From Saccostrea echinata (Eukaryota): a DNA stretch of 64,000 nucleotides. The notes under the pieces are model-generated. The model did not search any database. It was not told the DNA's origin and worked only from the letters and a program-made list of their open reading frames with translations. Both the position numbers and the translations under genes were made by a program. This document shows, one piece after another, positions 1 to 64,000 of the stretch. The stretch spans positions 11,780,001 through 11,844,000 of the forward strand of contig NW_026889803.1 of NCBI RefSeq assembly GCF_033153115.1. The letters run 5' to 3'. Within the stretch, counting starts at the first letter, position 1. Each line of letters begins with the position of its first letter.

Positions 1-143
1 CGGATGTTCAAAAGTTGATTGACTTTAACACACTAGATAACACAAAGATAAGACAGTGTTAAAATTAACCATCTTTCGAACAACCGTGACTGGAATAGAG
101 AGACACATGCTGAATAGTAGTTACTACTTTAGTACTTATTCAG

Positions 144-816
144 CAGGTCCAGTGCAATCAGTACATTTAGCTACGTAGCTAAAATTACCTACTGTAGCTT
201 TATTTACCTACCTCGGGTGGCTTTATTTAGCTATTTCAAGGCAACTTTTCACAATTTTTGCTTTTTATTTTAAAAAGACAAAATGTCGCAAGTAAATGTC
301 TACTAATATTTATTCTAGGTATTATTTAAAATGCAATCTAAAGCAGAGATAGTTTTAACATTGCTGCGTTTGAACACTTTTAAGAAAAATATGTATTTCC
401 ATTGTTTGAGTAACTGTGCACCACCTTGTGTGCGATGAGGCTTGGATAAGTATGATTACTTCACATTGTGCTCATGTTAACCAAAACTGGTTTTCTTTGT
501 TATGTCACTCAAGAAGTAACTGTTAGATCACAAAGTAACTGTTGTATATAGCCCCAAACTTTTTAGAACTTTGATTGCAATTGCGCAGAAAAAGACTTAT
601 CTCCAAGAGTGATTTTTTCATGAATTGTTTTTAGATGAGTTCAAAGTTGAAAATTATCACTGCATCAAAGTGCAATTTTCTGCACTTTCTGGGAAAAATG
701 CTAATTTAATAAATAAGTTTGATTTAGTAGCTAAATAAAGCTACTTCAGGTAGGTAAATAAAGCTATGTAGGTAAATCCAGCTACATAGCTAAATCTATT
801 GATTGTACCAGACCTG
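144..816. mobile_element. Non-autonomous DNA transposon (MITE) with long imperfect TIRs and 5-bp TSD
   Basis: Left end CAGGTCCAGTGCAATCA..TTTAGCTACGTAGCT mirrors right end AGCTACATAGCTAAAT..TGATTGTACCAGACCTG; subterminal AGCTTTATTTACCTAC repeats are inverted at both ends; TTCAG flanks both sides (139-143, 817-821). Confidence 0.75.
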
Positions 817-1530
817 TTCAGATTGTGTCAATGATTGATGTACCCACCGAATTGTTATTGTCGGTCATACGATACGGATCCATACTGCTTCACTGAAAAA
901 TTCTTGTTGTTAGTGAACTGCTACATAATTTTGTTGTTTTCTTTCAGTGTATACGTGCAAACAAAGTAAAAATATGTCAATTTTTTTCAGCTGAGATCTG
1001 CCATTGTTGTTGTTTTGGAGTTTGATTTAACAGTATGTCGAACCCGGTCAAAATACCATGTACATGTTAGTAAAAGTAACCGGAGAAAAACAGTTAGACA
1101 GCACATAATACATAAAAAATATAAATACACATAAAATATATATTTACCACTGCACAAAAGATAAGTGAATACATATATTTAACGAAAAAAAATCGGGGGG
1201 GGGGGGGGGGGTGCCGAAAACTGGATCTAGAAAAGTAGATAAGATTGAGTTAGGAAGAGGAAATGGGGATGGGGGTGTACAAGCTGCTTTCCTTCAAACA
1301 AATGTTTATGTCTTATCAACTCACAAATAAGGAATGAATGTTTCCTGGTGGGATCCAGTATCATTTTTTTATGTCGCCTGCAGAGCGACACTTAGAGATC
1401 ACTTTGCCAGACTTCTGTTTAGCAGCCCGTCCGTCTGTCTGTCACATCCTATATCTTGAGAATGGATAGAGGTGGGAATTTGATATTTTGCTCATATATT
1501 GCTTGGAACAACCGAACAACGTGGCTTTTG

Positions 1531-2158
1531 CATAGGCGTCGGAAGCAAATTCAAAGTGGGGTGGCTAATTGAAAGTGGGGGGGGGGGTAGATAGAACGTT
1601 CTATCGTTAAAATGATATTGTCCTGCGGACCCGGTTTAACGATAGAATTCGTTCCGTGTATTGGCAATGTTGCAAAATAAACACGGGCGATAACTCGAAC
1701 TCTGTGCATTTTCTATGAACAATCCAGAGAGTTCCGAATGTCAACATGGCGTTAAATTTGAAGCGAGGAAAAAACGTTGACAAAATGAGTTGAATTTTCG
1801 TATTTATATGGATTATTTATTAGGTTAAAAGGCATATACAATCTCAAAAAGGTTTGTTATGATTGATTTGGTAGTTATTTTCAGTGCAACTCCTTTTGTA
1901 TTCTTCAAAATCATTTCGGAGTGGATCCACTCCGATTTGCTACATTGCAAGTATATGGGACGTATTCTAACTGTGGTGAGGGCTTGTCCCGAGACACAGT
2001 TAGATTATTCTAACTAGGGGGGGGGGGGGCTAACCCAAGGAAAAAAGGTAAGCCCCAATTTTCAATGCCTATATTATGTCTATCTTTGCAAAAAAAGTGG
2101 GGGGGGGGGGGGCTAAGCCCCCCCCCCCCTAGCCCCCCCCCCGGTTCCGACGCCTATG
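1531..2158. mobile_element. MITE with 14-bp TIR and 5-bp TSD (hAT5-like), nested in the previous element
   Basis: CATAGGCGTCGGAA ... TTCCGACGCCTATG; TTTTG on both flanks; G/C-run-rich interior. Confidence 0.75.
1588..2017. mobile_element. Small insertion with hairpin ends inside a poly-G run (class uncertain)
   Basis: Splits a G-run; 5' inverted repeat TTCTATCGTTAAA..TTTAACGATAGAA; 3' inverted repeat TATTCTAACTGTG..CACAGTTAGATTA. Confidence 0.5.
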
Positions 2159-3883
2159 TTTTGGATTACTCATCCCTTCACCTTTGAACTTGACCTCTGA
2201 CCTACTTTTCAAAATACACTACAGAACAGATATACAAATATTTTGTGAGTTTCAGAGGTTATTCTGTATACTAATTAGCATGTAGACTGATTGTCCTAAA
2301 ACAATTTTGAAAAATACCAATGCTACAATCCAAGTGACCTTGATCTTTGACCTAAAATTTCAAGAACACTCCGATCCGTTGATTTAACTTTTTTTTTTTA
2401 ATTTTGAGAGACTGTGCTTTGACAACTAGCATATATATGATATTATTAGAACCTCATGACACTTTATTTCAATTTAATTCATCTTAGCTTTGACAGAGGG
2501 TTGAGGATTCCTATTTCATTGTCACATTTTTACAGATATTATTTTAACGATGTTCTACTATCCGTGGATAATTTTTATTTGCATGAACTAAAATGTTCAA
2601 TTGTAAATATTAAATTGCACACACTTTTAAAAATTGCACACAGTTTAGCCTTAATTTAGCTTAATTAATGTATTTAATAAAGCTAAAAAAATATTTAATA
2701 ATAATTTTATTTATGATGCTCAGTATAGCAGGTGACACATACGTTCCTTGGAACACTCTAGTTGTTACTTTACTGACTACTAGTATATAAATCTTACAAA
2801 GCTGAAAATCGTAACACAAGATACAAGATATAAGTATACTTTATGATAGTATATATGCTTTTGGGTTCCATACTTTCATTTATTGATGATAACTTCATGG
2901 AGAATGAAAACGAGGATAAATATCTTTAGTGCTTGAAGTCAGCAGCAAATATACATATGTAGGGATGCATTCTAAGTATATATGTTGTATTTTTTACTAT
3001 TTTTTAACACAAATTGCACATTACAAAATGAAACCGATTTAACAAAATTATTTCTGCCTTAAATAGTCTATATCAATATAAAGAAAAAATCCCCTGGGAC
3101 CAGACAGACTATCCACTTCATTCAAAACCTGAAATACACCAGAGTTGTGATAAATGTACGAGGGTGTCGGGTAAAATCGTGGACAAGTAGAGTGAAAAAT
3201 AATCAACAATGCTTTCTAAAATATTACTATTCATTAGTACATTTTTCTTCAATATACGTTGCAAATTTCCTATAGATATATACTCAAATAAACAAAATAC
3301 GGTTATGTTATATGTGATATCGCCTTACGGCGCATGGATAAAAGGTCAAAGTGTTTAAAGCAACGTCATGTTTCATCTTTGCATAAAAATGTTGGATAAG
3401 CCCCTCTTCAATTCTGGAAATTTCACTGATGCACACACTCGAAATCTTTATTCCTTCATAAGACTTGTAGTATTAAAGTTGAGATATTCACATATGTATT
3501 GTGCAATAAAAATAAAGCCATTTAATTCTAATCATCATTGCCTTCCTTACAGTTTCAAAAATTTCAATTAGGACATTTTTTGCCGTTTTGAAGCAGTTAA
3601 TTTAATGCTGCAGCAATTTGAAAACACCTTCATTCATGTATACACGCATTTGATTTTAGAGAATTTGAAAATTTAGGATCTACCTCATATTGTGTTGTGA
3701 ATACCCCGATTTCATAGCCTCAGGCGACATTTGAGATTTATTACAAACCTACCCAAGCATCTCAATATAAATATTTTTGTAGAAGCTCTCATATTTGGTA
3801 TCACGAACATCAATATGAACTGGTGTAGACTTACACTACAATTGGGACACAGCACACTGTTGTTATAATTTTAAACGTCATCC

Positions 3884-6800
3884 ATGATAAGAAGAATTTC
3901 GTTTCTGAAAAATTTGGAGAAGACGAATTTAAAATGGAATTTTCCATTTTATCGATCACAACACACCGGTACCGTTGTCAGCCCCGAGAAAGACGGGGGG
4001 CTTTTGTCAGATCAGGAGGTCTCGCCTGGGACTCTGGACTTTGACGATGCCGTGAAAGCTTGCCGATCTCAGACGACTTGGGATCTTTTGCGAGCTCTTC
4101 TTATTTTCAAAGTCTGTTCGTTTGAGAAATTTGTCGAAAATAATTATACGGTAAGTTTTAAAAGAAATAATTAATGAAATTATGTGACTAAATGAAACCG
4201 TATATAAGCTTACATCCATGAAAAGAGGAATGTTCTCTACCTGGAAGATTTTGCAGCTTTATATACATATACATGTGTATAATTATAAATATGCAATGGT
4301 TTTCCAAGATATCATTTGATTGAATATGATAGCACTGATTTAAAGTAAATAGCTACTTGTCAGAGCGAAAATTTGGAATCATTTTAACATTTCTGCTACA
4401 ACTATGAAATATGGTAATATTACTAGGTAAATCTTTGCTACGCTAAATTACACTTCCAATATCCCCCCCTCCCCCCCAATTCATTGCTGTAACTTTCCTT
4501 GTTTAGATTCTTACGTAAAGAAAGTTTTTTATACAGATTTTGTCATGGAGCCGTAGTCTAATGGGCCGACCGCTATTCAACACGATAATGCGTCCAACAA
4601 TCTATAAACAATTTGTGGGAGGCGATGACGTCACATCTTTCCAGGCAACTGTTAATCGTCTGCAAGCTGCAGGAATGGGGCCACTCGTCATGGTGACACT
4701 GGAAGAAGACGTTAAAGACGACGGACCGTAAGGAGAGAGAGAGAGAGATTTGTTGAAAAATGACTGTTTTATTCATGAAGATCTTTAATATATTGATATA
4801 CATATTTTCATAAAATTTCAATTTAGGGTAAAGTTACCGAGTTCTCTGACAATTTTGGGACTCGGTGTATTTTATGTTTTCCTATTTTACAGAGATGCTG
4901 ATCAGCTTTTTGACAGAAATTTGAAGATAATGGTCGACTGTATGGAAGTGACATCTTCTCTTGGAAGCCAGAATCCAATGATGCAAATCAAACCGTCTGG
5001 ACTGTTCCCTCTTCATCTCTGTGTTCGTATGATCATTTTACATTTATCCGCAGGAAGTTCAATAACCCATTTTTCTCAAATAACTATAAATGATCTCTTA
5101 TAAAGAAAATATAAGAAGCCCAGGTACATTGTCACGAGTCTTAAGTCTGTACAAAGGTTGTCAGTGTCAAATTTTACCCAGCAAGTGTTAATTATGACAG
5201 GAAAAATAGATAACATTAAAAAAAACTTGCATGAATCAAATTACTTTTTACAAACTATGATTGTTAATTTTTTACCACAAGGTTCATTTTCATTTTCGAC
5301 AAAACAGAGAATGGTTTCGAGTGAAGTTCCATATCCCAACAAGAAACCAGAAGTGGTAGAGAAAGTAGCGAACGCCATGCATACATCCAAAGAGGTAGGA
5401 ATATATTATTCTGACAATTTCGATTCTCGAGCCGCCGAAATATGGCTGAGATATTGCCAACATGTCGTTAAGCAATAATTAATCAAGCGAGTTAACTCTG
5501 GAATATTCTTAAAATGTCTTTGTGTGAAAATGGATAACTGTTCAAAAGTACCAATTTACGATTAAACAAAATCTGTTCTTGTAGATAACAGAGCTGGGAA
5601 ACTTGTCATCTGTCGAACTCACACAACTGAACAAAGCGTTACAGAGGGTGAAACAGATTTGCAAGGTAACACTGATTTTGTGGTTTTAACCTGCCTAATT
5701 TTGACAATAATAAAACCAAAAGTGTTGAACTTATATTTAATAAGTTTTAATTATAGGTTGCCATGGAGAAAAACGTGATCATAATGGTGGATGCAGAGTA
5801 CACGTATTTGAACCCGTGTCTAAATTTATTGGCTCTTGCCATGATGCTGAACAGTAACGGTTCCGCTCCACTTGTATTTTATACCCACCAAAATTACCTC
5901 AAGGTCAGTTGTCTTGAAATTTGTGTCTTAAAATATTTTTGTTTGAAGAAAATGTAATAAAGTTTATTTTTTAGGAAACTCCAGATATTCTGTCGAAAGA
6001 CATCGCATTGGTACAGGCACATGGTGTATCCTTTGGTTCCAAACTTGTGCGCGGTGCTTACTTGTATAAAGAAAGATCGCTGGCGAAGGAGAAAGGCTAC
6101 TCCGATCCTGTTTGCGAAACTTTCGAGAAAACTACCGAAAATTACAATCGTTCTATGGACATTATGTTGGATAACATTGCGAAGTATCCTGGGAAATTCA
6201 GCACGATAATTGCTTCGCACAACGAGGATACCATTAAAAGAGGAATATCCAAGTGAGTGTGTAACTTGTGACCCTCCCCAGTATAACTTTGTTGACATAC
6301 TATTTTTCTTTTTTTTTCTTTTTTGCTACGTAGAAACAAAATGTAATGTTGTCTGTTTCTTGAATGATATTTTTTAAAATAAAGCGTAAGAGCATTTATC
6401 TCATAAAACATAATTTTGCTTCATGTCCTTGTACAGTTCTTAACTTATATTTTCACTAAACAGTAACTAGTAGGAACAGCAAAACAGCTCACTAGATGTT
6501 GATGATTGAATATGATTAAATAAGGATACCGGTATCTATGTTTAGAGAAATAATAGAAGGTATCTGTGTTACCTAAGTGTTCTTTTTGAATCCTACTGTG
6601 ATGATAAAACTTACAAGATATATACTAGTACAATGTATATAAAAAATCATGCATATATACATACAAATGATTTTATAAACGGTATTTCAGATTGACTGAG
6701 CTTGGAATTCCTCGAAGAGGCACAGAGCAAAAGGTTTTCTTTGGTCAACTTTATGGAATGTCTGATTTCATTTCACAATCTCTAGGTAACACATTCATAA

Positions 6801-7753
6801 ATTTTACAAAAATTTAGCAAGCGATATCAACCCCTTGCAACAAGGTTGCCTGTGGATGTCGTTATTGTGGACAGTAAAAAAGTACTATTTAGTACTTTCA
6901 ATCTCCATTACGCCACAGAGATTGAAGATGCCTTGAAGAAAGCCTTTTGAATTAGGGATCAAGGTCAAGGTTAAGGTCAAGTTCAAAACAGTGAGATTTT
7001 GACAATTTTGGAGAAAAAGGTTTTAGAGTCCGACACCTACTTGTGAGACATTTAAACAACATGCACAGAGGAAGATGGATATTGAATACCTTAAATTGCA
7101 CAAAAGCGCAAAAGGAATATTGGACACGGTCAGTCGTTATTAAGGAGATGTAGAGTTCCATTTGACCTTTTAGACTGACATTCTCTTAAGGACAAATATT
7201 ATAGATTTCATAAACATGGAGAAATCAAAACGTTAAAAAATGTTTATAATGTTTTAAAATAATGCATGTTTGCTTTGTCATTCTTCACATAGAGAATAAC
7301 AGGAAGATAATTTTGTTCAAGTAATAGATATAGCAATATTATACGAATCTTGTGTTATTTCCAATAAAACTTGTGATGTAGCTGAAAACTCTTGTGACTG
7401 ATATTCAAAAACTTTAATTTATATTAAGTTTTGAATAATCACAAGATTTTGCATATAAATCACAAAATCACAAGCTTTGTATGGTATTGCAATGTTTAAC
7501 ACGCCATAGGCGATTGTTCCTTGAATTTAGCGTACACAAAATATGTTCAAACTTTGATTAATAAATATCTTGCATTTCATCAGGTCAGGCTGGCTACATG
7601 ATTCACAAGTCCATTCCTTATGGCACCATTGACGAAGCTCTTCCCTACCTGTCCAGACGAGTCAGTGAAAATAGTTCCATATTTGGTGGAATCAGACGAG
7701 AGCGCAAAATCATCCGCAAAGCCCTTGCTGACCGTTTACGTTTACGTTCGTAA
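3884..7753 (+). CDS. PRODH2: Mitochondrial proline/hydroxyproline dehydrogenase (PRODH2-like), copy 1, ~481 aa
   Basis: Exons 3884-4150, 4537-4727, 4893-5022, 5308-5394, 5585-5665, 5757-5903, 5975-6252, 6691-6785, 7584-7753, all GT-AG and phase-consistent. Motifs YKQFVGG, VDAEYTY, QNYLK, KLVRGAY, ASHN, FGQLYGM, KSIPYG, PYLSRRVSEN. Basic N-terminus resembles a mitochondrial presequence. AATAAA near 7867. Confidence 0.9.
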
Positions 7754-8380
7754 CGATACGGTGATCCTCTCTATGGTGGAACGTAATCTTTTAGAATATG
7801 AATGGACAAACATCAAATTATATGCTTCAAGATATCTTCTTCCATTTTGCCCATATAAAACCAACAAATAAAAAGTATGCTAAAATGTTAAAACTATGAC
7901 TATAATGTTTTTAATTATGTTTCGGTAAATGATCACTAAAATTTAGTGTTTTTTTAATTCCTATTACTATTGATTATTTGTTTATTTTGTTAACCTCTGC
8001 TATTATACACCAAATACATCCTAAAATTTAATGATATTAACCCCCACCCCCGAAAGTTAAAAAGGGTTAAATAATAAATTGTAAAATAAATAACTATAAA
8101 ACTTCGACAATTTTTTTTTTTGCCTTTTGTAATTACTTGTACATATTTTAATTGCATATTGTATTATATGTATATTTACATGCATTAATTTCATATATGT
8201 ATCGAGCTTTAAGTATATAATTTATTGATTCTACAATCTTCTTAAGTTATCGTAAACATCTTTATTACATTTATTTAAATAAAATTGTAGATTGAAATTT
8301 TTTCTCGTTTTTAAAAAATTATCTGTAGAAACATCATTGTACTAAAGTAACTAAACGCATATTTACTTTATCAGACATGA

Positions 8381-9544
8381 AAATCCAAGGAATTTTTAGG
8401 AAATTTGAAACCACAAAATTTCACCAAAATCGAAATCAACAACATCAAAACGACTTTTCAACTTTATACAACCATTCCCCACGATAGATTTAAGTCCAAG
8501 CTTTTTGACATCAATGACAGCTGGTTTTTCAAAAAAAAAAATCAGAACTCGTAAATTTACTTGTCATTGGTCATTTGCAACATTATTTTGTTAAAACAAT
8601 ATTCTGATTGTACACACAAGTACTCTGAAGTTGACATTAAAAAGATGCTTGTGTTTCTGATTGACAATATCTGTGTAGTTTTTGGAGACCAGGTCTTCCA
8701 ACAATCTGTCGGAATTCCCATGGATACCAATTGCAACCCGTTATTAGCAAATCTATTTTTGTATTCATATCGAGCAGAATTTATTCAAAATCCTAAACAT
8801 GAGAAGAAAAAGCAAAAAAAAAAAACACTTGCTGTGGCCTTCAACTCAACATTTAGATATATCGACGACGTATTATTAATCAACAACTGCTACTTCCATT
8901 CATATGTCGACTCGATATATCCCAGTGAGCTTCAAATAAAAGATACCACAAAGTCTGACATATCTGATTCATATCTGGATATTTTACTAGAAAAAGACTT
9001 TAATGGTAACCTTACAACCAAGCTTTATGATAAACGTGATGACTTCAACTTTTGAATCGTCAACTTCCCTTACTTATGTAGCAATATACCCTTATCACCC
9101 GCATATGAGGTTTATGTCTCTCAGTTGATTCGATACACAAGAGCATGCTCTACGTACGAACAATTTCTAAAAACAAGGCAAGCTATTGACAATTAAAGTG
9201 ATAAAACAAGAATATCAACAGTCATCATTTCGCAAGTTCTATGGTCGATACAATGGCCTTGTCAGCAAATTAAATCTATCATTAAGTCAAATGCTGACTG
9301 ATGTTTTTCATACTAATTGTTAAGCCATTTTTTCAACACTGAATTGTCTACGGATTTTTCTGTTTTCCCGATCATGATAAGGAGCACACGGCGGGTGTGA
9401 CCGGTCGGCAAGGGATGCTCACTCCTCCATAGCACCTGATCCAACCTCTGATGTTTTAGAGGTCCGTGTTTGCTCCGCTCCTGATTTGTATTGTTTGAAT
9501 GGACTTTTAAGCTTGAATACTGTTCTTTATCTCCATATTTCATT
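8381..9544 (+). mobile_element. 5'-truncated, decayed Penelope-like retroelement (Naiad-type RT 3' half)
   Basis: RT motifs QQSVGIPMDTNC, FRYIDD, YLDI, LYDKRDDFNF; frameshifts; family 3' tail ending TATCTCCATATTTCATT shared with five other copies in the window. Confidence 0.85.
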
Positions 9545-11133
9545 GAAAGAGTGAAAAATCATAGGAGATTCACAAAGTTTCTGGACTTCATTCATCATGA
9601 TAATATGCTCTTTTTACCTCGGAAATATAGCTGAAATACTGCCGACTCGACGTAAAACAACAGACAATTGATCAACCCAGACTGTTATAAGTATTATTAA
9701 GCAGTCCAACTGAACAACAGATATAACGTTACAGTTTAGAATGATTGGTACACATAAGGTCCGTACTGACGCTGTAATTAATACCATGCAATCAACCTCA
9801 TACAATTTTTATTGTATGAAATTCACTGTACACACGCTGTAATGAATTGTATACATTTTTTCTATTTTCCCTCCAAAATCATACATTTACAACAAAGTTG
9901 TATTGAAGACTACATCCAGACAAGTCAAACGTAGTTGTCGTAATGAAACTTATGGACAATACCTTGTATAATGCAACTAAGAATGTTAAGGCGGTATGTA
10001 TGGACCTTTAGTTCATGTCATTTCGAAAGACAGACCAGGAAATATATTTACGTTACATTTATTTACAAAATGCGAAACAAAATGCGAAAATGCAATAAAA
10101 AAGAGTAAATATTATGCCTAATATTGTAAACAATAGACCAGCTGAAACCACATGCATTTTGAAAAGATACGTTATAATATACCCCTTTCTAGGTTAAAGA
10201 ACGCGCGGATTTCTATAATAGATGCTTATTTTTGTGTAAATATAGGTGGTTTCAAATTTCTCGTAAAAAGAGACCCTTTCATATATTGTTCCTTATATTT
10301 AGGGGATGATATCGTGTGTTTACTGCAATAAAATTTTTGAATGCCTTACTAAGTGAAATCACATATGATATAACAATGGGAAAAAAGTATAAATATGAAA
10401 TGCTGAAAAGATGTTAAGTATATACTAAAAAGCTGAGGGGGTGGGAGAGAGGAAGAAATAAGTTTAAGACAAATCACAAACTCACAGCAAATCAGGGAAC
10501 TCACCTCACCCAAATTTCCTTTTATTTCCTTTTATTTAATGTAAATAAGGAGTCCCTTATTTACATTTGAGAAAAATGGAACAGTTTTGATAAGAATAAT
10601 TTTGTAACTATAATGCCACTAAATACTTATTCTTTCATGCATTTATCTTTCATAGGGAAATTAAGGTGTATTTGTTTTACATGTTGCTCAAGAAAACTAT
10701 ACATTGTTAGTCTCCCCTTTACGTGCAACATCAAAACTTGTTCCCTTCTGTAAATAAATAGGTTCTCTGCTACTTTCCTATCTTTTTTTTTTTTTTACTG
10801 AGATTTGCAATAATAATTTGTAGACAAATACCCAAACGTTAATTTTCCCCGTTTTGACCTCGAATAACACCCATACCTTGTGTATGCCCTTTCTTCCGTT
10901 TGACACATGCTGCGTTCACATGCTCTTGAGATTATGCGGACTATAAGTCCATTATGCATTACCCCAAAACGTTCTTCCAATAAGAATGAAAAGAAGTAGG
11001 TATACTTGAATAAATGGTGTGTCATGGCCCTGAAGTTTCCTAATCCACTGTGGTCTTTTTACTGTTTGCCACCTGTAAAAAATGTGAAAATCGGACAAAT
11101 ATCAAATAATTTACATACGCGTCCAAATAGCAC

Positions 11134-11270
11134 NNNNNNNNNNNNNNNNNNNNNNNNNNNNNNNNNNNNNNNNNNNNNNNNNNNNNNNNNNNNNNNNNNN
11201 NNNNNNNNNNNNNNNNNNNNNNNNNNNNNNNNNNNNNNNNNNNNNNNNNNNNNNNNNNNNNNNNNNNNNN
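11134..11270. other. Assembly gap
   Basis: Run of N. Confidence 1.
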
Positions 11271-11890
11271 AATGATTTTTCTGCATGTTGAACTTTAAGT
11301 TTAATTGACTATCTATAATATACGATATGAAACTGAGTGATATCACAGCCCCTTGTATCTTTCTCTGTCATTTGATAGCTAAACAGTTTCTATGTCCGTA
11401 TCAATTTTCAACTCTGGAACAAGTGTGAATCAAGTTACATCAGATTCGCTATGTTTTGACGGTGACCAAAATGGAAAGGGGGAGGGGGAGTGTCAATCGC
11501 CCATGTCTTTATTTTTATTTTCGAAAAAATATGTGTACCATATGTGGAAATAATCACCTACCTAACACCTTTCCCCCAAAATGCAGTAAACCAGGCAAAT
11601 TTTATTGAAAAGTTATTGTTATATTTGCTCTGCAGTGTCCTGGGTAAATGGCAGGAATCTATTTATGTAAGCTGGTCTGAAAAAAATATCTACTCCACAG
11701 TTTATTGCTGATACTCGAATTTGTTGGCCATGGATGACATTTGGGTCTATTACGAATTACCCAAGCGTCCCAAACAAAATATTTTTGTAAAGCTCTTTTT
11801 CTGGATATCAGAAACCTGGATATGATCTGCTGTAGACTGACACTAGCATGATAAACATAAAAAGTTTTTACTGAATTTTCAACTTCAGCA

Positions 11891-14800
11891 ATGCTAAGTA
11901 GAATTTCAGTGCTAAAAAATCTCAAAGAAGGGAATCTAAAGTGGTGCTTTCCATTTTATCGTCATCAACACACTATTGCGGATCCTAATAAGGACCATGT
12001 ACGTGTTCCAGAAAATACTGCGCAACTTCTGGAGTTTGAAGATGCTGTCAAAGCTTGCCAATCGCAGACAAGCTTGGAACTTTTGAGAGCTCTTCTTATT
12101 TTCAACGTTTGTTCGGTTGAGAAATTTGTTAAAAACAATTACAAGGTAAGACGTTAAATGTTTCAATAGTAAGTGTAAAGTATACTATAGGTAGAATTGG
12201 TAATTTTTCCAATAATGTTCTTTGGATAATTTTGAAATGATATCACATAAGATTTCAGTGTTTTCAAGTATCATTTCACATACAAAAAAAGTTTCCGATA
12301 GAATTACTTTAGAACTGGTTAACTTTCATCGTACATTTACCACCCCTTTTAAAGTATCATGTACGACCGAACTAGGACTTGCAAATTCGCTTTCTCTTTT
12401 TGTGAAATCTTGACTAAGTAGTCTAACAAACAACCAAAATTTTAAAAACCAATAGAATAAAAAAATATTTTTGGACCTAGAGCGATGATTTTGAAAAAGA
12501 ATGGCGACTTTTTATAGCTAAAAAATACCGATAAATATTTTTGAGATAAACTAATGGATAATTACAAATCGAACGCTCTCATAACGACAAAAATAGTTTA
12601 TATCATAGTAAGTGAATAAAATAGATATGCTACACATGAAACATGTGCCATTCTGCAATACACAATAAAAGGAATTCTTGAATTATGAAAATGGTAATAA
12701 TAAAAACAGATTTTCGTTTCCAAAGCAACGACACATGTCATTCTCAAATCCAATTTTAATAATTTTATATTTGATTCAATTAAGATTCTCTCATGGAGTC
12801 GTCGACTAATGGGCAGACCATTATTCAATATGATTATGCGTCCTACCTTCTACAGACAATTTGTGGGAGGTCATGATCTTACATCCCTTCAAACGACGGT
12901 GGATCGTCTGCAAGCTGCAGGAATTGGACCATTCGTCATGGTGGCACTGGAGGAAGACGTTAAAGATGACGGACCGTAAGAGAAAGATTTTTTTTCTTTC
13001 TTTTACAAATATTGTTTTATTGCTGAAGCTTAATAATGGCTGTACATTTGCAGATCATTAATAAATTCTACAGAAAATTAATTTTATAATATTTTTTAAA
13101 TTTTATTTAAGAGATGATTTTATCTAATCAAAACAAGAATTTTTTTTACATATTATAAAGGAGCGTATTTTACAGAGATGCTGATCAGATATTTGAAAAA
13201 AATCTTAAGATAATGCTGGACTGTGTGGAAATGACGTCAAAACTGGGGAGCCAGAATCCAATGATCCACATCAAAACGTCTGGATTGTTCCCTCTTGATT
13301 TTTGTGTTTGTATTGAAAATTTACGTTTCAACCATTCTCATCATGTTTATTAGATTTTATCCTTGATAAAAATACATAATGCAATGTAAAACTGGCATAC
13401 TTATGTAACTTATATATGTTGCCATCGCTCTAAAATTCACACGGATGGAATAATATATAGTAAAGACGTAATCAAGGTGTTTTTATTTAATAATGGAATA
13501 AATTGAAGCTTTCTTTGCAATTTTTATTTCTTTCTCTCTAAATTGTATTTGTTTAATTTTTTTTGTTTTTTAAAATCAAAACGACAACATAGAAAGCGAT
13601 TTCAGTGGAAATTCCACGTCCAAATGCCCAACAAAATGTAGTGGAGAAAATTGCGAACTCCATGAACACCTCCAATGAGGTAGGAAATATATGCTCATAC
13701 AATCTTATTCCAGCAGTTAATTCCAAAGAAATCATTTATGTTTTGAAAACTTTCACACGGAAAGAAAATACATTTAAATTCATGAGATTATTTGAAAACA
13801 AATGTATTTCTCTGGCAGATAACAGAGCTGGGAAACCTGTCATCTGTAAAACTCGAACAGTTGAACAAAGCGTTATACAGAATGAAACAGATTTGTGAGG
13901 TAACGTCTTAAAAAGTGAAGAGTATTTAAAGAAAGTGTTTTATACATAAAATCATTTTTTTTAAATTAAAGGTTGCTAAGGGGAAAAACGTAATAGTTAT
14001 GGTGGATGCAGAGTACACTTACCTGAACCCGTGTCTAAATTTAATGACGCTGGCCATGATGCTGAACAGTAACGGTTCCGCTCCACTTGTATTTTATACC
14101 TACCAAAATTACCTCAAGGTCAGTTGTCTTCGATTTCTTTAGATCATACAATAAGCTTCATTTTAGAAAACTTGTCTCAATTTTATTCTTGACAGGAAAC
14201 TCCAAATATTCTTGCAAAGGACATCGCATTAGTCCAAGCACATGGCGTATCCTTTGGTGCTAAACTTGTGCGTGGTGCTTATTTGCATAAAGAAAGGTCG
14301 CTGGCAAAGGAGAAAGGTTATCCTGATCCCGTTTGCGAAACATTCGACAAAACGTCCGAGAATTACAATCGTTCCATGGACATTATGTTGGATAACATCG
14401 CAGAGTATCCTGGGAAATTCAGCACGATAATTGCTTCGCACAACGAAGCCACTCTTAAGAGAGCAATATATAGGTAAGCGTGCAAACTATTCAAAGAACG
14501 AATACAGTGTAGATGTGACCCATGATGACTACATATTTATTACAAAATGACGTAATTTAAGATGTGCACTTGTCGGTGACAGCTTTAAGTTCTCGATGTT
14601 ATATTTCATCTACAAAGAGCCTTGGAAAGAAGGGATGTGAATAAACTTTGAGTGTAACACTAACAAGAAAATATATGTGTATGAAAAAATCGATTCTGGG
14701 GCAAATATAATAGGCGTTCATTTCTCGATTTACATATCATCGTCTCCAAAACAGAAAATTGAAAAAAAAATTGTTTAAAAAAAAAAACAAAAACAAAAGC

Positions 14801-15565
14801 CAAAAATAAAACAGTTAGATGATGGCGTGACATTGATCTGAAAAGTTGGCAATGTTTTGCTGAATGCCAAATCCTTTGTCCGAACTGATGTAAAACATGT
14901 ATCTATATAAGAAAAGGTTTTACTTTGTTGTATGGATACTAGCTGTAAAGCTCATTGATACCTAACTATCTTCAGCTAAATTCCGATCTAAATTTTCGAT
15001 ACAAACTGTATTCGGAAATTTTCCAAAAATTACTTTTCCTATGTGGCGGTACTGAAATGATTTCCACATTGCTCATATTAAGACTCAATATTAAATAATC
15101 AAAATGTGTAATGTTTGAAATCGTGTTTCAGAATGACAGACTTGGGAATACCACGAAGAAGTACGGAACAGAAAGTTTTCTTTGGTCAGACTTATGGAAT
15201 GTCCGACTTCGTATCCCTGTCTTTGGGTAAAGTATTCATAACAGACAAAAGAATTTACACATACAATATTCACTGTATGTTTGATTAAAAAAGCATAGAT
15301 TGCATTAAATATGAAACTATCCTTAATTTCAAGTCATAGTCCCAAAGGCTATGTATTAAATTTAGATACGAAATTTGCTTTTCTTTTCCTATCAGGTCAG
15401 ACTGGCTATATGATCCACAAATCAATACCTTATGGCACTGTTGATGAAGTTCTTCCCTATCTGTCCCGAAGGGTTAATGAAAATAGTTCCATTTTCGGTG
15501 GAATGAGACGAGAACGCAGTATCATCCGAAGAGCCCTTGCAGATCGTGTTCTGTCAAAAACGTGA
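11891..15565 (+). CDS. PRODH2: Mitochondrial proline/hydroxyproline dehydrogenase (PRODH2-like), copy 2, ~477 aa
   Basis: Exons 11891-12145, 12785-12975, 13176-13305, 13593-13679, 13819-13899, 13972-14118, 14196-14473, 15132-15226, 15396-15565. Exons 2-9 have exactly the same lengths as in copy 1 and the same catalytic motifs (GQTYGM instead of GQLYGM; RRVNEN). Confidence 0.9.
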
Positions 15566-16489
15566 ACTCATAGTGAACAAATCCGAAGGACACATCGTGT
15601 GCTGTCACAAACTTAAACTCATGGTGATCACTCTATTAGCAATACTTTTAACTGCATTTTTTACTTGAGATTGATCTAGATATGTAATGATTTGATCAAT
15701 AAAGAATTTTGCATTGCTCTCCTAGGGAGTTCTTTCGTTTTATAAACACGAAAACACAAAGACTGTGCTGCAATATACTTCTCTTTGTTTCCGGTCCATT
15801 ATTATATATATATTTTTAAAATTAACCTTTGAATTTTTATTAACCATTATTATTTGGAAAATTTGCGTTTGTGTAATTTAGAATAAGGCTTTAACCGAAA
15901 ATCTATTGACTGTGCATGTAAATGATATGCAGAATGTCGAACACTACAGACACAATTACAAAAGGAAATTATCAGATTACAAAAGCATGTATTTGTCCAT
16001 GTCTATTTCAAATTCTTTCATCAGGTATTCAATTACAAAGACAAGATCCTTTCCTAATTCAGCTTTTTGCATGTTTTGACTAGTGAATTTACCACATGAA
16101 ATTTACCAAAAATATAACCAACTAATCGTAAAAAGGCAAAATTCTCTCAATTTTGAAATACTTTAACTGGGGGAGGGGGCTGGGGAGGAAAGGGATCGCC
16201 GAAGCTTTCCTAAATTTTTCCAAAAACAATAGCTCCTATATGAGACTCATCGTAATCTTAACAGCAGAAAACTCTAGATACATGCACAGATGTATGTCAA
16301 TTAATTGCATTTAGCCTCACCACATTTATTTCCTTTCACTCAGGCAAAAAATAGCTTAAGTAACTAATAATAGATTCCTCACCCAAAAACTACTTTTTTC
16401 TGATGATAAATGGTCTGCTTGGAATTTTTAAATATAAAAGGGAGGGGAAAATAGCATCACCCAGATTTAAAGCATTTTTTCAGAGTTTT

Positions 16490-17276
16490 ACATTTACAAA
16501 AGTATGAAACTTGATTTTTTTCTAAACTTGTACCAAGTTCAGTTGCTATCAAATCAGAAATTGTAGGAGGAGTGTCATTTTGAAAGATTTTCACATTTCC
16601 TCAGTAGCTACATGTATGGTAACACTGACGACTAAAATTATGTGTCTTAGTTTGCATCATTGTTCTTTTTTGTTTTTTGTTTAGTATGGTGTAATACATT
16701 TCTGTTCCACGTTTCATTGAAATTAGAATCTGTAAGAGGGATAGGGTTTTAAAAGAATTTTACAGAAATTTCTATATTTGGAGCTATTGCAACACCATTA
16801 GATGGAATCATAAACCGTTACACTGAATTGTATCTTAGTGTTTAGTCTACATCCTCATCTTATGTACCAGGATTTATTGAAATCAGACCAAAACAGGAGC
16901 GTTTTGAAAGAATTTCACAGAAATTTTCTTTATCAACAATAGCAACAAAATTCTTCTAATTCAAAGATCGATTCAAGAACTGTGTATACATTAGTTCAGT
17001 CTTTGTATCAAGTTTTACTGAAATCGGACCAAAAATTCCGGGAAATTAGAGTTTTGAAAGAATTTCACAGAAATTTTTGCTTAGTTAATATGACTTCACT
17101 GTTCTACAACATCAAAAAACTTATTTTAAAAAATTACGTAGCTTAGTGTAGTCTACTTGTGTACGAATTTTTTTTTTTACAAATACAAGCAAGACGCAAA
17201 CTGTAGGAGGAAAGACGGGAGGCGACATTTTGCAACCGTATAAGCTCTTCTAGACTTTGATTAGTAAAGCTAAAAA
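16490..17276 (+). repeat. Degenerate ~140-175 bp tandem units, probably the interior of an old Helentron-type element
   Basis: Recurring TGTACCAAGTT..AAATC..GTAGGAGGAG..TTTTGAAAGAATTTCACAG blocks near 16530, 16705, 16865, 17005, 17160; ends in AAAGCTAAAAA. Confidence 0.45.
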
Positions 17277-17449
17277 TGAAATTCCTACAATTTAAAATTA
17301 CACTTCACGAAACAAACACAAGAAATATCATTGTTAATGTTACTATAATGTAGTTGTGTATGTGTTTAGGTGATACTGAGTAAATGTATAATTAACAGTT
17401 AAGCATTATTAGTGATCAAGGTAAGTTTTTAATCGGTATAAAAATAATT

Positions 17450-20400
17450 TCATTCTGGTTCAATATTTTCACAAAATGTAATGCTAAAACCTTCTCGACT
17501 TAATATGTCAATGACAGGTTTTAGATCCTCACAAACGATTAATTTTGATTTATCGTCTTCCTCTGTTTTGTCACTTTCGTACAGCTTTCTTTGCCCTGGA
17601 GGTGGAATATATTTTCCAAGAAGTACTCCGATGATGTCTATCATGTTTAACTCAGTGTCATACCCATTTCTTATGACATACGCAGCACTATCCCCACATT
17701 CTGAAAAGTCACCATCCATTCCTTCAATGAAAAAAACTGTATATGTGCAATTATTTGTATGATCATTGCAATGTTCTATACCTTTAATAATGCCGTCCGT
17801 CCAGCGAGTCCTTGCACCCTTTTTATGAACAATTTCATACATCAGTTTATCTGACTCATGTTCATACAGTCTTGCAGACACCTTCTCTTCGCTAGGATTT
17901 CTAAAAACTTGATCAAAATTATCATAGAGCTTGCGATTGGTTAGAACGAGAGAAAGATCTCTTGGATGAAAATTTCTAGTACATACTCCGACTTGTCGCA
18001 CACATTGGTTTTCTTGAAATCTAGCATACATGTATTCCTTTGGCTGGTACACGTGATTGCAGCTAAATACAACAAGATTATCTTTTTCTCCCATTTTCTT
18101 CATCTTAGCAAAACCTCCAACTGTTCCTTGGTGTTCCCTTTGCATGACTGTACCACTTGTATCGTTTTCCTGACGACGGAATGATAAACATACATCACCT
18201 TGCTTAACAAATGAATGTGGCTTTACATCCCATTCTCCGGGCGTGGAGATCAATTCGGTCTTCCAGGTAAATTCGCCGCTATTTCGAACTATTTGCAACT
18301 CCTGCCAAATATTGTCTATCACCTTTTCGCAAGTTTTTTCATGTACATGTATCTGAAACTTGTCCATATAAAAGCCGTAACTAACTATGGATTGTTTGTG
18401 CCTGAAATAAACATGCAAAATGAGAGTTTAATAAACTGAATCGCTCAATTTCTCATATCATCAGATGTGTAATTCATTTCGAAAAGTGACAATTCATTCT
18501 TCTGACATAAAAAGTAAAACGTACTTACTGATCCAGGACCATCTTCATCATTTTAGGGATGACTCGACTCGGTTTTATTTCGGATTTCCTTTTTCCAGAC
18601 GTGTACTTACGTCGATTTAGTCTCTTACAGATTGCATTCTTTTGAATCAATAGCGATCTGTTTATGGATAAGTTTTTCCGAGTTTTTGCTATCTTTTCAA
18701 TAAAGCTCAGCAATTTTTCTTCCAGGAGTGACGTAACAGCCTCACGCACATCCTCTTTTTTATTTGACACTTGTACTAATTGTACATTTTTAACAGATAT
18801 TTCTTCACTTAATATCTTACATCTAGGATCAGTCACCAGTAAGACCACCTGCGAAATACCATCACGATGTTTCGCTAAAACAGGCAAAGTTCTTCGCAGC
18901 TAGAAAAAGAAACGTAAAATTCAGAATCATTGTAAATAATCAGCTTTTATTTGCGGAAGAAAGTTTGTATATATTTCATTTACTTTTTCGACATTTTCAG
19001 ATGATGTGGAGCCTTCTTCTGAAGTCATAAAACAAACGATGCATATCGGAAAATGGTCCTCAAGACTTTTTTCAAATGTTGATTCTTCGATGGCTGTTAA
19101 TAATACGAAATGTTTACTTTAATAAATACACCGTTAATCTTTAAACATCACTGTAACGATTTTAAAATAATTGTCTTTAAGAAATATGCTAGTTACCTTC
19201 CTCACTGTAAAAACGTTTATGTGAGAGCAAGTCGATATTGTTTTTAGAAATTATTCCGCGTGTCATAATTAGTGGGAATGACCAATACGTGTCGTCACTG
19301 GTATCAATGTCCCCTTGTTTTGAAGATTTATCTATATCTGCCACCCTTTCGAGTAGTTTTCGTATCAAAGACACATGGTAATCATAACGTGGGAAGTCTT
19401 GTGAATCATAGCAGAGGAAGACTGAAAAGAAAAAAAAATTAACATTGAATATTTTATGGACAAATATGCATATTTTATCACCCTGGAGCTACTTTTAAGT
19501 AGAAAATCAATTGCAGTGCTTACTTGCATCAGTGAAATCCCAGTTTTCAACGGCAAACAATTCTGCTTCAATATTTGACCAATCTGCATATTCTTTAAGT
19601 CGAAATGAGAATGTTTTAGGAAATTCTTCACTTATATTCCTATCAAGATAGAACCGCAGAGCTGATTTTAATTCCAACATTTCTTTCTTGTTTTTCCACG
19701 TGAGAAAACTTTTGAAAAACCCTTTAAAATCATCCAATTTTGAAAGAAAATAAAATGCCATAGATTCCCTCTCAAATTTTTCAGCGGATTTTTCACATGG
19801 ATAAATTGAAGAAGATAATATGTATAGCTGCATAAAAAGCTTTGACAGAAATTCAGAATCTTTCATTAAAGGGGACTTTTCAAGTATATCTTTATCAATT
19901 CCACATAACCCACAGGCTATCCTCTGTATGATCGCAAGGTGATATTGTTCATCTATTACTAGTTGTCTTTCTGCTTTACTGCCTTGTCCAAGTTCTGCAA
20001 ATGTCACTAAGGCCGACACACTGATATTGTCCAAGAGCAAGCCAGGGTCATGAGAAAGGAGCCATTTCAGAGCTGGTAACCGCAGATGGTTTTCCAAAGA
20101 CAATGACATCCATTTCAAATGCTTCATAATGTCTTCCTCTGATTGAAAAAATGAATCGCTACATGAAGAATGTTTCGGAATTTTTCGCATATTTCTCAAA
20201 CAAAGGATATTATTCATTGCGCGTTTTTTATCTTGACTTTCCAAACCAAGAGTATCACATTCCCCTACAACCATAGCAACACTGCATATCCTACAGAATA
20301 CTTCAAAATCAGTTTCCACTATCTTTTTGAGCACTTCATCAAAGTAATAATCTGGGGTTTGAAACTCCTTCGTGTACCCTACATTCCATCTCTGAAGCAT

Positions 20401-21665
20401 TGAGCAAAACAAAGGGAATCCCATACTTACATCATATGGATTTTGGGTAATTCCGTATCGCGTCCTCAATTTCACTTGGTCCATTGAATTCCACTGTATT
20501 TTGTAGTAGAACATGTCTAAATTTTTTATCGGATGACTTGACGTAGAGTTCAGAGTAACTATAACAAATCTTTTCTTTTGTTGTTCATCGCATGCATCCT
20601 GTATAACTTTGATCCAGTTTGGATCAGAGAGATCAACATTATCAAGGATTATGTAAGTTTTGTCATGGTTCTTTTCCCATTGTGAAGGATGGGTAATGAA
20701 AGCTATATTTTCTGCATTTGCACAGTTATGCATGACAATAACTGCACAATGCGTCTTTCCACTGCCTCGACACCCTTGTATGGACATACATCTATGTTGG
20801 TACAATATACTTCTAATATCTTCAAAAAGAGAAATTTCTACGTGATGAGAATAAAAGTGCTGAACTATGGATGTCCAAGGTATCTGAAATATGTATTTAA
20901 AATACTGAGAAAGTAGCAAGAAATGCATTTATATACTCCTATTTATTACAATATTTTAGGCTGTAATTTTTCTTCATTTTCACAAACTTATGAACCCATT
21001 TATATATGATTATTAATAAATGGGAAAACTTGAAAGATAAAATATCTATCTGTTTGTATTAAAACCGAAAGAGAAAAGAAAAGGAAAAATTCTGTAGGTT
21101 TCAAGATTATACAGGTCATCTGCGAGAACACCTCCGGACACTTTTTATCTGTTTACATGTCAACGGTGGCCATTTTGAAAATTTAAATTGTTGACTGCAC
21201 AACTAGGGTTGCTGAGCATCATTTAAGTTTCATTAAGATTGTCCAAGTCATATCCGAGAAAATGCTCGGACAAAATTATAGGTCTAGCAATAACAATACA
21301 TGTCGTCCCGACTACGTTCGGGATGACATAAATATATAAACGATTACATACAACCTTCTAGTAAAATATCATATTGAAAAAAATCAAACTAATGTTGCAT
21401 ATGTACAAAGAAAATCCATTACACCGAAAAAGATTATGAATCTGAATGCAAATTTTTAAAGAGGATAAAATGGCGGCCTTGTAATCTTCGTCCGGGTTGG
21501 CGATAAAGTACACGTTATATACGAATATAGTCAGATTAAGACAAAAAAAATAAATACTTTTCTTAATCCAAAGATAGAATATTCATTCTTAAGTATTATA
21601 AATATAATCTAAAATCACAGGAAAGATGATAAAACCTTGATTACCTGTTCATTTGATTCTTCCAT
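17450..21665 (-). CDS. STAND (nSTAND3-like) P-loop NTPase fused to a C-terminal trypsin-like serine protease, ~1012 aa
   Basis: Exons (minus) 21665-21645 (MEESNEQ, tentative), 20883-19524, 19421-19197, 19093-18984, 18899-18529, 18401-17450; 3039 nt in one open frame. Walker A GCRGSGKT, Walker B YIILDN, sensor strand FVIVT, STAND GxP motif GFPLFC. Protease motifs GTVGGF, SCNHV, RDLSLV, KKGARTRWTDG, GDSAA, IIGVLLG. Confidence 0.8.
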
Positions 21666-22962
21666 CTTCTTGTTTATTTACCTTGCTGGCACGTCACTAT
21701 TTCCCGTGACTGCATTGATTATTTTATATTTAAATTTAGCTCTGGGTATTTCCACTGTTGCAATACATAGTAAACAAGCGAAAATAAAATAAAATCTCTG
21801 ATAGCAAAATGAAACGTAGATCTTTATTTCTGATATGAAAAGTCACAGATTATATCGCACGGCGTCCAATATAAAAATGTGCAGTGATCTTCCTATTGTT
21901 ATAGTCCTCCAATGTTTCATATAATCCTTCAAAACCATTGTGGGCATTAAATAAGATTTTTTATTGTAAAATTATTATTTTAAAATTAAGGAAACATCAA
22001 TATACATGATATGTAGATGGTAAATAATAACATACTTATTTATGTATGTTCGTGTAAAATGTTACATTTAACGTTTAAATCTTAATTAAAACTTTCTTTA
22101 AGTTTGAATAAAGATTCTTCTGATGTAACTCAGTTCAATATTCATTTTACATTACATTTTAAAAAAAAAAACCCTTATAATCACAGAGATTATCACGTAC
22201 CATAATACTGCCCATCCTTCATGATAACATAACGATGAACTAATATTTCCATTACCTTGAGTTTCAGTAATAAAATAACAAATTCAATAAAGTTTAATTG
22301 TGTACACCCTTTTCAATCATGGATGTAGGAGCATTTTTAAAAACTTTTTATTAGAGGCATTTATGTATTGCAATATGAAAATATCAAACCTCTTTTTTTT
22401 TTTTTAATGAATCTTCATTAATTAAAGGGATAACACTGTGAATGGCATGGGTTTAGTAAAGGCTTTGTCTTAAGTCTTGAATATTTAAAATTTTTACTTC
22501 TCTGAATCTTTGAAAGTCACACTTTGAATTATTTCAATAGTCATGTTTGTTTAAAGCGTAAAATGATAATAGATTGAAATTGAATCCTCAAAGCCACATA
22601 AGTTAAAGGGGAAGATATCTTTTCTCTGGTACCAGAGCATCAGTAGTACCAACAAAATATTCACGGTATAAAGATTAAACATGAGGAATTTAACGATGAT
22701 ATTTTAAGACATTCAACACACAGCTGTTCTGTACGGAACATCGATGATCAGACCTCAAATTACACCAAATCTTTCACCTTTGTGAAAAATACCTGCACCA
22801 ATCTGCCAATCAAAACAAGTCAGATGAACCGAAATCTTGTAGATTCGTCATAAAGATGTGATCAGCAGATCAAACACTGAATAAAAAAACTCCTTAGACA
22901 TTGTTGCGTCATCTGTTAACATTGTCTGGACAGTTTTTGAACATGTCATTATTCACACAAAA

Positions 22963-23060
22963 CCGGAAATGGACGGGGGAAGTGCAGTGATATATAATTG
23001 AGAGGCATGTTAGGGACACTGCACCGTGCAGGTCTCCCTGGGTCACAAAACAGAAAGAGA
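22963..23060 (+). promoter_or_regulatory. Core promoter and non-coding exon 1 of the 309-aa Met-rich gene
   Basis: CCGGAAAT 22963-22970, TATATAA 22991-22997, splice donor GTAAGT at 23061. Confidence 0.6.
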
Positions 23061-23326
23061 GTAAGTAATAAGGCACCTGACAAGAATGGCCAAGTTATAA
23101 ATCTTAATTAAATCTATAATTATGTTCACAGAATTCAGTTATGATTTGAAAAGAACCTTAAATGATGCCTTCATTTATTAGATATGCAGGAAAACTATAT
23201 CTATTTAATTTCATAATCTTATCTGTTTAATTTCAATAATTTTATATTAAAATAAATCTATAAATAAAATCTTTAAAAAATTATTTCTATCATTTATTCA
23301 CAATGTATTTTTTTTTTCAGTTGACC

Positions 23327-24952
23327 ATGCATGTCGTTGGTATATTCGCCTTTCTTTGTTTTGCTGGGGCAAATGGCCTAGTGATACGTAAGTCTTAAGT
23401 CAGATAACACTTAAATATACAAGTAAGTTATTTCCAAATTGTATTTGAAAGATATTTATTTGAAAACTGATTTGAAAAGCAGCATTTTTGAAAACTGTGA
23501 TTACTGAACAATTCTTATTGATAACTGTAACATAAAAATAGAAACAGTTTTGAGAAAGAAATTTTCTCATAGGTCTCCTTAATACCTTTTGTTAAAAAGC
23601 TAGAGCATTTAAGCAAACCCAGGTTATTAAATATATCGTTTAGTGAGATTCTTATGAATTACTAAGTATTGATAGACTATATTTATTGTGTTTGATACGA
23701 AAAAGGAATTGAAAGAAAAGACATTAAGAAACATGAACATATATAAATATTTACAATTTCTTTTATTATTCTTCAACTAAATTAACATATAAATTTCTAA
23801 GATCCAAATGGCCAAGGAACCCCCACAACTGTCGTTAAGTCCCTGAATGGGGAAACAGTTATGCAATCCGGACCTCCAATCACCCATCCAGAGCAATCCA
23901 GACAAAATGAGAACCAATTCGTCAGAGACCCAACCATATTTAATCCTAAGAGATCCAGACTTAATTCAATTCAAACTGATCCAACGAATGCAATGATGAA
24001 CAACATGGTTCGAATGATGAACCCAATGGCACCTGAGACTATTCGACAGGAACAAAAGCCTTCCATGTCTGACAGGTCAAAGATGATGATGAATATGATA
24101 AAAAATATGCCTAACATGGCAAGTGTGATGGGAGATAGAACAGCAATGGCCGATCTTATGAATGCGATGTCATCAGCATCTGAGATAATGGCCAAAATGC
24201 AGAACAATATGAAAATGAATCAAGCCAGAAAATCTAATGTGCAGTCTCCGTATGAAACAGACTACTATATGCCCATCATGACGAATAAGATGACAAATAT
24301 GCCCACAATGGTTTCTAATGACATGATGAAAAATGCACCCTTCATGCCTCCTGCTTCTGAAATGATGGGAAATATGCCCTCCATGCCCCCTGCTGCTGAA
24401 ATGATGACAAATGTTCCCTCCATGCCCTCTGCTGCTGAAATGATGACAAATGTGCCCTCCATGCCCTCTGCTGCTGAAAAGATGACAATTATATCCTCTA
24501 TGCCCCCTGCTGCTGAAATGATGACGAATATGCCTTCCATGCCCAATATGCCTCCTGCTGCTGAAATGATAATGCAAAAGGGCCAAATGTCTGATATTAT
24601 GTCTAAAGTATCCCAAGTACCTTTCGGTATTAAAATGATGGGATTCAGTCCACAACAACGCAGTAAGTACAACTACTTCTGTTTGTGATAATTCTTGTAT
24701 ATATTTTTTTCTAATTTGATTGTTGTAGATCAAATAATATCGGCATAATATTCAATATAATTTACACAAATTGAACACTAGTATATAATTATAGCCTTGT
24801 GACAAACAATTCTTACAAATCATTATCGAAAGCTTAAAGACAATGATTCCGTCATCTGAGCGTTAAGATAGTAGGGAAATCACACAGATAATCTTCATTT
24901 TTATATTAATGTTGTTTACATCTTAGTTTTTTCCTCTATTTCAGGATATTAA
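23327..24952 (+). CDS. Secreted Met/Pro-rich repeat protein, ~309 aa
   Basis: Exons 23327-23387 (signal peptide MHVVGIFAFLCFAGANG), 23802-24662, 24945-24952 (ends QQRRY*). About six 13-aa repeats MP(P/S)AAEMMTN(V/M)PS at ~24343-24570. Confidence 0.8.
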
Positions 24953-25546
24953 GATGCTAGAATTATATTGTCCACATGCTACATGTATCTATTCACTGAA
25001 AACAGCCTGGATATTTTTCAATTCTTATTTTCTGTTTTTGCAATTTTATCTACATGATTATACTTAAAGATGTGTTACAAAGAAAACAGAGTAATTCAAT
25101 ATCTGACATGTCTTTTTACCATTTCCAATTGTATTACTTGTAACATCCCGATCTGAGACGATTCATACTGTAAATGTATAAAAATGTATAATAACATTCT
25201 AACTCGATATTTTCATTCAAACATTAAAACACCTTAAAATTCTAGGAAAACTTATTCGTATCTGATTTTTTCTTCTTCTTTTTTTTGTTTTTGTTTTTTT
25301 TTTTTTTGTTTTTTTTTTGTTTTTTGTTTTGTTTTGCTTTTTAATGTAATGTCAGAGTGTTCAAGGAGAGAAGCTATTTCATAAATCACATTGTAAACTG
25401 ACATACAGACATATATATATTTAATGTGTATTTATAAAGAGAAAAGAACTACTACAATTAATAGTAAGAAAGTTAAACTTCAAAATTATCATAATTACAT
25501 CAATTTCGTTTGACATCATATTTCAGGTAAAGAAATCAAAAACTTT

Positions 25547-26296
25547 TAGGGATGGTAATCGAATAGAGAATTGGCAATCGGTTAACTACAAGACGTTCCG
25601 ATCGATTAACCGGTTAATCGTATCAAAATACTTCTTGAAATTTTTAAGTAAGCTATATTCCTCTATTGAAGTAAGTTCTTTTCGTATATACAAGCAGACT
25701 GAAAAAGAAGTTAACTTAGTATCATTCTATTTATGCTTGATTCAAAAAACACTATAAATATTTCATTTAAATTTCAGTGGACAAGAAATTATTTTTAGAA
25801 TGCTGTGAAACATGCCTGAGATATCAGAGACATTGACAATTTTTCAGACCAGATGTTACACAAGTTCATTCTGCATTGTGACCAAAAATCAAATCAAGTC
25901 TTACATCACTAAGATTTACAATGCTTGTTTAATATAATTTCGTAGACAACTGCATAGGAAAGATTGGTTAAGATACACATTTTAATCTGTTCACAGTAAT
26001 CGTTGGTGATTTAATTAATATCATTCAAGAAATACAGGACAGACTGGGTAACGAAATGGTTTTCAACATTATCAATTACTTCAAAATCTGACCAGTTACC
26101 CACATGATTTTAATTACCTCCGAATTTATGTCAACATCAACATATCAAAGGGTTTTTTAAAGTTAAAATTGAATTTTATGGAAATTGCGTTCAACTTTAA
26201 ACATTTTTTTTTCAACAAACCGATTACAGATTTTCCAACCGATTACCATTGTGTCGACCGAGTAACCGGTTAACCGATTATAGATTGCCATCCCTA
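25547..26296. mobile_element. hAT-like MITE
   Basis: TIR TAGGGATGGTAATC / GATTGCCATCCCTA; subterminal AACCGGTTAA and AACCGATT repeats; only an imperfect TSD (AAACTTTT/ATACTTTT). Confidence 0.7.
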
Positions 26297-26610
26297 ATAC
26301 TTTTAAAATCTTTCACTGGAAAGTTTGAAACGGCCACCATAATTGAATGCGCATAGCGAGAAAGTGTTTCTTTCTTTTGAGACTTTTTAATATCTCTAGA
26401 ATCAGAGACCTGCAATAGAAAAAGATGAAATCTCCCAAAGCATGCTTTATACAGATGATTTCAAAATTTCAAAGCAAAGAGAAAAAAAATTCATATGAAT
26501 CTTTTGCATACCATAGTCTGTTGAAGAGAAGTAAGAAAAAATGGCTGTTAAAACATTTGACTTTATTGATATTGTTTGCAGAACAATAAAGTGAAAATGT
26601 TGACTACCAG

Positions 26611-28304
26611 AGGCCCGTTTCACAAAGCTAACTTAGGAATAAGTTATATCTTAAGACAGAACTTTTTCCTAAGTTCATTACTTATCCGTTTCACTTACCT
26701 CGTCTTATCTTAGGATATTCCTAAGTTATGTCGTAACTTTATGACAAGCAAATCAATGACTTAAAAAGATATTAAATATGACGGCTGTAGATACATGAAC
26801 AAGGATTCTTACAGAGAGATACTGTGTGTATTCCTATAAAGAAAAACTCCAAAGGACGACTAGTATATGAATGATTGTGATCCCTTCAGGTTATAACTGC
26901 TTTACTTTGTATGTAATACATGTAGCTAAGAAAGGGATTTTAGAATTGTAAGAGATGTGTCTGTATCACTAGGCAAAATTAACCCAAGGTATATAAAAAC
27001 GTCCATTGATAAAACTGGAACTACAAATTCATTGCTCTTATAGAATGTTTGATTTCTCAAGAATTCGTGGATTTTCCAATGTAACTACGAAATAGACAGT
27101 ACACATGTTGGATTAATTTCCCATCATTTAAAGAGCACGATAAAACTGATTGTATCTTTTCTCCCCTGGGAGGGAGGAGGCGTTGAAGTGCAAGACTTTG
27201 ACTTTTCCCCTCTGTTTCCGTTACAGAATATTAGGTCCCATTGTCCCTTTTTGGGCTGATTTGTCACGGTATAATTATGCATTGAGATGATAGTATATTT
27301 CCTTTTTTCAACTTTTTCTACTACTGTAAATCACTTTTTATTCGAAAGAATTTTGTTTTCGCGAATATTTTATTCATGTGTATACTTTTACTGTAGAGTA
27401 TTATATAATACAATAACCTCAGCTAACGAAAATTTTGTCTCGCTTATTAATGGCAGATAGCTATCTCGAGTAAAAAAGGTGTCGCGAAAATATAGTGATC
27501 TACAGTAGTATTGTTATTTCCACAGTTGCGAATTTGGAATTTCTTTTCTATCGAAAAATTCTTATCTTAAATATGCGAGATAGTCTTACACGGTAAATAT
27601 GCACAACTACATGTAGCATGGAGCACTCATTCGAGAAGAAATGAAAAAGGCCTCTGTTCGATTGCTAGCCCTTCGAAGCAATCGTTTTAAATTTATTCCA
27701 TTTACTAATTAAAACGGTACTAGTAGAAATATATAAAGTAGGGAAAGAATAAAAAAAAAAAAACAATTGCAAAACCTCAGATACCTTATACAGAGCAAAA
27801 TAAAAGGCAAACATATATCAACACAAAGAAATTTTTTTTAAAAATACATGTCTTGTGACCCGGGGGGGGGGGGTCATGTGTTTGTGAGTGTGTGTGGTGT
27901 GTGTGTGAGGGCGTGTGTGCTTATTATTTCAAGCAGGAAACTCGTCAAACTTAAACCATACTTCTGTCCAAGTCTTTTGAATGTGGTGGGTAACCCCTAA
28001 CCTCCCGCCCCTCCCCTTTTCAATAAAGCTGAAATTTTTTTCATTACTTCAAATAACCCGACTCAAACTAAAGATTTTTCTCATACTGACATCCTCCAAA
28101 CAGTATGCTGAGAATTGTAGATAGAATGGAGAAGTTATTTCATTAGTCCGTAAACAACATAAGAACTGTCTTAGGATAAATTTAAGTTAAGAATGTTTTG
28201 TGAAACAGCTGTGGCAAATCTTAGGAACTTCCTAAGTTATAGCTTAGGCATATCTTAAGTTATGTCTTACAACATATCTTAGGAAAACTTTGTGAAACAG
28301 GCCC
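26611..28304 (+). mobile_element. Decayed PIF/Harbinger element
   Basis: TIR GGCCCGTTTCACAAAG / CTTTGTGAAACAGGCC, 3-bp CAG TSD, subterminal CTTAGG/CCTAAG repeats; frameshifted transposase remnant GFSNV..IDSTHV at 27069-27110 (cf. Harbinger IDGTH motif). Confidence 0.7.
27322..27507. mobile_element. Tc1/mariner-type MITE nested in the Harbinger relic
   Basis: TACTGTAAATCACT ... AGTGATCTACAGTA ends, TA-flanked. Confidence 0.65.
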
Positions 28305-41368: not shown

Positions 41369-41489
41369 AATGAAATATATGGAGATAACGAACAGTATTC
41401 AAGCTCAAATGTCCATTAAACAATACAAATCAGGAGCAGAGCAAACACGGACCTCTAAAATGTCAGAGGTGGGATCGGGTGCCATGGAG
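41369..41489 (-). mobile_element. 3'-terminal fragment of the Penelope-like family
   Basis: Reverse complement of the CTCCATGGCAC..GAGGTCCGTGTTTGCTC..TATCTCCAT..TTTCATT tail. Confidence 0.8.
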
Positions 41490-42632
41490 AATTTCAACAA
41501 ACAAAATAGAGGGAACTTTAAAAATTAACGTCACAGAGTTTGAATAGACGAATGTTAACCTTTACATCAACACGTCTCTGAAAGGACTTATGAATATATG
41601 TAAAACTACAAATAAGGAAAACAACACGTGAGCTCAAATAAAGTCTTTAATTATAACAAAAAAAAACCGCTGGGCAAACAATGCATTGTTCTCTTTAGAG
41701 AGAGCCTTCTGAACGGTACAATAAAAGTACTACAAGTCTACAAGCCTAACACCAGCAAGGATTTTGTCTTTTTCGGGCCACTTCTCAATGTTTGCAGTTA
41801 TCATTATTATTATTTTATGATGTCTATATTTTCCCTACTTGTGGTCATTTTTAGTTCAACTTCCTTTTTTTTCATTTTTTTCGTGAGAATTTTCCTTCGA
41901 TTAAAGAAACGAAATGCATAAATTTTCTGACATCGTATAACCAGTTTGACATTTAGTGTTCCAACTTCCATTTGAACATTGAAAAGTACTTGTTATTTCA
42001 CAAAGTTTGTGAATATTTCAAAACTGTCCATTTAATTTGTGAAGTTCATAAAAACTTATTTTCTACAAATTTTGATCCAAGTTTGTTTAAAATTCTTTTC
42101 TGAAATTTTCGGAGATTGAAAGTTGTTCAAGCTTTATGCACTGTGTCTTACTCATTAAGTTTTCATAGGTATCCTAAGAAAATCTGTGTTGTTTTACAAA
42201 ATCCAACCAAAATATAATACTTATATTCAATAGATACAGATGAAATTTTTTCTATGTATTATTTACACACTTGTTTAAAAAAAGAAGAAGAAACACAAAA
42301 CAAACAAAACAAAATCAGATTGATTTTATACTTAGTATTTAGTAGAATCATATTTTGTTTGATATATCAAATCATAGGACTTTAATGAGATGCGTTTTAA
42401 TTGAATTGGGAGATATGGGGGCGATTTAATAAGACAAAAAGTTTTTTCTGAAAGTTGCATAGACGATAACAAGTAAATGCTGATTTTGCAATCTTAATGA
42501 ATTTTCTTTCATATTTGATTTGCTTAAAAATGTTATTACAAACGATTAAAAGTGCTAGAAAGTGGTGCATGTGACGTGTATTGAAATTCAAAGAGAGAGG
42601 CGTATAAGGTCTTGTTGGAGAGTTATAAAACA

Positions 42633-45450
42633 ATGTTAAGGTGTGCCTTTACACGACCCACGCTATGCATCAAAACATTTTTTTGGTCCTAAAAATAAAA
42701 TGTGGAAGTCAAAACATACATTATATCATGTTTGACATCTAATACATTGACCATAATAATCATCTGACAATTTAATACCGCAGGAAAAAGAAATCAATCA
42801 AAGAAATCCTTGCAGTACATCTTCTTTCATTTATTCGGATTTATTGGTTCTTTAACAGTTCATTTCTCTTGTTTAGGGTGCGTGGAATTTCCGTTATATT
42901 CATGATATTCATTCAGATGGCTATTTTTCATGGAAATCTAAGTACATGCAGGAAACAAAAATTAAATATGCATCCAACATAAGTAAAAGTTTGTTTAGTT
43001 TATCAAAACTGTATTACAATTTTATACAGATATGAGGGTGAAACGTCCTACACTCTCTTCTGAGATTTGCAATAACCCTACCCACTCTACGCACCCCTTG
43101 TTGTTCCTTGGTGAAAGAATCTGATACTAATATATATTCTAGTGTAAGTTCACACAAGCATGACAGAAGAAATGATAAACAAGCATAAATACACAGACTT
43201 ACCAGTGTTCATTGTTTCTATAGTCTGTGAATCCCCTGTAGAAAGGAACATCATTTTCAAGCATGTTTTCTTGATACAATTCTTAATCTATTCCAATAAT
43301 ATTTCTTTCATGTAATAATACATCCAAGAAATTTGTTTGAACTTACCCTATTTTTTATCACAGTAGGGCCAATAAAATATAAATACTCTTTTTTCATTTA
43401 CAAACAAGCCTTTGTATCTTTGTTCCACCTACTGACAAAGAAATATTAATTCGACAATATATAATTCTTTTAATTCAATTCTAAAATTCATTAATTTTAT
43501 ACACTCAATGCAATTTTACGATGATTTTAATACATATGCCTGAATTTGCGCAAAGCAAAGAGAAAACTTTTGAAACAATTTACAGATATTATAAAAACTA
43601 TGCAAATTCATCGTTCAAATTTCCAAATTTTTTTTTGCTCAAGTTGTTTGTTTCTAATTCTTTTTTGTTATGTTTTATTTTTTTGAATTAGCGACAAATT
43701 TTTGCCACTGCTGCACTCTGCTCTGTCTGTCTGGTATCATAGGGAAAAAAAAATCATATATTGTAATGACAGTATTTTAACAACATAAAAACTTATGACT
43801 TTTCAACTTTATATACAACTATTCCCCACGATAAATTAAAGTCCAGACTTTCCGACATCGTTGACAGCTGCTTTTTCAATAAGAATGGAACTCGTAAATT
43901 TACTTACCTTGTCATTAGTCATTTGCAAAATTACTTTGTTAAAAAGCAATCTGTTTGTACACACAAGTACTCTGAAGTTGACATTAAAAAGATGCTCGAG
44001 TCTCTGATTGACAATATCTATGTGGTTTTTTGGAGACCAGGTCTTCCAACAATCTATTGGAATTCCCATGGGTACCAATTGCTCCCCGTTATTAGCAGAC
44101 TTATTTTTTGTATTCATATGAAGCAGAATTTGTTAAAATATCTTTTACGTGAAAAGAAGAAAACACTTGCTGTGGCCTTCAACTCGGCATTTAGATATAT
44201 CGACGACGTATTGTCAATTAACAATGGTTATTTCCATTCTTATGTCGACACGATATATCCCGGTGAGCTTGAGATAAAAGATACTACAGAGTCTGACACA
44301 TCTGTTTCATATTTGGATATTTTATTAGAAATAGACGTTAAAGGTAATCTAACAACAAAGCTTTATGATAAACGTGATGACTTTAACTTTTCAATAGTCA
44401 ACTTCCCTTACCTATGCAGCAATATACCCTTATCACCTGTATACGGGGTTTATATCTCTCAGTTGATTCTATACACAAGAGCATGCTCTACGTATGAACA
44501 ATTTCTAAAACGAGATAAATTATTGACAAACAAGTTGATGAAACAAGAATATCAGCAGTCTCGTATAAAGTCATCATTTCGTAAGTTCTATGGTCGATAC
44601 AATGACCTTGTCAGCAAATACAATCTATCATTAAGTCAAATGCTGACTGACTTTTTTCATACTAATTGTTAGGCCATTTTTTACACACTAAATTGTCGAC
44701 GGATTTCCCCATTATTTCCCGATCATGACAAAGAGCATACCGTGGGAGTGACCGGTCGGCAGGGGATGCTCACTCCTCCATGGCACATGATCCCATGATG
44801 TCTTAGAGGTCCGAGTTTGCTCTGCTCCTATTTTGTAATGTTTGATGGACTTTTGAGCTCGAATACTGTTCGTTATCTCCACATGTTTCATTACCATTTT
44901 AAAAGTTATTTTTATTCGAGTGTTAACAATCTTCCTATTTTTCCAAAGAATGCTTTTATATAAGTTCTTGTAATGCATCTAACTCTCTCAGGAGGTATAA
45001 AAGAAATGAAAAGTATTATTGCATGAGAAAAAAGGGTGGAACATTGATAGAAAAATGGGTAAATGGATAAAACAGGTAATAACTGATAAAGTCAGCAGAC
45101 ATAGACTAGAAAGGAACAAAGTCAGAATATATGGTTCTATGAGGATGTCATCTTTTGGTGACATTATAAACGAAGGGATGGAAGGCAATATGGGCAAGGA
45201 AATGTGATGATGCCCATGGAAATGTTAAGTTTGATATAAGGTAAAAACATGAGGAAAATGAATGATCTTCATAAAGTGATATGATGGCGTTAGATTTACA
45301 TGTATAAGAGATATGGGAAGCATAAAATATAAGCACTTACTTTTGTGGAGAATTTTTTTTACATATGTAATTCCTTCTGGCTTCTGTCTATTCTTCAGTC
45401 TTAGCCGCATTTGTTTAATACAAAACTCACTGCGCTGACCCAATTCATTA
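42633..45450 (+). pseudogene. Pseudogene B of the abductin-like family
   Basis: Promoter homolog at 42633-42790 with no TATTTAAA; exon 1 to 42877; decayed repeat exon 44992-45328 aligning to genes A/C, with stops, frameshifts and donor GT changed to AT; last-exon remnant 45405-45418. Signal exon not found. Interrupted by a PLE. Confidence 0.7.
43778..44892 (+). mobile_element. 5'-truncated Penelope-like (Naiad-type) retroelement
   Basis: ORF 43923-44672 with FRYIDD and LYDKRDDFNFSIVNFP..SNIP..YGVYISQL, stopping after the thumb; frameshifts; family 3' tail. Confidence 0.85.
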
Positions 45451-45755
45451 TATACAACATAAAATGAAAATTCAAATATGACAAAATATATTAATGCACA
45501 TCTTAAGACAAAGAGCAGAATGATTTGCTACTTCTTTGTCAGGTTTTTTTTCATGTTTTTCTTTCTTTATTCTTTTCCTTTGTGCAGAAATTTTAAATCG
45601 TATACTGAAACAGTTTAAGCAATTTGCAATTGCACTGAAATTCAGAAAGGTGATCAACCGAAAAATCATGAAGAACTATAAAATTATGTCAAGGTGTGCC
45701 AGACACGATTAATACAGTGCATCAAAACAATGAACTGTCCTAAAAATAAAACATC

Positions 45756-45946
45756 TAAGTCAAAACATACATTTTGTCAGGTTTGACTTGTTATACAACA
45801 AACATAATGATCACCCGACTAATTGGCCACCGGAAAAGGGATAAACCCTCTGCCTATTTAAACCGTTCTCGGTTCGAAATCTATGCAGTGCTTGGTCTCT
45901 CATTTCTCCGGGTTTTTTGTCCGACACTTCATTACCTTTGCTCAGG
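45756..45946 (+). promoter_or_regulatory. Conserved promoter block and non-coding exon 1, gene C
   Basis: Same block as gene A; CCGGAAA 45830, TATTTAAA 45855-45862, donor GTGAGT at 45947. Confidence 0.75.
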
Positions 45947-46392
45947 GTGAGTGGAACATTCAAGTATTTTTATTTGTTATTTTTTAAATTAATTCTTTTA
46001 TAGCCATGTTTTAAAAATGGCATTCACCTTAGAAAACTACATATAGCTCTGATTTACAGTACTTGAAATTGATTTTAATACTTAGTATATACTAACTATT
46101 TTGGAGACCTTTGCCCTGAAAGATTTCATATAATTACACTAATGTGCAACTATTATTATTAATCGTATGGAGGACCTTCAAAATTTAAGTCTCGCGAAAA
46201 GATAAAATGCTAATAAAGCTTCACGAAATGCAATTAATTGATTACTCTATAGGGCAAATTTAAAGTTAAGTTCTGTTTTGAACAAACAATGTTTTGAAGC
46301 AAGAATCTCAAAAGTTTTACCAAAAAATACGTATTCTCAAATAAACATGTTATACATAATTCAAATATCAGTAGTCTAACATTTCTTTTTAG

Positions 46393-47229
46393 ATGGTTTT
46401 CTCTCTCGTTGCCGTTTCTTGCCTTATTGCTGTGGCCAGCGCAGCAGGCTACGGGCCAGGTAATGAAATTTCACTTTGTTATACTTTCTTTGCATATTAA
46501 TTTGGTTTTTTTTTTTCTTTCTTTTTTTTTAAAGACTTAAAGCAGCAACAAAAAATTATAATAAATAAATAAATAAATAAATCTTGCCACCACAACATAG
46601 CTAAACCCTTCTTTTCAGATGTTAAATATAGACACCAATTCATCTAAATAAAATATATTTTTTTATTAGGAGGAGGTATGGGAATGATGAATGGCGGTAT
46701 GGGAGGAGGCATGATGAACGGCGGCATGGGTGGAGGAATGATGAACGGCGGCATGGGAGGAGGAATGATGAACGGCGGCATTGGAGGAGGAATGGGCAAA
46801 ATGATGATGATGATGCCAGCAAATATGGGCATGGGAGGAGGCATGGGCTCCATGATGATGCCATCTTTGGGCGGCATGATGAATGGAGGAATGGGAGGCA
46901 GCATGGGCAAAGGTAGTATGATGATGATGCCAATGGGAATGATGAATATGATGAAAGGTGGAATGGGCGGAAATATGGGTGGAATGAACAGTATGATGAT
47001 GCCAGCCAGCATGGGCGGTATGATGGGCTCTGGAGGTATGGGTGGCATGGGAAGCATGAAATGTAAGTCTTTTGTTTTTATTACCAACTTCAAGATTCAT
47101 TTCTTATTTATCAAATGTCTATCACACTTTTATCCTTGAATGCATTAAAAAAAAATAATAGTTTTGAATGTTTCAGTAATCATATAATCTAATTTATTTT
47201 TTTTCCCTTCTATTACAGCCGCTTATTAG
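46393..47229 (+). CDS. Abductin-like secreted Gly/Met-rich protein C, ~156 aa
   Basis: Exons 46393-46459 (MVFSLVAVSCLIAVASAAGYGP), 46670-47062, 47219-47229 (ends MKSAY*); AATAAA at 47320. Confidence 0.85.
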
Positions 47230-47419
47230 AAAAGAGATTCACTGCATTCATAATTCATCGTAAACAAAAGACCCCGAGGAGTTTTGCCTTTTTCTATGTT
47301 TTAATTAGTGAAAACTAGAAATAAATTAGTGACGCAATCAGTATATTGTTTTATTTGATTGAAGAAGACCAGTGGTTTGGAAAATATAACTTCTTTCAAT
47401 TTCTTTGTATTATAATGTA

Positions 47420-47758
47420 CTGGTCGAGGTAGCCTAGTGGTAGGGCGTCGCTTCGTGATCGGGAGGTACTGAGTTCGATTCTCATTACCAGCGCCGCGTC
47501 GAACCTAAGACGTTAACATTGGTAGTGAGACTGTCCCTTCACCAAGCACCGGCATTAGAAGTCACTGGTCTTTCAGATGAGACCTTAAAAACCGAGGTCA
47601 TGGTAGACGTTGGCACTATAAGGAACCACTGCTCGATGACCCTGAGTGTTGAATAATGTCTAACTGAAGCCCTTCACCGGTATATGGTGACGTCTTTATA
47701 TGAGTAAAAAATTCTTGCAAGGGATGTAAAAACATAGTTACATGTATAATTAATCATC
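47420..47758 (+). mobile_element. tRNA-derived SINE (Meta + Deu/Nin-like domains, BivaMD-like)
   Basis: A box TAGCCTAGTGG, B box GTTCGATTC, GATGAGACCTTAAAAACCGAGG core, 12-bp TSD TATTATAATGTA. Domain names are from recall. Confidence 0.75.
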
Positions 47759-50014
47759 TATTATAATGTATAAATCCCCATGACGTCTCAAACACGAAGT
47801 CAAAGGAAACTTTGAAGAAAAAATAGATTAATTCATTGAAATAAAATACTTATTTTCTCTTAGATGTGATATTTTCTATATCTTTGCATATTTTTGAAGA
47901 TCTCGTTTTAATAAAATTATAGTTGATATGTTAAAATAATTTTCGCTTGAAAATTCCTATTATATTGTAACATAGGTCCTATAGCAAAATACCATTCATT
48001 ACACATACTTGTAAGTAAATAAATCAAGAGACCTCGAGTGAAACCACATTACCCCCGTCTTGTTGCATTCAAACGACCAAATATACGCATCGCTTGAAAC
48101 CTGTTTTAATTACACTAGTATCAAAATATCAGATTTTATTTCGTTTATGATGTACTGCTCGTGCGCTCGCTTTGTCAAATGAAAGTCGACTAAAGCCAGA
48201 ATTATTATTTCTATAAACGATGTACATTGTAAACTCATTCTCACGCTTTGACTCTGTAATGAGCTAGGTTTTCGACTTTACAAAAATGCAAGTTTAACTC
48301 ACTTTAAATAGGATTTTATTTAAAGAACAAAAGATTTTTACGATTCTATTGTTAAATGTATAAAAATTATAGACATTAAGTTTCATTGAATACATGAACA
48401 TGATAATCAAAATTTTAAAAAAGTGTTCTCTTTACATAAATACCATAATATGAAGCAATGTATCTGCATGTAAAGAATATATCTGTGCATAATTCAACCC
48501 GAATAAGATAGAAAAATACAATTCTTATCAGTTATGCAAGAGAAGACACACCAGTCATCAAAACATTTGTTTTTATTTTACGAAAAGTAAGTATTACAAA
48601 CTGACATTACTGATATCCTGCAAAAGTAGTCTGAAGATATTTTTAGAGTAAGTTTAGTTTCATGACGTCCGACAACGACACTGTCTCTCAATCTCCACTC
48701 TCTCTACCTCATACACTTATCTTGATGAGATTACCTAGAGTTAAGTATAAGGACTTAAGCCTGTCTTGTATGAACAGCTGCTTTCAATGCATATAATATT
48801 ATAAATGACACTATACATAAGGAAAGATCCCCATTTGATTATGCCAGAATACTTAGCTCGCTGGAGTTCATTTTCTACCACATATGAACAACGTCACTTT
48901 TCGACATGACTGACTTTTGACACCCTGACTACAAATCGACATTTACTGTGCATCTTTCATCTCTCTGAATCTTTTTGGGTATTTAAAACAAGTACTCTGG
49001 GTGCATTTTATTTTTCTGTAGCCCGTTTAAACACTCCCTAGGTCTATAACAGTTTTTCCAGGTGCGAAACTTAATAGAGAATGTTGGAAAAAGAAACCCC
49101 TCCCCATTTTTGACGTCATTTTGAAACCCTTAATTGTTTGGAACTCCATGTAAAATTTACGATAAAATTTCATAGAACTTACGGAATTGGGTAAAAATTG
49201 CAAATTTTACGGAACAATTGTGTCGTACCACATGTCTGGATTGACAGGATTGCTCATATCAAAAGATTTTTTCTCAGTTACACTCAGGTAGAAAAAGCGT
49301 CATATTTGAGGTTGCGTTGCCTGGACATACCATTGCTTACAAAAACATTAACAATTTATTAAAAAATGAAACTTATGATTTATGGTTTACTCTATAGATA
49401 GAGATGATGCTAACTAAATGTGTTAAAATTCATTGATGTACCTAAAGCGGTTTTAATTTTATGGCGTTCGTCCATGAACTATTTGATAACCCCTCGTGGA
49501 TGCAGTTTATGTCTATTCAAGTTAATTAGAATATTGTTGTCCGTAACTAAGTATCTATTTTTACAAAGAAGATGCAGTTTATGTTCATTCTTCAAGTTAA
49601 TTAAAACAAACAAAAAATGATACGGAAAATTGCTTCACCTCTGGTTTCGTGGATAAAAATTAAAATTACTTATATTGCAAATTTGCAACCTCCAATTCTA
49701 ATAAACCATGTGTGAGTACACTGGTCATAAAAAAAATTATAGATCTGAGTTTTGGTAAGGCTGAATTGGGTTTTATTCGATGCAAAAAAACCCTCTATTC
49801 ATCCAGTACGTTTCGCGTTAAGTAACGTGTATCGATCATGTGTAACTATTCAATGTCATTTGATAAAAATTATTCGTAAAACTTTATCAAACGTCCTAAT
49901 GTAAAGCATGATATCCCAATGTCATATCAAAACCATTAGAATATGCAAACATTGTACTTATATCTGCATTCACATAAAATTCTTTAGTAGTTTTAATGTT
50001 ATGTGTTGCTTTAA

Positions 50015-51127
50015 AGAGAATTCTTAGTAAATCTGAAATCACAAAATTTTAACGTTCGACTTTTCATCACTTAATTCAACCATTCCCCACGATTAATTAA
50101 AGTCCAGGCTTTTTGACATCATAGACAGCTGCTTTATCAATAAAAATGGAACTCGTACATGTACTTTCCTTGTCAATGGTCATTTGCAAAAATATTTTGT
50201 TAAAAAGCATTCTCACTGTACACACAGGTACTCTGAAGTTAATTTTATAAAGATGCTTGAGTTTCTGATTGACAATATCTATGTAATTTTTGGAGAGCAG
50301 GTCTTTCAACAATCTGTTGGAATTCCCATGGGTACCAATTGCGCCCTCTTGTTAGCAGACCTATTTTTGTAGTTATATGAAGCAAAATTTATTCAAAAAC
50401 CTTAACATGAGAAGAAGAAAACACTTACTGTGGCCTCTCGAAATTTACATATATCGTCGACGTATTATCCATTCATACGTCGACTCGATATATCCCAGTG
50501 AGCTTAAAATAAAAGATACCACAGAGTCTGACACATCTGTTTCATATTTGGATATTATACAAGAAAAAGACCTTAATGGTAACCTAACAACAAAGCTTTA
50601 TGATAAATGTGATGACTTTAACTTTTCAATTGTCAACTTCCCTTACTTATGCAGCAATATACCCTTATCACCTGCATATGGGGTTTTCTCTCCCAGTTGA
50701 TTCGATACGCAAGAGCATGCTTTACGTATGAACAATTTCTAAAAGAGGCAAGCTATTGACAAACAAGTTGATGAAACAACAATATCAACAGTCTCGTTTG
50801 AAGTCATCATTTTGCAAGTTTTATGGTCTATACAATGACTTTGTCAGCAAATACAATCTATCATTAAGTCAAATGTTGAATGGCGTTTTTTATACTAATT
50901 TTTAGGCCATTATTTACACACTACAGTGTCTACGGATTTTTCCTTTTCCCTCGATCATGACAAGGAGCACACAGCGGGTGTGACCGGTCGACAAAGCATG
51001 CTCACTCCTCCATGGCACCTGATCCCACCTCTGATGTTTTTAGAGGTCCGTTTTTGCTCTGCTCCCGCTTTGTATTGTCTAAATGAACTTTAAGCTTGAA
51101 TACTGTTCGTTATCTCTATTTTTCATT
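50015..51127 (+). mobile_element. 5'-truncated, decayed Penelope-like (Naiad-type) retroelement
   Basis: GIPMGTNCALLLADLFL, LYDKCDDFNFSIVNFP, family 3' tail. Confidence 0.85.
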
Positions 51128-52394
51128 TGAAAAATTTTATTTGTTAGAAAGGGATTCAAGCCATTAAGAGTAAACACAGATTTAGATGAAAGACAGTTTC
51201 TCTTGAGTCAAATTACTGATATTAAATAAAAATGAATATAGAAAAACAACCAAAATTATAATCATTTTCATCAATTGAAAACCTCCTTATGACATATCAG
51301 GCTATATACGAAGTGGTATCTTTACAAAATATACTTTATGTGAAATTAACTTTTTCGTAAAGATTTTCTATAGTAACTATTACTTTTACTTCAATAATAC
51401 ATTGAAGGGAAAAAATTATGACACTATTTGATTATTTTCTTTGATGTACATGTTTCTTTTTTGCAAAATATTATTTGTTGAAGAAACAAGTTCAAATTCT
51501 TTCATTGTAAACTGCAATAAGACATATGGTTACAACCGTGGATAAAATTTATCAATTTTGTGGTGATTTTACCTTCAATGACAATACATATCCTTTAACT
51601 GAATAAGAAAATTTGAACAACTGTCTTTGGTTGCTTATTGGAGTTAATGTACCTAAATTGTGTCAATTTTTCATACCGACAATTACGTCTAAATTATGCA
51701 TTGCCAGAATATTACTAATAAATTAAAAAAAACTTTTTAAGTTAAGCCAATAAGTTAATCAATGAGTTTATTGCTTGTTTATTAGGGACTAAAGACAACA
51801 AACTATATAGAATTAGTAATTATGTCATGTATTATAATTGTGGCATTGATAGAACGTTCAGGAATGCGAAGAAATGGGTAAAAGTAATAGTTATATTCAA
51901 AATCCAAAATTAAAGTCATGCAAAAAGCATAATTTAAGAATTATATCTTAAGTTGATTGACTAGTTAAATTTCAAATGGATATATAAAAAAGACAAATCT
52001 GTTAATAGTCTATTTCTTGAAAAAAAAATTGTAAGAGAGAGAGAGTTATTTTTTCGTAATAAAAGGTTTTGTTCATGTTTTACAATATAATGCAGATGGA
52101 ATGTTCGTATCAAAGTAATTAAAGTTGTAATTTTTCTTCAAAATTTATATAAGAAGCACTTGTTAGCAACACGATTTCAATGTACCCATTACACTTTTCT
52201 TTAGATCTCATGCTTGATTGGAAAATGCAGATTTGTTACACAATCAAATTAGAACTAAGCAATATAACATGCATTGACACGAAGAAACACAAATAAAATA
52301 TCGTTTCAAACGATAATAAAATTATGTTAAGGTGTGTTGTGCAATGGCCCATACAAGAAATCAGAAGATTAACATGTCGTAAAAATAATATTTC

Positions 52395-52586
52395 AAAGTC
52401 GAACACACCTTGTGTCAAGTGTGACGTGAATTACATAAAACATAATGATCACTCGACAAATTCCCCACCGGAAAAAGACCCAATTATCTAACTATTTAAA
52501 CCCATCTTGGTTCGAAGTCCCGGCAGTACTTCTCCTCTCAATTCTTCAATTTCTTCGCAGCCCTCGTTTCAAATCCTTTGCTCAAG
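52395..52586 (+). promoter_or_regulatory. Conserved promoter block and non-coding exon 1, gene D
   Basis: CATAATGATCAC, CCGGAAA 52468, TATTTAAA 52493-52500, GGTTCGAA, GCAGT, donor GTAAGC at 52587. Confidence 0.75.
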
Positions 52587-52984
52587 GTAAGCGTATTTTC
52601 ACTTGGTCTTCTTATTTCAGATACATGCATTTATATTTAAAAAAAAAAGATGGCTGACTTTTAATCAAAATTAAGTATGACTTTAGTGTTAATCATATTA
52701 AAGTTGAATACACATCAATTGAATATTGTTGTACAATGTATTGCTTAACTAATTCCAAGAGAATTACAAGAAACAACATGTAAAAATATGTGCCAAATAC
52801 GCAAAAAGAGAATTTGCAATTTTAAAAAAATGGTATAGATTGCATGAACAAGTGAAAGTGAATAATCTTGTAATTATTTACTTTTATACAGTGTATTTTG
52901 AAGATCTTGTAATTTATTTACTTTTATATAGTTTGTTTTTATATAGTGTGTTTTAAAGATGTCGCATATTATTCCATATTTCAG

Positions 52985-53768
52985 ATGTCTTTCTCTTTTG
53001 TAACCGTTCTTTCTCTAATCGTTGTGGCTAATGCAGCATACTACGGACCAGGTAATTAACAAATGAAAATTAAAGATAAAATTTAACTTTCATTTTCTCA
53101 ACTACTTTTGTTTACTTTTCAAAACCTATTAATGAAAATGTTTAAACAAGGTAAGAAAAATAAATTTCAAATTTAATCCAAATAATTCGTTCATTTTTTC
53201 CATTCTTACAACATTTACATTAACAATATGAAATATGTGAAACAAATTATTTATTTGTAAACTTTTTTTGCTAACAAATACTTACTTTTAAAGGAGGAAT
53301 GAGTAAAATGGGCGGTGGCATGGGCGGAGGTATGATGTCCAGTGGCATGGGCGGCGGCATGGGCAGAATGATGATGGGAATGGGCGGAGGAGGTATGGGC
53401 GGCATGGGAGGAATGAAGGGTATGATGATGCCCGGTAACATGGGCGGTATGATGGGCGGCGGAGGAATGGGCGGCATGGGAGGAATGGGCGGCATGGGAG
53501 GAATGGGCGGTATGAAATGTAAGTTCATTTGATTCACTACCACAACGATTTCACCACATTTCATTTAAATTTTTCCTTGTTCATGAAATATTTGCAATAA
53601 GCAAGATGTTTACTTTGATTTCATTTTCCCCCTTTTAATGTAAAATGTCTTAATCTCTGTATTCATAAAGCAAGTATGTCTAATACTAGTATTGATATAT
53701 TTTTATTTTAAAGAATTTTAAAATATCATTTTACTTTTTATTTCCTTACAGCTGCCTATTATGGATAA
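52985..53768 (+). CDS. Abductin-like secreted Gly/Met-rich protein D, ~102 aa
   Basis: Exons 52985-53051 (MSFSFVTVLSLIVVANAAYYGP), 53294-53518 ((GGM)n), 53752-53768 (ends MKSAYYG*); AATAAA at 53848. Confidence 0.85.
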
Positions 53769-54833
53769 GAATTCGCTGAAGGATTCTGTCTTCATAATCA
53801 AAGAAAGGATTTCCCCCATTGGTGATTTATGCTTCTCTATATCAGAAAATAAAAGAGATTCTATTTTATGCAGTTTTATTTATTTATATTTTGACAAAGT
53901 CTTCTTTGCATTAAAAGGATTATTCGAACTTGCGAAAGCAATGAAAAATGCTATATACAATAAACATCAGTGTAATGATCACATTTATGAACTATATACT
54001 AGTAGAAAGCATATTTTGCTCAAGGAAAAGGTTCATACTAATGGTTGTTTTTAATTAATTTTTTCTGAACAGTGAAAAAAAAAAGATTCTCTTGCACCCC
54101 AAACAATTCTTCACATCATTGTTTTTAGTGCTACATTCTCTATATGTTTTCTCTATAAGATGAGCTATTTTACTTCTAAAATGTGATGAACATTTAACTG
54201 CCCTATTCAATTTTATGTTTGCATTTCATTTAATTTTGATATCAAAGTCTCAAGTTAATCAAGTTGTATATTTAATGTTATTCCAAGACAATGTGATATA
54301 CTGGTATACACTCAGGCAGATTTGTTCTTAAAATAATTGAAAATTATCTCTATGAAAGTTTACTAAAAATTACATTAAAACGGATATCTATTTTCTAAAT
54401 GAATATAAACTCAATCAAGACCTAATCAGTGTACTGGAGTCTAGGGCAATGTTCTTTTCAGTTACAAAAAGGGCACATTACCTGGGGTTTCCAAATTTTT
54501 TGAGTACATAAGAATATATAGGAAAACTTCATATAAACTTTTCAAGAACAGGGATAATTTTTTCAAATCAATATGGAAGCATCATTTGAAAGCGAATTAT
54601 TGAATTCGTTAACTTATCATGAAAGGTAGATTTAATTTACTCAACCTTTCACCCGGAAAGTCAGGTGCATCCATAGAATGATTTGAAAATAATAGGAGCA
54701 ACCAAAGATATCTCCCTTAAGTAATACCTAAAGAAAAGTACACCCTGAATAGAATCTTAAAGGGGTCATTTTACGGGTGTTATTTTTCTTCAGTATGCTG
54801 TACAGATTTTAAGTGTGATGCTTCTTTTTCTAC

Positions 54834-55187
54834 GGACCGTCACGGTAGCTCAGTCGGTAGAGCGCTAGCTCCGTGATCGGAAGGTCGTGTGTTTGAATCA
54901 CGGCCGCGACTGACCAAAGTCGATAAAAAATAGGTAGCAACTGTTCCTTCGCCAAGCGCTCGGCACTTTGAAGTGAAAGTTGCGGGTCCTTCGGATGAGA
55001 CCTTAAAAACCGAGGCCCCGTGTCACGGTAGGCGTTTGCACGATAAAGAACCCTCACTGCTCAATGACCCTGAGTGCCGAGTAAAGGTCTAAATTTGAAG
55101 CCCTTCACCGGGATATGGTGACGTTTCTATATGAGTGAAAAATTCTCGAACAGGAGTAAAACAACATACAATTAATCAATCAATCAA
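54834..55187 (+). mobile_element. Full-length tRNA-derived SINE (BivaMD-like)
   Basis: A box TAGCTCAGTCGG, B box GTTTGAATC, CGGATGAGACCTTAAAAACCGAGGCCCCG core, (CAAT)n tail, 11-bp TSD TCTTTTTCTAC. Confidence 0.85.
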
Positions 55188-55778
55188 TCTTTTTCTACAT
55201 ACCCGGGTCAGTTTTTATTGTTATACTTTCTTGTTAATAGTCAAATTTGATTGGTTTAAAAACATTTGTTTGTATAAAGGTACTGTTACCCTAACACGTG
55301 CGTAAACCACGCACTCCGGGTAACATTTAATAGCAACGGTTTACAATGCATGACGACTGGTAACAGTATAAAAATTGTTAATTACGCAGAATGTCTGAGC
55401 GTACGTTTCACTGTGGCTTTTTTTCCTTTTAAATGCATGCTAAATACATTCAGTATAACAAAAAAATATTACATGTTTATTTAAGACGACATGTGAAATT
55501 GTTATCCCTTGAAAATTAAACCATTGCAACATCAAGCCTCGATCAGCAATTACAATTTCACATTCTAATGCAATTGTTTTGAAAAACACTTTTTGATTGG
55601 GTGATACACTAACGTTTGAGGCAGTAAAACAAGCATTAACGAGAATGAAATCTTTTCATTGTGACGTCATAGTAGAGCGACGCAAAAACACAATGCTCCA
55701 TGACGTATTCTATATAACAAATCTCAACAAAATAAGACATGGGCGTCAAACAAAATGCATATATTGCATTAGAATGGT

Positions 55779-55944
55779 AATAACTATCTTCTAATTTGGT
55801 ATTTGCGACCGTTAATGCTGATTTAACGGTCGCATCGCAAACATCCGTTTTACCGGCTCCGCTTACGCGTCGCCGGTAAAACTCAGTTTGCGACCGTTAA
55901 ATTAGCATTAACGGTCACAAATACCAAATTAGAAGATAGTTATT
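55779..55944. repeat. Near-perfect ~166-bp palindrome (fold-back element end or MITE)
   Basis: AATAACTATCTTCTAATTTGGTATTTG..GACCGTTAATGCT.. mirrored by ..AGCATTAACGGTC..CAAATACCAAATTAGAAGATAGTTATT, with an inner GTTTTACCGGC/GCCGGTAAAAC stem. Confidence 0.85.
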
Positions 55945-56217
55945 CCCTAAACATACCCTAAAAACATGTAAAATTTAATAATGTAGAATAATGACCAGGG
56001 GTCGTTTATTGACATCGAATATTCGACTAAGGTCATTATTTGTCTTTGAACCAGCGTATGTCGCGTACCAACTTTGCAATCCAAGGGTTTCTGATCCGAA
56101 CTCAATATCTTCACAAGCTAAGGTTCTTTTTTACAACAGGGTCGCGAAGATGTTCGAAAACTGGTTTTGGCAAACATTGGGCCTTGCACTGCAGAGTACA
56201 TTTTTTTTTTAATTTTC

Positions 56218-56218
<1 letters not shown>

Positions 56219-56268
<50 letters not shown>
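56219..56268. repeat. (TTA)n microsatellite
   Basis: About 16 perfect TTA units. Confidence 0.95.
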
Positions 56269-57019
56269 TCTTAAATATTTATTTTTTGTCTTTAATTTTT
56301 TAATTGATTTATTTTTTCTGCTGATAGAATTCTCATTCTGTTTTAACAAGTTCAGGACTTTTTTTATTTAAGTTTTTGCAGGAAATAAATTAATAAGGGC
56401 CTCTGTCTTCTCTCCAATTCTACTTATAATTCTGTTGTGTTTGCACGTGATTTCATTACATAAAAATTGTTTTGATTCTTTCAGTTGTTCAAAAACTTCG
56501 TGTACACTGTATAATTTATGAATAGTCTTAAAATATGATACATCGAAATATTCCGGCCAAAACCAAAAATATCACCCTCTATAGATAACATATCATATAA
56601 TTTTTTCGATTAAAAAAGATCGAAGATTGTTGTAACTTTGGAAACAGAAATTCCATCCAATATTCTCTATGCTGCAGTAAGGCTTGGAGGATAAATTTCT
56701 TTCTTAAACTTAATTATGATGGAAATAAAAACTAATTTGTATCACTCTTATGACTGTATATGCAATTTGTCTCTCCTGTAATGGTAAAAGTAAGACAGCG
56801 TCCACATTTTTTTTAAATTGCATCTTGAACACAGGATGAATATGCATTTTTTGCTTCTGTAGACCACATGTTCGTGTTTCACACAAACCACTCAAATAAA
56901 CCGCCTGGCTGCGATTTAGAGTATCTCTTCCCCACAGATATGGTAATTCCCAGCCCCCAAAGAAAGGACAGTTATCAATAAGTGTTTTCAAGACCTTGCT
57001 TATACTTGCACTCTGTTAT

Positions 57020-57270
57020 GATGAAATATGAAGATAACGAACAGTAATCAAGCTGAAAAATCATTGGAACAATACAACTGGGAGCAGAGCAAATACAGAC
57101 CTCTAAAAAAGTCAAAGGTTGGGTCAGGTTTCATGGGGGAGTAAGCATCCCCTGTCGACCGGTTTCATCCGCCGTGTGCTCCTTATCATGATCGGGAAAA
57201 CGGAAAAATGGCCTAACAATTTGTGTGAAAAAGGTCAGTCAACATTTGACTTAACGATATGCTGTATTTG

Positions 57271-57307
<37 letters not shown>

Positions 57308-59235
57308 CCATTGTATCGACCATAGAATTTGCAAAATGTTGACTTTAAAAGAGACTGTTGATATCCTAGTATAATCAACTTATTTGTCGATAGCTTGCCT
57401 CGTTTTAGAAAATGTTCATATGTAGAACACTTTCTTGCGTATCAAATCAACTGGGATACATAAACTCCATAGGTAGGTAATAATGGTATATTGCTACATA
57501 GATAATAAAAGTTGAAGTCATCATGTTTATCATGAAGTTTTGTTGTTTTTTTTGCCATCAATATCTTTCTCTAATAAAATATCCAAATATGAAACAGATG
57601 TGTCGGACTCCTCGGTGTCTTTAATTTTGAGTTCAATGGGATATATCGAATCAACGTGGAAATGAATATGAATACTCATGTCGAATTGAAGGCCACAGCA
57701 AGATACTTCTTTTCGTATAGGAATTTTTAATAAATTCTGCTTAACAAGAGTACAAAATAGGGTCTGCTAGTAACGGAGCGCAATTAGTACCCACAGGTAT
57801 TCCAACAGATTGTTTTAAGACTTGATCTTCAAAAACTACATAACATATTGTCAATCAGAAACCGAGGCACCTTTTTAATATCAACTTCGGAGTACTTGTT
57901 TGTAGTATCAGAATGTTGAATTTTTAACAAAATAATTTGGCAGATGACTAATAACAAAGTATGCTTATTTACGATTTCCATTTTTGTTGAAAAAGCAGTT
58001 GTCTTTGATGTCAAAAAGCCTGGACTTTAATTTATTGTAGGGAATGGTTATATTAAAAAAAGTTAAAAAGTCGTATGTTTTGATATTATTGATTTTGGTA
58101 AAATTTTGTGATTCAATTTTTCCAAAAGTTCCTTGGAGTTTTTTTAGTTTCTACATCCGATTAACACCACTTCTTAAATATGTTGTTGTACAGTACTCCT
58201 GAAGTTTCTCCTTCACTACTGTTAATATTTTGTCGAGGAGTAAAGAAAGATGTATGTTAGAACATTTACTAGAACCCGCTATGTATCTTTATTTCTAAAG
58301 ATTTTTACGTAGTTTAGGAATCCTTTATAAGTAAGGTTATTCAAATTCAATTTGATTGTTGGGAATATTAAAAATATTTAAAACTGACATATCATTTTGA
58401 AGTATATCCTCCCTAGAAAGGAAATTATTAGTATACTTTGGATTACCACTTGCAAAATTAAATCCAAGTTCCTCTAAAATACAATTATAATAATAAGCCA
58501 TGCAAACAAAGACAATGCTATTACCTGCTTTGTCAGCTGAGATCAGTACATATTGATCGTGTGGTGTATCTAATTCCTTTTTCACTTCTGAATTATTGAA
58601 GACAGAAGGATAGATGGTTTTCATATCAATCTGATACTTTTAATCCATTCTGACAAAGTATCAAAGTCATCTTTTTCATATTTGGCCTATCGCCTGGAGT
58701 AATTTTCGACAGAATTCATAATATTTGAAATTTGACGCCAGTTTAAAGATTGGGGTTCCCAAACTTTTGGTCCTTTTAAAAAGGTGATTTAAGGTCCTCA
58801 TTATTTACTATTTTCAAGTCACCAGTAATGACGTGTCCAGAAGGACTATAGTTGTAGGGAGAAGAACATGAACACATAGGAGGATTATGTTTCATGTGTT
58901 CGATATCTAGGCATTGTAGAAGTTATTCTTATTTATTTATTATTTTTTCAATTTATGTATTTTTATTTATTTATTTTATTTTATTTTTTTTTGGGGGGGG
59001 GGTAAATGAAAAATTTAGAAGCAATATTCATTGAATATTTATAGGAAATACAAGGTGTGGACTTCAACTTGAAATATGGTAGAATACAAAACTCTATCCT
59101 TTTGTGATTAAGAATATTACTACTATTTACTGCATCAGTTCCTTGTTGGCAAATTTAAGTCCAAGGCACGAAAGGCTTCTCGAGCAGTATTCCCTTCCGT
59201 AAAATGTGGCGATTTAAAAAGCTTGTGATTAGCAA
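57020..59235 (-). mobile_element. Longer decayed Naiad-type Penelope-like element
   Basis: Minus-strand remnants PPMCSCSSPYNYSPSGHVITGDL (CxC at 58874-58866), ISADKAGNSIVFVC, RT core and family 3' tail near 57020-57200. Confidence 0.8.
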
Positions 59236-59239
59236 TATT

Positions 59240-60573
59240 CGAATATTTTTAATATTCCCAACAACCAACATGAATTTGAATTACCATATCTATATTGGAT
59301 TCCAAAACTTCATAAAAATCCTTACAAATAAAGATACATAGCGGGCTCCAATAAATGTTCTACCAAGCCTCTTTCTTTACTCCTCACTAAAATATTAACA
59401 ATAGTGAATTGGTGTAAATCAGATATGGATACTTAAAAATTCCAAGGAACTTTTGGACCAAAATCAACAACATGAAAATTTACGACTTTTCAACTTTATA
59501 TACAACCATTCCCCACGATAAATTAAAGTCCAGGCTTTTTGATATCACTGACAGCTGCTTTTTCAATAGAAACGGAACTCGAAAATTTACTTACCTTGTC
59601 ATTGGTCATTTGCAAAATTATTTTGCAAAATTCTGATTGTACACACAAGTACTCTGAAGTTGATGTTAAAAAGATGCTTGAGTTTCTGATTGACAATATC
59701 TATATGATTTTTGAAGACCAGGTCTTCCAACAATCTGTTGGAATTCCCATGGATACCAACTGCGCCTCGTTATTAGCAGACCTAATTTTTGTATTCATAT
59801 GAAGCAGAATTTGTTTAAAATCTTATACGTGAAAAGAAGAAAACACTTGCTGTGGCCTTCAACTCGACATTTAGATATATCGACCACGTATTGTCAATTA
59901 ACAATGGTTATTTAAATTCTTCTGTCGATAATACATATCCCAATGAGCCTGAAATAAAAGATCCCACAGAGTCTGATACATCTGTTCTATATTTCAATAT
60001 TTTACTAGAAAAAAAACGTTAATGGTAATCTAACAACCAAGCTTTATGATAAACTTGATGAGTTTAACTTTAATCGTCAACTTCCCTTACTTATGCAGCA
60101 ATATACCTTCATCACCTGCATACGGGGTTTATATCTCTCAGCTGATTCGATACGAAGAGCATCTCTACGTATGAACAATTTCTAAAGTGAGGTATGTTAT
60201 TGACAAACAAGTTGATAAAACAAGAATATCAGCAGTCTCGTTTAAAGTCGTCATTTCGTAAGTTCTATGGTAGATAAAATGACCTTGTCAGCAAATACAA
60301 TTTATCATGAAGTCAAATGTTGACTGACGTTTTTCATACTTATTGTAAGACCATTATGTACACACCGAATTGGCAACGGATATTTCCGTTATTTCCCGAT
60401 CATGACAAAGAACACACGGCGGGTGTGACCGGTCGGCAGGGGATGCTCACTCCTCCATGGCACCTGATCCCACCGCTGATGTTTCAAAGGTCCGTGTTTG
60501 CACTGCTCCAAAATTTGTATTGTTTAAAGGACTTTTGAGCTTGAATACTGTTCGTTATCTCCATACATTTCAT
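59240..60573 (+). mobile_element. Penelope-like (Naiad-type) copy, head-to-head with the previous one
   Basis: LPYLYWIPKLHKNP, GIPMDTNC, FRYIDH, family 3' tail. Confidence 0.85.
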
Positions 60574-61529
60574 TCATAATCACGGATCGATCCCAGCCTG
60601 TGTTCTGATGCAGAAGAATCCAAATATGGACTTTAATCAGTGCTAGTGTGGATTTTGGAATGAGGAAAGCTATTAGTATAGCAAGAAGTTGAATAAACAA
60701 ATCATTGCAATCGGGTGCGCTAACCTAGCAGATTATAATGTCCTTAAAATTATTTTACCACGTAAAAATACTTATAAATATGCGAAATACTGGGGTAAAA
60801 TACATCACAAACATTAAGCCGATCAATGTAGGCTTTATGAAATAACAAGAACTTGAATGATAGCATAGGCATTTAGTTAATGAAAACTAAACGATGATTT
60901 TCTAAGTCATATATAACAGAATGTCGCTTAAAACAATGGATCACTAAAGCAGGTTTGGCTATATAAACCGTTTTAAATGATTTTGCTCATGTCCTTGGCG
61001 GTTGTGAATATTATTGATGATAGTGGAATATTTTATGCCATAATTCTCTAAAAGTATCTCGATAATTAGTTAAAATTTTGTTTACTTCAGAAAATAAACT
61101 ATAAACAAGTTTTCAAAGTTACTAATAAATATAAATGATTTACACCTTTGACATAAGAGAATTTTCTTCAGTCAGATAATCTAGTTTAAATTATGTGCTA
61201 TTTGTTCAAATGTGTATGAATTTAAAAATTTAATTTGAATCACTGTGTACATCAGATTAAAAATTTGCAAAATAAGCAAGAAACACATCTTTATTGTGAA
61301 AAGAGTTGTTCAGAAACTTCAAAGGTTATCCTCCTGAAACTTTTCAGAAATGCAATGACGCATACCTGAAAGTTCATCCGAATTTACATCATAAATAAAA
61401 CATAGTAACATGTGTTTAGGATGTCTAATTTTAACAGTAAATACGTAAAAAAGGCTTTGTTTGTTCAAATACTGTGTGGGATCTAAAGGAACCACCGTGT
61501 ACTCCTGTCAGGTTACCATGTCCAACAAC

Positions 61530-61675
61530 AAAGTCATACACAAATTTTGTCCAATCAACACCTTTGCATCAGGAAATTTATTGTATTATTTAGCTATATA
61601 AACCCATATGGAATGCCATTCCCTACAGAGTTCCATTTCTCCTATTGGAATATTCAGTCTTCCGCTTCACCAAAG
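61530..61675 (+). promoter_or_regulatory. Promoter and non-coding exon 1, gene E
   Basis: AAAGTCATACACAAATTTTGTC, CAGGAAAT 61570, TATATAAA 61595-61602, donor GTAAGT at 61676. Confidence 0.65.
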
Positions 61676-61771
61676 GTAAGTTGATAGAATTGTGCTTTTC
61701 TTTTGCAAATTGGGGAGTACCTACCTATGATACCGTTCTTCACTGTTTCTAAGGATTTCTCTCTGTTTCAG

Positions 61772-62905
61772 ATGGCATCTCTCCTGTGCGCTCTTTCTGC
61801 TGTGTTGGCCGTATCTATGGTCAGTGCAAGAGGTTATGGTCCAGGTTGGTTTCTTTCGATGAACATTTCAATAAAATTAAGTGTCTTCTACGAAATAATA
61901 CTTTACAGCATTGAATGGAGATAAGAGACTTTTTTTCTACTTTTCATCATTGTTTGAATTGTCCATTTTTCTCTATCTAACTGGAACATTTGCTTATTTA
62001 TAGGTGGAATGGGCGGAATGATGTCGGGTGGAATAGGCGGTGGAATGATGTCAATGGGAGGCATAGGATCCATGGGCGGTAGTATGGGAGGCATTGGATC
62101 CATGATGCCAATTAGTAAAATGATGGGAAGCATGGGCGGTATTGGATCTATGGGAAGCATGGGTGGAATTGGATCTATGGGCGGAATTGGATCTATGGGT
62201 GGCATGGGTGGAATTGGATCAATGGGCAGCATGGGTGGAATCGGATCAATGGGAAGCATGGGTGGAATCGGATCTATGGGCGGAATAAGATACATGAAAT
62301 CTATGGGCGGCATTGGATCCATGGGCGGTATTGGATCTATGGGTGGCATGGGATCCATGGGCGGTATTGGATTTATGGGCGGCATGGGATCAATGGGCGG
62401 CATGGGATCAATGGGCGGCATCGGATCCATGGGTGGCATCGGTTCCATGGGCGGTATCGGATCCATGGGTGGCATGGGAGGTAAGTTATCAGGATAAATA
62501 GTATTTGGTATTACTTTCATTCTCATATTCATAATTTGAATTTGTTTACAAGTTGATTTTCTTTAAAGATAAGGAAATCTCAATTAAATAGAAAACAAAA
62601 TTATTTAAATTTGATTTGATAGTTTTGAAATAAATATGATTATTAATATTCTGTAAAAATTTTCATTACAGGCATGGGAATGAAATGTAAGTGTCATTGT
62701 TAATATATCTTTATGCATAATAATTATNNNNNNNNNNNNNNNNNNNNNNNNNNNNNNNNNNNNNNNNNNNNNNNNNNNNNNNNNNNNNNNNNNNNNNNNN
62801 NNNNNNNNNNNNNNNNNNNNNNNNNNNNNNNNNNNNNNNNNNNNNNNNNNNNNNNNNNNNNNNNNNNNNNNNNNNNNNNNNNNNNNNNNNTTAGCTGGAT
62901 ATTAA
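61772..62905 (+). CDS. Abductin-like secreted Gly/Met/Ser-rich protein E, ~191 aa
   Basis: Exons 61772-61844 (MASLLCALSAVLAVSMVSARGYGP), 62004-62480 (GG(I/M)GSM repeats), 62672-62686 (15-nt microexon GMGMK), 62895-62905 (SGY*, just after the gap); AATAAA at 62964. An extra exon inside the gap cannot be excluded. Confidence 0.8.
62728..62890. other. Assembly gap in the last intron of gene E
   Basis: Run of N. Confidence 1.
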
Positions 62906-64000
62906 TACTCTTCAACTCTCAGGGCCACCATAAACCGTTTTCATGTTTATTTTGCTTATATGTAATAAATATTTGCAGTATCAAAATGGATTTTATTTTA
63001 TATATGAACAAACTGTGGCTTAAATTATCAGTTGATGGTGGACCATCGGAAAATTGAATACAAAAAAAAATAGGAAAAACCCTTAATATAATTTTACTCA
63101 GAACAAGTGCAACAAATTCATTCTGTACTTTTGTTAATTTAATCAAAGAGTCATAATAATTTTGACAAACAGCAAAACTACTCTAACTAATTGTGACAAA
63201 TGTAAAATTCACGTTCAGCCCATATTTCATTAATAGAAATTAATTTTTTATATTTCACACAGATAGAGTATGTCATGACCTTAAAGGGAACTGATTTTGG
63301 CAATGATCATGTTGCAAACTTTGCAGTATTGAACAATCAACATGGATTTAAGAACAAGCAATACTTTGAATTCTAATTCTTACGTGTACCAGTTAAATTT
63401 CCAGAAGTATTGAGTTACTTTTAAGAGAGGATAACAGAAGTCGTTTGAAGAGGCCTTCTTCATTTATTCTGATTAATTGTTTTCCAAGTTTTCTCATTAT
63501 GAGGAAATGTAAAAATGTACAGCTAGGTGGCGAAATTTGGGCGCTGTCTCAGAAAAAGCGATAAAGACCATTTGCGTTGAACACAAATAATATGAATCTG
63601 ATGCAACCAAATAGTTAGTAACCTTCAATGAACAAAACTAATATCAGAGGAAACTTTTTCACATTATATGTTTTGAGATCCTGCATGCAAAATCACATCT
63701 GTCTTGTTAACAATTTTACATGGAGGACCACAATTCATTTTACTTTTGTCCTTTTTAAATAAAGTCTGAAGATTGTTTTATTACTAAATTGAAAAAAAAA
63801 TCAATGATTTTATTGAACGACATATGGGTTAATCTTCTAAGAAATAATCTATACTGTAACAACATTACACAAAACAACCAATTTAAGAATTATGTATCTA
63901 TACACATTTTAAAATACGTTCAACCCATTTTATGTACAGTTTAGAATTCTTAATGTTATGTTTAGTTTTGAATCATTCTTAAATAAACAAATTAATTGGT

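Follow-up and report, generated by a model that had tools for sequence, protein, structure and literature searches.

Animal STAND proteins recruit separate caspases: in the CED-4/CED-3 and Apaf-1/caspase-9 pairs, a separate cysteine protease is recruited through CARD domains. In bacteria, the sections consulted of PMC12799240 describe Avs1 (AVAST type 1) and HamA as trypsin-like proteases fused to defence NTPases, which are activated by oligomerisation. The nSTAND3 domain is the NTPase of Avs5 in the consulted part of a recent preprint (bioRxiv 10.1101/2025.07.08.663546), and is merely listed in the consulted part of PMC13449251. Far C-terminal effectors are noted for bacterial NACHT proteins in the passages available from another preprint (bioRxiv 10.1101/2022.07.19.500537), so that a domain order with the effector last is by itself not unprecedented. 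The bivalve NACHT architectures in the consulted text of PMC9646362 include death, HEPN, LRR, TPR and WD40 domains, and a protease fusion is absent from that text. Finally, the activity of the rice protease NAL1 (NARROW LEAF 1) requires a hexamer, as reported in the consulted sections of PMC12012508.

In a 64,000-nucleotide stretch of Saccostrea echinata DNA (the window), an initial annotation proposed an NLR-like STAND NTPase fused to a serine protease. We found the gene to be genuine and spliced, and to encode an nSTAND3-type NTPase and a NAL1-like serine protease on a single chain. STAND-protease fusions are known from bacteria, and the oyster protease family is apparently undescribed. Fusing a STAND module to a cytosolic serine protease would open an alternative route to proteolytic immune output, hitherto studied in bacteria; the fusion occurs here in a family that is expanded in farmed oysters and unnamed in the database records examined.

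Gene structure and transcripts

The gene consists of six exons on the minus strand, from 21665 to 17450, separated by GT-AG introns of 761, 102, 103, 84 and 127 nt (Table 1). Joined, the exons make up 3039 nt without internal stops, encoding 1012 aa, in agreement with the frame of about 1012 aa that the initial annotation had assembled from ORF fragments and a short leader. All five introns are skipped in Logan contigs of four public runs, which represent two studies and no more than three samples: introns 2-5 are absent in four of four runs, including those at the junctions 19524-19421 and 18529-18401 which had been singled out for checking, and intron 1 is absent in two of four. The 'RNA' status of these runs is the tool's guess, none being recorded as RNA, yet the skipped segments are exactly the introns. 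A single 3285-letter contig of run X3 (a short-read contig, not a single molecule) covers 20812-17113, with Walker A and the stop codon after the protease both inside it, placing the NTPase and protease exons in one transcribed gene, as had been supposed. The motifs named earlier (GCRGSGKT, YIILDN, GFPL, SCNHV, RDLSLV, GDSAA and KxGxxTxxTxG) all lie where the annotation had put them.

The transcript extends to at least 21682. Five codons upstream of the ATG, the spliced contig contains an in-frame stop, which places the NTPase at the N-terminus, as annotated, with no effector domain preceding it in that transcript; no N-terminal effector domain was found, the leader being 7 aa long. The proposed lack of a signal peptide is borne out by a crude test: the N-terminus is non-hydrophobic and no 19-residue Kyte-Doolittle window exceeds 1.46. 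Next to the gene lie Met/Gly-rich genes and an exon of proline dehydrogenase, which form no immune cluster.

The translation is identical to database protein P0001 (uncharacterized protein, Saccostrea echinata), which is perhaps an annotation of the same genome and hence non-independent. Word-index protein searches returned P0001 and P0002 only. The latter, a protein of 1033 aa from S. cucullata, has the same layout, is 74% identical to P0001 and keeps every motif and the full catalytic triad.

Table 1. Features of the fusion gene, in window coordinates
Feature	Position	Strand	Evidence
Exon 1, coding part, aa 1-7	21645..21665	-	translation, spliced contig
Exon 2, aa 8-460, entire nSTAND3 module (NTPase core, GxP helical domain, winged-helix-equivalent, helical region after)	19524..20883	-	translation, Pfam, HHalign, contigs
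Walker A, aa 44-51	20752..20775	-	motif position
Walker B, aa 84-89, Asp then Asn	20638..20655	-	motif position, HHalign
Sensor-1 strand, aa 115-120	20545..20562	-	paralog alignment
GxP motif, aa 162-165	20410..20421	-	motif position, HHalign
Exon 3, aa 461-535, start of conserved middle alpha/beta domain	19197..19421	-	translation, contigs, family alignment
Exon 4, aa 536-572, middle domain	18984..19093	-	translation, contigs
Exon 5, aa 573-695, remainder of middle domain and helical hairpin	18529..18899	-	translation, contigs, fold model
Exon 6, aa 696-1012, small alpha/beta subdomain (~700-755) and NAL1/alpha-lytic-like trypsin-fold protease	17450..18401	-	family profile, fold model
Catalytic His812 (by alignment)	18053..18055	-	family alignment
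Catalytic Asp844 (by alignment)	17957..17959	-	family alignment
Catalytic Ser934 (by alignment)	17687..17689	-	family alignment
3' untranslated stretch	17113..17449	-	long contig of run X3

The NTPase module

A profile built on the 19 nSTAND3 paralogs of the genome aligns with residues 11-414 (HHalign 98.2%, E 4.3e-14, 383 columns), a homology which spans the NTPase, the GxP helical domain and the winged-helix region, and nSTAND3 clusters rank first in the Atlas at 0.92/0.91. In Pfam, nSTAND3 (PF20720) scores 26.9 bits on exon 2, 25.0 on P0001 and 26.1 on P0002, all just under the curated cut-off of 27.2. At least 21 strong nSTAND3 copies are present across the genome.

Walker A, the Mg-binding Asp of Walker B and the GxP motif are retained in both P0001 and P0002, and the Asp-Asn pair in Walker B recurs in 3 of the 19 nSTAND3 paralogs. 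The sensor-1 Arg, found in 19/19 paralogs, is Asn in P0001 and Lys in P0002, and compared with the paralogs the P0001 NTPase has short deletions downstream of Walker B. Without the sensor-1 Arg, with deletions past Walker B and just below the Pfam cut-off, the window gene has an eroded NTPase. Judged by its motifs, the module may bind nucleotide, and a functioning switch is not assured.

The roughly 500 aa that follow had been described as free of recognisable repeats. Pfam finds no repeat family of the LRR, ANK, TPR or WD40 type in the window protein, but the stretch is not featureless, as it comprises the STAND helical region and a conserved alpha/beta domain; residues 461-1012 are accounted for by non-repeat domains, and residues 290-460 may form a short helical solenoid. 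Identity between P0001 and P0002 ranges from 62 to 82% by region, with 82% in the helical region after the NTPase core and 69% in the core itself. In run X5, a divergent copy covering aa 271-362 has 17 synonymous versus 9 non-synonymous codon changes over ~94/362 sites, a count from one contig of depth 4.6 with 28 of 36 differences listed; the pattern is indicative of purifying selection in the helical region.

The middle domain

Residues 461-690 form a conserved alpha/beta domain common to the longer relatives. Folded alone, it is modelled at pLDDT 73.9 with an alpha/beta core around a parallel sheet, joined by a bundle of helices. GTPases (dynamin-like proteins, mitofusin, Arf, Nog1) head both fold searches, none of them significantly: Foldseek gave no match at E <= 0.001, its top rows being mostly GTPases, and the best VIA matches were LeoA (Z 7.8, rmsd 4.1, 186 aligned), mitofusin 2 (7.7, 4.3, 190) and Arf (7.0, 3.4, 143), all under Z 8. 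The P-loop GxxxxGK[ST] is absent in 12 aligned family members. Describing the domain as 'pseudo-GTPase-like' is a lead only, drawn from fold models. A TIR/SEFIR-like identity was also considered and dropped, none appearing among the fold-search rows listed.

The protease domain and its predicted trimer

The protease escapes single-sequence Pfam and PDB searches and is seen only by family profile and fold. A family profile of the last exon reaches rice NAL1 at 1e-8, and the C-terminal model (pLDDT 85.4) is a trypsin fold with a double beta-barrel, nearest to rice NAL1 and alpha-lytic-type proteases (Foldseek, NAL1 5e-10; VIA, L5 protease Z 18.5, rmsd 4.1, 190 aligned, and NAL1 Z 17.2, 3.9, 211), much as the initial annotation had anticipated in calling it a NAL1-like trypsin fold of clan PA. 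The triad columns, in the order His-Asp-Ser, hold His in 55, Asp in 52 and Ser in all 56 rows of the family alignment; the residue after the catalytic Ser is Ala in three rows (the P0001 clade) and Gly in the other 53. By alignment and model, the domain is a predicted clan PA serine protease with an intact triad. Identity to NAL1 is 13-18%. The Pfam domains Nal1_C and NAL1_N have no match in the window protein, the best NAL1_N match elsewhere in the genome has E 0.79, and relatives match Nal1_C only below cut-off, many of them matching Peptidase_S64. With the last exon as query, 47 relatives were found at E <= 0.001 among 1.84 billion representatives, the named ones being oysters and a pearl oyster.

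Three copies of the protease part were modelled as a head-to-tail ring with a score of 0.45 versus 0.00 for the best of three controls; runs share at least 76% of contacts and pLDDT is at least 75. The score mark was reached by 21/30 microbial and 17/29 eukaryotic homo-pairs and by 0/23 and 0/30 single chains, a calibration that lacked three-copy jobs. Contacts are predicted between the subdomain at aa ~701-755 and the protease domain of the next copy, an interface which resembles the ABD-SPD contact used in NAL1 trimers, as described in the consulted part of PMC12012508. The pass may reflect the model's memory of this solved relative. As it was predicted from the protease part alone, the trimer may form without the NTPase.

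A constant cassette with exchanged N-terminal modules

At 21 loci of this genome, the window gene and 20 others, the middle domain and the protease recur as a constant pair; at 20/20 of the others the middle domain is encoded upstream of the protease exon. Within the 10 kb fetched per paralog locus, a RING-B-box-coiled-coil (TRIM) exon lies at 2 of the 20 loci, a Cys-rich exon of no known family at 2, an nSTAND3 exon at 1 and no large exon at 15, and many members may thus function without such a switch. RING-B-box modules of the TRIM type are usually linked to immunity. A DZIP3-like HEPN identity for the Cys-rich N-terminal domain (L046, L049, P0011) was rejected, with HHalign at 1.3% and no HMM matches. 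The family expansion includes tandem clusters and broken copies.

The intron after exon 2 is in phase 1, phase 1 is also where the first middle-domain exon begins in 6/6 genes examined and where the STAND or TRIM exon ends in all 4 genes with a readable junction; this shared boundary is the pattern of exon shuffling. What stays constant across the family is the pair of middle domain and protease, and the NTPase is one among several interchangeable N-terminal modules. The initial view of an NLR-like protein with reversed domain order is correct in that the NTPase comes first and the protease last, but given this constant unit it is only one reading.

A second nSTAND3-protease locus (L055) lies on the same contig (C54), ~3.6 Mb from the window gene. 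Its 458-codon open frame scores 76 bits on nSTAND3, retains the sensor-1 Arg and continues stop-free into the beginning of P0046, a database protein that is without the NTPase; one of the two STAND-bearing loci is thus truncated in its database protein. No domain-bearing exon was found in the 25 kb upstream. By its reading frame, L055 is a predicted second fusion with a more canonical NTPase than the window copy. The NTPase erosion, the constant unit and this second locus had gone unremarked in the initial annotation.

Two of the 47 library matches (the P0025 group and P0013), both protease-exon fragments, adjoin the second fusion gene in the tree; scanning metagenomes for their DNA turned up no relative among 514 pattern matches. 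In the protease tree, which kept 29 of 56 rows (27 were dropped for long branches or by clade thinning), both STAND-fusion lineages and the TRIM lineage fall in one 13-row clade with unsettled branching order; a quick tree of all 56 rows also grouped them (SH-aLRT 84). In the NTPase tree, built with 17 of the 19 paralogs, the two fusion NTPases are not joined, and their clade is not rejected by the AU test (p 0.30). Branches are long for NTPase and protease domains alike.

Possible functions

By analogy with NAL1 and bacterial Avs1/HamA, we propose that the protein is a cytosolic switch in immunity or stress: the protease, which is predicted to need oligomers for its activity, would be turned on when the chains cluster through the NTPase module. 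Of the explanations considered this is the likeliest, and its chances of being right or wrong are about even. The cassette would be an oligomer-dependent cytosolic protease restrained by the middle domain, the N-terminal module (STAND here; TRIM or the Cys-rich domain in paralogs) would provide the trigger and multimerisation, and the output would be cleavage of a host or pathogen protein. Counting against it are the replaced sensor-1 Arg, the deletions past Walker B, the Pfam score below cut-off and the Ala after the catalytic Ser, as well as the 15 of 20 paralog loci with no large N-terminal exon in the stretch fetched, a trimer predicted from the protease part alone and neighbours that form no immune cluster. 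A broader proposal, which we advance tentatively and regard as rather doubtful, is that of an oyster family of one-piece proteolytic immune switches. Exon shuffling at a single phase-1 intron would have supplied a constant pseudo-GTPase-plus-NAL1-protease cassette with different sensors, among them TRIM ligases and, possibly on two occasions, STAND NTPases, and the outcome would be a single-chain serine-protease counterpart of the apoptosome or Avs1 in an animal.

In the main alternative, the lost sensor-1 Arg and the deletions are read as marks of a worn-out scaffold or ligand-binding module that is no switch, with the protease self-forming a NAL1-like cage and the STAND part selecting or delivering substrates or binding nucleic acid. 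The better conservation of the helical region than of the NTPase core between P0001 and P0002, a trimer predicted without the NTPase, the interchangeable N-termini and the proposal, in the consulted passages of PMC8195603, that inactive STANDs act as receptors all suit this explanation, which we nonetheless deem unlikely: both species retain GxP, Walker A and the Asp of Walker B, the Asp-Asn pair is shared with some paralogs and the Arg persists in the second fusion gene. The protease might instead mainly process itself, cutting its own chain so that the N-terminal STAND module is freed or armed; the middle region would then be a pro-domain. Alpha-lytic protease and yeast Ssy5 (S64) are precedents for such pro-domain-type self-processing, and the alpha-lytic-type folds among the nearest matches, the many Peptidase_S64 matches among relatives and the fixed middle domain ahead of the protease at 20/20 loci are in line with it, but neither a cleavage site nor a conserved scissile motif was identified and the freed module would have no effector domain, which leaves this explanation a small chance.

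A non-immune role, as an ATP-linked caged protease in protein turnover or development, would follow the example of plant NAL1, the nearest characterised relative, which degrades transcription regulators. The gene itself is single-copy and well conserved in two species, and its transcripts come from runs of two studies without known challenge; a family of at least 21 loci, with broken copies, tandem clusters and TRIM or STAND modules exchanged at the front, however, suits conflict genes more than housekeeping genes, and the chance of such a role appears slender. That the gene is a catalytically dead or functionless product of exon shuffling, as the long branches of both domains, the Gly-to-Ala change after Ser and the eroded NTPase could suggest, is scarcely credible in view of the intact 1012-codon frame, the spliced transcripts, the full triad in P0001 and P0002 and the synonymous excess.

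Comparison with known systems

In the open literature, supplementary tables aside, no account of this architecture or family and, as the initial annotation had presumed, no characterised animal example was found; one could sit in subscription papers or in the architecture lists that supplement PMC8195603 and the preprint on bacterial NACHT proteins. The consulted passages of PMC8195603 make no mention of the oyster protease family. The TRADD-N proteins of Crassostrea treated there show a similar lineage-specific expansion with domain swapping, although the constant module differs.

The oyster protein is not a member of the NLR or Avs systems. Like Avs1 and HamA, it combines a trypsin-like protease with a STAND NTPase, whereas in the consulted description of Avs1 the protease is N-terminal and accompanied by a separate MBL nuclease; the N-terminal protease, TPR sensor and partner MBL nuclease of Avs1/AVAST are absent from the oyster protein, and PADLOC gave no match for P0001 or P0002. 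With the other oyster nSTAND3 proteins (PF20720) it shares homology over the entire module, but the window copy lacks an N-terminal effector and the sensor-1 Arg and continues into the protease module. With NAL1 (PDB 8PMG/7Y77) it has in common the trypsin-fold domain, the motif pattern and a chain without visible signal peptide, and its small alpha/beta subdomain before the protease is the predicted trimer contact; it differs by the extra middle domain and the STAND module. Operation like Avs1 or CED-4/CED-3 we infer from analogy: the logic in common with CED-4/CED-3 and Apaf-1/caspase-9 would be that clustering of a STAND NTPase switches on a protease, but the oyster protein would do so on a single chain, with a serine protease and without a death-fold domain.

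Transcripts and surroundings of the NTPase-protease gene

In a search of the genome, the NTPase part of the main gene was found as a single copy. A second copy of window 19791-20249 was present in public sequencing run X5, with 36 differences in 459 letters, and represents either a divergent allele or a paralog. Two minor joins within the gene were each seen in a single contig, namely a 292-nt skip within exon 2 (window 20139-20431, run X4) and a donor moved by 4 nt (window 18401-18524, run X1); both would shift the frame, their flanks are short and they may be noise.

Just beyond the 3' end of the gene lies a common dispersed repeat, which holds the 30-nt copies (Table) and across which contig depth is very high, followed by a proline dehydrogenase exon convergent with the gene. 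The clustered Met/Gly/Pro-rich frames of the window presumably resemble shell-matrix proteins. By eye, the frames at window 8555-9055 and 43770-44672 look like remnants of retroelement reverse transcriptases; neither gave a Pfam match at 0.01.

Table. Features mapped in the window and at other protease loci (L, stretches fetched around these loci; P, database proteins)
Feature	Location	Strand	Pfam
Proline dehydrogenase gene, last exon	window 15299-15565	+	Pro_dh, 1e-6
Three 30-nt copies, spacing ~150 nt	window 16743-17077		
Met/Gly/Pro-rich low-complexity frames, clustered	window 23801-24688, 30684-32945, 37479-37910, 46648-47139, 61903-62562		
Second nSTAND3-middle-protease locus	L055:3174-4547 (G000:C54:8172600-8182599)	minus	
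Cys-rich N-terminal domain, common to three	L046:3988-4866; L049:3407-4159; P0011 aa 1-200		none
RING-B-box-coiled-coil exons, 5' of middle-protease cassette	L047:3083-4288; L048:5635-6840		

Other loci carrying the protease

Eight of the 21 protease loci are clustered on one contig of the S. echinata genome (G000:C27:9242000-9690000). Partial or broken protease copies were observed at L045, L056, L059 (second copy), L061 and L062. At the second nSTAND3-middle-protease locus the NTPase motifs are canonical, and the database protein of this gene, P0046, begins 323 codons inside the open frame and thereby leaves out the NTPase.

Other front ends precede the protease as well. A likeness of the shared Cys-rich domain to HEPN_DZIP3 was unsupported. 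L047 and L048 encode TRIM-type proteins with a serine protease at the end, an arrangement also present in Ostrea edulis (P0037).

Follow-up and report, generated by a model that had tools for sequence, protein, structure and literature searches.

The locus is a transcribed tandem cluster of genes for secreted, extremely Gly/Met-rich oyster proteins. An open-frame scan of the window, the whole stretch of 64,000 nucleotides analysed, recovered six long Met-rich open frames at the positions given in the initial annotation, and no Met-rich open frame was found in the first 22 kb. The six intact genes described there, here genes 1 to 6, were reproduced exactly in their protein lengths (309, 765, 160, 156, 102 and 191 aa) by exon models with canonical GT..AG sites. 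The cluster runs on past the window with three further Met-rich genes (genes 7 to 9), giving nine genes in about 68 kb.

One layout had been proposed for all genes: a short non-coding exon 1, a signal-peptide exon ending in phase 1, one repeat exon and a short coding tail containing Tyr. The signal exon ends in phase 1 in all six models, with 67 coding nt in genes 2-5, as had been stated for four genes, 73 nt in gene 6 and 61 nt in gene 1, and the ATG directly follows the acceptor AG in five (genes 2-6), again as described. The coding tails measure 8, 8, 17, 11, 17 and 11 nt in genes 1 to 6, matching the proposed 8-17 nt, and each holds a Tyr. The single repeat exon stands as a layout, but genes 2 and 6 add a 15-nt phase 1-1 microexon (the earlier lengths of these two genes already count it, despite the wording "one repeat exon"), and a short exon 1 does not hold for gene 2, whose exon 1 reaches 33994 and is at least 126 nt long.

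Gene 1 (22991-25245, plus strand, predicted model) has a TATA-like site at 22991, a predicted exon 1 at about 23020-23060, exon 2 at 23321-23387 with the ATG at 23327, exon 3 at 23802-24662 and a tail exon from 24945, coding at 24945-24952 for Arg-Tyr-stop; its product contains 18% Met, together with Pro, Ser and Asn, and 21 acidic residues. Gene 2 (29630-33994, minus strand) was modelled from transcript contigs and prediction. Its exon 1 runs from 33994, or from further upstream, to 33869, followed by the signal exon at 33205-33139 and the repeat exon at 32920-30713; a phase 1-1 microexon at 30600-30586 on the minus strand, encoding Gly-Pro-Ser-Met-Lys, and a tail at 29732-29725, encoding Tyr-Trp-stop, are predicted from the shared donor ATGAAAT/GTAAG, with an AATAAA at 29726 or 29654. 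The product contains 25% Met, 25% Gly and 14% Pro and carries Pro-rich PAPEP blocks.

Genes 3 to 5 lie on the plus strand. Gene 3 (36587-38167), modelled on transcript contigs, has a TATA box at 36587, exon 1 at 36616-36681, the signal exon at 36869-36935, the repeat exon at 37501-37899 and a tail exon at 38051-38167, with the stop at 38065-38067 and AATAAA at 38152; its product is 39% Gly and 34% Met. Gene 4 (45855-47340, predicted model) has a TATA box at 45855, exon 1 at about 45884-45946, the signal exon at 46393-46459, the repeat exon at 46670-47062, a tail from 47219 (Ser-Ala-Tyr-stop) and AATAAA at 47320; its product is 40% Gly and 36% Met, and it is 80% identical to gene 3 in the promoter and 85% in exon 3. 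Gene 5 (52493-53870, predicted model) has a TATA box at 52493, exon 1 at about 52522-52586, the signal exon at 52985-53051, the repeat exon at 53294-53518, a tail from 53752 (Ser-Ala-Tyr-Tyr-Gly-stop) and AATAAA at 53848, with 51% Gly and 32% Met. A pseudogene had also been reported; a trace does exist at 42616-42880 (plus strand), 68-78% identical to the promoters of these three genes, but it is merely a relic of such a promoter and exon 1, its TATA region is deleted, and a search downstream for remains of exons 2-4 found none.

Gene 6 (61595-62985, plus strand, predicted model) has a TATA box at 61595, exon 1 at about 61624-61675, the signal exon at 61772-61844, the repeat exon at 62004-62480, its microexon at 62672-62686 and AATAAA at 62964; a predicted tail exon at 62895-62905 (Ser-Gly-Tyr-stop) was assigned by its likeness to the tails of genes 3-5. 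Its product contains 46% Gly, 23% Met, 15% Ser and 10% Ile. An assembly gap of N (62728-62890) falls inside the predicted last intron and is separated from the tail exon by 4 nt only (ttag, the acceptor), and no coding frame crosses it; an open frame running through the gap is an artefact of reading N as X.

Public transcriptome contigs confirm the predicted splicing at the introns that could be checked in them. All three introns of gene 3 (36682-36868, 36936-37500 and 37900-38050), with its 5' end at 36616 and 3' end at 38167-38170, are seen in transcript contigs of X1-X4, and the first two introns of gene 2 (32921-33138 and 33206-33868) in an X2 contig, exon 3 being covered in X1. Genes 2 and 3 are transcribed and spliced as modelled, and transcripts of both come from the same runs.

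The repeat units had been described as specific to each gene, and at the DNA level their lengths do differ: 39 nt in gene 1 (encoding about MPPAAEMMTN-VPS), 96/84/21 nt in gene 2, 24 nt in gene 3 (MNGGMGGG), 27 nt in gene 4 (MMNGGMGGG), 18 nt in gene 5 (GGMGGM) and 18/27/45 nt in gene 6 (GGIGSM units). The bodies align beyond composition only between genes 3 and 4 (z = 18) and, weakly, gene 5 (z = 3.2). The claim that kinship resides in gene structure rather than in the repeats is upheld for genes 2-6. These five have in common the donor ATGAAAT/GTRAG (ATGAAATGTRAG, 5 occurrences against 0.06 expected), and in four of them the signal exon ends in TAYGGNCCAG/GT (TAYGGNCCAGGT, 4 occurrences against 0.03 expected); the longer form GCA-N6-TAYGGNCCAGGT has one further occurrence only in the whole 923-Mb genome. 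The promoters of genes 3-5 are homologous (72-80% identical), and gene 6 shares the promoter core. Gene layout, the way the signal exon ends, a C-terminal tail with Lys and Tyr and, in genes 3-6, the promoter support the grouping of genes 2-6 as one family, whose kinship, judged from these motifs, exceeds mere composition. The comparison indicates that they share one ancestor that fixed the layout: a non-coding exon 1, a phase-1 signal exon ending in Tyr-Gly, a single, freely expandable phase 1-1 repeat exon, a Met-Lys end and a brief tail with Tyr. Recent tandem duplications, separate in each gene, enlarged the repeat exons.

For gene 1 the claim of kinship holds for the layout alone. Comparison of promoter, signal-exon and tail motifs found none in common between genes 1 and 7-9 and genes 2-6, and their bodies do not align to the family beyond composition (z <= 2.7), leaving layout and Met-richness as the only ties. 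Phase-1 signal exons are common among secreted-protein genes generally, and genes 1 and 7-9 are for that reason tied only loosely to the family.

The mature products of genes 3-6 consist of 39-51% Gly, 23-36% Met and 1-4% Pro, with Asp+Glu 0-1, Lys+Arg 4 and Phe 0-1 per protein; Gln ranks below their eight most frequent residues. Tyr lies near each end, and all have a C-terminal Tyr. Their N-termini show a hydrophobic stretch of 19-22 aa with small residues at -3/-1, followed by (Ala)-Tyr-Gly-Pro-Gly, with the cleavage site placed by eye. A Pfam search on the cluster proteins found no domain, and AlphaFold gave no confident fold (mean pLDDT 54, pTM 0.21). Genes 1, 8 and 9 differ strongly in composition from genes 3-6.

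The locus is conserved in Magallana (Crassostrea) gigas. UniProt entry K1QVH9 of that species matches the central region of gene 2 with 62% identity over 199 aa (E = 8e-29), and by this similarity we identify it as the orthologue of gene 2's central non-repetitive part. The entry, annotated "uncharacterized" and without name or function, is a faulty 284-aa model whose last third is an antisense reading of the gene 1 orthologue. In the libraries searched the family effectively has no name, and this mis-modelled protein was the sole relative found.

We propose, with a probability of about 0.58, that the cluster encodes paralogous Gly/Met-rich disordered secreted structural proteins of the abductin/LMP kind, most likely expressed in the mantle isthmus, which secretes the ligament. 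It is probably the oyster's ligament rubber or matrix gene set, its protein ends resembling those of scallop abductin and of the pearl-oyster ligament methionine-rich protein (LMP). The ligament-elastomer function put forward initially fits the composition, the acidic-poor chain, the Tyr ends and the Tyr-Gly-Pro junction; the repeat units of abductin and LMP are, however, absent. Once the signal peptide is removed, the mature chain would start 0-3 residues from Tyr-Gly-Pro-Gly and end in Lys-Ser-x-Tyr, and its uncharged Gly/Met middle would stay a hydrated random coil. End-to-end links between chains could form at the terminal Tyr, as dityrosine or by tyrosinase/quinone chemistry; the small number of Lys may tie chains as well, possibly through Met-Lys sulfilimine. 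Such cross-linked chains would form an insoluble rubbery network that stores energy as the adductor compresses the resilium, with the units of the different paralogues (MNGGMGGG, GGM, GGIGSM, PAPEP of gene 2) tuning its stiffness, or coating aragonite fibres as LMP does.

Less likely is that the same kind of Met-rich cross-linked framework serves the periostracum or the shell layers, be it foliated or prismatic calcite, chalk or myostracum, or that the genes divide the work, those for Gly/Met chains supplying the ligament and the Met/Pro/Ser/Asn genes (1 and 7-9) the shell. Insoluble proteins from the nacre, prism and ligament of Pinctada share Met-rich regions (PMC7591529), a Met-rich nacre protein, MRNP34, exists, and genes 1, 8 and 9 lie far in composition from genes 3-6; the shell-matrix alternative would apply above all to gene 1, with its 21 acidic residues. 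Acidic-rich and Gln-rich regions, however, mark the shell-layer proteins of Pinctada, whereas its ligament proteins have no acidic-rich regions (PMC7591529), and genes 3-6 carry neither mark; their nearest described analogues, in composition and ends, are two ligament proteins. Among pteriomorph bivalves, the Pinctada shell proteins NU-5 and MRNP34, insoluble and Met-rich, and the Gly-rich shematrin/KRMP families are likewise secreted low-complexity framework proteins encoded by several genes each, but they have acidic, Gln-rich or Gly/Tyr-rich domains and belong to mineralised layers, and genes 3-6 are without such domains. The C-terminus of shematrins combines a basic stretch with Tyr, and similar ends are found in gene 1 (Arg-Arg-Tyr) and gene 8 (Lys-Lys-Tyr...Tyr).

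Another secreted role appears improbable, whether in the larval hinge or shell, in the adhesive that cements one valve, in mucus or as Gly-rich antimicrobial peptides. A signal peptide and low complexity do suit many secretions, and the RNA runs with genes 2 and 3 could come from any stage or tissue. To our knowledge, however, a Met content of 25-35% is not reached by any adhesive, mucus or antimicrobial family, the Tyr and Lys at the chain ends suggest a cross-linked solid, and nine clustered paralogues of widely varying length suit a composite material better than peptides. That these are non-functional, coding-like microsatellites, open by chance, is hardly credible. Simple repeats of recent expansion would suit that view, but it is contradicted by spliced transcripts of genes 2 and 3 at high contig depth. 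Also against it, the six genes conserve splice phases, tails and signal peptides as well as their reading frames, and M. gigas has an orthologue.

If the cluster supplies the ligament, as we favour, its paralogues, with constant ends but varied length (102-765 aa) and repeat chemistry, would form a natural series for the determinants of stiffness and resilience. Earlier descriptions covered one cDNA or protein at a time (scallop abductin, Pinctada LMP); the conserved terminal Tyr and Lys are candidate cross-link sites. The gene structure could serve as a marker to find ligament proteins in other bivalve genomes where sequences cannot be aligned. We also suggest, more tentatively and at somewhat less than even odds, that abductin, LMP and the oyster cluster form one ancient pteriomorph family with conserved cross-linking "handles" (a signal exon ending in Tyr-Gly(-Pro), Met-Lys and a Tyr tail). 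In that case the phase 1-1 middle exon would have been repeatedly reinvented by tandem expansion, and the oyster would have a nine-gene toolkit of interchangeable ligament spring segments.

LMP of Pinctada fucata was identified in the ligament by mass spectrometry (Suzuki et al. 2019), and in its printed sequence (PMC7591529 Fig. S3) Tyr-Gly-Pro-Arg-Asn-Arg comes after the signal peptide and the tail contains Tyr. Compared by eye, LMP and genes 3-6 both have Tyr-Gly-Pro after the signal peptide and a Tyr-bearing C-terminal tail, and the Arg-Asn-Arg-Gly that follows in LMP resembles the Tyr-Gly-Arg-Gly-Arg-Asn of gene 2. LMP is an insoluble framework material with a body of Met-rich tandem repeats, as are found here too, but its repeat MMMKPD is charged and almost without Gly, whereas the cluster repeats are uncharged and Gly-rich; the (MMMKPD)n unit was sought in all six genes and is absent.

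Abductin, described as the sole natural protein rubber working in compression (PMC9999432), was compared through published descriptions, outside the repeats, rather than by alignment. The accounts of the Argopecten irradians protein (Cao, Wang and Bayley 1997) in PMC9999432 and PMC13052691 give a 19-aa signal peptide, Tyr 20, a short Gly/Met-rich repeat chain with Tyr at both ends and 3 Lys, and proposed dityrosine and sulfilimine cross-links. The decapeptide GGFGGMGGGX was not found in genes 3-6, which have the units MNGGMGGG, GGM and GGIGSM and 0-1 Phe per protein. Gene 2, Pro-rich and 765 aa long, is also unlike abductin, and in the cluster the repeat units vary from gene to gene. Against these accounts, Met is 2-3 times higher in the cluster (23-36% versus about 12%), Gly is 39-51% in genes 3-6 versus about 58%, and Pro 1-4% versus about 1%. 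On the same descriptions, abductin and the products of genes 3-6 both carry an N-terminal secretion signal of about 19-22 aa and begin the mature chain with Tyr; both are Gly-dominated, with Met spaced among Gly doublets and triplets, and both combine few basic residues (3 Lys in abductin, 4 in genes 3-6) with a C-terminal Tyr and near-zero acidic residues. Closest to abductin is gene 5, with its 102 aa and 51% Gly.

The cluster of methionine-rich genes reaches beyond the window and comprises nine genes over approximately 68 kb, with six intact genes (g1 to g6) inside the window and three more (g7 to g9) to its right. The DNA of the window is AT-rich and of an animal type, and no long open frame with at least 20% Met occurs in its first 22 kb; such frames lie at 23.9-24.7 kb (g1, plus strand), 30.7-32.9 kb (g2, minus strand), 37.5-37.9 kb (g3), 46.7-47.1 kb (g4), 53.3-53.5 kb (g5) and 62.0-62.5 kb (g6). 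Exon models with canonical splice sites exactly reproduce the protein lengths given in the initial annotation (309, 765, 160, 156, 102 and 191 aa); exons were joined only to count length and composition, and homology searches were run exon by exon. The signal exon ends in phase 1 in all six genes, with a coding length of 67 nt in g2 to g5, 73 nt in g6 and 61 nt in g1; the ATG directly follows the acceptor AG in g2 to g6, and every gene has a coding tail of 8-17 nt that contains Tyr, in agreement with the initial annotation. The proposed blueprint with one repeat exon holds as a shared layout, but the models of g2 and g6 place the Met-Lys end in a separate 15-nt microexon, and hence have five coding-related exons instead of four.

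In g6, an N run (62728-62890) lies between the donor that follows this microexon (62686) and the tail exon at 62895-62905, which encodes Ser-Gly-Tyr-stop and for whose predicted acceptor only 'ttag' is visible beside the gap. The predicted last intron measures 208 nt as assembled over the gap, compared to 151-233 nt in g3 to g5. An apparent 114-aa ORF spanning the gap is an artefact; no reading frame crosses the N run. A second N run in the window, at about 11100-11300, is located outside the cluster.

The three genes to the right, which also encode Met-rich secreted proteins, lie about 5-27 kb past the edge of the window; they share the layout of g1 to g6 with its phase-1 signal exon, and their ends likewise bear Tyr. 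The first, g7 (L005:5042-6170, plus strand, window-equivalent 69 kb), has a 61-nt signal exon with its ATG after AG, a 198-nt Met/Pro/Asn exon and a probable tail ending in Lys-Tyr. The signal exon of g8 (L010:8336-9410, minus strand, window-equivalent 82-83 kb) is 79 nt long, and its 301-aa protein (22% Met, 19% Ser) ends in a Tyr-rich basic stretch, while g9 (L006:5764-6612, minus strand, window-equivalent 90 kb) has a 67-nt signal exon and encodes 239 aa ending in Ser-Tyr-Phe. The 100 kb on the left contain nothing Met-rich, and the locus is flanked by a STAND-NTPase-like gene (17.4-20.9 kb) on one side and by RPA1 (from ~94 kb) on the other.

The minus strand at 17450-20928 contains two long intronless ORFs of 322 and 473 aa, the longer with a P-loop and a weak Pfam match to nSTAND3, which at E = 5e-6 stays slightly below the cut-off. 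Retroelement-like ORF fragments of one family, recognized by a ...RYIDDVL... motif and without a Pfam match, occur on the plus strand at 8561-9055, 43923-44672, 50377-50700 and 59539-59802; they are dispersed between cluster genes, one of them immediately past a promoter relic. In the last intron of g2, a 166-nt unit is repeated 2.7 times with 90% matches (29824-30271), a small array that looks transposon-derived.

Repeat units are gene-specific, as initially reported, and at the DNA level each body is built from its own unit: 39 nt in g1; 96, 84 and 21 nt in g2; 24, 27 and 18 nt in g3, g4 and g5, respectively; and 18/27/45 nt in g6. Only the bodies of g3 and g4 align beyond composition (z = 18 versus shuffles; 85% identity), with g5 joining weakly (z = 3.2). 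Beyond the repeats, the relatedness of g2 to g6 is clear. The motif ATGAAAT|GTRAG closes the coding body in g2 to g6 (5 matches versus 0.06 expected), and TAYGGNCCAG|GT closes the signal exon in g3 to g6 (4 matches versus 0.03 expected). The 923-Mb genome has five sites for a longer form of the latter motif, GCA-N6-TAYGGNCCAGGT, and four of them belong to g3 to g6. The fifth, on contig C10, is a chance match with neither a signal peptide nor a Met-rich frame. Between g3, g4 and g5, identity in the promoter and first exon is 72-80%, with the boxes ATAATGATCAC and CCACCGGAAAA in common, and the TATA region of g6 is similar to that of g5. Kinship through one blueprint is thus borne out for g2 to g6 by shared motifs and for g3 to g5 by their promoters as well, but g1 has only the layout in common with the others. 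The reported pseudogene is reduced to a decayed copy of a promoter and exon 1, without a TATA box, at 42616-42880; a search for its other exons found none, leaving this copy as the sole trace.

Four transcriptome-like runs (X1 to X4, from two studies) match parts of 30.5-38.2 kb, and we aligned their contigs to 32201-38200, a stretch that takes in g3 and the part of g2 from exon 1 into exon 3. Introns and intergenic DNA are without depth in these runs, transposon-like pieces excepted, indicating that the runs are RNA. Transcript contigs skip exactly the three g3 introns (36682-36868, 36936-37500 and 37900-38050; GT..AG). Their start, at 36616, lies 29 nt downstream of the TATTTAAA box, and their end, at 38167-38170, lies past the AATAAA at 38152; as all introns are skipped and both ends bracketed, the predicted model of g3 is confirmed in full. 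For g2, an X2 contig joins 32673-32919, 33138-33205 and 33869-33994 with CT..AC ends, verifying exons 1-3 on the minus strand and giving exon 1 a length of at least 126 nt. Exon 3 is also covered in X1, and g2 and g3 are therefore expressed in the same samples.

Some contigs depart from these models. One from X4 (2174 nt) covers 37617-38200 and continues to 1.7 kb beyond the g3 poly(A) site, and in one from X2 the end of g3 exon 3 (37842) is followed by the beginning of exon 1 (36616); either these are read-through and an artefact of assembly, or they reflect something more unusual. Many contigs from all four runs cover 34530-34860 and 36053-36105 at 90-95% likeness with loose ends on both sides, probably as expressed copies of repeats located elsewhere in the genome.

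Protein homology searches, which are nearly blind to this composition, matched nothing when queried with exon 3 of g3 or with the stretch of g2 exon 3 that is poorest in repeats. Their candidates were other proteins that have low-complexity words in common with the query, and a g3 search of its own genome missed even g4 under the HMMER composition correction, which probably strips the signal. The empty searches are therefore uninformative about relatives. No Pfam domain was found in the cluster proteins, and the ESM Atlas gave no usable relative (best score 0.76, a bacterial cluster). Among 116 phmmer matches in 1.84 billion representative proteins, one is a true relative, the unnamed Magallana gigas entry K1QVH9; all others are low-complexity proteins, among them periodic ones from bacteria. 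The identity of K1QVH9 to g2 is 62%, a value in keeping with an ostreid source of the window. Its residues 3-191 correspond to a g2 orthologue and match the unique central region of g2; at least residues 194-231 are an antisense translation of the Met-rich exon of a g1 orthologue. The public gene model is a chimera, and oysters of different genera have therefore kept the convergent g1-g2 pair. The literature searched contains no description of such genes in ostreid oysters.

We consider it probable, at roughly 0.58, that the cluster encodes ligament proteins. Gly makes up 39-51% of mature g3 to g6 and Met 23-36%; each carries 0-1 acidic and four basic residues. A framework role in a shell layer or the periostracum is a less probable reading, and a role in other secretions is improbable. 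In Pinctada, nacre and prism proteins have acidic and Gln-rich regions that ligament proteins lack, and Met-rich regions occur in all three materials (PMC7591529). The chains of the cluster are low in complexity, uncharged and equipped with secretory signal sequences, with no confidently predicted fold. As ligament proteins, they would be secreted by the isthmus epithelium, and end-to-end and Lys-mediated cross-links could tie them into a network of hydrated random coils that is insoluble and withstands compression of the resilium, with distinct paralogues tuning its mechanics or coating aragonite fibres. The initial observation is thus confirmed with small corrections, and its interpretation is partly supported. 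The kind of protein is already known; what is new are these members, the conserved signal-exon end, Met-Lys end and Tyr tail, the signature in gene structure and the extent of nine genes.

Abductin, the scallop ligament protein, has a 19-residue signal peptide followed by Tyr 20, and its Gly/Met-rich chain of 116 residues repeats the unit GGFGGMGGGX and contains 58% Gly, 14 Met and 3 Lys; terminal Tyr residues at both ends are proposed to form dityrosine, and a Met-Lys sulfilimine is a further possible link (PMC9999432, PMC13052691). In mature g3 to g6, a Tyr lies at most three residues from the predicted start, and the C-terminal end is Lys-Ser-x-Tyr plus at most two more residues. Compared with these published descriptions, the cluster genes appear to resemble abductin in end design and composition, but their repeats lack its Phe and fall outside the strict repeat consensus. 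The Pinctada ligament methionine-rich protein (LMP), detected in the insoluble fraction of the ligament by mass spectrometry, continues after the signal peptide with Tyr-Gly-Pro-Arg-Asn-Arg-Gly and ends in a Tyr-bearing tail (PMC7591529, Fig. S3). Its Tyr-Gly-Pro junction matches Tyr-Gly-Pro-Gly in g3 to g6 and Tyr-Gly-Arg-Gly-Arg-Asn in g2, and the cluster proteins have a similar tail, but its MMMKPD unit is absent from their repeats. The cluster, whose repeats match neither protein, would represent an abductin-like design in ends and composition that shares one junction motif with LMP.

What the first reader, a model, noticed from the sequence alone, without database searches (positions are those of the whole stretch)
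46393..47229. Signal-peptide and tail match to scallop abductin outside the low-complexity region
Seen: gene C begins MVFSLVAVSCLIAVASAAGYGPGG and ends GSMKSAY; gene E ends GMKSGY. Recalled from memory and to be verified: Argopecten abductin begins MNAYICLAACLIAAVSAAGYGGG and ends GGKGY. The CLIAxxSAAGYG match suggests homology rather than compositional convergence. These proteins lack abductin's FGGMG phenylalanines. Inference: abductin-family elastomers are not limited to swimming scallops, and the Phe-free variants may have different resilience.
Basis: partly seen in the sequence, partly recalled or inferred. Interest (0 to 1): 0.7.

Follow-up and report, generated by a model that had tools for sequence, protein, structure and literature searches.

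The report
Oyster abductin-like hinge protein gene cluster
A rock oyster carries a cluster of spliced genes for glycine/methionine-rich proteins with tyrosines at both ends; these are likely secreted parts of the rubbery shell hinge and probably distant relatives of scallop abductin and pearl-oyster LMP, though neither the kinship nor the hinge location has been shown.

Summary
The gene is real and spliced (3 of 3 introns bridged) and encodes 156 residues. After the leader it is 39% Gly, 36% Met, Phe-free, with Tyr only at residue 20 and the end. Four neighbours share the layout; a flanking gene points to Saccostrea.

The abductin link is only partly verified, because abductin's sequence could not be fetched. 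Of four published marker residues the gene has Cys10 and Tyr20 but not Tyr4 or Cys6. All four occur across the paralogues (shuffle P 0.0002-0.05). Abductin's Phe repeat is absent. The tail match is little more than a terminal Tyr, and the SAAGY motif is not fixed (Arg variant).

Best reading: hinge-ligament matrix proteins, likely cross-linked through end tyrosines, probably one family with abductin and LMP (about 0.55). They are not abductin by its defining repeat. Reviews already place abductin in non-swimming bivalves. The scan had not noted this on other DNA.

The parts
45740..45862 (+). Upstream block conserved among the tandem paralogues, with a CCGGAAA element (45830-45836) and a TATA-like TATTTAAA (45855-45862); likely the promoter
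   Evidence: Alignment of 4 upstream regions, 70% mean column identity; function inferred
45898..45946 (+). Non-coding first exon (5' end as far as the contig reaches)
   Evidence: X1 contig starts at 45898 and skips 446 nt GT..AG to 46393
46393..46459 (+). Leader exon: starts at ATG directly after the acceptor AG; hydrophobic signal-peptide-like stretch with Cys10, then Tyr20-Gly-Pro; phase-1 intron follows
   Evidence: the signal peptide is judged by eye, no predictor was available
46670..47062 (+). Gly/Met core exon (130 codons): about four 9-residue repeats containing GGMGGG, then Met runs; no Phe, Tyr, Cys, Asp or Glu
47219..47340 (+). Tail exon: three codons ending in the terminal Tyr, stop at 47227-47229, 3' UTR with AATAAA at 47320-47325 and an A-run on a contig after 47340
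36869..38067 (+). Closest paralogue, 160 aa, Cys10, Tyr20-Gly-Pro, ends Tyr-Ala-Gly
   Evidence: 3 of 3 introns bridged in X1
52985..53768 (+). Paralogue, 102 aa, 51% Gly, GGM repeats, Tyr at 19, 20, 100, 101, ends Tyr-Tyr-Gly
61772..62905 (+).
   Evidence: last join inferred
29725..33205 (-). Long divergent paralogue, 765 aa, Met/Gly/Pro-rich, Tyr4, Cys7, Tyr22-Gly, Met-Lys then a Tyr-Trp tail exon
   Evidence: core covered by X1 contigs; last exon inferred from splice signals
23327..24952 (+). Met/Pro-rich secreted-type gene (309 aa) with the same phase-1 terminal-Tyr micro-exon but no Tyr-Gly after the leader; possible sixth, distant member
   Evidence: model inferred

Best explanation
This is one of five clustered, similarly built oyster genes for Gly/Met-rich, tyrosine-capped proteins that are likely secreted into the hinge ligament and are probably descended from the same ancestral gene as scallop abductin and pearl-oyster LMP. 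Steps of the mechanism: (1) Shown: the gene is spliced from a leader exon, a low-complexity core exon and a tail micro-exon. (2) Inferred: the leader is cleaved after residue 17-19, leaving Tyr20 within the first three residues. (3) Inferred from composition: the core is a disordered chain without acidic residues that acts as an entropic spring, with Met runs giving hydrophobic cohesion. (4) Inferred by analogy with what is proposed for abductin: the end tyrosines, perhaps also the four lysines, are oxidatively cross-linked, so that short chains join end to end into a network. (5) Inferred: that network is the organic matrix around the aragonite fibres of the ligament and reopens the valves. 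Paralogues keep the exon frame and caps but swap the core repeat.
For: Gene structure confirmed by contigs. Same exon frame and phase-1 introns in 5 genes. Tyr confined to the chain ends: P about 0.002 in the focal gene and 4e-5 to 0.034 across the five (the genes are not independent). Published abductin markers: the focal gene has 2 of 4 (P 0.009-0.026). All 4 are found in 3 of the 4 paralogue sets tested (P 0.0002-0.012); the fourth set has 3 of 4 (P 0.008-0.048). The second half of the abductin decamer, GGMGGG, occurs 3 times in the focal gene and 5 times in the 36869 paralogue, each time preceded by Asn where abductin has Phe. Size is like abductin: 137 versus 116 mature residues, 4 versus 3 Lys. 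LMP, the top protein of Pinctada fucata ligament proteomics, has Tyr-Gly-Pro at residues 21-23 and ends Tyr-Gln-Gly, while two paralogues end Tyr-Ala-Gly and Tyr-Tyr-Gly (PMC7591529 Fig. S3; compared by eye). That paper notes that ligament proteins lack the acidic regions of shell-layer proteins, and 4 of 5 genes here have 0-1 Asp+Glu. The organism is a bivalve, Saccostrea.
Against: No direct alignment to abductin was obtained. Tyr4, Cys6 and the GGFGGMGGGX repeat are absent from the focal gene. Composition differs: Gly 39% versus 58%, Met 36% versus about 12%. The best-matching motif is in 1 of 5 paralogues and varies within the genus. Signal peptides share composition, so the conservative null for the recalled match is only P about 0.01. 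Marker positions were scored after the fact. Gly/Met-rich secreted proteins also make up 9% of the shell matrix of the hingeless limpet Lottia (PMC4094399), and most insoluble nacre and prism proteins identified in Pinctada have Met-rich regions. There are no tissue, proteomic, cross-link or mechanical data for these genes. Abductin's cross-link chemistry is itself unvalidated.
Confidence: 0.55

Rival explanations
1. They are shell-matrix or periostracum scaffold proteins of the mantle (like Lottia GMP or Pinctada MRNP34/NU-5), and the likeness to abductin comes from shared composition plus signal-peptide bias.
For: Lottia GMP is 20% Gly, 18% Met, extracellular and 9% of shell matrix in an animal without a hinge. 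Met-rich regions occur in nacre and prism proteins. The region-preserving null for the N-terminal match is only about 0.01.
Against: These proteins lack the acidic blocks of the shell proteins. The Tyr-Gly-Pro start and end-only tyrosines match two ligament proteins, and not the two nacre-protein N-termini seen (tyrosinase, NU-5).
Confidence: 0.2
2. They are hinge-ligament proteins but arose independently of abductin. Selection for short disordered chains cross-linked at end tyrosines produced the same design, possibly related to LMP only.
For: Telechelic tyrosines are a functional design that could converge. Cores of abductin, LMP and these genes differ strongly. The SAAGY motif is not conserved across paralogues or congeners. 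Oysters are closer to pearl oysters than to scallops (own knowledge; PRODH identity 57% to scallops).
Against: Function does not require Cys10 and Tyr20 at the same residue numbers, nor Tyr4 and Cys6 in sister paralogues.
Confidence: 0.17
3. They are secreted structural proteins of another tissue, such as larval foot cement or byssus, egg coat or mucus-associated matrix, cross-linked by tyrosine oxidation.
For: Tyr/DOPA cross-linking is common in bivalve adhesives (own knowledge). The tissue of the runs is not on record.
Against: Only 2-4 Tyr and few Lys per chain is low for an adhesive. Spliced contigs occur in runs of two studies.
Confidence: 0.08

Closest known systems
Abductin of Argopecten irradians (Cao et al. 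1997, AAB94680.1; seen only through reviews PMC9999432 and PMC13052691)
   Same: Short bivalve protein with an Ala-rich leader, Cys10 and Tyr20 at the same numbers, terminal Tyr, Gly/Met body, few Lys and the GGMGGG hexamer
   Different: No Phe repeat; no Tyr4 or Cys6 in the focal gene; Met about three times higher, Gly lower, Asn and Met runs present, Pro 3.6% versus 1%; cemented non-swimming oyster; localisation unknown
LMP, ligament methionine-rich protein of Pinctada fucata (PMC7591529 Fig. S3A)
   Same: Leader followed at once by Tyr-Gly-Pro (residues 21-23 versus 20-22 here), Met-dominated body without internal Tyr, C-terminal Tyr-x-Gly as in the 36869 and 52985 paralogues
   Different: LMP's core is a Met/Lys/Pro/Asp hexapeptide repeat, nearly Gly-free, and about twice as long; the focal gene ends in Tyr without the final Gly
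Second P. fucata ligament protein pfu_aug1.0_1662.1_66071.t1 (same figure)
   Same: Met/Gly/Asn-rich C-terminal region, an 8-residue Gly-Lys-Gly-Ser-x-Met-Met-Met stretch matching the focal core at 7 of 8 (by eye, low complexity, untested), terminal Tyr
   Different: About 50 kDa with a long Asn/Gly/Trp repeat; no leader in the published model
GMP_LOTGI (B3A0R1), glycine- and methionine-rich shell protein of Lottia gigantea (PMC4094399)
   Same: Extracellular, Gly and Met enriched, basic, partly disordered
   Different: Only 20% Gly and 18% Met; shell matrix of a gastropod; sequence not seen here

Membership tests
Abductin | Ala-rich leader of about 19-20 residues | tested here: met
   Hydrophobic leader with 4 Ala among residues 13-18, ending before Tyr20; judged by eye, no signal-peptide predictor available
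Abductin | Cys10 | tested here: met
   Focal gene and 36869 paralogue, 2 of 5 genes
Abductin | Tyr20 | tested here: met
   3 of 5 genes at residue 20, the other 2 at residue 22
Abductin | Cys6 | tested here: not met
   Val6 in the focal gene; Cys6 only in the 61772 paralogue, 1 of 5
Abductin | Tyr4 | tested here: not met
   Ser4 in the focal gene; Tyr4 only in the 33205 paralogue, 1 of 5
Abductin | Tyr at both ends of the mature chain | tested here: met
   Tyr at 20 and 156 only; abductin's two terminal Tyr
Abductin | GGFGGMGGGX decamer repeat | tested here: not met
   0 FGGMG in 5 of 5 genes; 0 GGxGGMGGG in 4 of 4 scored; only the GGMGGG half is present
Abductin | About 58% Gly, 1% Pro, about 12% Met | tested here: not met
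   39% Gly, 3.6% Pro, 36% Met; the nearest paralogue has 51% Gly, 31% Met
Abductin | Significant direct alignment to AAB94680.1 | not testable with these tools
   Sequence not retrievable; simulation shows core searches pass 0 of 30 decoys
Abductin | Located in the hinge ligament, rubber-like in compression | not testable with these tools
   No tissue on record for the runs
LMP (Pinctada) | Tyr-Gly-Pro directly after the leader | tested here: met
   4 of 5 genes (Tyr-Gly-Arg in the fifth) versus LMP residues 21-23 (by eye)
LMP (Pinctada) | Met/Lys/Pro/Asp hexapeptide repeat core | tested here: not met
   Cores are Gly/Met; 0-1 acidic residues in 4 of 5 genes
LMP (Pinctada) | Major insoluble ligament protein by proteomics | not testable with these tools
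   Shown for LMP only
Gly/Met-rich shell matrix proteins (GMP_LOTGI type) | Sequence similarity and presence in shell matrix | not tested
   Only the composition line was seen

The most novel reading that the evidence does not exclude
Abductin, LMP and this oyster cluster are one ancient bivalve hinge-protein family. It keeps a fixed gene chassis (leader exon ending in Tyr-Gly, core exon, terminal-Tyr micro-exon) while the core repeat is freely rewritten: Gly/Phe/Met in scallops, Met/Lys/Pro/Asp in pearl oysters, Gly/Met/Asn in oysters. Lineage differences in hinge resilience would then be encoded by one swappable exon, and the five oyster paralogues would be a natural library of end-cross-linkable elastomers.
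Probability: 0.4. Interest if true: 0.65.

Novelty: new variant of a known kind. Interest (0 to 1): 0.42.

Why it matters
Abductin is described as the only natural elastomer working in compression, its sequence is known essentially from one scallop, and its cross-links are unknown. If these genes are its relatives, the family becomes traceable through its leader exon and intron frame even though ordinary searches cannot see it. The conserved end tyrosines become the prime cross-link candidates to test. Phe-free, Met-rich natural variants also allow a direct test of what Phe adds to resilience. The interest is for specialists: Gly/Met-rich ligaments in non-scallop bivalves are long known at the level of amino-acid composition (recalled: Kahler et al. 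1976, Kikuchi and Tamiya 1987; not held).

Tried and rejected
Searches for relatives:
- phmmer with the core exon: 0 of 6955 candidates at E<=0.001.
- Leader-exon profile: 0 hits among 1.84 billion representatives and 0 of 1239 candidates at E<=10.
- These blanks say little. Locally, 2 of the 3 other paralogues tested are invisible to the core query. Core queries passed 0 of 30 abductin-like decoys, and leader profiles passed 14 of 30, mostly at 19-29 bits, under the library threshold.
- Pfam: 0 families for 7 of 7 segments from the cluster.
- ESM Atlas: best score 0.76, a lead at most.
- Metagenome locus search could not run on so short a query.
- No whole genome is held, so synteny and intron comparison with scallops were impossible.

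Structure: AlphaFold2 without an alignment gave mean pLDDT 52 and 37. This is uninformative, so no fold search was run.

Expression: no holder on record as RNA was listed. Contig depth was not used to rank expression.

Literature:
- The first search matched 'abducting' and was wasted.
- None of the 29 listed of 31 whole-word 'abductin' papers is by title about oyster homologues (listing only). Motif and topic searches showed none either.
- Cao 1997, Suzuki 2019, Futagawa 2025, Kikuchi and Tamiya 1987 and Kahler 1976 are not held and may already note these links.

Considered and rejected:
- An upstream ATG near 45883 as the start. It lies before the 5' end of the contig, just after the TATA-like box, and would be out of frame.
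- Filing the gene as abductin. The defining repeat was tested and not met.
- Composition alone as evidence of homology.

Full report
Observation. Contigs of public runs confirm it. Run X1 bridges 3 of 3 introns, including a 446-nt intron after a non-coding first exon. The last intron is bridged in 4 of 4 runs laid, one of them with only 21 letters on the short side. The runs are only guessed to be RNA and carry no tissue record, so they show splicing, not where or how much. From Tyr20 onward the chain is 39% Gly, 36% Met, 7% Asn, 7% Ser and 3.6% Pro, with four Lys, no Phe, no acidic residue, and Tyr only at 20 and 156.

Surroundings. Four more genes share the layout: 36869, 52985 and 61772 on the plus strand and 33205 on the minus strand. 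Each has an ATG right after a splice acceptor, a leader exon ending at Tyr-Gly(-Pro-Gly) in phase 1, a Gly/Met core, then Met-Lys, a phase-1 intron and a micro-exon with Tyr. The 36869 gene is confirmed at 3 of 3 introns. The others are modelled from splice signals, and the last join of the 61772 gene crosses an N gap. Upstream regions of the four plus-strand genes align at 70% mean column identity, with shared TATA-like and GGAAA elements, which suggests co-regulation (inference). Cores differ: 8-9-residue GGMGGG repeats, GGM repeats and GGIGSM repeats. A sixth Met/Pro-rich gene at 23327 has the same terminal-Tyr micro-exon but no Tyr-Gly start. A flanking proline dehydrogenase exon is 99% identical to Saccostrea echinata, 89% to S. 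cucullata, 81% to Ostrea edulis and 55-57% to scallops. The tandem pair matches the two halves of the S. echinata model. So this is a cemented rock oyster, not a scallop.

Test of the abductin match. I could not obtain abductin's sequence: searches were blank, the primary paper is not held, and only its accession appeared. Local tests show those blanks are expected for such biased sequences. I therefore used published facts. PMC13052691 (section 2.4 read) gives an Ala-rich domain 1-20 with Cys6, Cys10, Tyr4 and Tyr20. PMC9999432 (section 3.2.5 read) gives a 19-residue signal, a 116-residue mature chain, 58% Gly, 14 Met, 3 Lys, the GGFGGMGGGX repeat and two terminal Tyr.

Result of that test. 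The focal gene has Cys10 and Tyr20 but not Tyr4 or Cys6 (P for 2 or more of 4: 0.009 whole shuffle, 0.026 region-preserving). Tyr4 is found in the 33205 gene and Cys6 in the 61772 gene. Of four paralogue sets tested, three hold all four markers (P 0.0002-0.012) and one holds three (P 0.008-0.048). This is the pattern expected if paralogues kept different parts of a common ancestor, but it was scored after the fact and the genes are not independent. If the recall is right, 11 of 22 positions after Met1 match without gaps (my count by eye from the finding), with a null of 5e-5 to 0.012. The repeat GGMGGG, the second half of abductin's decamer, occurs 3 times in the focal gene and 5 times in the 36869 gene, always after Asn instead of Phe.

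Against the match. A contig from run X6, labelled as another organism, has Arg before Gly-Tyr-Gly-Pro (loose end, one contig), as does the 61772 gene. The tail agrees only in the terminal Tyr. The Phe repeat and the composition do not match.

A second lead. The supplement of PMC7591529 (Fig. S3 text seen; passages; parts 1 and 3 of 3 of the ligament peptide table) prints LMP, the top-scoring insoluble protein of the Pinctada fucata ligament. It has a leader, then Tyr-Gly-Pro at residues 21-23, a Met-dominated body without Tyr, and ends Tyr-Gln-Gly. Here 4 of 5 genes have Tyr-Gly-Pro at 20-22 or 22-24, and two end Tyr-x-Gly. This is an eye comparison without a computed probability. It holds for 1 of the 2 ligament proteins in that figure; the other has no leader in its model but ends in Tyr. 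PMC13080008 (passages) describes LMP as framework protein secreted from the mantle isthmus around aragonite nanofibres. So the two best-known ligament proteins each resemble this family at the chain ends while differing in the core.

Mechanism. Shown: gene structure, splicing, composition, end-only tyrosines. Inferred: secretion with cleavage after residue 17-19, and a disordered Gly/Met chain acting as an entropic spring. Also inferred: cross-linking through the end Tyr and possibly Lys/Met, as proposed but not validated for abductin, and deposition in the ligament. I put ligament localisation at about 0.7, common ancestry with abductin at about 0.6, and both together at 0.55. The main rival is a shell-matrix role: a Gly/Met-rich protein is 9% of the limpet Lottia's shell matrix (PMC4094399, passages), and Met-rich regions are common in nacre and prism proteins. 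Two earlier scan notes on bacterial Gly/Met-rich proteins (unchecked) are a reminder that this composition recurs without kinship.

Comparison and novelty. It likely works like abductin but is not filed as abductin, because the Phe decamer, Tyr4, Cys6 and the composition were tested and not met. Reviews already speak of abductin in scallops and clams. From my own recall, Gly/Met-rich ligaments in many bivalve families are known from amino-acid analyses. I found no paper in the held library describing oyster abductin-like genes or uniting abductin with LMP (listings only). The key subscription papers and their supplements were not visible and may bear on this. Other papers touched: PMC3291537, PMC12571646, PMC4944945, PMC9508354, PMC12577713, PMC3896809 and PMC10543319 (passages only; supplements of PMC4944945 and PMC12571646 searched by term); none gave the abductin sequence.

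Verdict. A real, well-supported gene family in Saccostrea, and a new variant of the known Gly/Met bivalve ligament proteins. Kinship to abductin is probable but unproven. Interest 0.42. One alignment and one intron comparison would settle most of it.

Noticed in passing
window 3875-7750 and 11861-15565 (+): Two tandem proline/hydroxyproline dehydrogenase genes (Pfam Pro_dh). Public Saccostrea models fuse them into one 819-994 aa protein, probably an annotation artefact.
   Followed up: partly
window 23327-24952 (+): Met/Pro-rich secreted-type gene, 309 aa, with the same terminal-Tyr micro-exon as the cluster but a different start; low-depth contigs cover part of it.
   Followed up: partly
window 17450-18427 and 19507-20928 (-): Long ORFs next to the cluster. 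One has a weak STAND-type NTPase match (nSTAND3, E 5e-6, below the curated cut-off); the other looks by eye like a trypsin-type protease domain. Possibly an innate-immune NTPase gene.
   Followed up: no
window 43770-44672, 8555-9055, 50097-50700, 59527-59802: Several degraded copies of a reverse-transcriptase-like element (YIDD motif seen; no Pfam hit for the longest), interspersed between the paralogues.
   Followed up: no
window 47420-47500: tRNA-like, SINE-type repeat just downstream of the focal gene. Many unrelated contigs map to it; ARAGORN finds no tRNA.
   Followed up: partly
window 29730-30490: High-copy repeat inside the last intron of the 33205 gene, with very high summed contig depth in 4 of 4 runs.
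   Followed up: no
window 62006-62479 (+): The GGIGSM core has Gly at every third position (identity autocorrelation 0.61 at lag 6), a pattern compatible with polyproline-II bundles; single-sequence AlphaFold was uninformative.
   Followed up: partly
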